Positions 1-64,000 of a stretch of DNA of 64,000 nucleotides are shown here, in pieces. The DNA lies in the NCBI GenBank assembly GCA_965246715.1, contig CBDFFH010000029.1:32001-96000 (forward strand). Direction: 5' to 3'. Below the pieces are notes generated by a model. The model made no database searches. It saw only the letters and a list, made by a program, of their open reading frames with translations, and was not told the origin of the DNA. The DNA comes from Chamaesiphon sp. Its GTDB lineage: Bacteria > Cyanobacteriota > Cyanobacteriia > Cyanobacteriales > Chamaesiphonaceae. How positions within the stretch are numbered: position 1 is the stretch's first letter; every line of letters begins with the position of its first letter. Both the position numbers and the translations under genes were made by a program.

Positions 1-2244
1 AGAAACATTCATCTTCATGATGCCAAATTTGACATTGAGATTGCCATGTTCGTCAACGGCGCTCAAGACTTCAGCTTTTTGCCCGATTTTCGGAATGCGG
101 ATGCGATCGCCAACTTTGGGATTGAAGCCTGGGGGCGGCTTGGGAGTCGATCGCGCGGACAATCGACGATTTGACACCGCATCCAGTTCTGAGGTAGCTT
201 GTTGGGCCGCTTGGGCAGTTTGTGGGCCTTGTTGAAGTTGCCGAATTACTTGGGCGATTTCGCCTTTGGCTTCGGCAATTGCGGCTTGAATCGCGCGTTC
301 TTGATTGGCTTTGAGTTCCTGTTCCCGCGCTTGTAATTCGGCGGCTTTTTGCGAAACTTCTAGATAAAATGCCTCTGCCTGTTTCAAGATTTTGGCAGCC
401 TCATTCGCCTTAGTTTCTTGGCTGCGCCGCTGCGCTTCCAGTCCAGCGATTACTTCATTGACTTCCTGAGTCGCCCCCAAAACCACCTGCGATTTGGCAT
501 TGTCGATCACTTCCGGATTCAACCCCAATCTCCCCGCGATCGACAGCGCATTCGATCGACCGGGAATGCCCCATAATAAGCGATAAGTCGGCGACAAACT
601 CACGTCGTCAAACTCCACCGAAGCATTTTCAAACCGGGAATCCTGATATTTGAGCGCTTTCAATTCCCCATAGTGAGTAGTCGCAATCGTCAACATCGCG
701 CGATCGGCTAAATACTGTAATAATGCGATCGCCAACGCACTCCCCTCCGCCGGATCGGTGCCTGCACCTACCTCGTCTAGGAGGACTAATGCGGCAGGGT
801 AATTGTGCTTAGGGGATTGAGGGGATTGTAAGTGGGTATCGTCAACCTGGAGGGTACCCACAAGGGGCACCCCTACGGATTCATCTACTCCGACATTAAT
901 CCCCTCCTGGGAGCGGTGCGCCACCGACGGGTTTCCCGTCGCACACGGCGCAACAAGACAGGGGGCAGGGGGTGGGTTCGTGTGCAAATTAGCACCATCA
1001 GCATTAATCGCCTCTAAAATCCGCCCAATCCGCCGAATATGCCCCGAAAAAGTTGACAGACTCTGCTGCAACGATTGCTCGTCCCCAATATCCGCCAAAA
1101 TCAAATCGAACCAGGGCACCTCAACTGGCTCCCGAGCGGGGATAAATAACCCCACCTTTGCCATCAAAGCGACGATCGCGAGTGTTTTGAGGGTGACCGT
1201 TTTACCGCCCGTATTTGGGCCGGTAATCGTGACTACACGCAGATCGGGACGGATCGACAGATCGATCGGAACTACTTCGGCACCTTGCTCGTGACGGTGT
1301 TTCCAGATCAGCAATGGGTGGCGGAGTTGGCGCATGGTGATATATTCACCAGCGGATCGATCGATCAGTCGGGGTGGATTGGCTTCCAACCATAGGCTAT
1401 ATCTAGCTCTAGCCGTCGCCAGATCGATCGTCGTTGCAACTGCCAGGAGATGTTCGAGATCCGCTTGGACTTCATTCACCTTATCCGTAAGCAGTTGCAG
1501 CACGATTTCGATTTCGCGTTGCTCTTGGCGTTGGAGTTGGCGAAATTGATTGCCCAGATTGATAATGTACTGTGGCTCGACATATAGCGTCGAGCCGCTG
1601 CCAGAAGTATCGTGGACTACTCCAGGAATCAAATCCTTATGCGAAGCTTTAACTGGGATAACGAAGCGATCGCCCCGTTGAGTAATTAATGGCTGATGGA
1701 TGGCATTGGATTGACGTTGGAGCAGATTGTTGAGAAATTGATAAATCCGATCGCGGAGTCCTTTAATTTTGACTCTAACTTCGGCTAATTTTTCACTCGA
1801 TCGATCTGTCACATCTCCACGATCGTCGATACAGTGATATATCTCCTGTTCTAGCTCGGGATAGGTGCGGACATCGGCAATTAATGACTGTAAAACGGGG
1901 ATATTTTCTGCACTATCGATCGTCCGCCGTAATTTTCGCATCCCTGCTAAAGTAGTCGCGATCTCGTGCAATTCTCGCCCAGACAGCATTCCATGTACCG
2001 AGGCGCGTTCGAGGGCATCGCCAAAATCTTCAATTCCATCGAACGACAACCCACCGATTAACTGGGTTTCTAACTGATAAATTTCTTTAGTCTGAGCGAG
2101 CAAATTGAGGCTGACACTAGGCTGCTGCGGAATGACTAAATGCCGTGCGGCGATCGCGCCTAACTTAGTCGCTGCAAATGTTGCCACCTGCTGGCACAAC
2201 CGCGACCACTCTAATAATTCTAATGTCTCTGCCTGGATCGCCAT
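1..2244 (-). CDS. mutS2: Endonuclease MutS2 (3' end beyond window start)
   Basis: Not in ORF track, consistent with no stop inside the window. Manual translation: MAIQAETLELLEWSRLCQQVATFAATKLG, Walker A ITGPNTGGKT, SLSTFSGH, Walker B LVLLDEVGAGTDP, ATTHYGELK. Confidence 0.95.
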   Translation of the reverse strand, partial: MAIQAETLELLEWSRLCQQVATFAATKLGAIAARHLVIPQQPSVSLNLLAQTKEIYQLETQLIGGLSFDGIEDFGDALERASVHGMLSGRELHEIATTLAGMRKLRRTIDSAENIPVLQSLIADVRTYPELEQEIYHCIDDRGDVTDRSSEKLAEVRVKIKGLRDRIYQFLNNLLQRQSNAIHQPLITQRGDRFVIPVKASHKDLIPGVVHDTSGSGSTLYVEPQYIINLGNQFRQLQRQEQREIEIVLQLLTDKVNEVQADLEHLLAVATTIDLATARARYSLWLEANPPRLIDRSAGEYITMRQLRHPLLIWKHRHEQGAEVVPIDLSIRPDLRVVTITGPNTGGKTVTLKTLAIVALMAKVGLFIPAREPVEVPWFDLILADIGDEQSLQQSLSTFSGHIRRIGRILEAINADGANLHTNPPPAPCLVAPCATGNPSVAHRSQEGINVGVDESVGVPLVGTLQVDDTHLQSPQSPKHNYPAALVLLDEVGAGTDPAEGSALAIALLQYLADRAMLTIATTHYGELKALKYQDSRFENASVEFDDVSLSPTYRLLWGIPGRSNALSIAGRLGLNPEVIDNAKSQVVLGATQEVNEVIAGLEAQRRSQETKANEAAKILKQAEAFYLEVSQKAAELQAREQELKANQERAIQAAIAEAKGEIAQVIRQLQQGPQTAQAAQQATSELDAVSNRRLSARSTPKPPPGFNPKVGDRIRIPKIGQKAEVLSAVDEHGNLNVKFGIMKMNVS
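852..876. repeat. GTAG-type REP-like palindrome inside mutS2
   Basis: GGGTACCCACAAGGGGCACCCCTAC; identical copies at 21086-21110 and 37332-37356 (inverted), interrupted copy at 37237-37319. Confidence 0.85.
913..960 (+). mobile_element. 48-bp structured mini-element (RCG...CAAGACA family), in-frame in mutS2
   Basis: GCG GTGCGCC AC CGACGGG TTT CCCGTCG CACAC GGCGCA A CAAGACA interrupting the host palindrome CCCCTCCTGGGA|GGGG. Confidence 0.75.
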
Positions 2245-2325
2245 TCTACACTCAATTTTGCACTTTCAATCATTATATGCTTTCGGTATTGGGTCATGGG
2301 TATCGGTCATTAGGGATACGAGTTC

Positions 2326-2886
2326 TTAGCCATTTGGATCGACCGCAGGCAGACGTTTGCGTCTGACTCTGACTGGACGTTGTTTCGGTGGTGTCTGGGC
2401 ATCCTCACCCCGTGCTGCGGCGGATTTATCGATATTGCCAGCTTTAACCCAGCCTTGAAGATTATCTGTTTCCGATCGAATCAACACCCATTGTTTGTCA
2501 GGACTGGTTTTAATAATTGCCACCTTCGCATTAAATGCCACTCCCCCAAGCTTTTCGGCACCAGGATCGGGAGCTTTCTTGAGCGATAATCCATCTTTCC
2601 AAACTACTTTGGCATCATAAGCTTCTGGTGGGAGCTTTTCAATAACATTTGGATCTTTAACAACTGGCGACTGGTTGGGTTTGACAGCGGCAACAGTTTT
2701 GGGCTTAACTGCGGCAATCGGTGATTTGTATCCTGGACGCTCTTCGGCAAATACTGGCTTTGGCGGATGAGTATTCATCTGGGTAACGAAGAAATAATAA
2801 CCCGCTCCACCCGCGATCGCACCCAATCCAACCAATCCCATGAGGACACCAATAAATAATTGTAGAGACTTTAATGCGGCATTCAT
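2326..2886 (-). CDS. Membrane-anchored bacterial SH3 domain protein
   Basis: N-terminal TM helix; C-terminal SH3b-like motif (WVLIRSETDNLQGWVKAGN). Confidence 0.8.
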   Translation of the reverse strand: MNAALKSLQLFIGVLMGLVGLGAIAGGAGYYFFVTQMNTHPPKPVFAEERPGYKSPIAAVKPKTVAAVKPNQSPVVKDPNVIEKLPPEAYDAKVVWKDGLSLKKAPDPGAEKLGGVAFNAKVAIIKTSPDKQWVLIRSETDNLQGWVKAGNIDKSAAARGEDAQTPPKQRPVRVRRKRLPAVDPNG

Positions 2887-3022
2887 AGATTAGGGAATAG
2901 GGGATAGGGGTTAGTGAACCTGATGGCGGCAAAAGAACCGGTAAAGATGCTCGGAGCGGCAGCGCTCACCTAACAAAATTAAGCCTAGCAATCGGTTGTA
3001 AATATAAGCGTAGATTTATCGA

Positions 3023-4519
3023 TTAACCTCTACCGACACCACCTTGTCTGGATGCTAGTCGGGCTTTGCCAGAGTTTGCCCAATCTTGAAGAAATTGAAT
3101 TTGGGCTTGGGCGGTGACGGCAAGCGGGATCATTTGACTTGCTGATTCTAGAATATCATCAGTAGTGAAATCGCGGTTTTGACTGAAGCCGATATGCATT
3201 GCTTCGATCAGAGTTTGCTCGATTTCAGCACCAGAAAAGTCCGGTGTTTCATATGCCAATCGATCGATATCATAATTTCCAAGATTATGGGGACGCAATT
3301 TAGTCAGATGGACGTTAAAAATTGCCCGCCGTTCTGCTCGCGTTGGTAATCCCACAAAAAAGATCTCGTCGAATCGACCTTTGCGTAACATTTCGGCGGG
3401 GAGCGAATCGATATTATTTGCTGTCGCAACGACAAACACGGGTGAAGTTTTTTCCGTCAGCCAGGTGATAAATGTCCCAAATACGCGACTGGATGTGCCT
3501 GCATCACCTTTCCCATCGACCCCAGCAAAAGCTTTATCGATTTCATCGATCCACAATACGCAGGGCGACAGCGCTTCGGCGAGTTGAATCATTTGTCTGG
3601 TTCGCGACTCCGATTCGCCTACCAATCCGCCAAATAGTCGTCCGACATCCAACCGCAACAGCGGTAAATACCAGTGATGCGAAATCGCCTTAGCAGTGAG
3701 CGATTTACCAGTCCCTTGAATTCCGACCAGGAGCAGCCCTCTCGGGTACGGGAGACCATATTGCCGCGCTCGATCGGAAAAAGACCCCCCACGGCGCAGT
3801 AACCAGTCTTTGAGATTATCTAAACCGCCGATATCGGTGATTTGTTCTTTGGCGGGATAGAAGTCGAGAATTTGGGTTTGACGGATGGTTTGGCGTTTTT
3901 CTTCAAGGACTAATTCGACATCTTCGGGACGAATTTCGCCATGAGTTGCGAGCGCGCGTGCTAATACCCGCCGAATGCGATCGAGTGATAAACCCTGACA
4001 AGCACGCACCAAGTCGTCTAAATTTTGGTTACTGAGATGATTGCCCGTAGCATTAATCAACCGCTCGATTTCGACTTTGATTTCGCTAGCGGTAGGGAGC
4101 GGAAATTCCAACACTACGATCGATTCGCTCAGATCGCTAGGAATGATAATCTGGGGCGAGAGGATGATGATATTTTTGGGTTCGGACTTGAGTTTGCGCG
4201 AGAGATTGCGAAGTTTTCTCGCCACGGAAATATCTTCCAGAAACCGATGGAAATCCCGCAGGATAAAAATTCCAGATACATCGGGACTGAGTTTATCAAT
4301 AAATTCTAAGGCTTGCAGCGGGTTGCGCCTTCCATAGCCGTTATCGTTGGGATTGCCCTGATAACCATCGACAAAATCCCAAATATAGATGGGGCGATTC
4401 CCTTGCTGCTTGGCAACACGTTCGATCGCATTTTCCACCCGCTCTTCTTCGGTGGTGGGAATGTAGATCAGGGGATATCGCGCCCGCAGGAGTAGTTCAA
4501 ATTCGGTACTAAAAGCCAT
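3023..4519 (-). CDS. ycf46: Ycf46-like AAA+ ATPase
   Basis: GIQGTGKS Walker A, LWIDEIDK Walker B, LRKGRFDEIFFV, N-terminus LLRARYPLIYI. Confidence 0.85.
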   Translation of the reverse strand: MAFSTEFELLLRARYPLIYIPTTEEERVENAIERVAKQQGNRPIYIWDFVDGYQGNPNDNGYGRRNPLQALEFIDKLSPDVSGIFILRDFHRFLEDISVARKLRNLSRKLKSEPKNIIILSPQIIIPSDLSESIVVLEFPLPTASEIKVEIERLINATGNHLSNQNLDDLVRACQGLSLDRIRRVLARALATHGEIRPEDVELVLEEKRQTIRQTQILDFYPAKEQITDIGGLDNLKDWLLRRGGSFSDRARQYGLPYPRGLLLVGIQGTGKSLTAKAISHHWYLPLLRLDVGRLFGGLVGESESRTRQMIQLAEALSPCVLWIDEIDKAFAGVDGKGDAGTSSRVFGTFITWLTEKTSPVFVVATANNIDSLPAEMLRKGRFDEIFFVGLPTRAERRAIFNVHLTKLRPHNLGNYDIDRLAYETPDFSGAEIEQTLIEAMHIGFSQNRDFTTDDILESASQMIPLAVTAQAQIQFLQDWANSGKARLASRQGGVGRG

Positions 4520-4590
4520 ATCTTAGATTATGACCTGCGGACTGGCAAATTACTAGTCGAAATGCTGGTAGTTGAAACCGCAGTTACAGA

Positions 4591-5009
4591 ACCTAAGTTG
4601 CTACTTAACCTCAGTTCGGGATAAGAAAAATTGATTTGCTCCGTTCTAGCACTGCCCTGAACTGGAAGTGTCTCGTTCCGAGAGGCTTCGCCAACGGGCT
4701 AATAGCTCAAGTTCTCTGAAGAGAACTACCAAATTTCTTAGTTCGTTAAAACGAACTTTTGCTATGAGCAACTAATGTATTTGATGGCGGTGCAGAAACG
4801 AAGCTAGCAATCATCGGGTAATCCTTATCCCGAACTCACGTTACTTAGAAATGCCTACGATTGAAATCGTGGCTAATGATGCAAAGTCCGCCTTCGCGGA
4901 CTGGTTTATTAGCCACGAAGGCGGGCTGTTGCCACGAGCGGCAACAGCCGGACTTTGCAACCTGATGAGTAGTTTCTAACCACTTTGGTTATAGGTTAGC
5001 AACTTAGCT
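4591..5009. mobile_element. Outer MITE-like element holding nested repeats
   Basis: Inverted ends ACCTAAGTTGCTA / TAGCAACTTAGCT (12/13 match); no clear target duplication; contains a type-B REP doublet and a type-A MITE. Confidence 0.5.
4608..4841. mobile_element. IS982-like MITE, type A
   Basis: Ends ACCTCAGTTCGGGATAAG / CTTATCCCGAACTCACGT; 6-bp duplication TACTTA (4602-4607, 4842-4847). Confidence 0.85.
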
Positions 5010-5040
5010 TACTTATCGGAAATTTATTTGTCTCGATCGA

Positions 5041-5751
5041 TTACGTAGGTTTAGTAAACACTAAAATATGCTGTTGTGGTAAATTGTCTTGAGTTTTTAC
5101 CCACTTTAACCCAACTGCTGCCATTTCCTTTTTTACCTGTTTTTGGGTCATTTTATGCAAACCTTTAATCGGGATGAATGGGTTTTCACCGCGATATTCT
5201 ACTAATACGATCCTGCCGCCTGGTTTTAAAGCTGTGACGATGTTGGTCATCATCTCGCGTGGATGATTAAACTCATGGTAGGCATCTACCATCAGCGCGA
5301 CATCGACGGTATTTGCCGGTAAATTAGGACTGGTTTCTGTACCGAGCACTGGCTCGACATTACTAATTTTTTTATCCTTCTTTAAAAAGCTAAGCATGTC
5401 AATCATTTCTGGTTGAATATCTACTGCTAGGACTCGTCCTTTCGGTACCAACCGCGCCATCCGAAAGCTAAAATATCCCGTTCCCGCACCAATATCCGCA
5501 ACGATGTCAGTCGGTTTGAGGTTGAGTGACTGAATTACTACCGTTGGTTTCTCTTCGACATCGCGCGTCGATCTCTCCAACCACATCGCTTCGGTATGCC
5601 CCATCACCTTGGCGATCTCTCGACCCATGTAGAATTTGCCAATCCCATCGGGACTCGCATTAGCAATCTGTGCGGTGAAACCGGGTGTAGAAATCCAGCA
5701 GACGATCGAACACGCACAAATTACCAGCCAGCGATTGAAGTGATTTAGCAT
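5041..5751 (-). CDS. Exported class I SAM-dependent methyltransferase
   Basis: VADIGAGTGYF motif I, AVDIQPEM, signal-like N-terminus. Confidence 0.85.
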   Translation of the reverse strand: MLNHFNRWLVICACSIVCWISTPGFTAQIANASPDGIGKFYMGREIAKVMGHTEAMWLERSTRDVEEKPTVVIQSLNLKPTDIVADIGAGTGYFSFRMARLVPKGRVLAVDIQPEMIDMLSFLKKDKKISNVEPVLGTETSPNLPANTVDVALMVDAYHEFNHPREMMTNIVTALKPGGRIVLVEYRGENPFIPIKGLHKMTQKQVKKEMAAVGLKWVKTQDNLPQQHILVFTKPT

Positions 5752-5833
5752 AGATACCAAAGGATGAATCCTGTTTATTTAAGCCTAACGCCTGAGGATG
5801 AATTAGGGCGCTAGAAAAAGATCGCTACGACAG

Positions 5834-5862
5834 TTGACAAGTAAAAGATAACAGTGCATAAT
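5834..5862 (+). promoter_or_regulatory. Sigma70-type promoter of tRNA-Asp
   Basis: TTGACA-17 bp-CATAAT, ending 18 bp before the tRNA. Confidence 0.7.
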
Positions 5863-5880
5863 GAGATCTGTTGAATAAAT

Positions 5881-5954
5881 GGGACTGTAGCTCAGTTGGT
5901 TAGAGCGCGCGCCTGTCACGCGCGAGGTCGCGGGTTCGAGCCCCGTCAGTCCCG
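5881..5954 (+). tRNA. trnD: tRNA-Asp (GTC)
   Basis: Acceptor stem GGGACTG/CAGTCCC, D arm, anticodon arm CGCGC-CTGTCAC-GCGCG, GGTTCGAG T loop; CCA not encoded. Confidence 0.97.
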
Positions 5955-5973
5955 TCCGAGTTAGTTGATATAT

Positions 5974-6609
5974 TTACCTGCCTACCTGTTGGGATAGAAT
6001 TTCTATCGCTTGAGGTAGGATTTGGTGTTCTTGGACTTGTACTCTGGCATGAAGGGTGTCAGCAGTATCGGCAGGTAAAACTGGTACGGCTGCTTGCACC
6101 AGGATCGGGCCGCGATCGACTTCTAAACTGACTAAATGTACCGTACAGCCAGTAATTTTGACACCAGCTTCGAGCGCTTGCTCGATCGCCCGAATCCCTG
6201 GAAAACTGGGCAACAGACTGGGGTGAATGTTGATAACACGATCGGGATAAGCATCGATCAGAACTTGGGTAATCACCCGCATCCACCCAGCCATCACCAC
6301 GCACTCGACTCGATACGCTTGGAATGTTTGCACGATCGCCAGATCGAGTTCTTCGCGACTAGTATAGGCTTGATGTTCGAGTAAGACGGTGGGAATGCCT
6401 CTACTTTGTGCGCGATCGATCGCTTTAATCCCTGGCTTATTATGAATGAGCACAGCAATTTTTGCGTTGAGCCGATTTCGATCGATCGCTTGGGCAACAG
6501 CTTCAAAGTTGCTACCACTACCCGATGCCATGATGCCGAGGATGAGTGGCGGATTAGCTGCGAGTGTGGGTGTGGGGAAAGGAGAGATGAGGCTGGCTGA
6601 ATCGGTCAT
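5974..6609 (-). CDS. purN: Phosphoribosylglycinamide formyltransferase
   Basis: MASGSGSNF, NIHPSLLPSFPG, GCTVHLV motifs. Confidence 0.97.
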   Translation of the reverse strand: MTDSASLISPFPTPTLAANPPLILGIMASGSGSNFEAVAQAIDRNRLNAKIAVLIHNKPGIKAIDRAQSRGIPTVLLEHQAYTSREELDLAIVQTFQAYRVECVVMAGWMRVITQVLIDAYPDRVINIHPSLLPSFPGIRAIEQALEAGVKITGCTVHLVSLEVDRGPILVQAAVPVLPADTADTLHARVQVQEHQILPQAIEILSQQVGR

Positions 6610-6611
6610 TC

Positions 6612-6643
6612 GATTTTGGATTTTGGATTTTGGATTTTGGATT
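6612..6643. repeat. Heptamer tandem repeat (GATTTTG)x4, STRR-like
   Basis: Read directly; shorter inverted run at 6910-6927 before the divergent gene. Confidence 0.85.
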
Positions 6644-6930
6644 GTCCCTATCGATATAAGGGTAGGGACTCGAAACGTTGTTACTGTCGATCGGCGGGAA
6701 GTCAGTGTCGAAGAGATCTGAATCTAGTCGATCGATCCTCTAACATAGTGTGTATGGGTTCAGTTTATCAATCGATAGCTGTTATCGATCGCGCCGATCT
6801 TCAACTAGCAACTCGCACATCGAAGCAGAAATTCAGACGCTTTATTTTGCAGCTATTTTTAGAGCGAGTCGTTTCGTTCCTGGCTCTATCTCTCCATCTA
6901 CCAAGCTTTAATCCAAAATCCAAAATTCAT

Positions 6931-8826
6931 ATGACTTCCGATGCTGGCGCTACGTCCATCCGCGAACGCTATCAACAGACGATCTCCGAAATTGTCGATC
7001 GCATCCTTACGGGGAAACAGGCGATCTCTAAAGAGTATATTTCGCAAGTTCTGCTCGAACAGATCGAGTTAGGGACGAGCGAGATTTTTGAGGGGTGTTT
7101 GAGCGAGCAGATCCAGCGGGTTACTGCTGCTATCGCCAGCGAAACCAGTGAAGTCAGGCAAGCCAAAATCGGGCATCAGCTCAAGGCGATGCAGTGGATT
7201 CAGGCGGCGCTGGTAGGATGGCAAGACGAACGCCAAGCTGTAGCCGTTGTCACCCAGACGCTCGATCGCATCGTCACTGCAAATCCTGACGAACGCCTGA
7301 ATATTCTCCTCCAAGCACTAGATCCCAATCAAGAGCGACGGCTATCAAATGCCCAGATTAAACTAATTATCCAATCGTTGCGGACATCAGCAAACAGCAA
7401 TTTACAGCCATCAGATTTCGAGCAACTCGCACAATTGGCTGGCGGACTCGATCGCGGCTTAACTGCCCTCCCAGCTTTAGAACCACATTTAGTCAGTTGG
7501 ATTTATGAAAACGGTCAACAAATCGGGTTTGGTGGGGTGACGGAGAATGGCCCCTGGACGCTGTGGGCGAGACAAATAGATCGACCGCTAATTAAGTCAT
7601 TATTTCAAACGATCGGTCGCCAACAGTCGATTTCCGATCTTGCAGCCGCAATCGGCAGTGGGGATGAAGGGGAATGGGCAGAATTGGCGATCGTGATGCA
7701 AAGTATCCAAATCGCGTTAGTGGCTTGGTTCGATCGGCAGATGTACGATCGCGTCTGGGGCGAACGGATGTCGTTTAGCTCTTTGATTACGTTTGCCGCG
7801 ATTTGGAGTGAATTGGCAAATGGGGTTGGACGAGCGACGGGGATAAGTAGCAGCCATCGGGAAGCGATTGCGAAAGCTTGTTTTCAAGTAACGCTGCAAA
7901 TCCTTCGGACTGCGGCGCAACGACCGAATTTCCCACTTTACGGCGGGATTTTTGCATCATTTTCTGGGGAAACGCTGCGCGATACTCTATCCTATTTCGA
8001 TCTCCCCCTCAAGCAGGTAGCGGGGACGCAAGAAAAAGGACGACTGTTGACTATTTTGGGTTATTCACAACAAGCTCTCGGGCAGATCGATCGCGCAATT
8101 GTTCTCCACCAAGAAGCCTTAGAAATTGCCAATCGCGCCGGAGATCGTCCGTGCGAAATTGCCAATCTCAACCATCTGAGTCGGATTGCGATCGGCCAAA
8201 AAGATTATCCACAGGCAATTAGTTACAGCCAACGCGCGCTCATTTCCGCCAGACAGACGGGCGATAAGTTAGGTGAGGCTAACGCCTTAATTAATGTCGG
8301 TTATGCCGAAGTTCTCGCCGCATATTCGATCGATCGATTGGATGAGGAGATCTACGAGCAAAATATCGGTTATCTCGATCGGGGTTTAAAACTTGCCGAA
8401 ACCCTCGAAGATAAACAAAGTTTAGCCCTGTGCTATCACAGTCTCGGACTCGCACATCTGACGCTCCAGCAACCCGAAAAAGCGATCGAATATCTCCAGC
8501 AAGGTACCAAAGCCGCCCAAGCTGTCGGCGATTTGTACTTACAGGGATTGAATCTCACGTATTTAGCCGAAGCACATCATACTATTAATAAAAACGAAAC
8601 TGCTGTTTTTTATAGCTGTCTGGCCATGTATCAATTACATCAGATCGGTGCGAGAGAATGGCGACAAGCTGCTAGTTTGGCAACGGTATTACAAGGACAA
8701 TTAGGCAAAGAAAAGTTTGCCGAATTATTAACTAAGTATCGCCCAAATTTATTACCGGCGATCGGGGTTGATGGTTATGATTATTTACCTAAATTAATCG
8801 CCAAGTATTTAGATGGGGGCGAGTAA
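6931..8826 (+). CDS. Tetratricopeptide repeat protein
   Basis: C-terminal TPR repeats (ALGQIDRAIVLHQEALEIA, etc.); ATG 6931 preferred because the longer ORF starts inside the heptamer repeat. Confidence 0.85.
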   Translation: MTSDAGATSIRERYQQTISEIVDRILTGKQAISKEYISQVLLEQIELGTSEIFEGCLSEQIQRVTAAIASETSEVRQAKIGHQLKAMQWIQAALVGWQDERQAVAVVTQTLDRIVTANPDERLNILLQALDPNQERRLSNAQIKLIIQSLRTSANSNLQPSDFEQLAQLAGGLDRGLTALPALEPHLVSWIYENGQQIGFGGVTENGPWTLWARQIDRPLIKSLFQTIGRQQSISDLAAAIGSGDEGEWAELAIVMQSIQIALVAWFDRQMYDRVWGERMSFSSLITFAAIWSELANGVGRATGISSSHREAIAKACFQVTLQILRTAAQRPNFPLYGGIFASFSGETLRDTLSYFDLPLKQVAGTQEKGRLLTILGYSQQALGQIDRAIVLHQEALEIANRAGDRPCEIANLNHLSRIAIGQKDYPQAISYSQRALISARQTGDKLGEANALINVGYAEVLAAYSIDRLDEEIYEQNIGYLDRGLKLAETLEDKQSLALCYHSLGLAHLTLQQPEKAIEYLQQGTKAAQAVGDLYLQGLNLTYLAEAHHTINKNETAVFYSCLAMYQLHQIGAREWRQAASLATVLQGQLGKEKFAELLTKYRPNLLPAIGVDGYDYLPKLIAKYLDGGE

Positions 8827-8912
8827 GGTATCGCCAGACTCATGACTTCTTGCACTCAAGTATACTGCGACTCGATCGGTTGCCAATGAGAGCCAAAACG
8901 CTTTACTCCCTA

Positions 8913-9125
8913 ACTTCAGTTTGAGGTAAGCAGAATTAATTTGCTTCGCTCGAGCACCGCCCTGAACTATAAGTTCGGGCTAACAGCGAAAGTTCGTTGA
9001 AACGAACTGACCAATTGCTTAGTTCGTTTCAACGAACTTCTGCTTTTAGCCCCAAATTCATTTGAGGGCGGCGATCGAGCGAAGCAAGAAGTCATCGCTC
9101 GGAAATCCTTATCCCAAAAGTATTG
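8913..9125. mobile_element. Degenerate IS982-like MITE, type A
   Basis: Internal CCCTGAACTATAAGTTCGGGCTAA and GTTCGTTGAAACGAAC hairpins as in 49131-49391; decayed ends. Confidence 0.75.
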
Positions 9126-9197
9126 GGAATTAAATCCGATTGCCACATAAAGACGGTCAGGTGTAGTATTATACTTAATCTCAAGGTTATTTTTCAG

Positions 9198-10334
9198 ATG
9201 CACGATGATACTGTCAAACTATTAGCGTCGATCGAGTCCACCGTTCCAGGTTTGATATATAGAACTGAAGGTAATTACGCACTCAACCCATTAGTTTGGG
9301 ATGTAGGTACTCAAGGTGAATTTAGTATTAGTCGTTTACTTGAGTCTACAGGTAATCTCGTCCCGATCGAGTTAGATGATTTCTTGGGTTGGCAAGAGTA
9401 CTTAGAGGACTTTGAACATTGGCATGAATTTTTAGAACAGAATCCAGATTATTTAACTCAGGAAGAGCCAAGTAGCTATTGGATGTCTATCGCAGAACGT
9501 CCCTATTTCATCCAGTTTCAAGCAGAGGAGTATGAGGCATTTCTGTCTGAGTCAGTTGTCATGGCGCAACGATATCGTTCTTTACTTGATATTTTGAAAG
9601 CTTATACTACCTATTTGCAGGTTTATAGAGTCGTCAAATACGATGATACTATTCCATGTCGCGATGAAGCTGAAATTCGTGAATTTTATCTTGATAATGA
9701 TTTTAGTGATGATGAGATTGCTGAACATGAAGCTCAGATCGACGAGGCAAATCTTCAAACAGAAGACTATAGTAACGATCGCCGCTCATCAAAGTGCGTA
9801 TTTGAATCATTCAAAATTTTGGTAGGAAAAGTTAGTGACGATTGCTGGATTGGTATTAGTCCGATTCTAGTGAATGTCTCTCATTATTTGGAGTTTATGA
9901 ATCTTAGATCGCCAGAAAAGTTTGTCTCTCAGTGCATCTCTCGACAAGATACAGAGGCACTCAAATCTGAACTCGAACCAATTCTAGATACGCTGACGTT
10001 TATTCAGCGGAATTTTTATGACAGTTATGAAAAAGACAAAATGTACATTTGCGAGTTTGCTCGAACAAAAGAAGCTGCGATAAACATCCTGTTACATCGA
10101 TCGAGATTCCTCAAAACTGGGGAGTTTGATAGTTTTGGAACAAAAGGAGAAGGAGATGATGATTACGATCGAGAGGATAAATTTGATGAGATCGATCGAT
10201 TATTGAAATCCAACTTCAAAAACTTACGTATTCATGTTGCTGGAACAATGTCTATGTTTGACATTTACGCGATCGGTCAAGCTGAAAGTGGTGATTGGTT
10301 GGGTGCTTCTACAACTGCGATTTGGACGGGTTGA
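9198..10334 (+). CDS. Acidic protein with two nuclease A inhibitor (NuiA)-like repeats
   Basis: GLIYRTEGNYALNPLVW; LKAYTTYLQVYRV; C-terminus LKSNFKNLRIHVAG..FDIYAIGQAESGDWLGASTTAIWT resembles NuiA (recognised by eye). Confidence 0.6.
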   Translation: MHDDTVKLLASIESTVPGLIYRTEGNYALNPLVWDVGTQGEFSISRLLESTGNLVPIELDDFLGWQEYLEDFEHWHEFLEQNPDYLTQEEPSSYWMSIAERPYFIQFQAEEYEAFLSESVVMAQRYRSLLDILKAYTTYLQVYRVVKYDDTIPCRDEAEIREFYLDNDFSDDEIAEHEAQIDEANLQTEDYSNDRRSSKCVFESFKILVGKVSDDCWIGISPILVNVSHYLEFMNLRSPEKFVSQCISRQDTEALKSELEPILDTLTFIQRNFYDSYEKDKMYICEFARTKEAAINILLHRSRFLKTGEFDSFGTKGEGDDDYDREDKFDEIDRLLKSNFKNLRIHVAGTMSMFDIYAIGQAESGDWLGASTTAIWTG

Positions 10335-10418
10335 GAGATTTTCGAGAACTATCGATTGGATTAAGATCGGTAAAGTTTAGAGTCAAGCTAGAGTTGTCAC
10401 AGTATGGGGAAAGCCACC

Positions 10419-11123
10419 ATGTTTGAACGCTACACAGAAAAATCTATCAAAGTAATTATGCTAGCTCAGGAAGAATCCCGCCGCCTGGGTCACAATTTTG
10501 TGGGTACCGAACAACTTTTGCTGGGGACGATTGGCGAAGGTACGGGGATCGGTGCGAAAGTTTTACAGTCGATGGGTGTGACTCTCCAAACTGCCAGAAT
10601 CGAAGTCGAGCGAATTATCGGACGTGGTGAGGGTTTTGTCGCCGTTGAAGTACCTTTTACGCCCAGAGCGAAAAACGTTCTAAATGTTGCTCTAGAAGAA
10701 TCTCGTCAACTCGGACATAATTATATCGGTACGGAGCACCTGCTCCTCGGTCTGATTCGCGAAGGTGAAGGTGTCGCCACCAGAGTCCTCGAACGACTGG
10801 ATATAGATCTACCCGACGTTCGGAATCAAATAATTCGGATGCTAGGCGAAAGTGAAGCATCTCGTCGAGCACAGATCGAGGCTGAGTCAGATAATTGGGG
10901 CGTAGTCGAGCCATTAGAAGATGATGATTTTGGGATCGAGCGGCGGAGATCGCGCCGACGGTATCGACTAGAGAGTCAAGATCCGCTAGAAACATCAGAA
11001 ACTAAACTAATGCTTCGATCGATTCTCCATCGCACGATCGCGATCGAACGGAGTGTTAATGAAATAAAAGCAGAGATTGTAGCTCTAAGCGATCGGGTTG
11101 CCAGGATCGAAGGTAAGTTATAA
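10419..11123 (+). CDS. Stand-alone Clp N-terminal (repeat) domain protein with C-terminal coiled coil
   Basis: First ~145 aa closely parallel the N-terminus of the adjacent ClpC; no AAA+ module. Confidence 0.9.
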
Positions 11124-11537
11124 CCGCATGTCAGTATTGATTTTGGGCTATTTGCTGTAGTTATAAATCTCCCCTTTGACGAGTGATTTTAGCTATCGAT
11201 CGATAGTTTGTCGGACGATCGCTATGATTGTAACTACCCCTTTGGAGAGATCTTTTCAACCTTTTGCAACCGTTATACTTCAAGTCGATTCGAGCTTTTA
11301 GAACGGCAATCTGTACCAGTAATTTGGCGGCAATTCTGTAAAGACTTTTGACAGAATCTTGCTTGGCGAAGGTTAGAGTCTGGCTATTAACACGATCGAT
11401 TGATGAATAGGGCAAAAATAAGTAACAATTCCCGATCCCCATTCTGCCAAAACGATCGTTATTACCGAACCTTATATCTAAAATTACTGTGTTAAGATTT
11501 AGTGAACAGGACAAGCAGCAGGGGATGGAAAACAGCC

Positions 11538-14042
11538 ATGTTTGAACGCTTTACAGAAAAAGCCATTAAAGTGATCATGCTGGCCCAGGAAGAAGCACGT
11601 CGCCTGGGTCACAATTTCGTCGGTACCGAGCAAATCCTTCTCGGATTGATTGGTGAGGGTACTGGCGTAGCGGCTAAGGTTTTGAAGTCGATGGGAGTCA
11701 ATCTCAAAGATGCCAGAATCGAGGTCGAGAAAATTATCGGACGTGGTTCGGGCTTCGTAGCCGTTGAAATCCCCTTCACCCCGAGAGCAAAACGCGTTCT
11801 AGAGTTATCACTAGAAGAAGCCCGCCAACTCGGACATAATTATATCGGTACGGAACACTTACTACTCGGACTGATCCGCGAAGGCGAAGGTGTCGCTGCC
11901 AGAGTACTCGAAAATCTCGGTGTGGACTTAACTAAAGTTCGGACTCAAGTGATTCGGATGCTGGGCGAAACTTCAGAATCCAGCACGGCTACTGCAGGTG
12001 GCGCAAGATCTGGCAGTAATAAGACTCCTACGCTGGATGAGTTTGGTTCCAATCTGACTCAAATGGCGCATGATGGCAAGTTAGATCCAGTTGTGGGTCG
12101 AGCTAAAGAAATCGAACGGGTCATCCAAATCCTCGGACGACGGACGAAAAATAATCCCGTCTTAATCGGCGAACCAGGTGTCGGTAAAACCGCGATCGCG
12201 GAAGGTTTGGCGCAACGCATTGCCAATCAGGACATCCCCGATATCCTCGAAGACAAGCGCGTCGTTACCCTTGACATCGGGTTACTCGTCGCTGGTACTA
12301 AATACCGTGGTGAATTCGAGGAACGCCTCAAAAAAATCATGGATGAAATCCGCCAAGCGGGTAATGTCATCCTCGTGATAGATGAAGTCCACACCTTAAT
12401 CGGTGCTGGTGCTGCTGAAGGCGCGATCGATGCTGCGAATATTCTCAAACCTGCGCTAGCACGGGGCGAACTCCAGTGTATCGGCGCGACGACGCTAGAT
12501 GAATACCGCAAACATATCGAGCGGGATGCAGCTCTAGAACGTCGCTTCCAACCAGTAATGGTCGGCGAACCCAGCGTTGAAGAAACCATCGAAATCTTAC
12601 ACGGTTTGCGGGAACGCTACGAACAGCACCACAAACTGAAGATCACCGATAACGCCCTCGTAGCTGCGGCGACCCTAGCAGATCGTTATATCTCCGATCG
12701 CTTCTTACCAGATAAAGCGATCGATCTGATGGATGAAGCTGGTTCGCGCGTCCGCTTACTCAATTCCCAACTTCCCGCCGCTGCGAAAGAATTGGATAAA
12801 GAATTGCGGAAAGTGCTTAAAGAGAAAGACGAAGCCGTCCGCTCTCAAGATTTCGATAAAGCCGGAACTCTCAAAGACCGCGAACTCGAAATCAAATCCG
12901 AAATCAAAGCGATCGCGCAAACCAAGAAAGCTAGCGATGAAACTAGCGATCGTGTGATGCCCGAAGTAACAGAAGAGGAAATCGCGCATATCGTCGCATC
13001 TTGGACTGGCGTACCCGTCAGCAAGCTGACCGAATCCGAATCCGTCAAACTGCTAAACATGGAAGAAACCCTCCATCAGCGGTTGATCGGTCAAGAAGAA
13101 GCTGTCAAAGCAGTTTCTCGCGCCATCCGTCGCGCTCGCGTCGGTTTGAAAAATCCCAACCGTCCGATCGCCAGTTTCATCTTCTCCGGCCCGACTGGAG
13201 TTGGTAAAACCGAATTGACTAAAGCTCTGGCAACTTACTTCTTCGGTTCCGAAGAAGCGATGATCCGCTTGGATATGTCCGAGTACATGGAACGCCACAC
13301 CGTATCGAAACTGATCGGTTCGCCGCCAGGCTACGTCGGCTACAGCGAAGGCGGTCAACTAACCGAAGCAGTTCGTCGGAAGCCTTACACCGTCGTCTTA
13401 TTCGATGAAATCGAGAAAGCGCACCCTGACATCTTTAATATGCTCTTGCAGATTTTAGAAGATGGTCGCCTCACCGATGCCAAAGGCCGCACGGTAGACT
13501 TCAAGAATACGATGATCATCTTGACCTCAAATATTGGGTCGAAGGTAATCGAGAAAGGTGGCGGTGGTTTGGGGTTCGAGTTCTCGGACAACAAAACCGA
13601 AGCAACTTATAACCGCATCCGCAGCTTGGTCAACGAAGAACTCAAAAACTACTTCCGTCCAGAGTTCCTCAACCGTCTCGATGAAATCATCGTCTTCCAA
13701 CAGCTCACCAAGCCGGAAATCTTGGAGATTGCCGACATTATGCTCAAGGATCTGTTCGGTCGTCTGACCGAGCGCGGCATCACGCTCGAAGTGACCGACC
13801 GCTTCAAAGATCGCTTGATCGATGAGGGCTACAATCCTGCCTACGGTGCTCGTCCATTACGTCGTGCGATTATGCGACTACTTGAAGACATCCTCGCTGA
13901 GGAAATGCTCTCTGGTCGCTTAAAAGATGGTGACACATCGATCGTCGATATGGGTGAAGATGGTAAAGCAATCTTGACTCCCAAACAACAAGATAAATTA
14001 CCCGTCGCCGCACCCGACTTACTAGCACCAGTCGGTGAATAG
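11538..14042 (+). CDS. clpC: ATP-dependent Clp protease ATP-binding subunit ClpC
   Basis: [19 protein letters not shown], two AAA+ modules ([16 protein letters not shown]), LGF ClpP-binding loop. Confidence 0.98.
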
Positions 14043-14061
14043 TAAGTTAGAGCGGTAGATA

Positions 14062-14093
14062 AAAAAAGGCGTACTATTCAGTACGCCTTTTTT
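14062..14093 (+). terminator. Intrinsic terminator after clpC
   Basis: AAAAAAGGCGTACT-ATTC-AGTACGCCTTTTTT. Confidence 0.85.
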
Positions 14094-14166
14094 AGTAGCG
14101 ATCGATACTGGTTCGTCTCTGGGTATATGCCGATAGCTAGCGAAGAGGTTTCAGACAAATACTTTA

Positions 14167-14292
14167 GGCGTTGCTGAATTGCAGTATGCTGAAATCGCCC
14201 TCACAATTTAGGGTAGGGGCAATTCATGAATTGCCCCTACCCTAAATCTAAGATTGCCATGATGGTAAATCATCCCTACCTTCAGCAACGCC
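14167..14292. mobile_element. 126-bp MITE with the same termini as the IS1-family element
   Basis: Ends GGCGTTGCTGAA / TTCAGCAACGCC; perfect 8-bp duplication ATACTTTA; 42-bp perfect palindrome at 14206-14247. Confidence 0.9.
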
Positions 14293-14315
14293 ATACTTTA
14301 TATATAAAAATAATT

Positions 14316-14726
14316 ATGACTGAATTCTCGGCTGGATGGCTAAAAGGTGTCGATGAGTTCAATCGTCAAGATTATTATGCCTGTCACGATACGCTCGAAG
14401 CATTGTGGATGGATGCAGCAATTTCAGACAAAAATTTTTATCAAGGTGTATTGCAAATTGCGGTCGGTTGCTATCATCTCCACAACCACAATTTGAAAGG
14501 CGCAATTATTTTACTCGGCGAAGGTGTCGGTCGGTTGTCTTACTACCAACCAGTTTATGAGGGGATAGATGTCAGTAGTGCGATCCGAGATAGTCACAAT
14601 CTGCTGCAAACTCTACAATCGATCGATCCCGACAAAGTAATCGATTTTGTTGCCAGCTTACAAACAGATCGCAAGCTTTTACCAATTATTCACTGGGTGC
14701 AGCAATCTCCCCAGCAAATTACTTAA
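14316..14726 (+). CDS. DUF309 family protein
   Basis: FN..YYACHDTLEALW, FYQGVLQIAVGCYH; the ORF-track start (14226) lies inside the MITE. Confidence 0.85.
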   Translation: MTEFSAGWLKGVDEFNRQDYYACHDTLEALWMDAAISDKNFYQGVLQIAVGCYHLHNHNLKGAIILLGEGVGRLSYYQPVYEGIDVSSAIRDSHNLLQTLQSIDPDKVIDFVASLQTDRKLLPIIHWVQQSPQQIT

Positions 14727-14753
14727 ATAATAGCCGTAAGTTAATTCTAGCGA

Positions 14754-15005
14754 CTAAGAATTATGCTCGGTTTTACTATCGATTGCTTCGCTAGATTCGA
14801 GCTTGCTCGGAGTTTTAACTGCTGTTTCGATCGCGTCTACTTCTTTCTTAAATTCTGACTGAAAATCATTCGAGGCTTCTTGGAAACCCTTAATTGCCTT
14901 GCCCAGACTCTTGCCAATTTCTGGTAATTTCTTAGGGCCAAATACTAATAATACGACCACTGCGATCGCGATCGTTTCTGGTAAACCGATGCCAAAAAAA
15001 TTCAC
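14754..15005 (-). CDS. tatA: Twin-arginine translocase subunit TatA/E
   Basis: GTG start, MNFFGIGLPE...LLVFGPKKLPEIGKSLGK; downstream of psbH. Confidence 0.92.
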   Translation of the reverse strand: MNFFGIGLPETIAIAVVVLLVFGPKKLPEIGKSLGKAIKGFQEASNDFQSEFKKEVDAIETAVKTPSKLESSEAIDSKTEHNS

Positions 15006-15185
15006 TATCTTGTTCCTCTCAATTATGCTGACAGTATTCGCGTCAGACTCCAACAATTCGCTTTGCTCAGACGATAGCCAGCGATCTGGAATGGGGTAGA
15101 ACTGGTTTCCTGCGCGTAGCACCAAAAGAAACTTTAGCACGATCGCCACAATTTTCCCTGCCCCAATGTCCAGTCACAAGCGAAT

Positions 15186-15389
15186 CTATTGTCCGCCGCC
15201 ACTCCAGTCCACAGAAAAACTATCGAGAACGAGAGAGTTATTGTAGATTTGGAGAATGATCAGTAAAAAGACCGCAAATAATAGCATAAATACGCCCATG
15301 ACAGGGGTCGTACCCCAGCCAGGGACGACCTTACCATATTCAGCATTGAGGGGTCTGAGAATATCTCCTAATTTAGTGCGCTGTGCCAT
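15186..15389 (-). CDS. psbH: Photosystem II protein PsbH
   Basis: [31 protein letters not shown]. Confidence 0.97.
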
Positions 15390-15609
15390 GCTTCACCGAT
15401 GATGTTATGTGAATAGTAATATCTGGGATGGAAATATTCCACACCCTCAGTCTACCAAAGAAAATTCTAGTTTTAGCCAACCGATCCCAAGAGAATTTCC
15501 CAGGGGGATCCTCAGACACCGATTAGCGCTACAAAATGAGAATTTTGGTAAATTTTTGTAAAACTTAGTAATATTATAAGAGAAGCAATACACCAAAATT
15601 AGAATAATC

Positions 15610-15741
15610 ATGGATTCTGCAACAGTTCTTAGTGTTACCTTGGCTGCGCTGGTAATTCTCACTACCGCCTACGGTTTATATATGTCATTTGGCTCCGCAT
15701 CCAAGCAATTGGCCGATCCTTTTGACGACCATGAAGATTAA
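15610..15741 (+). CDS. psbN: Photosystem II assembly protein PsbN (43 aa; below ORF-track cutoff)
   Basis: MDSATVLSVTLAALVILTTAYGLYMSFGSASKQLADPFDDHED; divergent from psbH. Confidence 0.95.
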   Translation: MDSATVLSVTLAALVILTTAYGLYMSFGSASKQLADPFDDHED

Positions 15742-15873
15742 TACCTCACCGCTTACGAGCTAGACTTTGATTTGGCTCTACAGCAGCCGATTGGGAAGAA
15801 TAATCTCCTCACGCGGCACCCTGACGAACTAGTAGGGGTAAGCACGCGGATTACCCCAGTTGGCTCAGCCAAT

Positions 15874-16755
15874 TTATACTACTACAGCAGTTTTCAACAG
15901 CGGAAAGCCCAATTCTTCGCGTTGAGCCAGATAGAGCTGCGCTACTTGTCTGGCTAAACCACGCACCTTAGTGATATAGCGCGTCCGTTCGGTGACCGAA
16001 ATTACGCCGCGCGCATCCAACATATTAAAAGTGTGCGAGCACTTGAGTACATAGTCCAAACTCGGCATCACCAATTTTCTGGCAATGAGTTGTTCGGCTT
16101 CTTGTTGATAGAGATCGAATAGAGTAAACAATAATTCGGGATTGGATGCCTCAAAGTTATAGGTGGACTGCTCGATTTCTGACTGAAGATAGATATCCGC
16201 ATAGGTGATACTATCGTTCCACTGAATCTTCGCGATCGAGTCTACACCCTGAAGATACATACACAACCGTTCCAAGCCATAGGTAATCTCGATCGATACC
16301 GGACGACAATCGATCCCCCCACATTGCTGGAAGTAAGTAAACTGAGTAACTTCCATCCCATCGAGCCAGACTTCCCAGCCGACACCCCACGCACCCATCG
16401 CTGCGTCTTCCCAGTTATCCTCCACAAACCGAATATCATGGTCTTCTGGCTTAATTCCCAGCGAACGGAGCGAGTCGAGATACACGTCCTGAATGTTGTC
16501 TGGGGAAGGCTTGATTAAGACCTGATATTGATAATAATGTTGATAGCGGTTGGGATTTTGACCGTAGCGACCGTCCCCAGGTCGACGACAGGGTTCGATA
16601 TAGGCCACCGACCAGGGTTCTGGGCCGATCGATCGCAAGAAGGTATGATGGCTCTTGGTCGCAGCACCCTTTTCGGTATCGTATGGTTGCGCGATGATAC
16701 AGCCTTGTGCGCTCCAAAACTCGTTTAGAGTAGCAACGACGGATTGAAAATTCAT
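15874..16755 (-). CDS. glyQ: Glycine-tRNA ligase alpha subunit
   Basis: [40 protein letters not shown]. Confidence 0.97.
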
Positions 16756-16989
16756 CTAAGGATTAAATATAGTATTGATATTGTGTCACTCGAACCATCC
16801 ATGAAGCAACAGGTTTTGGAGTAGTGGTGTAATAAAAAAGATTTTACATAGGGGCACCCTGCTCGACTAAGTACCATTCGTCCGTTCTAAAACTTCGCCG
16901 AAAACCCGTAGATACTCACAATCGATGCGCGCTCGTCAGGTTCCGACAAGATTTATGCAATTTCGCAACCAAATCAACTCTAAAAAATC

Positions 16990-17017
16990 AAAAGCCCACA
17001 TAATTATGTGGGCTTTT
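16990..17017. terminator. Intrinsic terminator (perfect 28-bp palindrome)
   Basis: AAAAGCCCACATAATTATGTGGGCTTTT downstream of the DUF1232 gene. Confidence 0.8.
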
Positions 17018-17049
17018 ACTTGATTTATAATACGAGCTGCATTCGATCG

Positions 17050-17340
17050 TTATTGAATTGGTTGAACATCAATAACTGTGTCGGTTGCATCCGGAGTAAA
17101 TTTGGTAGATCTCTTACTTTTAGATTGAAGTTTGGTTTTAGCAACTTGTGCGACTTCAGCAACCAATAAAGAAATAATCAAACTATCATCAAGCAATCCC
17201 ACAAAAGGTATAAAATCAGGAGCTAAATCGATCGGGCTAACTAGATAAGCAAGCGAAGCAGCTACAACCCACCACCGATATTTAGGATTTTGCAAGAGAC
17301 CACGATACCAGTTGAGTAGGGATTGGATGTTGAAGTTCAT
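17050..17340 (-). CDS. YkvA/DUF1232 family membrane protein
   Basis: YLVSPIDLAPDFIPFVGLLDD motif. Confidence 0.9.
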   Translation of the reverse strand: MNFNIQSLLNWYRGLLQNPKYRWWVVAASLAYLVSPIDLAPDFIPFVGLLDDSLIISLLVAEVAQVAKTKLQSKSKRSTKFTPDATDTVIDVQPIQ

Positions 17341-17490
17341 CGGGTGATTCCTGGGTTGGTTTTGTCGATATCTCTATCATCGCAAATTCCTGAAGATTGT
17401 ACAGATACGGTAAACCCACTAACTATTATGGTTGTTACTACTGAAGGTGGGAATTTTGGATTGATGTTTAGACCCACACATAACCGTCTA

Positions 17491-18645
17491 TTAAAACATG
17501 TCTGCTGGATCGGCAGCCCGCAGCTTTCTGACGGCAATAGCACCTGAGATCGTACACATAATCATAGTCAAAAGTAACACGGTAACGCCACGAGCAACGG
17601 TCATTAATAGTGGCAGATTGGTCGCATTGCGCGTCATGGCATAAAGACCGACAGCAGCTAACATTCCCGGAAAGAAGCCGACGATCGATAGAATTAAAGC
17701 TTCTTGAAAAACGACAGTTAATAGATAAAAATCTGTGTAACCCATCGCTTTGAGCGTGGCATATTCAGATAAATGATCGGCAACATCGGTATAGAGAATC
17801 TGATAAACGATCACGATCCCGACGATAAATCCCATCACCGTCCCGAGCGTAAAGATAAACCCGATCGAGGTACCAGTTTGCCAGTAACTTTTTTCGAAGT
17901 CAATAAATTCTTCTTTAGAAAATATTTTGACATCTTTCGGGTAATATGCCTGCATTGCGGAGATCGTGGCTTTGACATCAGTACCGGGTTTGAGCTTAAC
18001 GACACCAACGTCGATCAGTCCGGTATCGCGTTTGAATAGCCGCACAAAATTGGTATCGCTGGTCATGATATTACCATCTGCACCGAAAGACGCACCGAGC
18101 GAAAATAGACCACCAATATCGATTTTACGTCCCCCTACTTCGGTGCGAACTCGTTGACCAGATGCAAATAATTTACCGATCGGGCCGAATTGGGTGCGAG
18201 ATTTGTCATCAAACAAAAAAGTATCTGGCAATTGCATCTTGTCAAGATTTTCGGCTACTCCTGGTAATTGGAATAATTGCTTATCGGCTGGGTTGAAACC
18301 AATTACCATGATTTGGCGAGTATTTTTTTCGACTGGATTTTTCCAGATTTCAAACCCTAGATAAATCGGAGTGACTGACTCTACGCCATTAAATGCTAGA
18401 GCTTGATAGAGTCGTCGTCGAGGGAATGATTTCATTGAAATCAACGCGGTAGATTGGGGGCCGATTAAGAAGACATCGCCGTTGACATTAGTATGGAATT
18501 TGACGGCGCTATCGAATAGGGCATCCCGAAAGCCCAACTGCATAAACATCAAGATATCGGCAAAGCTAATCCCCGCGATCGCTACCAGCAGTCGAATCTT
18601 TTCATGACTGAGTTGTAACCAAGCTAGGGGAATCTTTTTGAACAT
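17491..18645 (-). CDS. devC: DevC-family ABC exporter permease
   Basis: IPLAWLQL..EK.RLLVAIAGISFADILMFMQLGF; EYATLKAMGY; ends ADPADMF. Confidence 0.92.
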   Translation of the reverse strand: MFKKIPLAWLQLSHEKIRLLVAIAGISFADILMFMQLGFRDALFDSAVKFHTNVNGDVFLIGPQSTALISMKSFPRRRLYQALAFNGVESVTPIYLGFEIWKNPVEKNTRQIMVIGFNPADKQLFQLPGVAENLDKMQLPDTFLFDDKSRTQFGPIGKLFASGQRVRTEVGGRKIDIGGLFSLGASFGADGNIMTSDTNFVRLFKRDTGLIDVGVVKLKPGTDVKATISAMQAYYPKDVKIFSKEEFIDFEKSYWQTGTSIGFIFTLGTVMGFIVGIVIVYQILYTDVADHLSEYATLKAMGYTDFYLLTVVFQEALILSIVGFFPGMLAAVGLYAMTRNATNLPLLMTVARGVTVLLLTMIMCTISGAIAVRKLRAADPADMF

Positions 18646-18678
18646 TTTAGTTATTATTTATCATTCATTAACTGGTTA

Positions 18679-18770
18679 TATAGCAGTTCTCATCCTAGTG
18701 AAGGGCATTATTAGGGATTTTAGTGACTCGTGGCTAATGAATGTACCTCATTCGATTTGGAACCGTTATA
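18679..18770. mobile_element. Degenerate small MITE-like inverted repeat between devB and devC
   Basis: TATAGCAGTTC ... GAACCGTTATA imperfect ends; single copy in window. Confidence 0.4.
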
Positions 18771-18791
18771 TTAAAGAATCGGGTGAGTGCT

Positions 18792-20234
18792 TTACTGAGT
18801 AGTAATCTTGACTGCAACTTTAGAATTGGTCAGACTTTTGATAATTTGGCTGTCAGTGGGATCGATCGCGATTTTGACTTCGACAGTCCGAGAATCGGTA
18901 TCCGCTGCTGGGTCGGTGCTGAGAACATCTTTCTTGCCGATTTGAAGACCGATCGAGCTGACAGTACCGCGTACTTTTTGGCCGAACGCCCCAGACTCGC
19001 TGGAAACGATCGCAGTTTGACCGACACGAACTTTCGCAATATCGCTCTCATAAATCTCAGCAACAGCAACCATTTGACTGGTTTGTCCCATTTCGACGAT
19101 CCCCGTACCATTCGCGGGGACTTCCCCCGCCCGCGTGCGGATTTTGAGGATCTCGCCAGCAACAGGAGCGCGGACATATGCTTGGGCTAATTCGGCTTGA
19201 GCCTGACGAGTGGCAGCTTGGGCGCGAGCGAGTTCGGCGCGGGCACCTTGGACATCGACCGTGCGTACTTCCGAAATCTTACTGAGGGTGGCTTTAGCTG
19301 CGGCGATTTGTTGGGCGGTGGTTGCGAGGGTTTTATCGTAGTTGGCTTTGGCTTCGGCGAGCTGTTGGACGGTGGTGGTTTCGAGGTTATTTTTCGTCGC
19401 CTGATTTTCGATAATCTGCTGATTGAGCGTAGCGATCGTTTGGTTGTATTTCGACTTAGCTTCAGCTAACTGTTGGCGGGCGGTTTCGACTTCTAAGCGT
19501 TTGGCATCGACTTTGGTAGCTTCGATCGCACTCTCAGCCGCCAGCTGTTGGTAGCGTTTGTAGTCTACTTCGGCATTCCGCAGTTGTGACTCGATCCGGC
19601 TGACTGTCGCAGCTTGAGTCGGTTTTTCGCCCGAAAGTTGAGCTTGAAGGGCTTGGATCTTCCCAGATTGGGCGGCAGGCTGCCATTTGAGTTGGGCGGT
19701 CAATCTAGCTTTGGTCGCGACATAAGTTGCTCCCTCCCCTCTAAGTTGGCTTTCGAGGCGGGAAATTTCAGCTTTTTGGGCGGCAATTTCGCCCTGCTTG
19801 GCTCCAGCTTTAATTTTGTCAAGATTGGCAGCCGCGACTTTGACATCTTCTTGCGCTTTGCTGACCCCTGCTTCTAGCCGTTGCCGATTATCGAGAATGG
19901 CGATCGGCTGTCCAGCTTTGACTTGCGCACCTTCTTTGACTAAGATCCGCTCGATCGTCGATGAACCCATCTGCGAGCTGGGGGCAGATACTTTGATGAC
20001 TTCGCCTAGCGGTTCCAATCGTCCCAGTGCCGTAACTGCCTTCGTATTTTCGGCTTTGGGTGTAACAGATTTGTTCTGCTCGGCTGCTGCTGGTAACTTT
20101 TGGGCAAATATACCCGAAAAATGCAATCCTGCGGGTAGGAGCAGAATTGCCACAGCTGAAGCACTAATTAGAATCCACTTGCCGGAAGGTGGGAGCTGCT
20201 TAACTCGATCGGCCACAAAATTATCTTCTGTCAT
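18792..20234 (-). CDS. devB: DevB/HlyD-family membrane fusion protein
   Basis: VTALGRLEP, long coiled coil, VAEIYESDI.KV..GQ. Confidence 0.9.
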   Translation of the reverse strand: MTEDNFVADRVKQLPPSGKWILISASAVAILLLPAGLHFSGIFAQKLPAAAEQNKSVTPKAENTKAVTALGRLEPLGEVIKVSAPSSQMGSSTIERILVKEGAQVKAGQPIAILDNRQRLEAGVSKAQEDVKVAAANLDKIKAGAKQGEIAAQKAEISRLESQLRGEGATYVATKARLTAQLKWQPAAQSGKIQALQAQLSGEKPTQAATVSRIESQLRNAEVDYKRYQQLAAESAIEATKVDAKRLEVETARQQLAEAKSKYNQTIATLNQQIIENQATKNNLETTTVQQLAEAKANYDKTLATTAQQIAAAKATLSKISEVRTVDVQGARAELARAQAATRQAQAELAQAYVRAPVAGEILKIRTRAGEVPANGTGIVEMGQTSQMVAVAEIYESDIAKVRVGQTAIVSSESGAFGQKVRGTVSSIGLQIGKKDVLSTDPAADTDSRTVEVKIAIDPTDSQIIKSLTNSKVAVKITTQ

Positions 20235-20271
20235 TTTTTTGCGTTCTCGCTACTTGCCAGGGGAATATATT

Positions 20272-20388
20272 TACCTACCCGTTGGTTAGTTTAGCCTAAA
20301 AATAAATTATATGTCAATTAAGTTACAATCCCTGAGGGCCATGCCATAATAGACTTAGAGATCGTAATATATACTTACCGTTTAGTTA
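20272..20388. promoter_or_regulatory. Two candidate TetR operators
   Basis: TACCTACCCGTTGGTTA (20272-20288) and TACTTACCGTTTAGTTA (20372-20388), 13/17 identical, in the devB/tetR divergent gap. Confidence 0.5.
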
Positions 20389-20416
20389 AATAAATTCTTG
20401 CCTCTCACTATATATA

Positions 20417-21061
20417 ATGCCCGTAATCAATAAACAAAAGGCTACTAAAGCGACATCTTTGACCCGTAATCCCGAAACAACGAAGAATCAAATTCTGGAT
20501 GCAGCGGAAGCAGAATTTGCAGTATCGGGATTGAGCGCAGCACGAACGGAAGCGATCGCCGCTCAAACCGGGGTCACTAAGGCGATGATCTACTATTACT
20601 TTCAAAGTAAAGAAGAATTATATCGATCGGTATTGGAGCGATGTTTTACCCAAGCCTTGGGGATGATGGAGCAACTGCAACTCGACTGCTTACCGCCAGA
20701 TGCAGCACTAGTCAGACTGCTCGAACAAGTACTCTGTTGTATGTCGGAAAATCCGCGCATCGGCGGTATTCTCTCCTTGGAAGCGATTCAAAATAAAGGG
20801 AAGTATTACCCCAAACAGATGGGAGATCTCCTCTACGGTACGATTATCAGAATTTTGGAACAGGGTATGGCAATCGGCGTATTCCGCCAACTCGATCCTC
20901 GACATACCGCTGTCAATATTGTCGGTACTTGCGCTTTTTACTTCAACGCTCAAGAAAATCTCAAATATCTGTGGCCGGGTAAACGGACATTAGGCAAAGA
21001 GCAACTCCATCAACATGCCCAAGAGTCGATCGATCTGATTATGGCAGGGGTTAGAAGTTAG
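20417..21061 (+). CDS. TetR/AcrR family regulator
   Basis: HTH ILDAAEAEFA...IAAQTGVTKAMIYYYFQSKEELY. Confidence 0.95.
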   Translation: MPVINKQKATKATSLTRNPETTKNQILDAAEAEFAVSGLSAARTEAIAAQTGVTKAMIYYYFQSKEELYRSVLERCFTQALGMMEQLQLDCLPPDAALVRLLEQVLCCMSENPRIGGILSLEAIQNKGKYYPKQMGDLLYGTIIRILEQGMAIGVFRQLDPRHTAVNIVGTCAFYFNAQENLKYLWPGKRTLGKEQLHQHAQESIDLIMAGVRS

Positions 21062-21085
21062 CGAATACTCACCGCGATAATCCGT

Positions 21086-21110
21086 GGGTACCCACAAGGG
21101 GCACCCCTAC
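21086..21110. repeat. GTAG-type REP-like palindrome
   Basis: Identical to 852-876. Confidence 0.85.
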
Positions 21111-21224
21111 AGGTTAATTGTGTGGGGGTACACTCAGATCTATGCTTTTACTAATGGTGTTGTACTGGTGCAAGATTTGAGAATAGGAAATAATAATGCA
21201 AATAACAAATAACTAGTAACTCTG

Positions 21225-21680
21225 ATGAGTGTATTTTTTGACTTTGAAGCTGATTTTGTTGAGTCGTTGCGGTGCATTCCGATGGCGGTGCGGCTGAAGT
21301 TGGATACCTGTGGTGTCAAGGTAAAACTGGCAGAATGGAGCCACTTTACGAAACAAGAATGCGATCGATTGGTCGAGTTGCCATGTACCGAAACCGCCGA
21401 AATTGCTGCCTACCGAGATTATCTCGATCGAATAATTTTGGCGCAGACAGGGCACAAACCAACCTTGCTCGCGATCGATCCCGCACCACCTTGGGCAGAA
21501 GATCGGCAGATTCCCCCCAGCATTTTAGCTAAAGCAAGTGAGGATGGGGTGGAAATAACCTTAGCGCAATGGCAGAGTCTGACACCACTGCAAAGATTTG
21601 CTTTAATTAAGTTAACTCGATCGGCACATGAAAATCATAATTTTCTGCCTGCGATGAAAGAGTTTGGTTTACTAGTCTAA
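21225..21680 (+). CDS. narM: Nitrate reductase-associated protein (NarM-like)
   Basis: FFDFEADFVESLRCIPMAVRLKLD; LQRFALIKLTRSAHENHNF. Confidence 0.8.
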   Translation: MSVFFDFEADFVESLRCIPMAVRLKLDTCGVKVKLAEWSHFTKQECDRLVELPCTETAEIAAYRDYLDRIILAQTGHKPTLLAIDPAPPWAEDRQIPPSILAKASEDGVEITLAQWQSLTPLQRFALIKLTRSAHENHNFLPAMKEFGLLV

Positions 21681-21718
21681 TTGGTTGAATATTTCATCAC
21701 ATAAGATAGGATGACAGG

Positions 21719-22477
21719 ATGTTAAAATTTGGGTCGCGATCGCCAGAACTCGTCAATATCGATAGTAGTAACCTCGACGATAATGTCGTCGTCTCTGTCA
21801 GAGATCTCAACCACTACTTCGGCAAAGGCAATCTCAAAAAACAAGTACTATTTGACATTAACCTCGAAATCGGTAAAGGTGAAATCGTACTGATGACTGG
21901 GCCATCGGGTTCTGGTAAAACTACCCTCCTGACGCTATCAGGCGGATTGAGATCGCCCCAGGAGGGCAGTATGGAAGTACTGGGAGTCCAAATGGTCGGT
22001 GCGAGCAAGCGTCAAATTATCGAAGTGCGGCGCAACATCGGCTATATCTTCCAAGCTCACAACCTGCTCAAATCGCTTACCGCCCAGCAAAACGTCCAAA
22101 TGGCGGGACAACTCCACCCTCAGATGAGCAGTCGCGAAGTCAAAGAACGGGCGACAGAGATGCTCGATGCCGTCGGATTGAGCGATCGCAAGTCTTACTA
22201 CCCCGAAAACCTCTCCGGCGGGCAAAAACAGCGCGTTGCGATCGCACGGGCGCTGATGAGCCATCCCAAGCTAGTTCTAGCTGACGAACCTACCGCCGCG
22301 TTAGACGGCAAATCGGGACGGGAGATCGTGGAGATCATGCAGAAATTGGCGAAAGAGCAGGGTACGACTATTCTGATGGTGACTCACGATAACCGGATCT
22401 TGGATGTCGCCGATCGGATCGTACATCTCGAAGATGGTTGTTTGGCGAAAAATGATGTCCTGACTGTCAGCGAATAG
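21719..22477 (+). CDS. devA: DevA-family ABC ATPase
   Basis: LNHYFGKG.LKKQVLFDI, GPSGSGKT, GYIFQAHNL, LSGGQKQR. Confidence 0.9.
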   Translation: MLKFGSRSPELVNIDSSNLDDNVVVSVRDLNHYFGKGNLKKQVLFDINLEIGKGEIVLMTGPSGSGKTTLLTLSGGLRSPQEGSMEVLGVQMVGASKRQIIEVRRNIGYIFQAHNLLKSLTAQQNVQMAGQLHPQMSSREVKERATEMLDAVGLSDRKSYYPENLSGGQKQRVAIARALMSHPKLVLADEPTAALDGKSGREIVEIMQKLAKEQGTTILMVTHDNRILDVADRIVHLEDGCLAKNDVLTVSE

Positions 22478-22699
22478 CGATCGAGTAATGAGTATTTTTA
22501 GGGGTTTTGACGATCGATAGTTGGTGAATAGCGATACATTCATGGTACGGTAAGTACGCCAAAACACTCGCTCTGAACTACTGTAATTAAAGTTACCGTC
22601 GATCCCAATAAACTGAGTTATGATAGAGAATGTGACAAAAGTTGTTGTAAAACTCTTCGCCACAACAAAAATAAACTATTTTTTTGGCTTTGTGTTCAC

Positions 22700-22888
22700 A
22701 TGAGTATTTCTACACCTACGCCTACCAACGATCCCTCGATTTGGACTAGCCTCAAGCAAGCGATCGCTACTAGTTCTGGGTTTCAACACTGGGCAACCCA
22801 GTTATCTGCATTAGAACAATCCAATCTCGATCTCGACGAGCGCGTGCAACGCTATCTCCGCGAAACGCTAGAGACTTTGGCATATTAA
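22700..22888 (+). CDS. Small conserved cyanobacterial hypothetical protein
   Basis: WTSLKQAIATSSGFQHW...VQRYLRETLETLAY; followed by a hairpin near 22907-22950. Confidence 0.7.
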   Translation: MSISTPTPTNDPSIWTSLKQAIATSSGFQHWATQLSALEQSNLDLDERVQRYLRETLETLAY

Positions 22889-23170
22889 ACGATCCTCCTA
22901 AATAGTAGAAATATTGCCTCCTCACTGTATATTTGTGAGGGGATATTTCTATTAGGGTTCTATTTACTAATCAAACTAGCGGAATGTGGGTATAGATAGT
23001 ATTACAATTGTCGATACTTGTCGATCGATCTTGCTGACAAGCAGCTTTGTTCAAAAGAGATCGCTAACTTCCATCCAGTCGATCTTGCCAGGAAGAGATC
23101 TATGAAATCGCCTATCGAACACTGCAATCTGAATGATACAAATCTGATTTTATTCCCGTAGACGTAAGCA

Positions 23171-23866
23171 ATGAGTATAGAATTAATCCAAACTATGCAA
23201 TGGACTCAACTCTGCTGGGAAGTTAGCTTTAAGAGCATTATAGATCTTGAGAATATCCTTCCCAAAATTGGGTATACTTACCCAATTAAAATCGATGAAA
23301 ATGAGGATTTTGCAAAGGAAGGAAAAACATTTTTATTGTGGCAGCCACCGCATTCAGAGCTAAATGGCTGGTACGACAAGAGACCTTCTGAGATACTCAA
23401 AAGCTACGTTTTGGATGGATTGATTAAAAACAAAAGAGCCAATGGATTGGAATTCGATTTTGAGGTAAACGATAGAATTAGGTTAATCGATCTTTGCAGT
23501 GTCGTTAACTTAGACAAGGAATCACCTTTGTCTTATAGCCGAAGCCAAAATGGAATTACTGCAATTCACTTGTCAAATGCCTATCACATTTTGAAGGCTA
23601 AAGTCGGAGATTATTGGTATTTACATTGTCGTGACAGCAATACATTGCTAGATATAATATTTTCATATATTGGGGATAGAATATGTATTCATTATTGTGC
23701 TACTTTACATGCCTACGCATGGAATAGCACAAAAGTAACTAAGTATTCCTTGAATGAGATCGAACAGCGTGAAATTATTACGCTGATTGAAAAAGCAACG
23801 GAAATATTTGAAGTAAACGAACACACATTACAAGAAAACCAGGTTTATGGAGCAGAGTACTGGTGA
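23171..23866 (+). CDS. Hypothetical protein, AT-rich
   Basis: 231-aa ORF; no recognised motif; no CGATCG seen. Confidence 0.65.
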   Translation: MSIELIQTMQWTQLCWEVSFKSIIDLENILPKIGYTYPIKIDENEDFAKEGKTFLLWQPPHSELNGWYDKRPSEILKSYVLDGLIKNKRANGLEFDFEVNDRIRLIDLCSVVNLDKESPLSYSRSQNGITAIHLSNAYHILKAKVGDYWYLHCRDSNTLLDIIFSYIGDRICIHYCATLHAYAWNSTKVTKYSLNEIEQREIITLIEKATEIFEVNEHTLQENQVYGAEYW

Positions 23867-23890
23867 TTTAACTATATAACAACATAACAA

Positions 23891-24185
23891 CTAACAAACG
23901 AGTATGAGTGACTGGTATCGATATTCCGCATAACTATTACCTTGTAGCGCATAAGTATTCAAGATATCCGCCTCGCTCGCCGCTGTCGTCAATACGACGA
24001 TCGGAATTCGCCGCATTTTGATAATTCCCCTGTTGTAGCAGAAAATCGAGCGCCTCGATGCCATTAGCAAGCACAATGACGCGACACTCGATCGCAATAG
24101 AACCCAGCACTTCCATGATGAGATTATTAGCGCGATCGAGATCGGCTTCGATTAATAAAATCGGTCTTTCTGAATTCGGTTCGCT
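23891..24185 (-). pseudogene. Rcp1-like single-domain response regulator pseudogene
   Basis: Frame A: RPILLIEAD...VIVLANGIEALDFLLQQGNYQNA; frame B: RRIPIVVLTTAASEADILNTYALQGNSY; central PDLILLD segment absent. Confidence 0.7.
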
Positions 24186-24187
24186 CG

Positions 24188-25441
24188 TTATTGCAAGATC
24201 GTTTTGGAAACCATCCGAGTCTGCTTCTTATCGGCTTCTGAGAGATCGTCGCCGCCTTGGAGGATCGTCGCGTTGGCTTGCAGCACGGTAGCAGCGTTGG
24301 TATCGCCCATTTGCAGCGCGGTTTTGGCCGCAGTTTGGAGCAAGGTGGCTGCGCCCGTACGATCGCCTTGTTGGAGTCTTTGTTCGGCGAGTTGAGTTTG
24401 GCGATATTTAGCCAAGGCGAGCGTATGTTGTTGGACGTTGGGATCGATCGCGGGTTGGTGGTTGCGGATGACGTTGACGTTGACATCTACAGGTGGCGTG
24501 AGCAGATTAGTCTTGCTGCGAGCGGGATCGTCATAGCGAACTTGCAAAGTCGCGATCGGTTGTTCGCCTTCAGCGAGTTGCCCGATATAAGTATTGACGA
24601 GGATTACCCGCGAGAGATCCTTCATCAAGTCGCCCAAGCGGACGATATGGAGATGACCATCATCTTCGACGGCTAATTCGATCGTATCCGGAGCCACCTG
24701 AGCGACGGGTTTGAGTTCGGCGAGGCGGACTTTGGGTTTGAGTTCGATTTGCAGATATGCATTTGTCAAACCTACTGACTGCATCCGATTAAACAACCTA
24801 CCAAATTCAGTAACTGCTTGAGCTGCTTCCGCGATATATGCGAGCGTACCTGCGGCGGTATCGGCGATTTTTTCGAGCGTATTTTGATTCCAATGTTCGC
24901 CAAATCCCAAGGTATTTAGCGTAATGTTGCTCTCAGTGGCAAATTTAGCTAGCGCGATACAGCGATCGTTATCGCCATGTTCGTTTTCACCATCAGTCAG
25001 GATAAAGGCGTGAGAAACGCGATCTTGTTTGCCCTCGATCAGTTGCGTCATGCCTAATTTGATGCCAGCATCGATCGCGGTACCGCCAGCAGCTTGCAGT
25101 TTGTCGATTTTATTAAATATTTCGGTCGGATCGGTAACTTGTTGACTGGCGACGATGACTTCCGCCTGATGATCGAAAGCAACTACCGACAACCGATCTT
25201 CTGGTTTTAAGCTCTTGATTAATTCCTTCGCCGCTTGCTTGACAGTATTGAGCGGCGTACCTTTCATCGAGCCACTGTGGTCGAGAATCAAACACAAATT
25301 CAGTGGTAATTGGCGATCTTCGGGTTCGGCGAGGGCGGATACCGCGATCGAAAGCTGACGTTGATTGTTACCTTGACCAACATCTACTTGGGGGTCGCTG
25401 ATTACGGGTTCTAGAGCAACTTGCATCGGATTTAACTCCAC
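24188..25441 (-). CDS. VWA domain protein
   Basis: MIDAS DHSGSM, GGTAI, LTDGENE. Confidence 0.92.
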   Translation of the reverse strand: MELNPMQVALEPVISDPQVDVGQGNNQRQLSIAVSALAEPEDRQLPLNLCLILDHSGSMKGTPLNTVKQAAKELIKSLKPEDRLSVVAFDHQAEVIVASQQVTDPTEIFNKIDKLQAAGGTAIDAGIKLGMTQLIEGKQDRVSHAFILTDGENEHGDNDRCIALAKFATESNITLNTLGFGEHWNQNTLEKIADTAAGTLAYIAEAAQAVTEFGRLFNRMQSVGLTNAYLQIELKPKVRLAELKPVAQVAPDTIELAVEDDGHLHIVRLGDLMKDLSRVILVNTYIGQLAEGEQPIATLQVRYDDPARSKTNLLTPPVDVNVNVIRNHQPAIDPNVQQHTLALAKYRQTQLAEQRLQQGDRTGAATLLQTAAKTALQMGDTNAATVLQANATILQGGDDLSEADKKQTRMVSKTILQ

Positions 25442-25726
25442 ATCTGTCTTAATTTACTATCGTACCGCGATTGTCGAAAAACAACACGCACCAATTCTTC
25501 AATTTCCCAGCTCGATCGATCGGAACTTTAGCTCAATACTTAACATTAGAACTCTCACACAAATATTCGACTTGGGAGGGGTTAGGGATTAGGAATTGGA
25601 ATTAGCGCTGAAATTCCAAATCTTATCTTCCTACGCTCCATGCCTGCTTGCTAACCACACTTTATTGTCAACGATGTCAGAATATTTATAGATACTTTCC
25701 AACTGAAAAATACGGAGTCATTATCG

Positions 25727-26764
25727 ATGAGTACATACACGCAGGAGTTACAGACTACAGCCAAGGCTTTAGTCACGCAGGGAAAAGGCATTCTGGCAAT
25801 GGACGAAAGTAACAGCACTTGCCAGAAGCGATTTGAGAAGGTGGGTATCGCCCCGACAGTAACTAACCGTCGCGATTACCGCGAACTGATTTTAACTACG
25901 CCAAAATTAAGTAACTATATCAGCGGAGCGATCTTATTTGATGAAACGATCCATCAAACTAGCTCCACAGGCGAATCATTTGTCAGTATCATGCAAAAAT
26001 CGGGGATAATCCCTGGGATTAAAGTCGATGGCGGTACCAAGCCACTAGCCGGACATCCCTACGAACTCGTCACCGAGGGTTTAGATGGTTTGACCGATCG
26101 GGTACAAGAATATTACAAAATCGGCGCACGGTTTGCCAAATGGCGGGCCGTAATTACCATCGGGGCAGAGATCCCCTCTCAGGCTTGTATCGAAGCAAAT
26201 GCCCATGCCTTGGCGCGATATGCAGCGATCTGTCAGGAAAATGGGCTAGTCCCGATTGTCGAGCCGGAAGTCTTAATCGATGGCGAGCATACCCTCGCGC
26301 GCTGTCGGGAAGTGACAGCAGCCACGCTCAAAGAAGTTTTCAAACAACTGACTACTCAGGGTGTAGAATTCGATCGAATGCTGCTCAAACCCAGCATGGT
26401 CCTCGCGGGAGTGTCAGCCGAGTTGCAATCGCCAGTGAATGAGGTCGCGACAGCCACGATCGAGACTTTAATGGAGCAAGTGCCACCAACTGTCGCCGGA
26501 ATTGCGTTCTTGTCTGGCGGTCAAACGGACATCCAAGCCGCCGCTCACCTGAATGCGATGCACGTCATGTACCCGCAAACGCCTTGGCCTGTTACCTTCT
26601 CCTATGCGCGGGCGATTCAGCAAGCGGCATTAGAAAAATGGCGTGGTGAGAGTGCCAATGTCGCTGAGGCTCAACAGATTCTCGTACATCGGGCTGCTTG
26701 CAATAGTGCCGCTAGCACTGGTAGCTATACTCCTGAAATGGAGAAACAATTGGTATTAGTTTAG
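25727..26764 (+). CDS. Class I fructose-bisphosphate aldolase
   Basis: GKGILAMDES, GARFAKWRAV, VPIVEPEV, LLKPSMV, FLSGGQ, TFSYARA. Confidence 0.95.
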   Translation: MSTYTQELQTTAKALVTQGKGILAMDESNSTCQKRFEKVGIAPTVTNRRDYRELILTTPKLSNYISGAILFDETIHQTSSTGESFVSIMQKSGIIPGIKVDGGTKPLAGHPYELVTEGLDGLTDRVQEYYKIGARFAKWRAVITIGAEIPSQACIEANAHALARYAAICQENGLVPIVEPEVLIDGEHTLARCREVTAATLKEVFKQLTTQGVEFDRMLLKPSMVLAGVSAELQSPVNEVATATIETLMEQVPPTVAGIAFLSGGQTDIQAAAHLNAMHVMYPQTPWPVTFSYARAIQQAALEKWRGESANVAEAQQILVHRAACNSAASTGSYTPEMEKQLVLV

Positions 26765-27004
26765 GATCGCTGCCGCTTTACTGTTGGGGTGCTTATTATC
26801 GACTAGATGTTAAATCTCAAGGATCTCCTGAGGTGAGTCAACGTTTACAATCGCTAAGAGCGAACAAAAAGTTACAAGTGTCAGTCTTTTTGTGAATGAT
26901 GGAGTCTCGATCCGATCGACTTCGGAACCAGCAGAGATCGACCGAAGATCGCAGTACAATCATACTTAGCGATCGATGTCGATAGATAAATAATCAGTGG
27001 AGAT

Positions 27005-29860
27005 ATGTTCAAAATAAGAGATTTTTGGGTGATGTGGCGACGGTATCGATTTGGGATGTTGTTCTTTAGTGTCTGCTTGAGTGCGGTATTGACATCGCCA
27101 CTGACGGTGATGTCGCCGCAGCCAGCGGTTGCAGTTGCAGCAGAATCGATCGTCGGCAACAATGAGATTGCCAAGCAACCGCCAGCAAAACCCACCAAAA
27201 CCCCGACAGTACCTAAAAACAGTCCAGTTGCTCCACCGATTACCTTAACGGATAAAGTCAAAAAGACCGTTCTAGACAATGGGTTGACCATTTTAACCAA
27301 AGAAGTCCATAGCGCTCCGGTCGTCACAGTCCAAGTCTGGTATAAAATTGGTTCCCGGAATGAAGCTCCTGGGGTGAATGGCATCGCGCACCAACTAGAG
27401 CACATGTTATTTAAAGGCACCAAAGACCGTCCCGTACAGTTCGGACGGTTGTTTGCGGCGTTAGGTAGTAGTTTTAATGCCTTTACCAGCTACGATCAAA
27501 CCGCTTATTTTGGGACGGTTGAGAAAAATAAACTCACTAGTTTATTGACATTAGAAGCCGATCGGATGCAAAATGCGACGATCGATACTGAGAAACTCAC
27601 TGGCGAAAAGCGAGTTGTAATTTCGGAGTTACAAGGGTATGAAAATAATCCCAGCTATCGCCTCAATCGTGCCGTGCAACGTGCTGCGTTTCCAAATAGC
27701 CCCTACGGGTTGACTGTTGGTGGCACCAAAGCCGATGTCGAGAAATTTACCACCGAACAGGTGCGCTCTTATTACGATGCTTATTACGCGCCGAATAACG
27801 CTACCTTAGTCGTCGTGGGCGATTTCGATACAGCAACGCTGATGGCTAAAGTTAAAGAGACATTTGGCAAAGTACCGCGTCGTGATGTCAAAGTGGCGAA
27901 ACCCGCCACAACCGCAGTAATCCCACCCAAGCGCCGACTTACGCTCAAAGAACCGGGTACTACTAAAATCGCGATCGCGATTTATCCCTTACCCGAAGCG
28001 AACAATCCTGACGTACCCGCGATCGATGTGATGAATTATGTCCTCACCGAAGGCCGTAGCTCGCGGATGTATCAATCGATCGTCGAAACCGGACTCGCTA
28101 CGGGTCTCGATGGTGGTGCGGCAAATCTCGCGGCTGGCGGCTGGTATGAGATTACTGGGATCGTCGAACCGAGTAAATCGCTCCCGAAATTAGAAGCAGC
28201 GATCGATAAAGATATTAAACTCCTCCAAGCTAAAGGAGCAGCCCCTGCGGAAATCGCGCGTGCCAAAGCGCAACTCAAATCGAGTTATTTATTGAGCAAC
28301 CGCTCGATCGACAATCAAGCCAGACAATTAGGTAACGACCAGACCACCACAGGTGACTATCAATTTACCGATAAATATCTTGCTGGAGTCGAACGCGTCA
28401 CTGCGGCTGATGTCCAACGAGTAGCTAAGAAATATCTCCAAGATAATCTCAAAAGTATCGGTTATTTCGAGCCGACCACGATTACAGGTAAAGCAGCCCC
28501 TGCCGAGAATATTAAGCAAACCACTGAGAATTTAAGCCCAGGTGCCCCGCTAGATGCAGCGGAAATCGCTAAATATCTCCCCCCACTCGACCCCGACACC
28601 ACCAGTCAGCAGCAGATCTTGCCCCAAGAAGTGAAGCTGGCGAATGGGCTGCGGGTGTTTTTACTCCCCGATTCGAGTACGCCTACGATTACCTTGAGTG
28701 GGAGCATTCAAGCCGGAGCTGAATACGACACGATTCCCAAAGCTGGTGCAGCTAGCTTAACCGCTGCCAATCTGATGAGTGGGACTAAAACTAAATCCTC
28801 ACTCGATCTAGCTAAAACACTAGAAAGTCGCGGTGCGTCATTGGCATTTGGAGCCAGTCGTGAAGGGGTAAGTATCGGCGGTAGTTCCCTATCCAAGGAT
28901 TTACCGACACTGATGCAGACATTAGCTGATGTCCTCCAAAATGCAAACTTCCCCCAACAGAAATTTGAACTCAGTCGCCAACGCGCGCTAGTATCATTAA
29001 AACTCGAACTCGACAATCCCAATAGTTTGGCGCGGCGGAAATTTCAACAGACGATTTATCCTAAAGATCATCCGTTTACGATCTTCCCCACTTCCGAGAC
29101 TCTGAGCGGTTTGAGTGCGGCCGATCTGAAAACCTTTTACGCTGGGCACTATTTACCGAGTAATACCATCCTCGCGATCGTCGGTGACTTCAAAGTTGCT
29201 GAGGTCAAAGCCTTGCTCGAACAGAATTTGGGTAAATGGTCTACGACAGCTACCGCAGTCAAACTCGACTATCCTACCGCCCAACTACCCGCAAAACAGG
29301 TACTGGTAAATCCCCCACTCCCAGGTAAAACGCAATCGATTACGTTGATGGGGAATAAAGCGATCGATCGCAAAGATCCGCGCTACTATTCAGCCTTGGT
29401 TCTCAATCAGATCCTCGGTGGCGACACGCTCTCAAGCCGTCTCGGTACCGAAATCCGCGATCGTCAGGGGTTAACCTATGGTATCTATAGTAGTTTTGCC
29501 GCTGGCAAACGGCAGGGCACCTTTGTGATCTCGATGCAAACCGCACCAGATGATGCCCAGAAAGCGATTCAAAGTACTACTGCTTTATTGAAGGATCTGC
29601 AAACTAAAGGTGTCACCGCCGCAGAAGTTGCCAACTCTAAGCGCAGTATTGCCAGTAGCTACACTGTCGATCTCGCCTCCCCCGACGAAATCGCTGGCGC
29701 GACACTCGGCAATGCCGTCTACGGTTTAAATCCTAACGAAATTGTTGAATTTCCAAAGAAAATCAAAGCGGTAACGTTAGAGCAAGTCAACCAAGTCGCG
29801 AAGGAATTAATTTCACCCGATCGATTTGTCGTAATTACCGCAGGGCCACCTCAGAAATAA
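27005..29860 (+). CDS. Exported M16 family zinc peptidase (two-module)
   Basis: HQLEH inverted zinc motif, NAFTSYDQT; second module lacks the motif; true start may be slightly downstream. Confidence 0.92.
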   Translation: MFKIRDFWVMWRRYRFGMLFFSVCLSAVLTSPLTVMSPQPAVAVAAESIVGNNEIAKQPPAKPTKTPTVPKNSPVAPPITLTDKVKKTVLDNGLTILTKEVHSAPVVTVQVWYKIGSRNEAPGVNGIAHQLEHMLFKGTKDRPVQFGRLFAALGSSFNAFTSYDQTAYFGTVEKNKLTSLLTLEADRMQNATIDTEKLTGEKRVVISELQGYENNPSYRLNRAVQRAAFPNSPYGLTVGGTKADVEKFTTEQVRSYYDAYYAPNNATLVVVGDFDTATLMAKVKETFGKVPRRDVKVAKPATTAVIPPKRRLTLKEPGTTKIAIAIYPLPEANNPDVPAIDVMNYVLTEGRSSRMYQSIVETGLATGLDGGAANLAAGGWYEITGIVEPSKSLPKLEAAIDKDIKLLQAKGAAPAEIARAKAQLKSSYLLSNRSIDNQARQLGNDQTTTGDYQFTDKYLAGVERVTAADVQRVAKKYLQDNLKSIGYFEPTTITGKAAPAENIKQTTENLSPGAPLDAAEIAKYLPPLDPDTTSQQQILPQEVKLANGLRVFLLPDSSTPTITLSGSIQAGAEYDTIPKAGAASLTAANLMSGTKTKSSLDLAKTLESRGASLAFGASREGVSIGGSSLSKDLPTLMQTLADVLQNANFPQQKFELSRQRALVSLKLELDNPNSLARRKFQQTIYPKDHPFTIFPTSETLSGLSAADLKTFYAGHYLPSNTILAIVGDFKVAEVKALLEQNLGKWSTTATAVKLDYPTAQLPAKQVLVNPPLPGKTQSITLMGNKAIDRKDPRYYSALVLNQILGGDTLSSRLGTEIRDRQGLTYGIYSSFAAGKRQGTFVISMQTAPDDAQKAIQSTTALLKDLQTKGVTAAEVANSKRSIASSYTVDLASPDEIAGATLGNAVYGLNPNEIVEFPKKIKAVTLEQVNQVAKELISPDRFVVITAGPPQK

Positions 29861-29924
29861 TTGTTACAGCATAGGTGGTCAGTGCCCATTTTGCCAAACT
29901 CTTTGGGTTATGGTCGATCTGTTG

Positions 29925-29985
29925 GGGACGGTTCCGAAACGAAGGCAGGAGTCATTAATCGGTAATCCTTATCCCGAACTGACGT
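29925..29985. mobile_element. Right-end remnant of a type-A IS982-like MITE
   Basis: GGTTCCGAAACGAAG..GGAGTCATT...CTTATCCCGAACTGACGT. Confidence 0.7.
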
Positions 29986-29988
29986 TAA

Positions 29989-30030
29989 AATACGAAAAAA
30001 GGCGCATATTAATGCGCCTTTTTTCGTATT
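29989..30030. terminator. Bidirectional terminator between convergent genes
   Basis: AATACGAAAAAAGGCGCAT-ATTA-ATGCGCCTTTTTTCGTATT. Confidence 0.85.
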
Positions 30031-30105
30031 CCAAGAATTAATTCAGGAGAGATATTTTAGGAATAAATCAACTTCTCAAATACAATCTGAGAAATTTTTG
30101 AAACC

Positions 30106-31044
30106 TTACGTTTGCCATAAAGATCGATCGGCATTCGGCGGCACCATAATCCACAAACTATCGGGCACCACCCGAAAATTCATTGGCGTTTTCCCCAGGT
30201 AATCGCCGTCTACCTGAACGGGTAGCACCTTCCCCCGTTGGGCGCGAATTTCAATTTGTCGGGCTTGATAGTATTGGATGAGCGGATCGCGATTGTAGTG
30301 ACGGGCAAAAATCGAGATTAAGCGTCGCGGTGCAGAAAGCATCCCTTGTCCCTTAATCACACATACATCCAATAAGCCATCATCGATCGTCGCATGAGCG
30401 GTGAACTTAATCACGCCACCATAGAGTTGACTATTCCCGATGACGACCATCAAAATTCTGCCGCGCACCCGCTTACCATCGATTTTTAATTTCAGCCGCA
30501 CCCCACGAAATTCCCAGGCAACTTGGATCGCTTGCTTGATATAGGCAATCGCCCCCAATCGTTTCTTTTCATTGGCGTTCACCGTCGCTGTTACTGCCGC
30601 ATCGAAGCCGATCCCCGCCATCAGCAGAAAATAACGATTACCAGCACTCCCGACATCGATTTTAGTCAGATCGGACTTCGCAAGACTAGCTGCGGCTTTG
30701 AGCATGTCCATCGGTAAACCCATTTCTCGCGCCCAAATATTCACAGTGCCTAAAGGTAACGTGCCCAGTGCGGTATCGGTGCCGATTAAGCCATTCATCA
30801 CCTCGTTTACCGTCCCATCGCCCCCTGCCGCTATAACTGCGTTATAGGCATCTCTGGCGGCTTGCTGCGCCTTCCTGGTTGCATCTCCAGGTGCGGTAGT
30901 AGCAGCAATATCTACCACCCATCCACAATTGCGCCACAAATCTGCCACCCGATCGAGTGTAGCGGCTAAGTTGGGTGATTGTCCCGCTGCGGGATTGTAG
31001 ACGATCAGAACTCGAAAGTCGGGAGTTAAACTACTGAAGCGCAT
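30106..31044 (-). CDS. YegS/diacylglycerol kinase family lipid kinase
   Basis: NPAAG, GGDGTVNE, PLGTVN, VDGD. Confidence 0.92.
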   Translation of the reverse strand: MRFSSLTPDFRVLIVYNPAAGQSPNLAATLDRVADLWRNCGWVVDIAATTAPGDATRKAQQAARDAYNAVIAAGGDGTVNEVMNGLIGTDTALGTLPLGTVNIWAREMGLPMDMLKAAASLAKSDLTKIDVGSAGNRYFLLMAGIGFDAAVTATVNANEKKRLGAIAYIKQAIQVAWEFRGVRLKLKIDGKRVRGRILMVVIGNSQLYGGVIKFTAHATIDDGLLDVCVIKGQGMLSAPRRLISIFARHYNRDPLIQYYQARQIEIRAQRGKVLPVQVDGDYLGKTPMNFRVVPDSLWIMVPPNADRSLWQT

Positions 31045-31163
31045 TTAGATTAAGGAATATCTTTTTTTGACCGTTGGAGGCGCAAGGAGTGCAGAGGTTA
31101 GATAATATAAACACTTGGATCTTCTAACCAGATTCTCGATAGATTTTATTTAGTGCTCGCGAT

Positions 31164-33311
31164 ATGTCTAATTTCCTCTTAGAAGTCGGTACCGAAGATT
31201 TGCCCGCAGGTTTTGTGAGCGATGCGATTCGCCAGTGGGAAACGATGATTCCGGCTAGTCTGGCGGCTGAAGCCTTAACTCACGATCGAGTACAGGTTTA
31301 TGCTACACCGCGCCGTCTGTCAGTTATTGTTACAAATCTACCCGATCGGCAGATCGATCGCGAAGAGGAAATCAAAGGCCCACCAGCCGCCGCCGCATAT
31401 AAAGATGGACAACCGACTCCCGCAGCATTGGGGTTTGCGCGCAAGCAAGGTGTAGATCCTGCCAGTCTAGAATTACGCATGACAGATAAAGGGGAATTTA
31501 TCTTCATTACCAAGTCTATTCCCGGTCGCGATACTAGAGAGATTTTAACCGAGTTGATTCCTCAGTGGATTTTTAAATTAGAAGGCAAACGCTTGATGCG
31601 GTGGGCGAATGGGGATTTAAAATTCCCCCGACCGATTCGCTGGTTGATTGCCCTGTGGAATGAGGCTATTTTACCGATCGAAATTACTAACGATGAGGAT
31701 ACAGTAAAAAGCGATCGCATTTCTCGCACCCATCGAGTTTTACATCCGGCACCAGTTTCCGTCGCTTCAGCCGCTGAGTATTTAAAAACCTTGGCATCTG
31801 GTTATGTAAATGTAGACCAAAATCAGCGCAAGAGTGATATCCAGCAGCAGATTCAGGCGGCGGCGGCTAAGATGGGCGGAGTCGCAGAAATTTATCCCGA
31901 TCTGCTGGATGAAGTTGTTAATTTAGTCGAATATCCGACCGCGATCGTTGGTAAATTCGATGACGAGTTTCTCAAGTTACCAGCAGAAGTAATTACGACT
32001 GTAATGGTGACGCATCAACGGTATTTCCCGATCTTTAAAGACGAGCGAAAACAGGAACTTTTACCGCACTTTATTACGATTTCCAATGGCGATCCGGCTA
32101 AGTCAGCAATTATCGCTGAGGGCAATGGGCGGGTAGTCAGAGCGAGATTAGCCGACGGACAGTATTTTTATAATGCCGATTTGGTCAAACCACTTGCCGA
32201 ATACTTACCACGATTGGAAATGGTGACCTTTCAAGCCGACTTAGGTTCGGTAAAATTGAAAGTCGATCGGATTATCCAAAATGCCGAGGCGATCGCGAGT
32301 CAATTATCGCTCGATCCGACAGCAAAACAATATATCGATCGAGCTGCCCGATTATGCAAAGCCGATCTAGTCACGCAGATGGTGGGTGAATTCCCCGAAT
32401 TGCAAGGAATCATGGGTACCAAATATGCGATTGCTAATGGCGAAGCACCGGAAGTAGCAACAGCAATTTTCGAGCATTATTTACCCCGCAATGCTGAAGA
32501 TAGTTTACCCAAAACTTTGACCGGACAAGTAGTTGGGATCGCAGATCGGTTAGATACTTTAGTTTGTATCTTTGGTTTGCGAATGCTCCCGACAGGTTCC
32601 TCCGATCCGTTTGCCCTGCGCCGGGCGGCAAATGCGATTATTAATATCGCGTGGAGTGCTAATTTAGCGATCGATCTGAATTTATTACTCGATCGCGTCG
32701 TGACTGATTTCAGCCACGTCCGTCCACAGATCGATATCGCCGAACTCACCCAACAGTTGCAGGATTTCTTCAGCCAACGGCTGCGAAATTTACTCCAAGA
32801 AGATCTGCATATCGATTACGATCTCGTCAATGCTGTTCTGGGCGAGAACGATCGCGAATATACCCAACGAGCCTTAACCGATTTACTCGACACCCGCGCC
32901 CGCGCTGTGTTTCTCCAACAGATTCGGGATAATGGCACCTTAGAACGAATCTATCCTACTGTCAATCGATCGAGTAAATTAGCCGTGCAGGGGACTTTAG
33001 ACACTCAACAATTAGCACCAACGGAAGTAGTTCAGACCAGTCTATTCCAGAAATCCTCAGAACAAGCAGTCTACGACGGGTTAATCGCCCTAGAACCCCA
33101 GACAAAAGCCGCACGGGTTTCTCGAAACTATCAGCAGCTCATGGACGCGCTAGGTCAGCTTACCCCCGCGATCGAGCGGTTCTTTGATGGTGAGGATAGT
33201 GTCCTAATTATGGATTCCAATCCCGAAATTAAAGCCAATCGATTGAATCTCTTGGGACTCGTCCGCAATCATGCTAGAGTTTTAGCTGATTTTGGCGCAA
33301 TTGTTAAGTAA
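31164..33311 (+). CDS. glyS: Glycine-tRNA ligase beta subunit
   Basis: [38 protein letters not shown]. Confidence 0.97.
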
Positions 33312-33483
33312 CGTGAGTTCGGGTTAAGAAGAGCCTAGAGACTGGAAGTCTCGACTTGTGATGCAAAGTTCGCCTTCGCGGACTAATATCCTAGTCCGCC
33401 TTCGCGGACTTTGCAGTGCTAGCCCCGATTTCAATCGGTGGCGGGACTCAATCGAAGCAAATATCCTTAACCCGATCTCACGT
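33311..33483. mobile_element. IS982-like MITE, type B
   Basis: ACGTGAGTTCGGGTTAAG / CTTAACCCGATCTCACGT; its first base completes the glyS TAA. Confidence 0.85.
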
Positions 33484-33492
33484 TAAAATAAT

Positions 33493-34470
33493 ATGAAATC
33501 TAATATTTATCGATCGCCTACTCGGACGAAACTCTTATCCTTGCTGCTCGTATTTGGGTTACTAACTAGTTGCGATCGACCTGCCAAAAATTCGCGCGAA
33601 AATCTAGCAGCCAATAACGGTAAGCCGAAAGTGGTCGTAACTACTAGCGTATTGTGCGATCTTACCAGGCAGATTGCGGCTGAGACGATCGATCTAGTCT
33701 GTCTACTACCACCCGGTAGCGATCCGCACATCTATCAACTTACCCCAGCCGCCAGACAAGCGATCGAAGATGCCAAACTGATCTTCTACAGTGGCTATGG
33801 GTTCGAGCCAGAACTCATCAAAGCGATCTCAGCGACATCCAATCCCGCGCCAAAAGTAGCCGTCGCTGAAATCGCGGTACCCCAACCACAGCAATTTACC
33901 GAAGATGGCAAAAGTAGTAGCGATCCTCACGTTTGGCACAATGCCAAGAATGGATCTAAAATCGTCGAAATAATTGCTAATAATCTCGTAAAAACGGTAC
34001 CCAATAACTCGGATATTTACAAGCAAAATACGCAAAAATTGACCTCAGAAATCGCACAGATCGATCGCTGGATTAAAACTGAGATCGATACGATTCCACT
34101 TACAAATAAAGTCTTATTCACGACTCACGATGCATTAGGATATTACTCAAAAGCCTACGGTATTCCCGTTGCCGCGCTAGAAGGATTGAGTACTGACGAA
34201 CGACCGAATGCCGCTCGACTGCGCGAACTAATCGAGAAAATTCGGAAGACTCCAGTACCGACGATTTTTGTAGAAGCGACTGTCAACCCCCAATCGATCG
34301 AAACGATCGCCAAAGAAACCAAAGTAAATATCTCCCTGCAGAAAATCTATGCCGATGGCTTAGGTGAAGTAAATAGTGCTGGTGGCACTTATCAGAAAAT
34401 GTTGATTTCTAATACCAAGACGATCGTTGAAGGTTTAGGTGGTAAATATACACCCTTTGCCACTAATTAG
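33493..34470 (+). CDS. Zn/Mn ABC transporter substrate-binding lipoprotein
   Basis: Lipobox LTSC, DPHIY, DPHVWH, HDALGY. Confidence 0.92.
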   Translation: MKSNIYRSPTRTKLLSLLLVFGLLTSCDRPAKNSRENLAANNGKPKVVVTTSVLCDLTRQIAAETIDLVCLLPPGSDPHIYQLTPAARQAIEDAKLIFYSGYGFEPELIKAISATSNPAPKVAVAEIAVPQPQQFTEDGKSSSDPHVWHNAKNGSKIVEIIANNLVKTVPNNSDIYKQNTQKLTSEIAQIDRWIKTEIDTIPLTNKVLFTTHDALGYYSKAYGIPVAALEGLSTDERPNAARLRELIEKIRKTPVPTIFVEATVNPQSIETIAKETKVNISLQKIYADGLGEVNSAGGTYQKMLISNTKTIVEGLGGKYTPFATN

Positions 34471-34545
34471 TTGCGAAGGCATTACTGGCGCGATCGGGAT
34501 AAGATAAATTAACGCTTCTAATCTATATTCAGTAACAAATAACGC

Positions 34546-35601
34546 TTGAATAATCGTCCTTATACGGTAGTTTTAATTATTCCGACTGGGATCGGAGCCT
34601 CAATGGGCGGTTTTGCTGGAGATGGATTACCCATTGCCAAAGCGATCGCGGCTAGTTGCGATCGGTTGATAACCCATCCGAATGTGATGAATGGAGCGCA
34701 ATTGTATTGGAGTATGCCGAATACGCTCTACGTTGAGGGTTATGGATTGGATCGGTTTGCTGCGGGTACGTGGGGATTGCAGCCAGTACGAAAAAATCGG
34801 GTGGGGATTATCTTCGATCGATCCGTGCCTGACGATCTGCGCGTCCGCCACCTTCAAGCCGCAGATGCTGCTAGAGCGACGCTAGGATTGGATTTAACCG
34901 ATTATGTCGTGACAGACCTCCCTTTGGGTGTCGAGCTGCAAACAGCGGCTTCTGGAGCCTCCTGGGGCACGATCCAACAGCCAGACAGTCTCCTCAGAGC
35001 GGCAGATAAACTAATTACCGCAGCAAAAGCCGACGCGATCGCTGTTGTTGCCAGATTTCCCGACGATCCGGGGGCAGAAATCCTCCACGATTACCGTCAT
35101 GGCATCGGTGTCGATCCGTTAGCTGGTGCGGAAGCCGTTATCAGCCACCTGATCGTGCGGACGTTTCAGGTGCCCTGTGCCCACGCGCCAGCGCTATCGC
35201 CACTCCCGATCGATCCGGACATTTCACCGCGATCGGCAGCTGAGGAATTAGGCTATACTTTCTTGCCCTGCGTTTTAGTCGGATTGAGCCGCGCGCCGCA
35301 ATTTATTACTACCGATCGAGCAGCGGGTGGAGTCTGGGCTGATGAAGTAGATGCCGTCATCATCCCCGCATCTGCTTGTGGCGGCAGTGGCGTAATTAGT
35401 TTCGCTGGCACAAAGACTAAAATTATTACAGTTGCCGAAAATATGACGCGGATGGCAGTCCCACCGACAGCACTCGGCATTGAGTCAATTGCGGTAAACT
35501 CGTATTTAGAAGCGATCGGGGTAATTGCAGTCGATCGTGCTGGTATGAGTCTAGATAGTTTTTATCCTCGAATCGATCGACTAAAAGAGTACGGATCCTA
35601 A
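34546..35601 (+). CDS. DUF3326 family protein
   Basis: IPTGIGASMGGFAGD, LITHPNVMNGA, AGAEAVISH. Confidence 0.85.
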   Translation: MNNRPYTVVLIIPTGIGASMGGFAGDGLPIAKAIAASCDRLITHPNVMNGAQLYWSMPNTLYVEGYGLDRFAAGTWGLQPVRKNRVGIIFDRSVPDDLRVRHLQAADAARATLGLDLTDYVVTDLPLGVELQTAASGASWGTIQQPDSLLRAADKLITAAKADAIAVVARFPDDPGAEILHDYRHGIGVDPLAGAEAVISHLIVRTFQVPCAHAPALSPLPIDPDISPRSAAEELGYTFLPCVLVGLSRAPQFITTDRAAGGVWADEVDAVIIPASACGGSGVISFAGTKTKIITVAENMTRMAVPPTALGIESIAVNSYLEAIGVIAVDRAGMSLDSFYPRIDRLKEYGS

Positions 35602-35662
35602 ACCCAACATCGCCAAACCTCAGCGCTAGTAAGGTGAGGTAGGTTCCAGCTCTAGATCTAGC

Positions 35663-35690
35663 CACTATTCACTATTCACTATTCACTGTT
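35663..35690. repeat. Heptamer tandem repeat (CACTATT)x4
   Basis: Read directly; last unit CACTGTT. Confidence 0.8.
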
Positions 35691-35695
35691 CCCCG

Positions 35696-36277
35696 ATGAA
35701 CTCCCAAAACCCGGACATCGAACCTTTATCGCGCACCCAGATTTTAATTGCGATGGCGGTAACAGCAGTAGTGTTATTTGGGTTGGCAAAACTGTGGCTG
35801 TATTTAGGCGATCTTCAGTTGCGTCCGCTCGACTTTTCGATCGTCAATCTGGGGATTGGAATCTTGCTGGGGTTGGGACTGACGGGTTTGAGTGAGATTA
35901 TCTATGCGCTCTGGGGGACTTATCGCCAGAGTGCAGATTTTTACCTGACGATGGTATTGACACCCTTGGCGGTACCCGATGTGATTTGGCTGGGAATTTT
36001 ACCTGGATTGAGTGAAGAGTTATTATTTCGCGGGGTGATGTTACCAGCGATCGGGTTAGATCCGATCGGCATCGTATTATCATCCCTCTGTTTTGGGGTA
36101 TTACATATGACCGATCTGCGGCAATGGCCGTATGCAGTTTGGGCGACAGCGATCGGGATGTTGTTGGGATATACAATGGTCGAAACGGGTAATCTCCTAA
36201 TTCCAATCGTCGCTCACATCACGACTAATCTGGTGTCGGGATTATCATGGAAATTGACACCGAAAAATGTGGGATAG
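35696..36277 (+). CDS. CPBP (CAAX/Abi) intramembrane metalloprotease
   Basis: EELLFRG, FGVLH, AHITTN motifs. Confidence 0.92.
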   Translation: MNSQNPDIEPLSRTQILIAMAVTAVVLFGLAKLWLYLGDLQLRPLDFSIVNLGIGILLGLGLTGLSEIIYALWGTYRQSADFYLTMVLTPLAVPDVIWLGILPGLSEELLFRGVMLPAIGLDPIGIVLSSLCFGVLHMTDLRQWPYAVWATAIGMLLGYTMVETGNLLIPIVAHITTNLVSGLSWKLTPKNVG

Positions 36278-36307
36278 ATAAGGGCTGGCGGTTGAAACCG
36301 TGCTTAA

Positions 36308-37036
36308 CTAATGTCCCCCAACGCCTAAATAAGTCTCGATTACCTTGGGATCTTTGAGTAACTCGCTACCAATCCCCTCATGCTTGACAATTCCGGTGTC
36401 TAAAACGTAACCTCGATCGGACATTGCCAGTGCCTTCTTCGCATTTTGTTCGACAAGGACGATTGCCGTACCAGTTTGCACGATTGCCTTGACTTGTTTG
36501 AGTACGTCGGTGACTAAAGCGGGTGAAAGCGCCGCCGATGGCTCGTCAAGGACTAGTAATTCGGGATCGAGCATCAGGGCTTTACCCATCGCTAACATTT
36601 GCCGTTCGCCGCCAGAGAGCGTTCCCGCGCGTTGTTTGCGACGTTCCGCCAAGCGGGGAAACATGGTGTAAATCTTATCTTTGAGTTGCTTGAGATCTGT
36701 GGTGCAGATAAATCCACCCATCTCTAGATTTTCCTCGATCGTCAGCGATCGAAAGACATTCGCAATCTGGGGAACATAACACATCCCTTTCTGGACGATC
36801 CGATCGGATTTCAGCCCCCCAATCTCTTCGCCTTTGAACGTAATCGTCCCAGTATGCGGTGTCAGCAGTCCGAAAATCGTCTTCGCCAGCGTCGATTTGC
36901 CTGCACCATTCCCCCCGATCACCGCGACTAATTCCCCTGGTTGCACGACAAAATCAATGCCATTGAGAATATCCGAGCCAGGATTATAGCCAGCACGGAC
37001 ATCTTTGACTACTAACAGTGGGGGTGAGCTAGGCAT
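36308..37036 (-). CDS. LivF/NatE-type amino acid ABC transporter ATPase
   Basis: GGNGAGKST, LSGGERQMLAM, LVEQNA; alternative start 37099. Confidence 0.9.
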   Translation of the reverse strand: MPSSPPLLVVKDVRAGYNPGSDILNGIDFVVQPGELVAVIGGNGAGKSTLAKTIFGLLTPHTGTITFKGEEIGGLKSDRIVQKGMCYVPQIANVFRSLTIEENLEMGGFICTTDLKQLKDKIYTMFPRLAERRKQRAGTLSGGERQMLAMGKALMLDPELLVLDEPSAALSPALVTDVLKQVKAIVQTGTAIVLVEQNAKKALAMSDRGYVLDTGIVKHEGIGSELLKDPKVIETYLGVGGH

Positions 37037-37236
37037 TGATGGAGTTAGATGGGAGAGGTGTAAAAGTTGGCTGGATGGCGTTTCGATCGCATCTTCCATA
37101 ACGATATCTTGCCGAGGAGTCGGCCAGAGTAGATTGTGGGATAGCTAAATAATAAGGTAAATTACCTCGTATCTCACCACATTCAATACTTGGATCTTGC
37201 TCCATGTAAATAGGGACTAGTACTAGCACCGATTTA

Positions 37237-37356
37237 GGGTACCCACAAGCGACGCGCGCTCCTCGGGTTTCCCGAGGGTTTCCCGAGGGTTTAGCGCGTC
37301 AAGACAGGGGCACCCCTACAGGTTTAATTGTGTAGGGGTGCCCCTTGTGGGTACCC
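37237..37356. repeat. Inverted REP doublet; left REP interrupted by a 58-bp mini-element (37249-37306)
   Basis: Removing 37249-37306 restores GGGTACCCACAAGGGGCACCCCTAC exactly. Confidence 0.85.
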
Positions 37357-37445
37357 TTGGGTTGTAGCAGTAACTTGCCCACCCGATAGCGAAGTCAAGA
37401 GTATTTCCCTCCAAGGAGGGGTGATAAGGGTTGAGACGATCGTGT

Positions 37446-39140
37446 CTACTTTTTCTTACCCCCAGCTTTGGCTGCTTTAGCAGCTTTTTTAGCAGCTTGT
37501 TCGGCTGCAAATGACTGCTGTTTCTCCTGCTCGCGTTCTTCTTCCAACTTATCCAGGTAGTAGTGATAATCGCCTAAATATACCCGAAACTCACCATCGC
37601 GAACTTCGACGATTTTATTGGCAACTTGAGAGATAAAGTAGCGATCGTGTGAAACGATTAATGCAGTGCCATCGTAGTTGACCAAAGCATCTTCGAGCAT
37701 TTCCTTGGCTGGAATGTCTAAGTGGTTTGTTGGCTCGTCGAGGATGAGCAAGTTGGCGGGAATTAGCAGCATTTTCGCGAGTGCGAGCCGCGCTTTTTCA
37801 CCACCACTAAGCGATTCAACTTTTTTAAAAACCGTATCGCCACTAAACAAGAAGCGACCTAATAAAGTACGAACTTCTTCATTTTTCCAGTCGGGTACTT
37901 CATCATGGATCGTTTCCATGACAGTGCGATCGAGATCCAATGCTTCGGCTTGATTTTGCTCGAAATAGCTGGGGATCACATTATGTTCGCCGAGCTTGAC
38001 GGTACCGCCAGTTTGTTTTTCCATCCCGACGATGATTTTCAAGAGGGTGGATTTACCACAACCATTCGGCCCTAAAAAGGCAATCCGATCGCCACTTTCG
38101 ATAAATAAGTCAGTGCCTAAGAATAAAATTTTATCATCGTAGACATGCTCTAAATTCTCGATCGTCACTACTTCGCGACCGCTCCGAGGTGCTGGTGGAA
38201 ACCGGAAATTGAGCGTTTTCATGCTCGACTCTGGAGCTACGATCCGCTCGACTTTATCGAGTAGTTTCTCGCGGCTTTTCGCTTGGGTACTCCGCGTTGC
38301 ACTAGCACGGAATTTTTCGACGAAGGCTTGTTGTTTTTCGAGTTCTTTTTGCTGACGCTCGAAGGCACTCAATTGTGCTGATTGGCTTTCGGCTTTTTGA
38401 GCGAGGTAGGTTGAATAATTACCGAGGTAAGTCGAGGAGACACCGCGTTCGGTTTCGACGATCGAAGTACACAACCGATCGAGAAACTCGCGATCGTGTG
38501 AAATAATTACCATCGGCGTTTCGAGATTTTTGAGATAGTTTTCCAACCACTCGATCGTCTCTAAGTCTAGGTGGTTAGTCGGCTCATCCAGCAGCAGCAG
38601 ATCGGGGAATTGGAGGAGGATCTTGCCCAAACTCATCCGCATTTGCCAACCACCACTAAAAGCACTGACTAATCGATCGGCATCATCCAATTCAAATCCG
38701 ACTTCTGGTAAAATCTTATCGATTTCGGCTTCTAAGGCATAGCCATTCAAGGCTTCATATAGGCGTTGGTACTTATCCATCTTATCGAGCAGTTTATCGA
38801 GCGCGTCACCACTAGCTGTCTCTAGCTGATGGTGGATCTTGCTCAGCTCCGAATGAACGCGATTGGCTTCACCAAAGGCTTGCCACAATTCTTCCTTAAC
38901 GGTTCGCGTCGGGTCGACATCAAATTCTTGATTGAGATAGGCGATATTCAGACTATTTGGACGCACGATCTCGCCGCTGGTGGGTTCGATCTGCCCAGCG
39001 ATAATCTTCATCTGGGTCGATTTGCCCGCACCATTCACCCCCACAAGTCCGATTCGATCTCCTGGCTTTACTTCCCAATTAATGTCCTTGAGGACTTCGC
39101 CTGTGGGATAAATCTTGCAGATATGTTCCAGTCGCAGCAT
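37446..39140 (-). CDS. ABC-F family ATPase
   Basis: Two ABC cassettes (GVNGAGKS, GPNGCGKS; DEPTNHLD twice), no TM segments. Confidence 0.95.
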   Translation of the reverse strand: MLRLEHICKIYPTGEVLKDINWEVKPGDRIGLVGVNGAGKSTQMKIIAGQIEPTSGEIVRPNSLNIAYLNQEFDVDPTRTVKEELWQAFGEANRVHSELSKIHHQLETASGDALDKLLDKMDKYQRLYEALNGYALEAEIDKILPEVGFELDDADRLVSAFSGGWQMRMSLGKILLQFPDLLLLDEPTNHLDLETIEWLENYLKNLETPMVIISHDREFLDRLCTSIVETERGVSSTYLGNYSTYLAQKAESQSAQLSAFERQQKELEKQQAFVEKFRASATRSTQAKSREKLLDKVERIVAPESSMKTLNFRFPPAPRSGREVVTIENLEHVYDDKILFLGTDLFIESGDRIAFLGPNGCGKSTLLKIIVGMEKQTGGTVKLGEHNVIPSYFEQNQAEALDLDRTVMETIHDEVPDWKNEEVRTLLGRFLFSGDTVFKKVESLSGGEKARLALAKMLLIPANLLILDEPTNHLDIPAKEMLEDALVNYDGTALIVSHDRYFISQVANKIVEVRDGEFRVYLGDYHYYLDKLEEEREQEKQQSFAAEQAAKKAAKAAKAGGKKK

Positions 39141-39400
39141 GAAATTAATTCTCTCCAGGAGTTAGTGGCGGGATGGCGGGTCTCCCTTACCTATTTTAAC
39201 AAAACTTTACCACTCGATACCATTTCTGTCCGATCGCGTTGGTATGGGTGCCAACTCCTGTCACTGAGCGAATATTGTCTTGATGCTGACGATCGAACGA
39301 TCTGCTGCGATATTTTCGATCGCAATTGCGGCTAGAGCGGCTAGCTAGAATCAACTTTAGCGCAGGACAACACCTCACCGAAAATTTATTTGTCACGATA

Positions 39401-39430
39401 CTTAATCGATCGTTAAACTAGGATTAAATA
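39401..39430 (+). promoter_or_regulatory. Candidate Pho box upstream of the first pstS
   Basis: CTTAATCG-3-GTTAAACT-3-ATTAAAAT, TTAA repeats at 11-bp period. Confidence 0.6.
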
Positions 39431-39579
39431 AACGTTAATTTCCCAAAGATCGGCGATCGGGTTGTGGTTGCGCTAGGATTTTAGGTAAGGTCGAATCTTT
39501 CAAATATCTGCTGAAATACTACCTCAAGTATTAGATGTTTCGATCGCAATTTTCTTCAACAATTTAATATCTACAACTT

Positions 39580-40686
39580 ATGTTATCTAAAAATTTTGGT
39601 CGGTTGACAACTCTGGCTGCATTAGTCGCCATATCGATTTTACCAGCAGGTTGCGGCAATAAGACTAAAACAAGTAGTGATAGTACTGGTACTAATACGA
39701 GCACAAATACGACTACAACTAATTCACCTGCTGCAAGTGGAGCGAGTATCACCCTCAGCGGCGCTGGTGCAACTTTCCCACAAGCATTGTACGAAAAATA
39801 TTCACAAGAAATTCGCAAAACTCATCCTGAGATCAAGATTAACTATCAAGGGATCGGTAGCGGTGGCGGGATCAAACAAACGATTTCCCGGACGGTCGAT
39901 TTTGGTGCTAGCGATGCGGCGATGACGGATGCCGAAATCGCGAAAGTACCTGGCGGAGTAATTTTGGTGCCGACTGCTGGCGGTGCCGTATCAGCTATTT
40001 ATAATCTCCCTGGTGTTGAAAATCTCAAGCTCTCCAATCCAGTTTTGGCAGGGATCTTCTCTGGCAAAATTACGAAATGGAGCGACCCGCAAATTGCTAA
40101 AGATAATGCAGGTGCTAAACTACCAGATACTGCCATCAAGCAAATAGTTAGGGCCGATAGTAGTGGTACGGCGTTTATTTTTACCAACTATATTAGCAAT
40201 AATAATCCAGACTTTAAATCTACTGTAGGTGCGAGCAAAGAACCTAAATGGCCCGCTACTTTCCTAAAAGGTAAAGGCAATCCGGGCGTAGCTGGCTTGG
40301 TCAAACAAACTCCTGGTTCGATCGGATTTGTGGAGTATGACTTTGCGCTCAAGAATAAATTAGCATCTGCAGCACTCCAAAATAAAGGCGGTGAATTTGT
40401 TGCGCCGACACTTCCAGCCGCCAATCAAGCCCTAGCTGATGTTAAATTTCCCGATAACTTTCGGACGTTCGATATCAATTCTCCCAAAGGTTATCCGATC
40501 GTTGGTTTGACTTGGTTGCTAATCCCTAAACAACAAAAAGATCCAGCTAAAGCTCAAGCCCTAAAAACGATGGTGAAATGGATGCTCACAGATGGTCAGA
40601 AGTTAAATGATGGGTTAAACTTTACTACAATCCCCGCTGCTGTAACCACCCGAGCGATCGCGGCTGTGGAAACTGGCGTGAAGTAG
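39580..40686 (+). CDS. pstS: Phosphate-binding protein PstS (lipoprotein)
   Basis: LPAGC lipobox, Thr/Ser linker, GAGATFP, YQGIGSGGG, DFGASD, RADSSGT. Confidence 0.95.
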   Translation: MLSKNFGRLTTLAALVAISILPAGCGNKTKTSSDSTGTNTSTNTTTTNSPAASGASITLSGAGATFPQALYEKYSQEIRKTHPEIKINYQGIGSGGGIKQTISRTVDFGASDAAMTDAEIAKVPGGVILVPTAGGAVSAIYNLPGVENLKLSNPVLAGIFSGKITKWSDPQIAKDNAGAKLPDTAIKQIVRADSSGTAFIFTNYISNNNPDFKSTVGASKEPKWPATFLKGKGNPGVAGLVKQTPGSIGFVEYDFALKNKLASAALQNKGGEFVAPTLPAANQALADVKFPDNFRTFDINSPKGYPIVGLTWLLIPKQQKDPAKAQALKTMVKWMLTDGQKLNDGLNFTTIPAAVTTRAIAAVETGVK

Positions 40687-40876
40687 ATTTCTCATTTTTT
40701 ACCCGGCATGTCGATCGATATTTACCTGAATTAACAAAAGTTAATTATTGGCGATCGGGTGGCGATCGACAGCCGCAAAATGAAGATAACTGTCAGTAGA
40801 AAGTAGACAGGTTAAAGCTTTCTCACTCAAATCTAAGATTGCAAACTGACATTAAAGTAGTTAGAATATTACCGAA

Positions 40877-40917
40877 TTTAACTATTTTTTAAATTAATCT
40901 TAAACTACCGTTAACCC
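40877..40917 (+). promoter_or_regulatory. Pho box upstream of the second pstS
   Basis: TTTAACTA-3-TTTAAATT-3-CTTAAACT-3-GTTAACCC, four units at 11-bp spacing. Confidence 0.75.
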
Positions 40918-41046
40918 AACCATGATGAAGACTTCATGAATGGTGCGGTAAGATTCTAAGAGCATCGAAAAAACTTAACAATTTGTTGAAACTTATTGTT
41001 AAAAATGTGGTCTGAGAAAGTGTCTTCTAGAAAAAAATCGACAACT

Positions 41047-42072
41047 ATGTTATTCAGTAATTTCGCTCGTATCGGTACTGTTGCAGCAGTAACAGTTTCC
41101 GTTTTTGGCAGTCAATTGGTAGCAATGGCTGAAACCACCCTCAGCGGTGCGGGCGCAACTTTTCCCCAGCCTTTATATGAGAAATACGCACGGGAAATTC
41201 GCAAATCTATTCCAGATATCAAAATTAACTATCAAGGTATCGGTAGCGGTGGTGGGATCAAACAAACGATCGAGAGAACGGTAGATTTTGGCGCGAGCGA
41301 TGCAGCGATGACCGATGGCGAAATTGGGAAGGTCAAAGGTGGCGTAATCATGGTGCCGACGGCTGGTGGTGCGGTGTCGGTTGCCTACAACTTACCTGGT
41401 GTCAAAAACCTCAAATTGTCCAACGCAGTTCTAGCTGGAATTTTCCAAGGCAAAATCAATAGCTGGAGCGATGCCCAAATTGCTAAAGATAATCCTGGTG
41501 CTAAATTGCCCTCTACTGCGATCAAGCCTGTCGTAAGAGCAGACAGTAGTGGTACTTCGTTCATTTTCACCAACCACATTAGTAGCATCAGCCCAGAGTT
41601 TAAATCTGCTGTCGGACCGAGCAAAGAACCCAGATGGCCTTCTGGCTTCGCCAGAGGTGCCAAAAATGCCGGAGTAGCTGGTTTGATCAAACAAACTCCT
41701 GGCGGGATCGGTTATGTCGAGTATGAGTTCGCCCTCAAAAATGGACTCTCCTCCGCACAAGTCCAAAATGGTAGCGGTAAATATGTCGCGCCATCCTTGA
41801 AAGCTGCTAACCAAGCATTGTCTGATGTTGTATTCCCCGAAAACTTCCGGGTATTCGATGTCAATTCTCCTCAAGGTTATCCGATCGTCGGTTTGACTTG
41901 GTTGTTGATTCCCAAACAACAAAAAAATCCTGAAAAAGCCAAAGCCATCAAAGCGATGGTGAAGTGGATTCTCACTGACGGTCAACAATTCAATTCCAAC
42001 CTCAACTACACTTCGATTCCTACGGCAGTTGCCGAACGCGCGATCGCGGCAGTTGAAGCTGGTGTGAAATAG
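41047..42072 (+). CDS. pstS: Phosphate-binding protein PstS (no lipobox)
   Basis: Same motifs as the first copy; cleavable signal ending AMA|E. Confidence 0.95.
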   Translation: MLFSNFARIGTVAAVTVSVFGSQLVAMAETTLSGAGATFPQPLYEKYAREIRKSIPDIKINYQGIGSGGGIKQTIERTVDFGASDAAMTDGEIGKVKGGVIMVPTAGGAVSVAYNLPGVKNLKLSNAVLAGIFQGKINSWSDAQIAKDNPGAKLPSTAIKPVVRADSSGTSFIFTNHISSISPEFKSAVGPSKEPRWPSGFARGAKNAGVAGLIKQTPGGIGYVEYEFALKNGLSSAQVQNGSGKYVAPSLKAANQALSDVVFPENFRVFDVNSPQGYPIVGLTWLLIPKQQKNPEKAKAIKAMVKWILTDGQQFNSNLNYTSIPTAVAERAIAAVEAGVK

Positions 42073-42257
42073 TCTATTAGACTAAACTGTTAGTAGACTA
42101 AGAGTTAGTGTGGGGAGATTGGTGCAGTAGGTTAAAATCGGGCTAAACCGGGCGGATCGAGTCAGTAGTTGCTCATCCGTCCCCCCCCCCCACTCCTCGA
42201 CATTATCCGCTCCCATGTTAAGGCTGCATCCCCACAAACTCCACAATTTATAAAAGT

Positions 42258-43241
42258 ATGTCCTCTTCTCAAGACCTATTTAGTACGACAGTTACTAAAA
42301 ATCGTCTATCCAAGCAAAATCGACCCTCAAAGACAGATTTAGCCGATCGACTCTTTCGCAGTCTGATGTATATTTCTGGTGGGGTCTCGGTAGCGATCCT
42401 GCTGCTGATGGGTTGGAAGATAACCCAGCTCTCACTCCCAGCCATCCAAAAATTTGGGCTGGGATTTTTGACGACCAAGGAATGGGATCTCCAGTCGCTG
42501 ACATTTGGTGCGTTGCCATTGATATATGGCACGATTGGCAGTAGTGCGATCGCGTTATTAATCGCCATCCCGGTTGGCTTGGCAGTAGCGATCCTGACGA
42601 GTGAAGACTTATTACCACAACGATTGCGAACTATCGTCGCCTTCACGATCGAATTAATTGCGGCGATCCCTAGTGTGATTTTTGGGTTATGGGGATTTTA
42701 TACACTCGTACCGATATTACAACCCCTGCAAAGTTTTCTCCACGCTAAATTTGGCTGGATTCCACTATTTAGCACTGAGCCATCGGGATTTGGTTTATTT
42801 ACTGCTGGAACTTTACTAGCAATCATGATTTTGCCGACCCTAGCTGCGGTCAGTCGCGAAGTATTGCTCGTCGTTCCAGGTTATCTGCGAACTGGTTCGA
42901 TGGCGTTAGGTGGTACTAGATGGGAAACGATTTCTAGAGTAATCCTCCCGACCGCCTTCTCCGGAATTATCGGTGCTGTAATGTTGGCACTCGGTCGCGC
43001 GCTAGGCGAGACAATGGCAGTAACGATGGTCATTGGTAATGCTACAACATTGGGGCCATCGATTTTTGAGCCGGCTTATTCGATTCCGGCAATTTTAGCC
43101 AATACTTTTAATGAAGCACAAGATGACGTGCAGATTGGCTCGCTGGCATATTTAGCATTAATACTATTTTTTCTGACATTAGTAGTAAATATTGGGGCAG
43201 TCGGATTGGTAAGATTTGTAGAGGGCGGAGGCAAAAAATAA
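42258..43241 (+). CDS. pstC: Phosphate ABC permease PstC
   Basis: IELIAAIPSVIFGLWG, LGRALGETMAV. Confidence 0.95.
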   Translation: MSSSQDLFSTTVTKNRLSKQNRPSKTDLADRLFRSLMYISGGVSVAILLLMGWKITQLSLPAIQKFGLGFLTTKEWDLQSLTFGALPLIYGTIGSSAIALLIAIPVGLAVAILTSEDLLPQRLRTIVAFTIELIAAIPSVIFGLWGFYTLVPILQPLQSFLHAKFGWIPLFSTEPSGFGLFTAGTLLAIMILPTLAAVSREVLLVVPGYLRTGSMALGGTRWETISRVILPTAFSGIIGAVMLALGRALGETMAVTMVIGNATTLGPSIFEPAYSIPAILANTFNEAQDDVQIGSLAYLALILFFLTLVVNIGAVGLVRFVEGGGKK

Positions 43242-43242
43242 G

Positions 43243-44121
43243 ATGCGCGATTTAAATACACCAACCGTACCTAGTTTGACTACACCTTTATCGGTGGGTC
43301 GCACGTTATTCGATCGTGGGATGACGATCCTCGCTTTTACACTGACCCTCTTCGGTATTCTCCCCTTGATGTCAGTCTTATGGAATATCATCTCCAAAGG
43401 TGCGCCAGGGCTGACAGCGACGATGTTTAGCAAGCCGATTATCGATGATGGGTTTGCCAATGCGATCGTCGGTACGCTAGTGATGGTATTAATCGGATCG
43501 TTGATTAGCATTCCGCTAGGGATTGCTACCGGAATCTATTTATCAGAATACGATCCCAAGGGCAAGCTCAATCGAACGATCAGATTTTTGGTAACGATTC
43601 TGACTGGAGTACCATCGATCGTCGTCGGGATTTTTGTCTATGGTTTCGTCGTGCTGGGAACTAAAGACCTATTTGGTTTTAGTTATAGCGCGTTAGCTGG
43701 TGGGATTAGTTTGGCGGTGATCATGCTGCCGATTATCGCCCTCACTAGCGAGGAAGTACTCAAACTCGTCCCCCCAGCTTATCGATTTGCTTCGCTCGGA
43801 CTAGGTGGAAGCAAGTTTCAAACAATCTGGCGCGTTGTTTTACCCACAGCGTTACCCGCGATTTCTACTGGGGTGTTGTTGGCAGTCTCCCGCGCTACTG
43901 GCGAGACAGCACCATTATTGTTCACTGCTTTGGGTAACCTAGATTGGGCGCAAAATCTCTTTGACAAGACTGCTTCGCTACCAGTACTGATTTACAACCT
44001 CTATAACGATCCCAGTCCAGAGAAAAGTCAGTTGGTTTGGACGGCCTCCCTCCTGTTACTGATTCTAGTGTTGCTGATTAACTTGCCTTCGCGATTGCTC
44101 GCCAATCACAAGAAAAAATAA
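43243..44121 (+). CDS. pstA: Phosphate ABC permease PstA
   Basis: LTGVPSIVVG, SRATGETAPLLFT. Confidence 0.95.
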   Translation: MRDLNTPTVPSLTTPLSVGRTLFDRGMTILAFTLTLFGILPLMSVLWNIISKGAPGLTATMFSKPIIDDGFANAIVGTLVMVLIGSLISIPLGIATGIYLSEYDPKGKLNRTIRFLVTILTGVPSIVVGIFVYGFVVLGTKDLFGFSYSALAGGISLAVIMLPIIALTSEEVLKLVPPAYRFASLGLGGSKFQTIWRVVLPTALPAISTGVLLAVSRATGETAPLLFTALGNLDWAQNLFDKTASLPVLIYNLYNDPSPEKSQLVWTASLLLLILVLLINLPSRLLANHKKK

Positions 44122-44175
44122 ACCTAAATAGCTCAGTGCGAGATCTAAAGCTGTAAATAAATAACTTCTAATTTT

Positions 44176-44997
44176 ATGCAAAATCAATCAACCGATCGGG
44201 TCGAGCGCGACCCCAACCAGCAGTATGAAACGGCCATTCAGGTAAATAACTTGAGCTTTTTCTACGGTGCGGTGCAAGCTCTGCAAAACATCACAATGAC
44301 CATTCTCAAAAACCAAGTGACCTCGATCATCGGGCCATCTGGTTGTGGTAAATCGACTTTTATTAAAGCCCTCAATCGGATTACCGAGCTAGAAACCAAA
44401 GTCAGAACCGAAGGCGAAGTTACCCTCTACGGTCAAAATATCTACGCTCCCCAAATCAATCTCAATCAACTCCGCCGTCAAGTGGGCATGGTGTTTCAAA
44501 AGCCCAATCCGTTCCCGATGAGTATCTATGAAAACGTCGCCTATGGCGTGAAAATCGGCGAAGAAAAGGTTTCGTCAGCAGATCTCGATGGCATCGTCGA
44601 AACTTCACTAAAAGGTGCCGCAATCTGGGATGAAGTCAAAGATAAATTGCATAAATCTGCATTGGGACTATCCGGCGGACAACAGCAACGCTTGTGCATC
44701 GCGCGCGCGTTAGCAGTTAAGCCCAAAGTATTATTAATGGACGAGCCTTGCTCGGCATTAGATCCGATCGCGACGATGAAGATCGAGGACTTGATGCATA
44801 GTTTGCGAAATGAAGTAACGATCGCGATCGTCACACACAATATGCAGCAAGCAGCACGGATCTCCGACTACACTGCATTCTTTACGACTGATGAAAGTCG
44901 GATCGGCCGGATGGTCGAATTTGGCGAAACCAAACAGATCTTTTCGATGCCTGTCGATCGCCGCACGAATGACTACGTATCCGGTCGATTTGGCTAA
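44176..44997 (+). CDS. pstB: Phosphate ABC ATPase PstB
   Basis: [23 protein letters not shown], ends YVSGRFG. Confidence 0.97.
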
Positions 44998-45039
44998 GAT
45001 TTATTTCATGTGCGGGGGAACACCGTCCAGATCGCGCCA

Positions 45040-45097
45040 CTAAATCCCCCAACTCTGGGGGACTTCAAGCGACTTGCTCCCCCAGAGTTGGGGGTTA
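45040..45097. repeat. Palindromic element after pstB
   Basis: CCCCCAACTCTGGGGGA ... TCCCCCAGAGTTGGGGG inverted pair of hairpins. Confidence 0.7.
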
Positions 45098-45159
45098 GCT
45101 CGATCTATCCAAATCTTATTGGGATCTGTTTTAACGTGAGTTCGGGATAAGGAAAATCG

Positions 45160-45986
45160 GGCGTTGCTGGATTAAGATATGATTTGGCGATCGAGAGGTA
45201 ATCTGTGCCGTCGATCGCCAGAACTAACTGAATTAGGAGTTGGTACTTCACCAAATTTAAGATAATGAATTAACAATCTAATAGAATGCTTTAGCATTTG
45301 TTCGCACTTAGAATAACATAATGTTTTTCTTTTTAATCGAGCTAAGTAATGTCTGAGCCTAGTGTTTTCACCCTCAACTCTTGTCATATAAGTTTTACTC
45401 ACGATTTGGTCACCATCTGGAATAAATATTGGATAGACCCTCCACCCATCCGTCACATAAAAATAACATTTCCATGTACTTACCAAATTCTCCCATAGCG
45501 GTCTAAATGTCTTAGCACTGTGGTCGCCTAATACCCATCCTAAAATACCCATCTGAAAGTGATTTACTGCCGTCCAGAGCCAGATCTTGTTTTTTTTGAG
45601 CCAACAAACGTCTCTAACTCATCCAACTCACCAACTTCTGGTATTTGGTCTGAATTATAGTAATCTGGGAGATTTGCCCCTACTTGCTTCACCCAATCCA
45701 TGACAGTTGTATTATGCACACCCATTACTCTTTCTATTGCTCGAAATCCCATCCCATTAACATACATTGACAAACATTTCTGCTTGATTTGTGGTGAATA
45801 TCCTCTGTGTGCTTCATAACAATCTATAAATTGCCGTCCGCAGTCTTTACAAATATGGTTCTGCTTTCCCTTTATTCGCCCATTTTTATTGATATTGGAC
45901 GATCTACATTCAGGACATTCCATTTAGATATTTGCTCTTGTTACTTCTCTCGATCGCCTTAGATCATATCCTAATCCAGCAACGCC
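45160..45986 (-). mobile_element. Complete IS1-family insertion sequence (827 bp)
   Basis: 24-bp terminal inverted repeats GGCGTTGCTGGATTA(A/G)GATATGAT; 8-bp duplication GAAAATCG. Confidence 0.95.
45172..45923 (-). CDS. IS1 transposase InsAB' (programmed -1 frameshift)
   Basis: InsA zinc ribbon CPEC...CKDC plus HTH (45564-45923); A8C slippery site 45589-45597; -1 frame KKNKIWLWTAV...VTDGW...TRVEGEN. Confidence 0.92.
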
Positions 45987-46210
45987 GAAAATCGATCTGC
46001 TCCGTTCAAGCACCGCCCTGAACTATAAGTTCGGGCTAATAGCAAAAGTTCTCTGAAGAGAACTGCCCAATTGATTAGTTCGTTTCAACGAACTTTTGCT
46101 ATGAGCAACTAATTCATTTGAGGGCGGTTCAGAAACGAAGCTAGGAGTCATTAAGTGGACATCTTTAACCCGAACTCACGTTGTTTTAGTTAAACCAAAC
46201 CCAAACTTTT

Positions 46211-46254
46211 AAAATCGAGCGCCTGTGGAACTAGTTCCACAGGCGCTCGATTTT
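46211..46254. terminator. Perfect 44-bp palindrome, possible pst operon terminator
   Basis: AAAATCGAGCGCCTGTGGAACT|AGTTCCACAGGCGCTCGATTTT. Confidence 0.6.
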
Positions 46255-46859
46255 GTTTTACCACGCTTGTTTTACTCAGAGCTAATCGCGAGCGTTTTAT
46301 CGCATTTTCTATATTCACAACTTGCAGCACAGATTGCAACATTGTCAAAAATATTACTTGCTTTCATTCGCACTGCTCGTCCTGACAAATTAGCGCAAGA
46401 ACACGCTGAATACCTGTCAATAGCCCCTGTAGCTCGATCGAGCTACTGTGGCTCGATGCTACTAACCACTCTCAGCTAACCATCAAAATCTCGATCGGTT
46501 AGGGCTTAATTTCACTGATTTGGCTGTAGATATTTTTAATTTATTGTGAAATTAATGCTATTTTGATGTAGAAAAACCGCTATTTGGCTGAAAAAATTCA
46601 AAAACAATTCAATTTTTCTAATCCTTTTACTGATGCCGATCGAGCATCCATAGCACCGAGTCTGTCTCATTAAAAACGCTAAGCCACATGGCTGAAATAC
46701 ACTCTAGGACGGCTTAGTTCGATCGAAATTTGTAGCAGGTAAGCTACAATCTTTGTAGAAAGACAGTGACTATTGTTTGGCTAGTTATTGGCGATTCATC
46801 TTAAGTGATGAACATAAGTTTCTCGACAACTTTGTATATTTGACTTAGGGAATAATTTA

Positions 46860-47561
46860 ATGATGAATTCAAAACGTTTACTTACAATCTGCGGTTTCGC
46901 GATCGGTGCCGCTGCAATCTCTGCTGTACCTGCTGGAGCAGTATCTTTGAGTGGTGATTTGGGCTTTACTGGTGTTACCGCAAGCTTTGCTCCTTCAGTT
47001 GGATCGACATTAGGAAGTCCTCTTATTGTCAACTTTAATACAACAACAACAACACCAGTAACTCCTTTTAGCTCAACAATTAATAGTGCTTCTGGCTCTT
47101 TTAGTGCATTACCGACCTTTGCTGGTGCAAAACCATTATTTGCTACTGCAGCTCCTCGCCAAGGTACTTTTAGTTTGGTCAGTGGTTCTGGAAACACTGC
47201 AACTTACTCACTTGCCAGCAATTTAGATTTTACTTTTACCAATGGATTGACGCTCACCGTCGGTCAGGGTTCTCTATTTCGTGGAGGTTTAACTGCTGGC
47301 GCAAGTGTTAATAGTGCTAGCTTAGACTTGATTAGCAATGTAAACTCTATCTTCTCTCTAGCTGGTTTTGACCCCACACCAATTCAATCATTAGTTTTTG
47401 GTTTTGGCGACACTACTCAACAAAGTAATGGTCAATACTTGATCTCTGCTTCTAATTTTTCCACTCCTGTTCCCGAACCTTTCACTATCATTGGTACGAT
47501 CGTTGGTGGTACCGCAGCGCTCCGCATGAGAAAGAAACTCGTTGGTGCTGTTAACAAATAG
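46860..47561 (+). CDS. PEP-CTERM sorting domain surface protein
   Basis: Signal peptide; Ser/Thr/Gly-rich; C-terminal VPEPFTIIGTIVGGTAALRMRKK; hairpin near 47585-47621 follows. Confidence 0.92.
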   Translation: MMNSKRLLTICGFAIGAAAISAVPAGAVSLSGDLGFTGVTASFAPSVGSTLGSPLIVNFNTTTTTPVTPFSSTINSASGSFSALPTFAGAKPLFATAAPRQGTFSLVSGSGNTATYSLASNLDFTFTNGLTLTVGQGSLFRGGLTAGASVNSASLDLISNVNSIFSLAGFDPTPIQSLVFGFGDTTQQSNGQYLISASNFSTPVPEPFTIIGTIVGGTAALRMRKKLVGAVNK

Positions 47562-47826
47562 ATTTAGTCCGATCGGATAATTTTAGGGAGAGGGTTAGTG
47601 CTTGCTAATCCTCTCCCTTTTGAGTATGTTCGATCGAGGATTTCTGCGAGATTTGCACGTACCTGTGAATAGGTTATTTCTTGACTAATCATCATTTGTT
47701 CGATCGAATGTACAACTTGACGATCTCAATGGCAAATTTTCGCGCTCTCGATCGAAATAGCCGCAGATCGACTCCAGTAGCGAGTGTTGCGGTAAGCTGT
47801 GTAATGATGATGCAAGGGCTGAAATT

Positions 47827-49062
47827 ATGGCAACTATTAACGACAACTACCTCAAACTCAAAGCTGGATACCTATTTCCTGAAATCGCGCGGCGCGTTAA
47901 TACATTCGCCCAAGTTAATCCCGACGCACCGATTATCCGATTGGGCATCGGTGACGTGACCGAACCCTTGCCCCAGGCTTGTCGCGATGCAATGACTACA
48001 GCGATCGTCGATATGGGCGATCGCAGCTCGTTCAAAGGATACGGCCCCGAACAGGGTTATGCTTGGTTGCGGGAAGCGATCGCGACGAATGACTTTCAAG
48101 CTCGCGGCTGTAACATCGATGCCTCGGAAATATTCATCTCAGATGGCTCTAAATGCGACTGTGGCAACATTCTCGACATCTTTGGACATGACAACACGAT
48201 CGCGGTCACAGACCCCGTATATCCCGTTTACGTCGATACCAATGTCATGGCGGGGAATACTGGCGATGCTAATGACAAAGGTGAATATGGTGGTTTAGTC
48301 TATCTCCCAATTACGGCGGATAATGACTTCACCGCGCAAATTCCTAGCCAGAAAGTTGACCTGATCTATCTCTGCTTCCCCAATAACCCTACAGGTGCGA
48401 CAGCTACTAAAGCGCATCTGCAAGCCTGGGTAGATTACGCCAAAGCGCATGGTTCGATTATCTTCTTCGATGCCGCTTACGAAGCCTTTATCACCGATCG
48501 GAGTTTACCGCGATCGATCTACGAAATTGACGGCGCACGGGATTGTGCGATCGAGTTTCGCTCGTTCTCGAAAAATGCTGGATTTACCGGGACTCGTTGC
48601 GCGCTGACGGTGGTACCCAAGACACTCACAGCCAAAGCCGCCGATGGTAGCGATGTCGAACTCTGGAAATTGTGGAACCGCCGCCAATCTACCAAGTTTA
48701 ACGGTGTCTCCTACATCGTCCAACGCGGTGCGGAAGCTGTCTACTCCCCTGAAGGTAAAGCTCAAGTCACAGCATTGATTGCTTTTTACATGGAAAATGC
48801 GAAGATTATTCGCGATCGACTTACCGCTGCGGGATTGCAAGTATCTGGTGGTGTAAATGCGCCCTATGTGTGGGTGAAGACTCCCGACGGGTTATCGAGT
48901 TGGGATTTCTTCGATAAGTTGCTGACAAACTGCCATGTCGTGGGTACACCTGGTTCGGGTTTTGGTGCTGCGGGTGAAGGTTATTTCCGGATTTCAGCAT
49001 TTAATAGCCGCGAAAATGTCGAAGAAGCAATGAATCGGATTACTGCTAAATTTAAGGGTTAA
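47827..49062 (+). CDS. dapL: LL-diaminopimelate aminotransferase
   Basis: [37 protein letters not shown]. Confidence 0.96.
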
Positions 49063-49130
49063 TTTTAGTTATTATACCCGGCTTCTTGAAGGAGTCGGGT
49101 ATTTAGGATTAGGAATCGATCGATAACTTA

Positions 49131-49391
49131 ACGTGAGTTCAGGATAAGGAAAATCGATCTGCTTCGCTCAATCACCGCCCTGAACTATAAGTTCGGGCTA
49201 AAAGCAAAAGTTCTCTTCAGAGAACTGCCAAATCAGTCAGTTCGTTTCAACGAACTTTTGCTTTTAGCCCCTGATTGGTGCAACACATGCGGAGGGAACC
49301 TCCGCGTGATTGCATCCGCAAATTCATTTGAGGGCGGTTCAGAAACGAAACTAGGAGTCATTAAGCAAAGATCCTTAACCCGAACTCACGT
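49131..49391. mobile_element. IS982-like MITE type A containing a 48-bp mini-element (49272-49319)
   Basis: ACGTGAGTTCAGGATAAG / CTTAACCCGAACTCACGT; 7-bp duplication TAACTTA. Confidence 0.9.
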
Positions 49392-49395
49392 TAAC

Positions 49396-49929
49396 TTACA
49401 CCTTAGAAATATCGATGCCAGAGAGCTTCCAGGCCAATCCATCGCGCCTTAAGATCAGGCTGACATCTTTCTGGCGATCGACTTTATCTGTAATATGAAC
49501 GACAAATCGATCGATCGACTCATAACCCATTTTAATTTCTGATTCAGCGATATTTTTTTCGAGATTGCTGAGATCGATTTTAGCGCCAGGAACTTTGTCC
49601 TGCATTAACTCTCCCAATCCTTCCGGCGTAACTAGTTTATCCACGAGTGGATCGACCATTTTATCGACTAGTGCCGCATTCATACCTTTAACTGGGGTAG
49701 TTCCAGCGCCAGTCATTTGTTTGATTACTTGAGCTTTGACATTTGCTTTGACACTGGTTCGAAGCGATGGAAAATCAATCTCCTCAGCCAAAGCATCAGC
49801 ATTCCGATTGGTGGTTGCTTTCTTCATATTATCGAGGGCAAAATACGGCGAAGCATAAGCTCCAACACCCGCGATCGCGGCAATTCCTGTAGCTACAGCA
49901 ACAATAATAATTACTATTTTTTTGTTCAT
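49396..49929 (-). CDS. DUF2939-like protein
   Basis: TM anchor, YASPY, IDFPSLR, LVTPEGL, WKL. Confidence 0.75.
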   Translation of the reverse strand: MNKKIVIIIVAVATGIAAIAGVGAYASPYFALDNMKKATTNRNADALAEEIDFPSLRTSVKANVKAQVIKQMTGAGTTPVKGMNAALVDKMVDPLVDKLVTPEGLGELMQDKVPGAKIDLSNLEKNIAESEIKMGYESIDRFVVHITDKVDRQKDVSLILRRDGLAWKLSGIDISKV

Positions 49930-50138
49930 AGCGTTATCTGTACCGAAAAAACCTTAGATAGATTATACCTAATTGACGGAGCGGTTACGCTGTGGGAAGT
50001 TAGAGAAGGGCAATCGCTCGATTGAGTTAGATTCAACTTTTTTTGCTGCTTAACATTTTTGTGTTCTACCTACAAAAACACCCTAATTGCCCAACATATT
50101 CGATCGGCAATCGCGGCATGAAATTTATAACGATCTTA

Positions 50139-50432
50139 CTAACCACGATGGTCGCGTTCTAGGTCGTAGAGAATTTTTTCCCAATACCATTGCGCTGATT
50201 TACCAGGAGTCCGCTGACGCGCGTTATCTAACAATCGCTCGATTCGCTCCAGATCATTATTCATTAATGCGATCGTCCGGTTCCGCACGCGTGCATCTAC
50301 GCCATCTTGTCTAGTCCAATCAGCAAGAATGTCTTCAATCCGAGATTTAGCGGAGAATTTTTCAAATGCTACATACAGCAGCACCGCACCGATAACAACT
50401 AGCAATACTAACATTCCCGAACTGATTATCAT
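50139..50432 (-). CDS. Small membrane-anchored hypothetical protein
   Basis: TM segment; C-terminus PGKSAQWYWEKILYDLERDH. Confidence 0.7.
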   Translation of the reverse strand: MIISSGMLVLLVVIGAVLLYVAFEKFSAKSRIEDILADWTRQDGVDARVRNRTIALMNNDLERIERLLDNARQRTPGKSAQWYWEKILYDLERDHRG

Positions 50433-50573
50433 CGCATCGCCCAAAACACTACTTCCATGTATTTCAGATTTCTCTAAGGGTAATCCGGATAAAAAATCGA
50501 TCGACTGTGTTACTAGCGATCGCTCCGAAGCACCATTGGAACAAAAATGAATCTGGTTAGTCTTGGTATTTAA

Positions 50574-51047
50574 ATGCTTACCAAATGGTTAGTTAGGATG
50601 AATAGAATTACTCATGTTTGGACTACCACCTTATTACTAACATTGGCTAACGTCGCAGTTGCTACCACTCCTCGTACGCCAATATCAAGCCAAAAAAATC
50701 TCCTCTCCGCTCAGCCGCAAACCATCGTTGCGCCCAAGGGCAAAGAGCTAGTTGCCAAATTTGACTGCCGCTCGCGCGGGCCGAGCATCGGCGAAATCGC
50801 GCTCCAAGCCGATGGAAAATACACTCTAGCCAAACAAGTCAAACACCACACCGTCGCTCAACAGACGGGTAAATATTCCGCGACACCATTGGGATATCGC
50901 TTTACTAATGGCACGTTGAAAGGACAATCGATCGTCAGACAGCAAGGAAATACCTATCTAGTCAGCACTAAAAATGAAGCTAAAGCCGCAGAAGTAGCGG
51001 CTGCTGATGGCGCACTGTTCTGTACTGGCGGGGAAATCAAATATTAA
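50574..51047 (+). CDS. Exported hypothetical protein
   Basis: Signal-like N-terminus, two Cys. Confidence 0.65.
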   Translation: MLTKWLVRMNRITHVWTTTLLLTLANVAVATTPRTPISSQKNLLSAQPQTIVAPKGKELVAKFDCRSRGPSIGEIALQADGKYTLAKQVKHHTVAQQTGKYSATPLGYRFTNGTLKGQSIVRQQGNTYLVSTKNEAKAAEVAAADGALFCTGGEIKY

Positions 51048-51079
51048 TCACGTTAATTACTGTCGATCGATTATTGAAA

Positions 51080-52318
51080 TTATGTTGTATATTCGGCGTT
51101 GATTTTCACGTAGTCGTAACTGAGATCGCAGCCCCAGGCGACTCCGACACCACTACTATTGCCGACACTGACGGAGATGAGGACGGTATCGGTTTTGAGA
51201 TATTCGCCTTGAGATGCAGCTTTGAGATAGTTACTGGCGGCAACTCGATCGAATGTTAGTGGTTGGCCGAATGCCATTAAGGGAATATCACCTAAGCTTA
51301 CTGCTAAGTTATTTTGGTCGAAGGGGATACCCGCTTTGCCTGCGGCCATCGCAATCCTTCCCCAGTTAGGATCGTGGCCGAAAATTGCGGCTTTGAGCAG
51401 GGATGAGCCAGCAATTTCACGAGCGATTTGGCGAGCTTCTTTATCAGTGAGCGTGCCCGCTACACGGACTTCGATCAGACAGGTGGCACCTTCGCCATCG
51501 CGAGCGATCGATTTTGCTAGATATTGACAGACAGCCGTGAGCATCGCTTCTAATTTATCAGCTTCCGCACCAGAGTGGACGATCGCGGGCGTGCGCGATT
51601 CACCGTTGGCGAGGGCAATTAGCGTGTCATTGGTGCTAGTATCGCCGTCTACAGTGATTTGATTGAAACTCTTATCTGCCGCGCGACCGAGCATTTGCTG
51701 CCACATGGTGGTCGATACTGCGGCATCACAGGTGACAAACGCGAGCAGGGTAGCCATATTCGGGTGAATCATCCCGGAACCTTTAGCCATACCACCCATT
51801 CTGACAGTGCGATCGCCAATGGTAGTTTCTAACGCGATCGATTTACTCACTAAATCCGTCGTCATAATCGCGGTAGCTGCGGTTTCCCCACCTTCATGCG
51901 TAGCTGCAGCCACTAACTGTGGTATTCCGGCGACTAAGGCATCCATTTTGATGCGTTGGCCGATTACTCCAGTCGAGGCCAGTAGGATCGATTCTGGGTC
52001 GATATTGAGGGCACTAGCAAGCGCATTGGCACTAGCAACGGCATCCTCCCAACCGCGTTCGCCCGTCGCGGCGTTTGCTTGTCCGGAATTACAGAGAATG
52101 GCACGAGCGCTAGATTTGACGGCTAGCTGTTGACGGCAATATTCGACACAGGCAGCCCGAACTTGGCTAGTGGTAAAGACTCCAGCCGCGATCGCATCCA
52201 CATCAGAGAGAATAATCGCCAGATCTGGTTTCCCAGATGATTTCAACCCCGCAGTAATCCCCGCCGCTCTAAAGCCTCTCGGTGCCGTGACTCCGCCAGA
52301 AATTTCGTGCCAATCCAT
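51080..52318 (-). CDS. argJ: Bifunctional ornithine acetyltransferase/N-acetylglutamate synthase
   Basis: KGSGMIHPNMAT, DGDTSTND, DGEGAT, INAEYTT. Confidence 0.97.
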   Translation of the reverse strand: MDWHEISGGVTAPRGFRAAGITAGLKSSGKPDLAIILSDVDAIAAGVFTTSQVRAACVEYCRQQLAVKSSARAILCNSGQANAATGERGWEDAVASANALASALNIDPESILLASTGVIGQRIKMDALVAGIPQLVAAATHEGGETAATAIMTTDLVSKSIALETTIGDRTVRMGGMAKGSGMIHPNMATLLAFVTCDAAVSTTMWQQMLGRAADKSFNQITVDGDTSTNDTLIALANGESRTPAIVHSGAEADKLEAMLTAVCQYLAKSIARDGEGATCLIEVRVAGTLTDKEARQIAREIAGSSLLKAAIFGHDPNWGRIAMAAGKAGIPFDQNNLAVSLGDIPLMAFGQPLTFDRVAASNYLKAASQGEYLKTDTVLISVSVGNSSGVGVAWGCDLSYDYVKINAEYTT

Positions 52319-52492
52319 ATCAGTTATCGGTTGTGCGGCTATTTTTATTGCTAACTATCAGAATACTAGAATTGGTGACTGGGTATCAGTTATTTGCGGT
52401 TTACCGATCGGGTAGCTGGTCGATCCGATCGATCGGCGAACTAATACCCCTGTAGACTAGTCACTAATAACTAGTCACTTGCAACTATCTCA

Positions 52493-53344
52493 ATGACCAC
52501 TCCAACATCACTACAGATCTCCAAACCGACGCGCTATCAAAATGCTGCGATCGATTATTACACTGGGCTTACCGGTACATCTTACCTACATTATGGCTAT
52601 TGGCAACCAGTACCAGCTTCGATCGATGATGTGACCTTGCCTCGGATGCGTGTCGCCCAGGAAGCATATGCCACGAAATTACTCGATCTGATTCCTGCTG
52701 GTGTCAGTACGATCCTCGATGTTGGTTGTGGGATCGGTGGTAATGCCAAAACTATGCTCGCGCGCGGCTTTAATGTCGAAGCCTTGGCACCAGATCCGCT
52801 GCAACAACAAAAATTCATTAAATATACAGAAGGAAAGATCCCATTTCATCTGAGTACATTTGAAGATTATCAAACCGATAAAACTTACGACCTAGTCTTA
52901 TTTAGCGAAAGCAGTCAATATATTTCTGTCGATAACTTAGCTGCGGGTACAGCAAGCATCCTCAAGTCTGGCGGCTATTTATTGTTAGCAGATATGATGC
53001 GATCGGATGCCAATTACCAGGAGGGTATTTTCTCAAATTGTCATCTCAAAAGCGAGCTAGAGACAGCATTAATTGCCGCAGGATTTAAGCTAGTCGAGAT
53101 CCAAGATATCTCCGCCGAAATCGCTCCGACGATCGATCTCTGTATCGAAGCTTTTCGCACCTATGGATTGAGTACGATCGAGTATATCTCTGCCCTAGTC
53201 AAGATTGCCGTACCCCCGATTCATGCTTTGGGCAGTTCGGCATTCAAAAAATGGTTATCAAAACCCATCGCTGAAGGTTTATCCGCCCGCACGATTTACG
53301 ATCGACATCTGTGCTACGAGATTCAACTTTGGCAGCTTGGTTAG
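52493..53344 (+). CDS. Class I SAM-dependent methyltransferase
   Basis: YLHYGYW, ILDVGCGIGG, FSESSQY. Confidence 0.85.
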   Translation: MTTPTSLQISKPTRYQNAAIDYYTGLTGTSYLHYGYWQPVPASIDDVTLPRMRVAQEAYATKLLDLIPAGVSTILDVGCGIGGNAKTMLARGFNVEALAPDPLQQQKFIKYTEGKIPFHLSTFEDYQTDKTYDLVLFSESSQYISVDNLAAGTASILKSGGYLLLADMMRSDANYQEGIFSNCHLKSELETALIAAGFKLVEIQDISAEIAPTIDLCIEAFRTYGLSTIEYISALVKIAVPPIHALGSSAFKKWLSKPIAEGLSARTIYDRHLCYEIQLWQLG

Positions 53345-53382
53345 GGAATGTTAATTCTCCGGCTGTGAGCTACAGCTCCCCA

Positions 53383-54219
53383 CTACTCTTTCATCCCTGT
53401 GCTCGCAATACCCTGAATAAACTGCTTCTGTCCTACCAAAAATAGTAATACCACCGGTACGGTAGCGATACCGACTGCGGCCATTAGGAGTTGCCAACTA
53501 TTGGTAAATTGTTCTTGAAACTCGGATAGCGCCAATTGTACCGTGCGAAGTTCGGGACGGGTAGTAAAAATCAACGGTTTGAACAGATCGTTCCATTCAC
53601 CGATGAAGGTGAATAGAAATAGCGTCACCAATGCAGGACGAGATAAGGGTAACATAATCCGCCAGAGAATTTGGAGCCGATTGGCACCATCCAAACTGGC
53701 GGCTTGTTCGAGTTCGATCGGAATGGTGCTAAAAAATTGCCGTAATAAAAAGATCCCAAAACCGTTGGCGGCGGTAGGTAAAATCAGGGCGCTATATGTA
53801 TTCAGTAAATGTCCCCACTTGAGGAGCAAGAAAATCGGGATGACCAGTAATTGGAAGGGAATGACTAGCGTAGCCAGTACCACCAGCAGGAGCGCTTGAC
53901 GACCCCGAAATCTAAGCCGAGCCAATGCATACCCCGCCAACGCCGATGTAAAAATCTGCGCCGCAGTTACCGCCAGTGCCACAAAAGTAGAATTGGCAAA
54001 CGCCAAGAGGAAATTGCCTTGTTGCCAAGCGGCTCGATAGTTGGCAACAGTAAGCTGAGGCGGTAGCTCAAAGCCAGTTGCCGCAGTGTCTACTGGTGTA
54101 AAGGAGGTAATGGCAACGACTACTAATGGAGCTAAAATCAGACCAGCACCAATGATGAGGAGGAGCCAGTTAAGGATTTGCCACCAGCGCAAATAGCCAG
54201 AATCAGAGAACTTATGCAC
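53383..54219 (-). CDS. Carbohydrate ABC transporter permease
   Basis: EAA loop ELEQAASLDGA, WNDLFKPL. Confidence 0.92.
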   Translation of the reverse strand: MHKFSDSGYLRWWQILNWLLLIIGAGLILAPLVVVAITSFTPVDTAATGFELPPQLTVANYRAAWQQGNFLLAFANSTFVALAVTAAQIFTSALAGYALARLRFRGRQALLLVVLATLVIPFQLLVIPIFLLLKWGHLLNTYSALILPTAANGFGIFLLRQFFSTIPIELEQAASLDGANRLQILWRIMLPLSRPALVTLFLFTFIGEWNDLFKPLIFTTRPELRTVQLALSEFQEQFTNSWQLLMAAVGIATVPVVLLFLVGQKQFIQGIASTGMKE

Positions 54220-54426
54220 GGTTTGGTCTACGATCGGTTAAGATAGGGGAGTTTGAAAATTGCAACAAATCTTTAAATAGACAGTCTGTAGTTATGTAGT
54301 TCGCTCGATCGCTATTTTTCGATAAATCTACCCTACACCCACATTATCCCTAAATAGGGATGCAGCCAGCTTTAATGCTGGCGTAAAATAATCTTATTCG
54401 GACATATTTTAGGAGAAATCTAGCTC

Positions 54427-55122
54427 ATGGTGCAGATGGCAGCCAGTTTGGAACTTGACTTCAAAAGCGAAACTTATAAAGATGCCTACAGTCGCATCAA
54501 TGCGATCGTGATCGAGGGCGAACAAGAAGCGCATGAAAACTACATTACCCTGGGTGGACTGTTACCAGACTCCCAAGAAGATTTAGTCAAGTTGTCCAAA
54601 ATGGAACTGCGTCACAAGAAAGGCTTTGAAGCCTGTGCGCGCAATCTCACCGTCACTCCAGATTTAGGTTTTGCCAAAGAGTTTTTTGCAGGGTTGCATG
54701 AAAATTTTCAGGTGGCCGCCGCCGCCGGAAACATTGTCACCTGCTTGTTAATTCAATCGCTGATTATCGAGTGCTTTGCGATCGCTGCATACAATATCTA
54801 TATTCCTGTAGCTGATGATTTTGCCAGAAAGATTACTGAAGGGGTAGTTAAGGATGAGTACATGCACCTTAACTTCGGCGAAGTCTGGCTGCAAGCCAAC
54901 TTTGAAGCATCTAAAGCCGAGTTGCAAACCGCCAACCGTCAAAATCTCCCGCTCGTCTGGAAGATGTTAAACCAAGTCGCCAAGGATGCTAAGGTCTTGG
55001 GAATGGAGAAGGATGCGCTAGTTGAGGATTTTATGATCGCTTACGGTGAAGCCCTCAATAATATCGGTTTCAATACGGGCGAAATCATGCGGATGTCTGC
55101 TTATGGCTTGATGGGCGTTTAG
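54427..55122 (+). CDS. ado: Aldehyde-deformylating oxygenase
   Basis: [41 protein letters not shown]. Confidence 0.96.
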
Positions 55123-55151
55123 ACGCAGAAAACGAGCATCGCCTTAGCGCC

Positions 55152-55190
55152 AGACAAGGCACCAGAGTATCGATGCTCTGGTGCCTTGTC
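55152..55190. terminator. Hairpin between convergent ado and WD40 genes
   Basis: GACAAGGCACCAGAG-TATCGATG-CTCTGGTGCCTTGTC. Confidence 0.75.
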
Positions 55191-55192
55191 AT

Positions 55193-58100
55193 TTATACAT
55201 CGTAATTTACTGCGCCTAATGCTTTTAGCCCATCGATCTGTGCTCTGGTAAGACCTTCGACACCACCGATCTTCATCCCCTCATAAGGACGGCTAGCACG
55301 TCGCGTCGAGATAAGTTGGTGAGTAGTTAGATCCCAAATCCCGATCGTTTCATCTTCGCTCGCACTGGCGATAAACCGACCGCAATAACTCACCGCTACC
55401 GACCAAACCCAACTTTGATGTCCGGTTAGAGTCCTGACACACAAACCAGTCTCCATCGACCAAATTTTAATCGTCCGATCGGAAGCGCCACTAATCAGCC
55501 ACCGACCATCAGGACTGTAGGCAAGCGATAGAATCCACCCTTCATGTCCGGTCAATGTGTGGCACAGTTCGCCCGTGTGGACGTGCCAGAGCAGAATTTG
55601 ACTATCCATGCCACCGCTAGCAAGGATAGTGCCACACGGGTCAAAGGCGACAGCGAGCGATCGATTGCTATGTTGGGTAAAGATCCGTACTGACTCTGGC
55701 TGCTGAAGATTCCAGATTCTGACGGTGGTATCTTCGCTGGTGCTCACAATCGCGGTGTCCGAGAGTGAGTCACTGGGATGATAAGCGAGACTGCCGATCC
55801 GATCGGTATGTCCGTTGCGAACGTGCAAACAGCGACCCCGCTCGGCATCCCAGATTCTAATCGTGCGATCGTTACCACCACTGACTAAATATTTACCATC
55901 GGGACTGTATGCCAGCGTGCAGATCGCCTCGGTATGTCCCCGGAGTGTATGGATGCGAACTAGCGTGCGGGCATCCCAAATGCCGATCGTCCGATCGTCA
56001 CTCCCACTGGCAAAAGTCACCCCTTGCGGATCGTAAGCTACTGTCAGGGTAGATTTGGTATGACCCAACAATTGGTGGACACAATCTGCTGAGTGCAGAT
56101 CCCAAATCCGAATCCCTGCATCGCGACTAGCCGTAATTAATCGATCGCTCTTAGGACTCCACGCGATCGATTTAAACCAATTAGAATAACCGCTGAGTAC
56201 TTGCCAGCATTTACCATCCTCGATCTGCCACAACCGGATCTCCCGGTCTTCGCCACCGCTAGCGATCGTCTGTCCGTTGGGGTGAAAAGCTACCGACCAC
56301 AAGCGTTTAGTGTGTCCCTCCAACCGCTGGAGACAATGACCGTCGGTTTGCCACACGCGTAACAATCCGCCCACTCCCGCACTCGCCAACCGTGTGCCAT
56401 CGGGACTGAAAACCGCAGACCAGATCTCATCGCCATGCCCATCGATAACTAGCAAACATCGATCGCTAGTGGCATCCCAGAGCCGCAGGGTACCATCGAG
56501 ACTACCACTAACGATCTTTTGACCATCTCCACTGAAATCTACTGTTGTCACCCAATTTGTGTGCCCTTGCCAGATGCGTAGGCAATCACCAGTGGCGATC
56601 TCCCACAACCGCACGCTACCGTCCCCACTGCCACTCAGTAATTGGTGCCCTTGCGGGTGAAACTTCAGATCCATCGACCAGCCTTGATGTCCGACAAACT
56701 CGCGGATACAAGTGCCAGTCTGGATCTCCCAGTAATAAATCGTATTGCGATCGCTCCCACTAGCTAAATATCGCCCGTCGGGACTAAAACTCAATCCGAG
56801 AGTGTGAATTCCCTCGCCGAGCGTACTGAGACAGATGCCATCTTGTAAATCCCAAATTTTGAGCGTGCGATCGTCGCTAGAACTGGCTAGATACTGCCCA
56901 TCAGGACTAAACTTAATCGCCCGCACCCAATTAGTATGTCCCAGGCAAGTGAGTACGCATTGACCGTCGCTAAGTCGCCACAGGCGAATTTCCCCGCTAC
57001 TAGTACTGGCGGCAAGGGTATTGCCATCGGGACTGTATGCCAGCGATAGCACGTTACTAAATGTTTGGGTAAAGGCGCAATCCCGCAGGTGCGAGTTGGT
57101 AAAGTTAACCCGCTTTAAGTCAAGGTTAACTAGATATGCTTGCTGGATTACCAATTCCGAGCAATCCAAATCGGTCAGATCCAACTTGAGCTGGCCGCAT
57201 AGATTTAGTAAATTACCAGCGAGATAGCCTTGATGTAGGGGATGGGTGCTTCGCCACCGCGCGAGGATTTGGTATAGCTGTGCGCCGATTTGCTGGGGGT
57301 TGCCGATGCTGGTGCGGAGTCGTTCGATCGCGGGTTGGACGATCGGCCGTAATTGCGCTTGGCGGATATACTCTTTGGCAGTAGCTTGCAAGATCGGATG
57401 CGTATCTAGCAAAAATGGTGTCTGCGTCTCGATTTCCGTACAAATGCGATCGACGAATTTACTGGTGACATATTCCATCACCATCGGTTGGAGCGACCAA
57501 TAGCGATTGCCACGTTCGAGTTGTCTACCGATCGTGAGAATAATGCTGCGACGGCACAAAAATTGTAAAACACTCAGTAACGAAGACGCTCCAGCTGCAT
57601 TGCTAGTGGTGGAGTCTGTAGGCAAACCGAACGGCTGTCGATCTAGTTCCGCCCGATCGTCATCGCGGAACTGGCGATTCCAAGCTGGATGGAGGGCTGC
57701 CTCTAAATTGACGATCGACAGCGGTTCGCGCGCGATTGCCAACCAATACATCACCTGATGTTCGACTGGTGTCAAGCGCTCCCACTGCTGTTCGAGGAGG
57801 TTATGAATATCGGTAAAACTGAATCGCTCCGATCGCAAGTAGGGATAAATTTCACTGACATCACCATCGGCGACTTCTTTCACCACTGCGGCAACAAGTT
57901 GAAACGCTAGTGGATTGCCTCCATAATAACGATCGATTTCCACCCATTCGGCTGCGGCGATCGGCAAACAGCCGCGATCGGCAAAAATCTGTTGTCCCGC
58001 TACCGCATCCAAGCCTGGTAATGTCAGGGTTCTGACCTTAGCATTCACCCCTTCTAGCCAACCCACTTCCGTCGGTTTTTCGCGACTGGTGAGCACCAGA

Positions 58101-58987
58101 CAACTCTGATGATTCATCCGTCCCAAGGTACTAAATAACTCCCCATAATCGGCGTAGCCAGATCGATATCGACCGACTTGTGCCCCACCTTGAAAAATCG
58201 ATTCACAATTATCTAAGAAGATCGCACAGCGATGTTGTTGACACAATACCAGCAATAATTCGATCTGGGCTGTTACTGATGTCGGGATGGCATGATAATG
58301 CAGATCCTTACCACCCAAGACATTTACGGCCGTCTTAGCCGTAGCCGTGCGAATTAAATTGCCGATCAATTCTGGGAGTAATTCCTTGAGTAAGGGCGCA
58401 TTGAGCAAACTCCGCCATAAAATCTGGCTGAAACTTTGACCTCGATCGGGTGCCTCATCTTCGCTCGCACTCCATTTTAGCTGGCGCTTTGGCTCGTGAC
58501 GATCGCTAGTCTGGATCTCAGCTTGCAACGCTTGTGAGAGTTCGATCGCAATTGTCGTTTTGCCCATTCCCCCCATCCCCAAGATCGTCACTAGCCGACA
58601 ACGATCGACTACCAGCCACCGATATAATTGACGACACTCCACCTCACGCCCGTAAAATACTGAGGCATCGATCGTCTCGCCCCAATCGATCCTGGGCGGT
58701 GGTAATAACGGTACATCGATCGCTGCTGGTAACTCAGCTAGTGCTAAAGACTCAATTACCTGACGAAAATTAGTTTTAGAGACTCTCTGTTCGGTAGCAG
58801 TTGCCAGCATTCGCCAAACTTGTGCGCCTACTCCCTTGAGGTAGTCATGGTCGTAGCCAGCTATTTTAGCAAGATCGCGGTAAGATCTACCCTCCCAAGC
58901 TGCCTTGAATACCATTTCTTGGGGTGCAGTTAGGTATCTTGGCGCTAGCAGTTCTTTGACCATCTCCAATGCTAGTTCTACTTCCAT
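55193..58987 (-). CDS. HTH + NB-ARC (STAND) + WD40 repeat protein
   Basis: P-loop GMGGMGKT, LDNCE, LTSRE, GGNPLA; about 14 GH...WD repeats. Confidence 0.93.
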   Translation of the reverse strand: MEVELALEMVKELLAPRYLTAPQEMVFKAAWEGRSYRDLAKIAGYDHDYLKGVGAQVWRMLATATEQRVSKTNFRQVIESLALAELPAAIDVPLLPPPRIDWGETIDASVFYGREVECRQLYRWLVVDRCRLVTILGMGGMGKTTIAIELSQALQAEIQTSDRHEPKRQLKWSASEDEAPDRGQSFSQILWRSLLNAPLLKELLPELIGNLIRTATAKTAVNVLGGKDLHYHAIPTSVTAQIELLLVLCQQHRCAIFLDNCESIFQGGAQVGRYRSGYADYGELFSTLGRMNHQSCLVLTSREKPTEVGWLEGVNAKVRTLTLPGLDAVAGQQIFADRGCLPIAAAEWVEIDRYYGGNPLAFQLVAAVVKEVADGDVSEIYPYLRSERFSFTDIHNLLEQQWERLTPVEHQVMYWLAIAREPLSIVNLEAALHPAWNRQFRDDDRAELDRQPFGLPTDSTTSNAAGASSLLSVLQFLCRRSIILTIGRQLERGNRYWSLQPMVMEYVTSKFVDRICTEIETQTPFLLDTHPILQATAKEYIRQAQLRPIVQPAIERLRTSIGNPQQIGAQLYQILARWRSTHPLHQGYLAGNLLNLCGQLKLDLTDLDCSELVIQQAYLVNLDLKRVNFTNSHLRDCAFTQTFSNVLSLAYSPDGNTLAASTSSGEIRLWRLSDGQCVLTCLGHTNWVRAIKFSPDGQYLASSSDDRTLKIWDLQDGICLSTLGEGIHTLGLSFSPDGRYLASGSDRNTIYYWEIQTGTCIREFVGHQGWSMDLKFHPQGHQLLSGSGDGSVRLWEIATGDCLRIWQGHTNWVTTVDFSGDGQKIVSGSLDGTLRLWDATSDRCLLVIDGHGDEIWSAVFSPDGTRLASAGVGGLLRVWQTDGHCLQRLEGHTKRLWSVAFHPNGQTIASGGEDREIRLWQIEDGKCWQVLSGYSNWFKSIAWSPKSDRLITASRDAGIRIWDLHSADCVHQLLGHTKSTLTVAYDPQGVTFASGSDDRTIGIWDARTLVRIHTLRGHTEAICTLAYSPDGKYLVSGGNDRTIRIWDAERGRCLHVRNGHTDRIGSLAYHPSDSLSDTAIVSTSEDTTVRIWNLQQPESVRIFTQHSNRSLAVAFDPCGTILASGGMDSQILLWHVHTGELCHTLTGHEGWILSLAYSPDGRWLISGASDRTIKIWSMETGLCVRTLTGHQSWVWSVAVSYCGRFIASASEDETIGIWDLTTHQLISTRRASRPYEGMKIGGVEGLTRAQIDGLKALGAVNYDV

Positions 58988-59321
58988 CAGATCTTCTCCT
59001 CAACAGCTTTAGATCTAGAAATCGATTTTGCCAAATTCACGATCTCCAAGCTGAGATATAACGCTCTTGGATTAACAGTATTCCTCAGGCATTCTAACCT
59101 GTTTGACTAGTGATGTTGGGGATTATCTCTTCACTGCGATCCAATCGAACGCAGCTGACATAACCGGGGTACAATCGGTTAAAAACTGTCAGACAGCTAG
59201 TGGTAAGCTGCAAAGATTTGTCTCGATCGAGAGCGTTAGCGCCGAGTCATAAGTGGCGATCTTCCACAGCAACCACTATCGAGATAATTTAAAGATCGCT
59301 AAAACTTAAGGATAATTACTT

Positions 59322-60452
59322 ATGATGCTCGGTCAGTGGTTGGGGATTTTAGTCTTAGTATTATCGCTCTATATCTTGTGGCAAATCCGCCAAATGCTGT
59401 CGCTGGTTTTTGCCGCGATCGTGGCCGCTACCCTCCTCAATCAATTAGCGCGTAAGCTCCAACATCAATTTAGATTATCTCGTCCGCTCGGGGTGCTCGG
59501 AGCCTTAGCAATATTTATTATCATTTTAGTTGGCTTCGCGATCGCGATTTTCCCACCATTTATCAGTCAATTTCAAGAACTTACTACCACAAAATTTCCA
59601 GCGATCGTCAAATATGCCAGTCAGTGGCGCACTCATATTCAAACTTATATCCCAGCCGCACTGATTCCCTATTTACCAGATCTCAATAATCTGGATCGTC
59701 AAGTTCAACCATTATTAAAGTCGCTAGCTGGTAGTTCGCTCACGATCTTTTCTAGCTCGTTAGCTGCAATTCTCAATCTCTTATTTGTGGTGATTTTAAC
59801 GATTATGCTGCTGGCTCAACCTACCAGCTATCGGCGCGTATTTATCGCTTTATTTCCGAGTTTCTATCGACGTAGGGTGAGTGGCATTCTAACCGAATGT
59901 GAAGAATCGCTGGGCAAGTGGTTTGGTGGGGCGATCCTGAGTATGTTAGTCGTAGCCGCACTCAGTTTTATTGGTTTGATCGTATTAGGTATTCCCTTAG
60001 CTTTAGCACAAGCTATTTTAGCTGGCTTACTCAATTTTATCCCCAATGTTGGCCCGACATTAAGCGTTGTCATTCCGATGGCGATCGCCTTACTCGATGA
60101 ACCCTGGAAAGCGATTGCGATTTTTGTTATTTATCTACTAATCCAACAATTTGAAAGTAATTTTCTCACTCCCTATATCATGTCGCAACAGGTAGCTTTA
60201 TTGCCTGCCATCACGCTAGTTTCTCAAATATTTTTCACTACCTTTTTCGGCTTTCTGGGCTTATTATTGGCACTTCCACTTACTGTCGTCGGTAAGGTCT
60301 GGATTAATGCTGTCTTGATTGAAGATATTCTCGATCGCTGGAAATACTTTCGTCAGAGTCCTGCTGAATTAGACCGCACTTCACAGGTAGAAACCGAAGT
60401 GGTGATGACTTCAGAACAGAGCAATGCTGATTCGATCGACGAGTTGAAGTAG
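59322..60452 (+). CDS. AI-2E family transporter
   Basis: Multi-TM; LNFIPNVGP, QQFESNFLTP, GLLLALPL. Confidence 0.9.
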   Translation: MMLGQWLGILVLVLSLYILWQIRQMLSLVFAAIVAATLLNQLARKLQHQFRLSRPLGVLGALAIFIIILVGFAIAIFPPFISQFQELTTTKFPAIVKYASQWRTHIQTYIPAALIPYLPDLNNLDRQVQPLLKSLAGSSLTIFSSSLAAILNLLFVVILTIMLLAQPTSYRRVFIALFPSFYRRRVSGILTECEESLGKWFGGAILSMLVVAALSFIGLIVLGIPLALAQAILAGLLNFIPNVGPTLSVVIPMAIALLDEPWKAIAIFVIYLLIQQFESNFLTPYIMSQQVALLPAITLVSQIFFTTFFGFLGLLLALPLTVVGKVWINAVLIEDILDRWKYFRQSPAELDRTSQVETEVVMTSEQSNADSIDELK

Positions 60453-60973
60453 CGTGATTTCGGGTTAAGGATATTTGCTTATTTCGAGTCCCGCCGCCGA
60501 TTGTGTCTTGTCTCGCTTTTCGCGTCGGGTTTCCCGACGGGCGCGAGCCGTAAATCGGGGCTAGTATTACAAAGTCCGGTTGTTGCCGCTCGCGGCAAAA
60601 GCCTGCCTACGCGGACTGATTAACTAACGTCAGTTCGGGATAAGAATAGCTTGGAGACTTCTAGTCTCTAGGCATTTCCTATCCCGAACTCACGTTACTT
60701 TAACGTGAGTTCGGGATAAGGATCTTTGCTTCGTTCCAGCACCGCCGCCGATTGAAATCGGGGCTAACATTACAAAGTCCGCCTTCGCGGACTGATATCT
60801 TAGTCCGCGAAGCGAAAAGTGCGGTCTTGAGGTTTCCCCAAGTAGAGCACCTTTTCAAGACAGCGACGCGCGCTCCTCGGGTTCCCCGAGGGTTTAGCGC
60901 GTCAAGACAGGCGGACTTTGCATCATGAGCCGAGACTTCTAGTCTCTACGCATTTCCTATCCCGAACTCACGT
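60452..60973. mobile_element. Cluster of three IS982-like MITE units (60452-~60620, 60627-60695, 60703-60973) with four nested mini-elements
   Basis: Repeated ACGT(G/C)AGTTCGGG / CCCGAACTCACGT ends; inserts at 60504-60551, 60578-60604, 60812-60862, 60863-60909. Confidence 0.88.
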
Positions 60974-61071
60974 TAAAGTAGCAAGCTAGATGGCAACAGA
61001 TCGCCGATCGACTTTTAGATTTGTTCGATATTTAGAGCTAGCTTTAGAGCTTTTTTCATCAACTCCAAAAA

Positions 61072-61614
61072 TCAACCGCTCTTGGCAGACTTAGCTGCTG
61101 ACTCCAGATAATGCCGTACACCCTCACCCATCTGACGTAGATTTGGTTCGATCTTTTTACCCAAGAAATCTTCCACAACCCGAGCGATCCCACCTGTCAT
61201 AAAGCTCGGCACGCCTTTAATTTGCGCTGGATCGATTTTGAGTTCGCCACGACTTTCGATCGTAGTGGAGTTGCCATCAGCAATAAAACGATTTTTGCCA
61301 GTACAGTACACCGCCTCCGCGAAAGCATGAGTTTCGATCCGCCACTCCACTCCAAACTCCAACTCGTTCCAGAGATCGTGCTCCGTCCACGACAACATAC
61401 TCTCGCTCAGGATCGCTCTGGCGGCGATTGGAATTTCCCCACCGCCATGCCACTCATATACACAGTAAACCTTCCCATCCTCAGCTCGACGAGACTTGAC
61501 TGTCACACTCCGCACGTCTGGCATGTAAGGTAGGAGTTCGACGAGCTTGTCTCGATAGGTAGCGTAAACCAGATCGCGTGGAAAAGGGAGTTGAAGATCT
61601 GCACGGATAAGCAT
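61072..61614 (-). CDS. Hypothetical protein, possible START/SRPBCC fold
   Basis: Clean 180-aa ORF; fold is a guess from the pattern. Confidence 0.65.
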   Translation of the reverse strand: MLIRADLQLPFPRDLVYATYRDKLVELLPYMPDVRSVTVKSRRAEDGKVYCVYEWHGGGEIPIAARAILSESMLSWTEHDLWNELEFGVEWRIETHAFAEAVYCTGKNRFIADGNSTTIESRGELKIDPAQIKGVPSFMTGGIARVVEDFLGKKIEPNLRQMGEGVRHYLESAAKSAKSG

Positions 61615-61874
61615 TATGTTCTGCCTGGATGTTGGGGATAGCGATTGTCATTCCGGATTGCTACTAACGATCGCGCCATGCTAAGAAGATGTCTATTAGC
61701 ATCCTCCCAAATAATCCTCTCCAAGATATCTATCCGACTAAAATCATTACATTTCGATCTTTGTCCTCCTTCTCCTCAAATTGTTACAAGCGAACAACTT
61801 ACCGATCTCAAAGCAGCTAAATAAATTACAGTTAGAGAAGGTAATCACACCGCGATCGAAATCAAACGGGGAAA

Positions 61875-63791
61875 ATGGCTATGCACCTAAGTGAAATAAC
61901 CCACCCGAACCAGTTACACGGCTTATCGGTTCGGCAGTTAGAGCAAATCGCTCTGGAAATCAGAGAAAAACATCTTCAGACCGTAGCTGCTAGTGGCGGT
62001 CATTTAGCACCAGGGTTAGGTGTTGTCGAACTCACCCTCGCACTGTATCAAACTTTAGATCTCGATCGAGACAAAGTGGTATGGGATGTGGGCCACCAAG
62101 CTTATCCCCATAAATTAATCACTGGGAGATACAATCGTTTTCATACCCTACGCCAGAAGAATGGCATTGCGGGGTATCTCAAACGCGGTGAGAGTAAATT
62201 CGACCATTTTGGTGCAGGACATGCCTCTACGAGCATTTCTGCAGCGCTAGGGATGGCGATCGCTCGCGACCTCAAAGGCGAACACTTTAAATGTGTGGCG
62301 GTGATCGGGGATGGTGCGCTCACAGGTGGGATGGCCTTAGAAGCGATCGATCATGCCGGACATTTACCCAAAACTAATCTATTGGTGGTCTTAAACGATA
62401 ACGAGATGTCGATCTCGGCCAATGTTGGTGCGATTCCTCGTTATTTGAATAAACTCCGTGTCAGTGCGCCCATTCAGTTCCTGAGCGATAACATCGAGGA
62501 GCAGCTCAAAAATATTCCCTTTGTCGGCGAGACGATCTCGCCCGAACTCGCGCGCGTCAAGGAAGGGATGAAACGCTTGGCAGTGCCCAAAGTGGGTGCC
62601 GTATTTGAAGAATTAGGCTTTACTTATATCGGCCCTGTAGACGGCCACAATTTAGAAGAATTAATTAGTACCTTTCAAGGCGCACACAAACATCCCGGCC
62701 CCGTCATGGTACACGTCGTGACCAAGAAAGGCAAAGGATACGCGATCGCCGAAAAAGACCAAGTTGGTTATCACGCTCAAAGTCCCTTTAATCTCGCCAC
62801 TGGCAAAGGTGCTCCGGCAACAAAGCCCAAACCACCGACCTATTCCAAGGTATTTGCTGATACGCTGATTACCCTGGCCGAACAAAACCCAAATATTGTC
62901 GCAATTACCGCTGCGATGGGTACGGGAACTGGCTTAGATAAGTTTCAGGATAAGTTGCCCAAACAGTATATCGATGTGGGGATTGCCGAGCAACATGCGA
63001 TTACCCTCGCCGCTGGACTAGCAACTGAAGGAATGCGCCCTGTGGCCGCGATTTATTCCACCTTCTTGCAACGAGCATTCGATCAAATCGTACATGATGC
63101 TTGTATCCAGCATCTGCCGGTGTTCTTCTGTCTCGATCGAGCTGGAATCGTCGGTGCTGATGGCCCAACCCACCAAGGGATGTATGATATCGCTTATATG
63201 CGATGTATCCCCAATATGGTGCTAATGGCTCCCAAGGATGAGGGCGAATTGCAGCGGATGATCGTCACGGGAATTAATTATACCGATGGCCCGATCGCGA
63301 TGCGTTATCCACGCGGGAATGGTTATGGCGTACCATTAATGGAAGAAGGCTGGGAAGATCTGCCGATCGGTAAAGCGGAAATCCTCCGTCAAGGTGACGA
63401 TGTATTAATGATTGCCTACGGCTCAATGGTACATCCTACTTTACAAGCCGCTCAACTCCTCAGCGAACACGGTATTTCGGCAACGGTGATCAATGCTAGA
63501 TTTGCGAAGCCACTCGACACCGAACTATTTGCGCCACTAGCTAAAAGTATCGGCAGGGTAGTAACAGTAGAAGAAGGTTGTCTGATGGGTGGTTTCGGTT
63601 CGGCAATCGCCGAAGCACTACTGGATCTCAATGTGGTGGTACCCATCAAACGCATCGGCGTACCAGATATCTTGGTAGAACACGCTACTCCCGATGAATC
63701 GCTTGATAGCCTGGGTCTGACGAGTCCGCAAATTGCTGAAACAGTGCGGAATCGATTCTTTACACAGAAGCCTGTCGCTGTCAGCGTCTAA
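61875..63791 (+). CDS. dxs: 1-deoxy-D-xylulose-5-phosphate synthase
   Basis: [41 protein letters not shown]. Confidence 0.98.
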
Positions 63792-63799
63792 AGGCCAAA

Positions 63800-63831
63800 G
63801 TGAGGATGGTGGGTATCGCTACCATCCTCAC
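63800..63831 (+). terminator. Hairpin after dxs
   Basis: GTGAGGATGGTGG...CTACCATCCTCAC. Confidence 0.65.
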
Positions 63832-64000
63832 AGCTTCTAAGCAGATTGGGCTTTGAGGTATCGCGATCGATTCGAAACTCGATCGCGATTTATACTCATC
63901 GGCGAAAGTTCACAGCTAATTTTTGTGATAATGTATTCAGATTAGTTTCTTTTTGGTGCGAATTATGAGACAAGGGTAATTAAACGCGATCTTCAGCAAA

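Follow-up and report, generated by a model that had tools for sequence, protein, structure and literature searches.

A family of gene-less hairpin elements with fixed ends and a simple junction rule in Chamaesiphon and other cyanobacteria

Six inserts in the window

A window of 64,000 nucleotides from Chamaesiphon sp. (contig CBDFFH010000029.1, positions 32,001 to 96,000) contains short hairpin-forming inserts lodged within other palindromic repeats, raising the question of whether these inserts constitute a mobile family and how such a unit is moved. The original prediction described six inserts, and their coordinates, strands, ends and stems were all confirmed. These inserts and two of their larger hosts are as follows.

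1..2244, minus strand: mutS2 (TIGR01069, E 6.5e-227), running off the window; hosts the element at 913..960.
913..960, plus strand: 48-nt element of the CAAGACA subfamily, with an A|G junction, inside a CCCCTCC-type palindrome; a 16-codon in-frame insert in mutS2, with empty alleles in a close relative (G310) and in contigs of runs X1 and X2.
37249..37306, plus strand: 58-nt element, made up of the 47-nt subtype and 11 extra nt that are duplicated in tandem across the loop; the host is a GTAG-type REP and the insertion point is in the REP loop.
49272..49319, minus strand: 48-nt element of the GCGGA…CCAAGCA subfamily, with its own tail CCAATCA and a T|G junction; the insertion point is ~5 nt off the dyad of the host palindrome.
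60504..60551, minus strand: 48-nt element whose first base is A and whose loop (AAA) is inverted; it interrupts the CGATTTCAATCG host at the dyad, with a T|C junction.
60703..60973, no strand assigned: MITE-like host with ACGTGAGTTCGGG terminal repeats, carrying REP-like palindromes and the tandem pair.
60812..60862, plus strand: 51-nt element with 1 mismatch in the inner stem, belonging to the widespread GCGAAAAGT subtype; it is the first member of the tandem pair, which occupies the GTCCGCGAAGGCGGAC loop.
60863..60909, plus strand: 47-nt element; second member of the tandem pair, with the junction GACA|GCG.

When the window was searched with a covariance model, the matches at E <= 2e-7 were exactly the six inserts, four of which had belonged to the training rows of the model, and the next match was at 0.049. 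A strict pattern recovered three of the six as compared to 0.01 expected from shuffles. At least 8 further copies of the host of the tandem pair carry this pair as well, and the four host motifs predicted to occur intact elsewhere were present 3, 2, 3 and 1 times in the window. No enzyme gene was found inside the window, as had been predicted, and Rfam at the gathering score gave no match to the element, detecting only a tRNA and Plastid-psbN. The proposed absence of terminal inverted repeats held in that the element ends are asymmetric; the outer stem, however, is in effect a sub-terminal inverted repeat, located 2–3 nt from one end and 6–7 nt from the other. Membership of the element among MITEs was rejected on the basis of the asymmetric ends and of empty alleles without target duplication.

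Family spread, insertion sites and alleles

Approximately 145 copies of the element were present in this genome (G000), with 155 model matches as compared to 12 in a simulated genome; the curated set comprised 144 copies at 101 distinct sites. Standard elements are 47–51 nt long and have fixed ends across the family (i.e. GCGR…CAAGACA, or CCAAGCA), the second subfamily, GCGGA…CCAAGCA, accounting for 26 of the 144 copies. All 18 genus relatives carried the element, as did 31 of the 141 genomes from the order, and the same ends were kept across at least eleven cyanobacterial families. No match to the element was obtained in a phage collection; a viral scan yielded 120 loci, of which 3 passed the structure filter, and the remaining loci look like chance. 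No tRNA genes were found near 54 carrier loci. Separate 21–24-nt inserts with other junction rules are also present in this genome.

Insertion sites were examined for common features. The junction was W|G in 70 of the 101 sites here (background 0.118) and differed from W|G in the other 31; in other cyanobacteria, A|G or T|G was observed in 85 of 101 sites. Position -1 was never C in either set. On the opposite strand, the W|G junction reads C|T or C|A. Sites of the T|G, T|C and A|T types show the A and the G to be element bases, which places the crossover between the two bases of the junction. Targets have only about 2–4 bases in common and belong to at least 8 unrelated host classes. Identical elements occupy unrelated hosts, different subtypes occupy the same base of one host, and many copies have one host context in common. 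Among the 101 sites, 10 were in heptamer repeats and 15 were tandem or nested, with the element inserting into GGATTTT-type heptamers and into itself, always by the same two ends. In-frame inserts of 16–17 residues have been written into mutS2 and tnpB. Insertions in tnpB were at five separate positions. Copies were also observed to hitch-hike inside tnpB genes.

Comparison with G310 revealed base-precise filled and empty pairs without duplication, as had been anticipated for this family. Among the testable copies, 20 in G000 and 9 in G310, inspection recognised precise pairs for 4 and 2, respectively; one further precise pair was in unique sequence. Joints traced to other repeat copies were left out of account. 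A script assigned 13 of the 20 testable loci to ‘larger or mixed differences’, mostly reflecting loss or replacement of the whole host. Clean empty alleles were thus present in the close relative at several sites, and the element is very probably a gene-less mobile unit that is gained or lost whole at exact W|G junctions without duplication.

Two further predictions concerned targeting. Insertion at motifs other than HIP1 was borne out, with a split HIP1 in 0 of 101 site rows by inspection. Insertion into hairpin loops applied to about half of the sites here (39 of 81 at hairpin tips as compared to 73 of 2000 control sites) but, for one subtype in other cyanobacteria, to only 6 of 87 sites; the general targeting rule is the W|G junction rather than the hairpin tip. 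No bias to the transcribed strand was detected (39:30, p 0.34; 37:38). A replication-strand pattern suspected in one genome, G295, was rejected, as inspection by eye showed none in two near-complete genomes, G310 and G323.

Stem pairing and the search for an enzyme

The variable stems remain paired across 15 inner and 14 outer stem sequences, and the inner-stem pairs are almost purely Watson-Crick (829 of 858, with 7 G-T and 7 A-C). The fold is conserved, as predicted; pairing is not, however, proof of structure recognition, because loops are inverted in place and fully symmetric element variants exist, as template switching would give. Some of the stem covariation may therefore have arisen by template switching. 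The T-rich loops are located on the GCG…GACA strand, which argues that the opposite strand is the folded one.

A single-stranded intermediate had also been proposed, and may operate; a linked HUH, RT or IS110 gene was looked for and none was detected. No gene was enriched among 162 neighbours. When G000 and retrieved loci were searched for long elements bounded by these ends, IS4 insertions in the loop were the only convincing examples. The element loop is a landing site of IS4 insertions. None of the six Y1 matches in G000 had an element copy within 4 kb. Several element hosts flank Y1 genes. Presence of Y1 was uninformative (49 of 50 genomes). Among 14 pattern-positive and 36 pattern-negative genomes, a subclass 1.2-like gene occurred in 8 and 16, respectively, and the RAYT model matched 9 and 32; these enzymes are common and the negatives imperfect, at least four having proved positive with the covariance model.

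Routes of movement and relation to known repeats

The explanation that we tentatively favour is that an HUH-type enzyme acting in trans moves the element by cutting and rejoining it as folded single-stranded DNA. Folding would bring the two element ends close to each other, and a single strand, 5'-TGTCTTG…YCGC-3', would be cut at both ends, at C|T or C|A. The cut element would close into a small dumbbell circle and be joined into a similar junction where single-stranded DNA is exposed, e.g. at hairpin tips or in G-rich short repeats. Domesticated Y1 transposases, either RAYT or subclass 1.2, are the leading candidate enzymes. TnpA-REP cleaves at C|T and one enzyme cleaves both CT and CA (PMC8266576), and REPIN intermediates carry a 5' tail (PMC3116915) that is matched by the minus strand of the element. 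A two-letter match of cut sites could arise by chance, and a replication lagging-strand bias might be expected of this mechanism. Further likenesses to REP/REPIN-RAYT systems are the irregular-stem hairpin, one-sided tail, lack of duplication and extragenic bias (PMC8266576; PMC3116915; PMC6006769), with the C|T and C|A junctions being a pattern match only (PMC8266576). Unlike these systems, the element lacks GTAG and, in G000, an adjoining Y1 gene, shows no clear co-occurrence with a RAYT or subclass 1.2 gene, is a single hairpin rather than a REP doublet, and uses REPs as targets. Out of 81 sites, 7 had GTAG 5' of the cut when the C|W strand was read and 6 when the opposite strand was read, and 3 had it on both.

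Other routes have to be weighed against movement by an HUH-type enzyme. A host enzyme of general function that cleaves and reseals single-stranded DNA (type IA topoisomerase or hairpin repair), or an unrecognised small nuclease, could act without any dedicated transposase; the constancy of the ends over 11 families while no mobile-element enzyme tracks them, the clustering at hairpin tips and a seven-member topoisomerase IA cluster in this genome are consistent with such a route. The patchy spread among the 141 genomes makes a universal enzyme a poor explanation, however, and the fixed 7-nt tail suggests specific recognition; we consider this route rather unlikely. Transcription of the element followed by copying with a group II intron- or retron-type reverse transcriptase and insertion as cDNA is also unlikely. 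RNA intermediates were reportedly proposed by Elhai in 2008 for cyanobacterial small dispersed repeats, the genome has 22 reverse-transcriptase matches (among them group II intron ORFs and one RT that is retron-like), target duplication is absent and the fold is conserved. Stems of RNA families, however, contain more G-T pairs than the stems of this element, which have hardly any such wobble, and the T loops have three bases rather than being RNA tetraloops. Orientation shows no bias with respect to transcription, an Rfam match is absent, the ends are unlike intron ends or a retron-like leader, and the closest copy to any RT gene is at least 2.7 kb away. Derivation from a group II intron or retron was rejected, there being no intron-end or msr-msd likeness and no link to an RT gene.

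An IS110/IS1111 bridge-RNA recombinase, for which the AG (CT) dinucleotide would serve as core and the outer stem would supply the sub-terminal repeats, is very unlikely. Two IS621-like families are active here, target REP-like repeats and have CAAGACA within the right end; A|G sites permit a 2-bp ambiguity, and the 3-nt and 7-nt spacing of the element resembles IS1111. CAAGACA nevertheless stops 6 nt before the IS end and the CT core of the IS itself, and a 48-bp double-stranded circle is implausible. IS621 cleaves after the CT core (PMC11208158), unlike the element, whose crossover lies between two bases and whose targets have no 14-nt sequence in common. The likenesses are the lack of classical duplication, the REP-like targets and the CT dinucleotide at the junction, and the differences are in cut position, target breadth and size (PMC11208158). 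Derivation from IS110/IS1111 was rejected, with neither exchange 3' of a shared 2-nt core nor a guide-defined ~14-nt target. Spread without any movement of its own, through gene conversion among host repeats and rides on MITEs or IS, with stems perfected by template switching, is the least probable route. It would account for the many copies in one host context, the 13 of 20 loci with larger or mixed differences, in-place loop inversion and hitch-hiking in tnpB genes. As a sole cause it is largely refuted by precise insertion in unique sequence and in at least 8 unrelated host classes, and by the five tnpB positions and self-insertion, always with the same two ends. Extending the HUH-based explanation, the element might be an order-wide micro-transposon, recognised by its fold and a 10-base end junction, that parasitises domesticated HUH enzymes without GTAG, passes from genus to genus within tnpB genes and offers an IS4 element its landing site; we regard this extension as doubtful.

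Small dispersed repeats, SDR1–8, were reportedly described by Elhai in 2008 in Nostoc and relatives. These gene-less repeats are 21–27 nt long, have a shared fold with compensatory changes, and occur in heptamer repeats, mini-transposons and copies of themselves. We regard the element, whose mobility is well supported, as a larger variant of such repeats: it is likewise gene-less, dispersed in multiple copies and precisely inserted without duplication, has a shared fold with compensatory changes, and is found within heptamer repeats, mini-transposons and other elements of its own family. It differs in its length of 47–51 nt, two stems, fixed 7-nt tail and W|G junction in place of HIP1. Iterated sequences of Nostoc, reportedly described by Costa in 2002 with a 45–48-nt class (name and size being uncertain), would be similar in size to the element. 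The insertion point of SDR5 is between bases 3 and 4 of HIP1. Insertion of SDR5 in HIP1 is described in one report (PMC4390886), and side stem-loops inserted at one fixed position in the P6b heptamer repeats are described in another (PMC4476775). The element occurred in the P6b loop in 0 of 18 trnL introns, all from one genus, and the texts of four supplement files of the latter report contained no match to the element end motifs (PMC4476775). No description of the family was found in a literature search, but it may have been described earlier, e.g. by Elhai in 2008.

What moves gene-less bacterial repeats has been an open question since the cyanobacterial reports, and this family makes it testable through its abundance, polymorphism between close strains, exact ends over 11 families and simple junction rule. 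The junction rule points at one enzyme chemistry, and the element shapes both IS4 landing sites and in-frame gene inserts. If the micro-transposon extension of the HUH-based explanation is true, no earlier small dispersed repeat would have had a testable enzyme, and the element would provide a minimal 48-base substrate for scarless insertion.

Family structure and distribution

All six inserts proposed for the window were present as described, and intact copies of the four host motifs said to occur uninterrupted elsewhere were found there. Each insert folded, on both strands, into the predicted structure, in which an internal loop separates the outer stem from an inner stem of 7 bp (z-scores of -1.9 to -4.8). 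A structural scan of the source genome (G000; 6.1 Mb, GC 46%, 2,789 HIP1 sites) returned 155 element matches (104 distinct) as compared to 12 in a genome of the same size simulated with a Markov model. Removal by eye of 11 truncated or unstructured matches left 144 copies at 101 distinct sites, with CAAGACA (118) or CCAAGCA (26) tails; further decayed and nested copies lay beyond this set.

The 143 distinct CAAGACA-type sequences included 15 perfectly paired sequences for the inner arm and 14 for the outer. Watson-Crick pairs made up 829/858 of the inner and 557/572 of the outer stem pairs, the inner exceptions including seven G-T and seven A-C. The original prediction that stems differ yet stay paired was borne out by a covariation score of 0.608 (35 aligned rows, six out of register), as compared to 0.192 in shuffles, none of 500 reaching the observed score; slid partners scored no higher than 0.262. 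A caveat that it had missed is that an orthologous copy has a TTT loop in G000 and AAA in the close relative G310, and that fully symmetric variants exist. As template switching inverts spacers and homogenises arms (PMC8604942, PMC8794818), the pairing may be partly of mutational origin. Template switching cannot explain the fixed ends and near-constant length.

A strict pattern was positive in 18/18 genus relatives (14–191 copies each), 0/12 other genome draws and 13/301 genomes across the phylum, the reversed pattern giving 0–1 hits in this last set. The covariance model that had been proposed was built and run on relatives, detecting the element in 31/141 genomes from the order, spread over 11 families; element ends were identical in those loci where the pattern displayed them (16 of the 25 shown). 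Records named Chamaesiphon shared with G000 both the subtype and the hosts in which it sits. A GTDB scan with one subtype produced at least 107 loci and, among the matches listed, all 80 titled rows were cyanobacterial, as was each of eight plasmid records matching the element.

Filled sites, empty sites and target choice

G000 was compared with 1.2 Mb of G310, wherein 20 G000 and nine G310 copies were testable. The script classed five of the G000 copies as shared, two as precisely empty and 13 as other. On inspection, four were precisely empty in G310, including window copy 913-960 in mutS2, and one was empty with 6 further bases missing; at most remaining loci the whole host was absent. The G310 copies comprised three shared, two precisely empty in G000 and four other. 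This tabulation, envisaged in the prediction, gave precise empty alleles in both directions, and insertion makes no target duplication, as claimed. A separate indel scan of both genomes detected one further precise 47-nt insertion, in unique sequence. The empty mutS2 allele was present in contigs from two runs of one study. One host base was occupied by different subtypes, and unrelated hosts contained identical copies.

Junctions at the 101 G000 sites were A|G (56), T|G (14), T|C (12), A|T (6), A|A (5), G|G (4) and other (4), against a background W|G frequency of 0.118, and at 101 sites in other cyanobacteria A|G (74), T|G (11), A|A (10) and other (6); these sites are not independent because hosts repeat. 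Targets look like the end junction of the element itself (GACA|GCG). Hairpin-loop siting held in G000, with 39/81 sites within -2 to +5 nt of a dyad (control 73/2000), and not elsewhere (6/87, for one subtype); outside G000, G-rich short repeats predominated. No strand bias relative to transcription was observed among the copies examined, and no orientation pattern was seen by eye along two chromosomes.

Other small inserts were also observed. Hairpins of 24 nt at CG|AT sites, polymorphic between G000 and G310 (e.g. loci L090, L052 and L056), resemble SDR5 in HIP1, and 21–24-nt inserts are also nested within 48-nt elements. A 104-bp MITE with a TA-type duplication and heptamer arrays occupies six G310 sites (L050, L052, L067, L090, L094 and L105) and is absent in G000. 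The mutS2 loop before the Walker B region (window 850-1010) gathers in-frame repeats (REP, CCCCTCC palindrome and element), and strains differ in its content.

Candidate routes of movement

At non-A|G sites the element retains its own G and A, indicating exchange at one point between the two junction bases, which fits single-strand cut-and-join. We tentatively propose that the element would be moved by HUH-type single-strand transfer. On the minus strand the junction rule reads C|T first and C|A second; TnpA-REP enzymes cut at C|T and C|A, as a section of PMC8266576 describes. The minus strand of the element carries a 5' tail, as do REPIN intermediates (PMC3116915). The linked HUH/RAYT gene envisaged in the prediction was not found in G000: the genome has six Y1 hits, RAYT types plus three with the Y---Q-HH motif (subclass 1.2 in a portion of PMC6006769), and no element copy lies within 4 kb of any. 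Several of the element's host repeats border Y1 genes of G000. GTAG is absent within the element, and no strand link to host GTAG was found (7:6). Subclass 1.2-like genes occurred in 8/14 pattern-positive vs 16/36 pattern-negative genomes and RAYT genes in 9/14 vs 32/36, at least four 'negatives' being covariance-model positive. No subclass 1.2 match was found in G323 (142 copies) and no RAYT match in G295 (17 copies). A host nuclease or an unknown nuclease might instead move the element, which we consider unlikely. An RNA or RT route is likewise considered unlikely; stems that are almost purely Watson-Crick, together with triloops rich in T, argue against RNA.

IS621-type movement does not fit: IS621 cuts after a CT core (in the relevant part of PMC11208158), whereas exchange in the element falls between two bases. 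Two IS621-like families in G000 have CAAGACA near the right end. Both are IS110 families (loci L001-L009; donor ACAGTAT-CT-TGTAT) whose insertions fall at CCCCT|AC within REP-like repeats, a junction that by inspection would create a sigma-70-like promoter. Membership tests did not place the element as a REP, MITE, IS110 derivative, intron or Rfam family. A 45–48-nt repeat class has reportedly been described in Nostoc trnL introns; the element was present in 0/18 trnL introns examined, all from one genus. The element works like the SDRs of cyanobacteria but, at 47–51 nt, falls outside their size definition, reportedly set by Elhai in 2008 at 21–27 nt.

Subclass 1.2 Y1 genes L012, L013 and L015 are bordered by long palindromic repeats; a table in PMC6006769 lists this subclass without REPs. 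A type IA topoisomerase gene (L415:222-2450) is one of seven similar clustered copies in its genome. L018 (G000:C43:21545-25525), a 1,326-aa ORF with an RT domain and protease-like motif, resembles a eukaryotic retrotransposon by inspection and is possibly assembly contamination.

Landing sites and possible vehicles

An IS4-family element (1,483 bp, 9-bp duplication; e.g. L414, G000:C40:38977-40459, and seven other copies) targets GGGNNNCCC. The flank lay in a mini-element loop for 7/8 full copies, four having an intact duplication, and 119/772 GGGNNNCCC sites were within mini-elements.

Ten of 133 element matches in other genomes were in frame within TnpB-family ORFs, and one more lay in a fragment that also matched; the family check covered 26/36 candidate ORFs. 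One insertion position was shared by six loci of different taxa.

In-frame element copies in tnpB
L110, L120, L145, L150, L156, L158, L166, L169, L195, L403, L404: five positions, four of these on the sense strand

The tnpB genes are a plausible vehicle of the element between genera. Separately, a relative at L416:1500-1541, within a Gloeothece tnpB gene, shares the element's inner module and has other outer ends, hinting that the element may belong to a wider superfamily.
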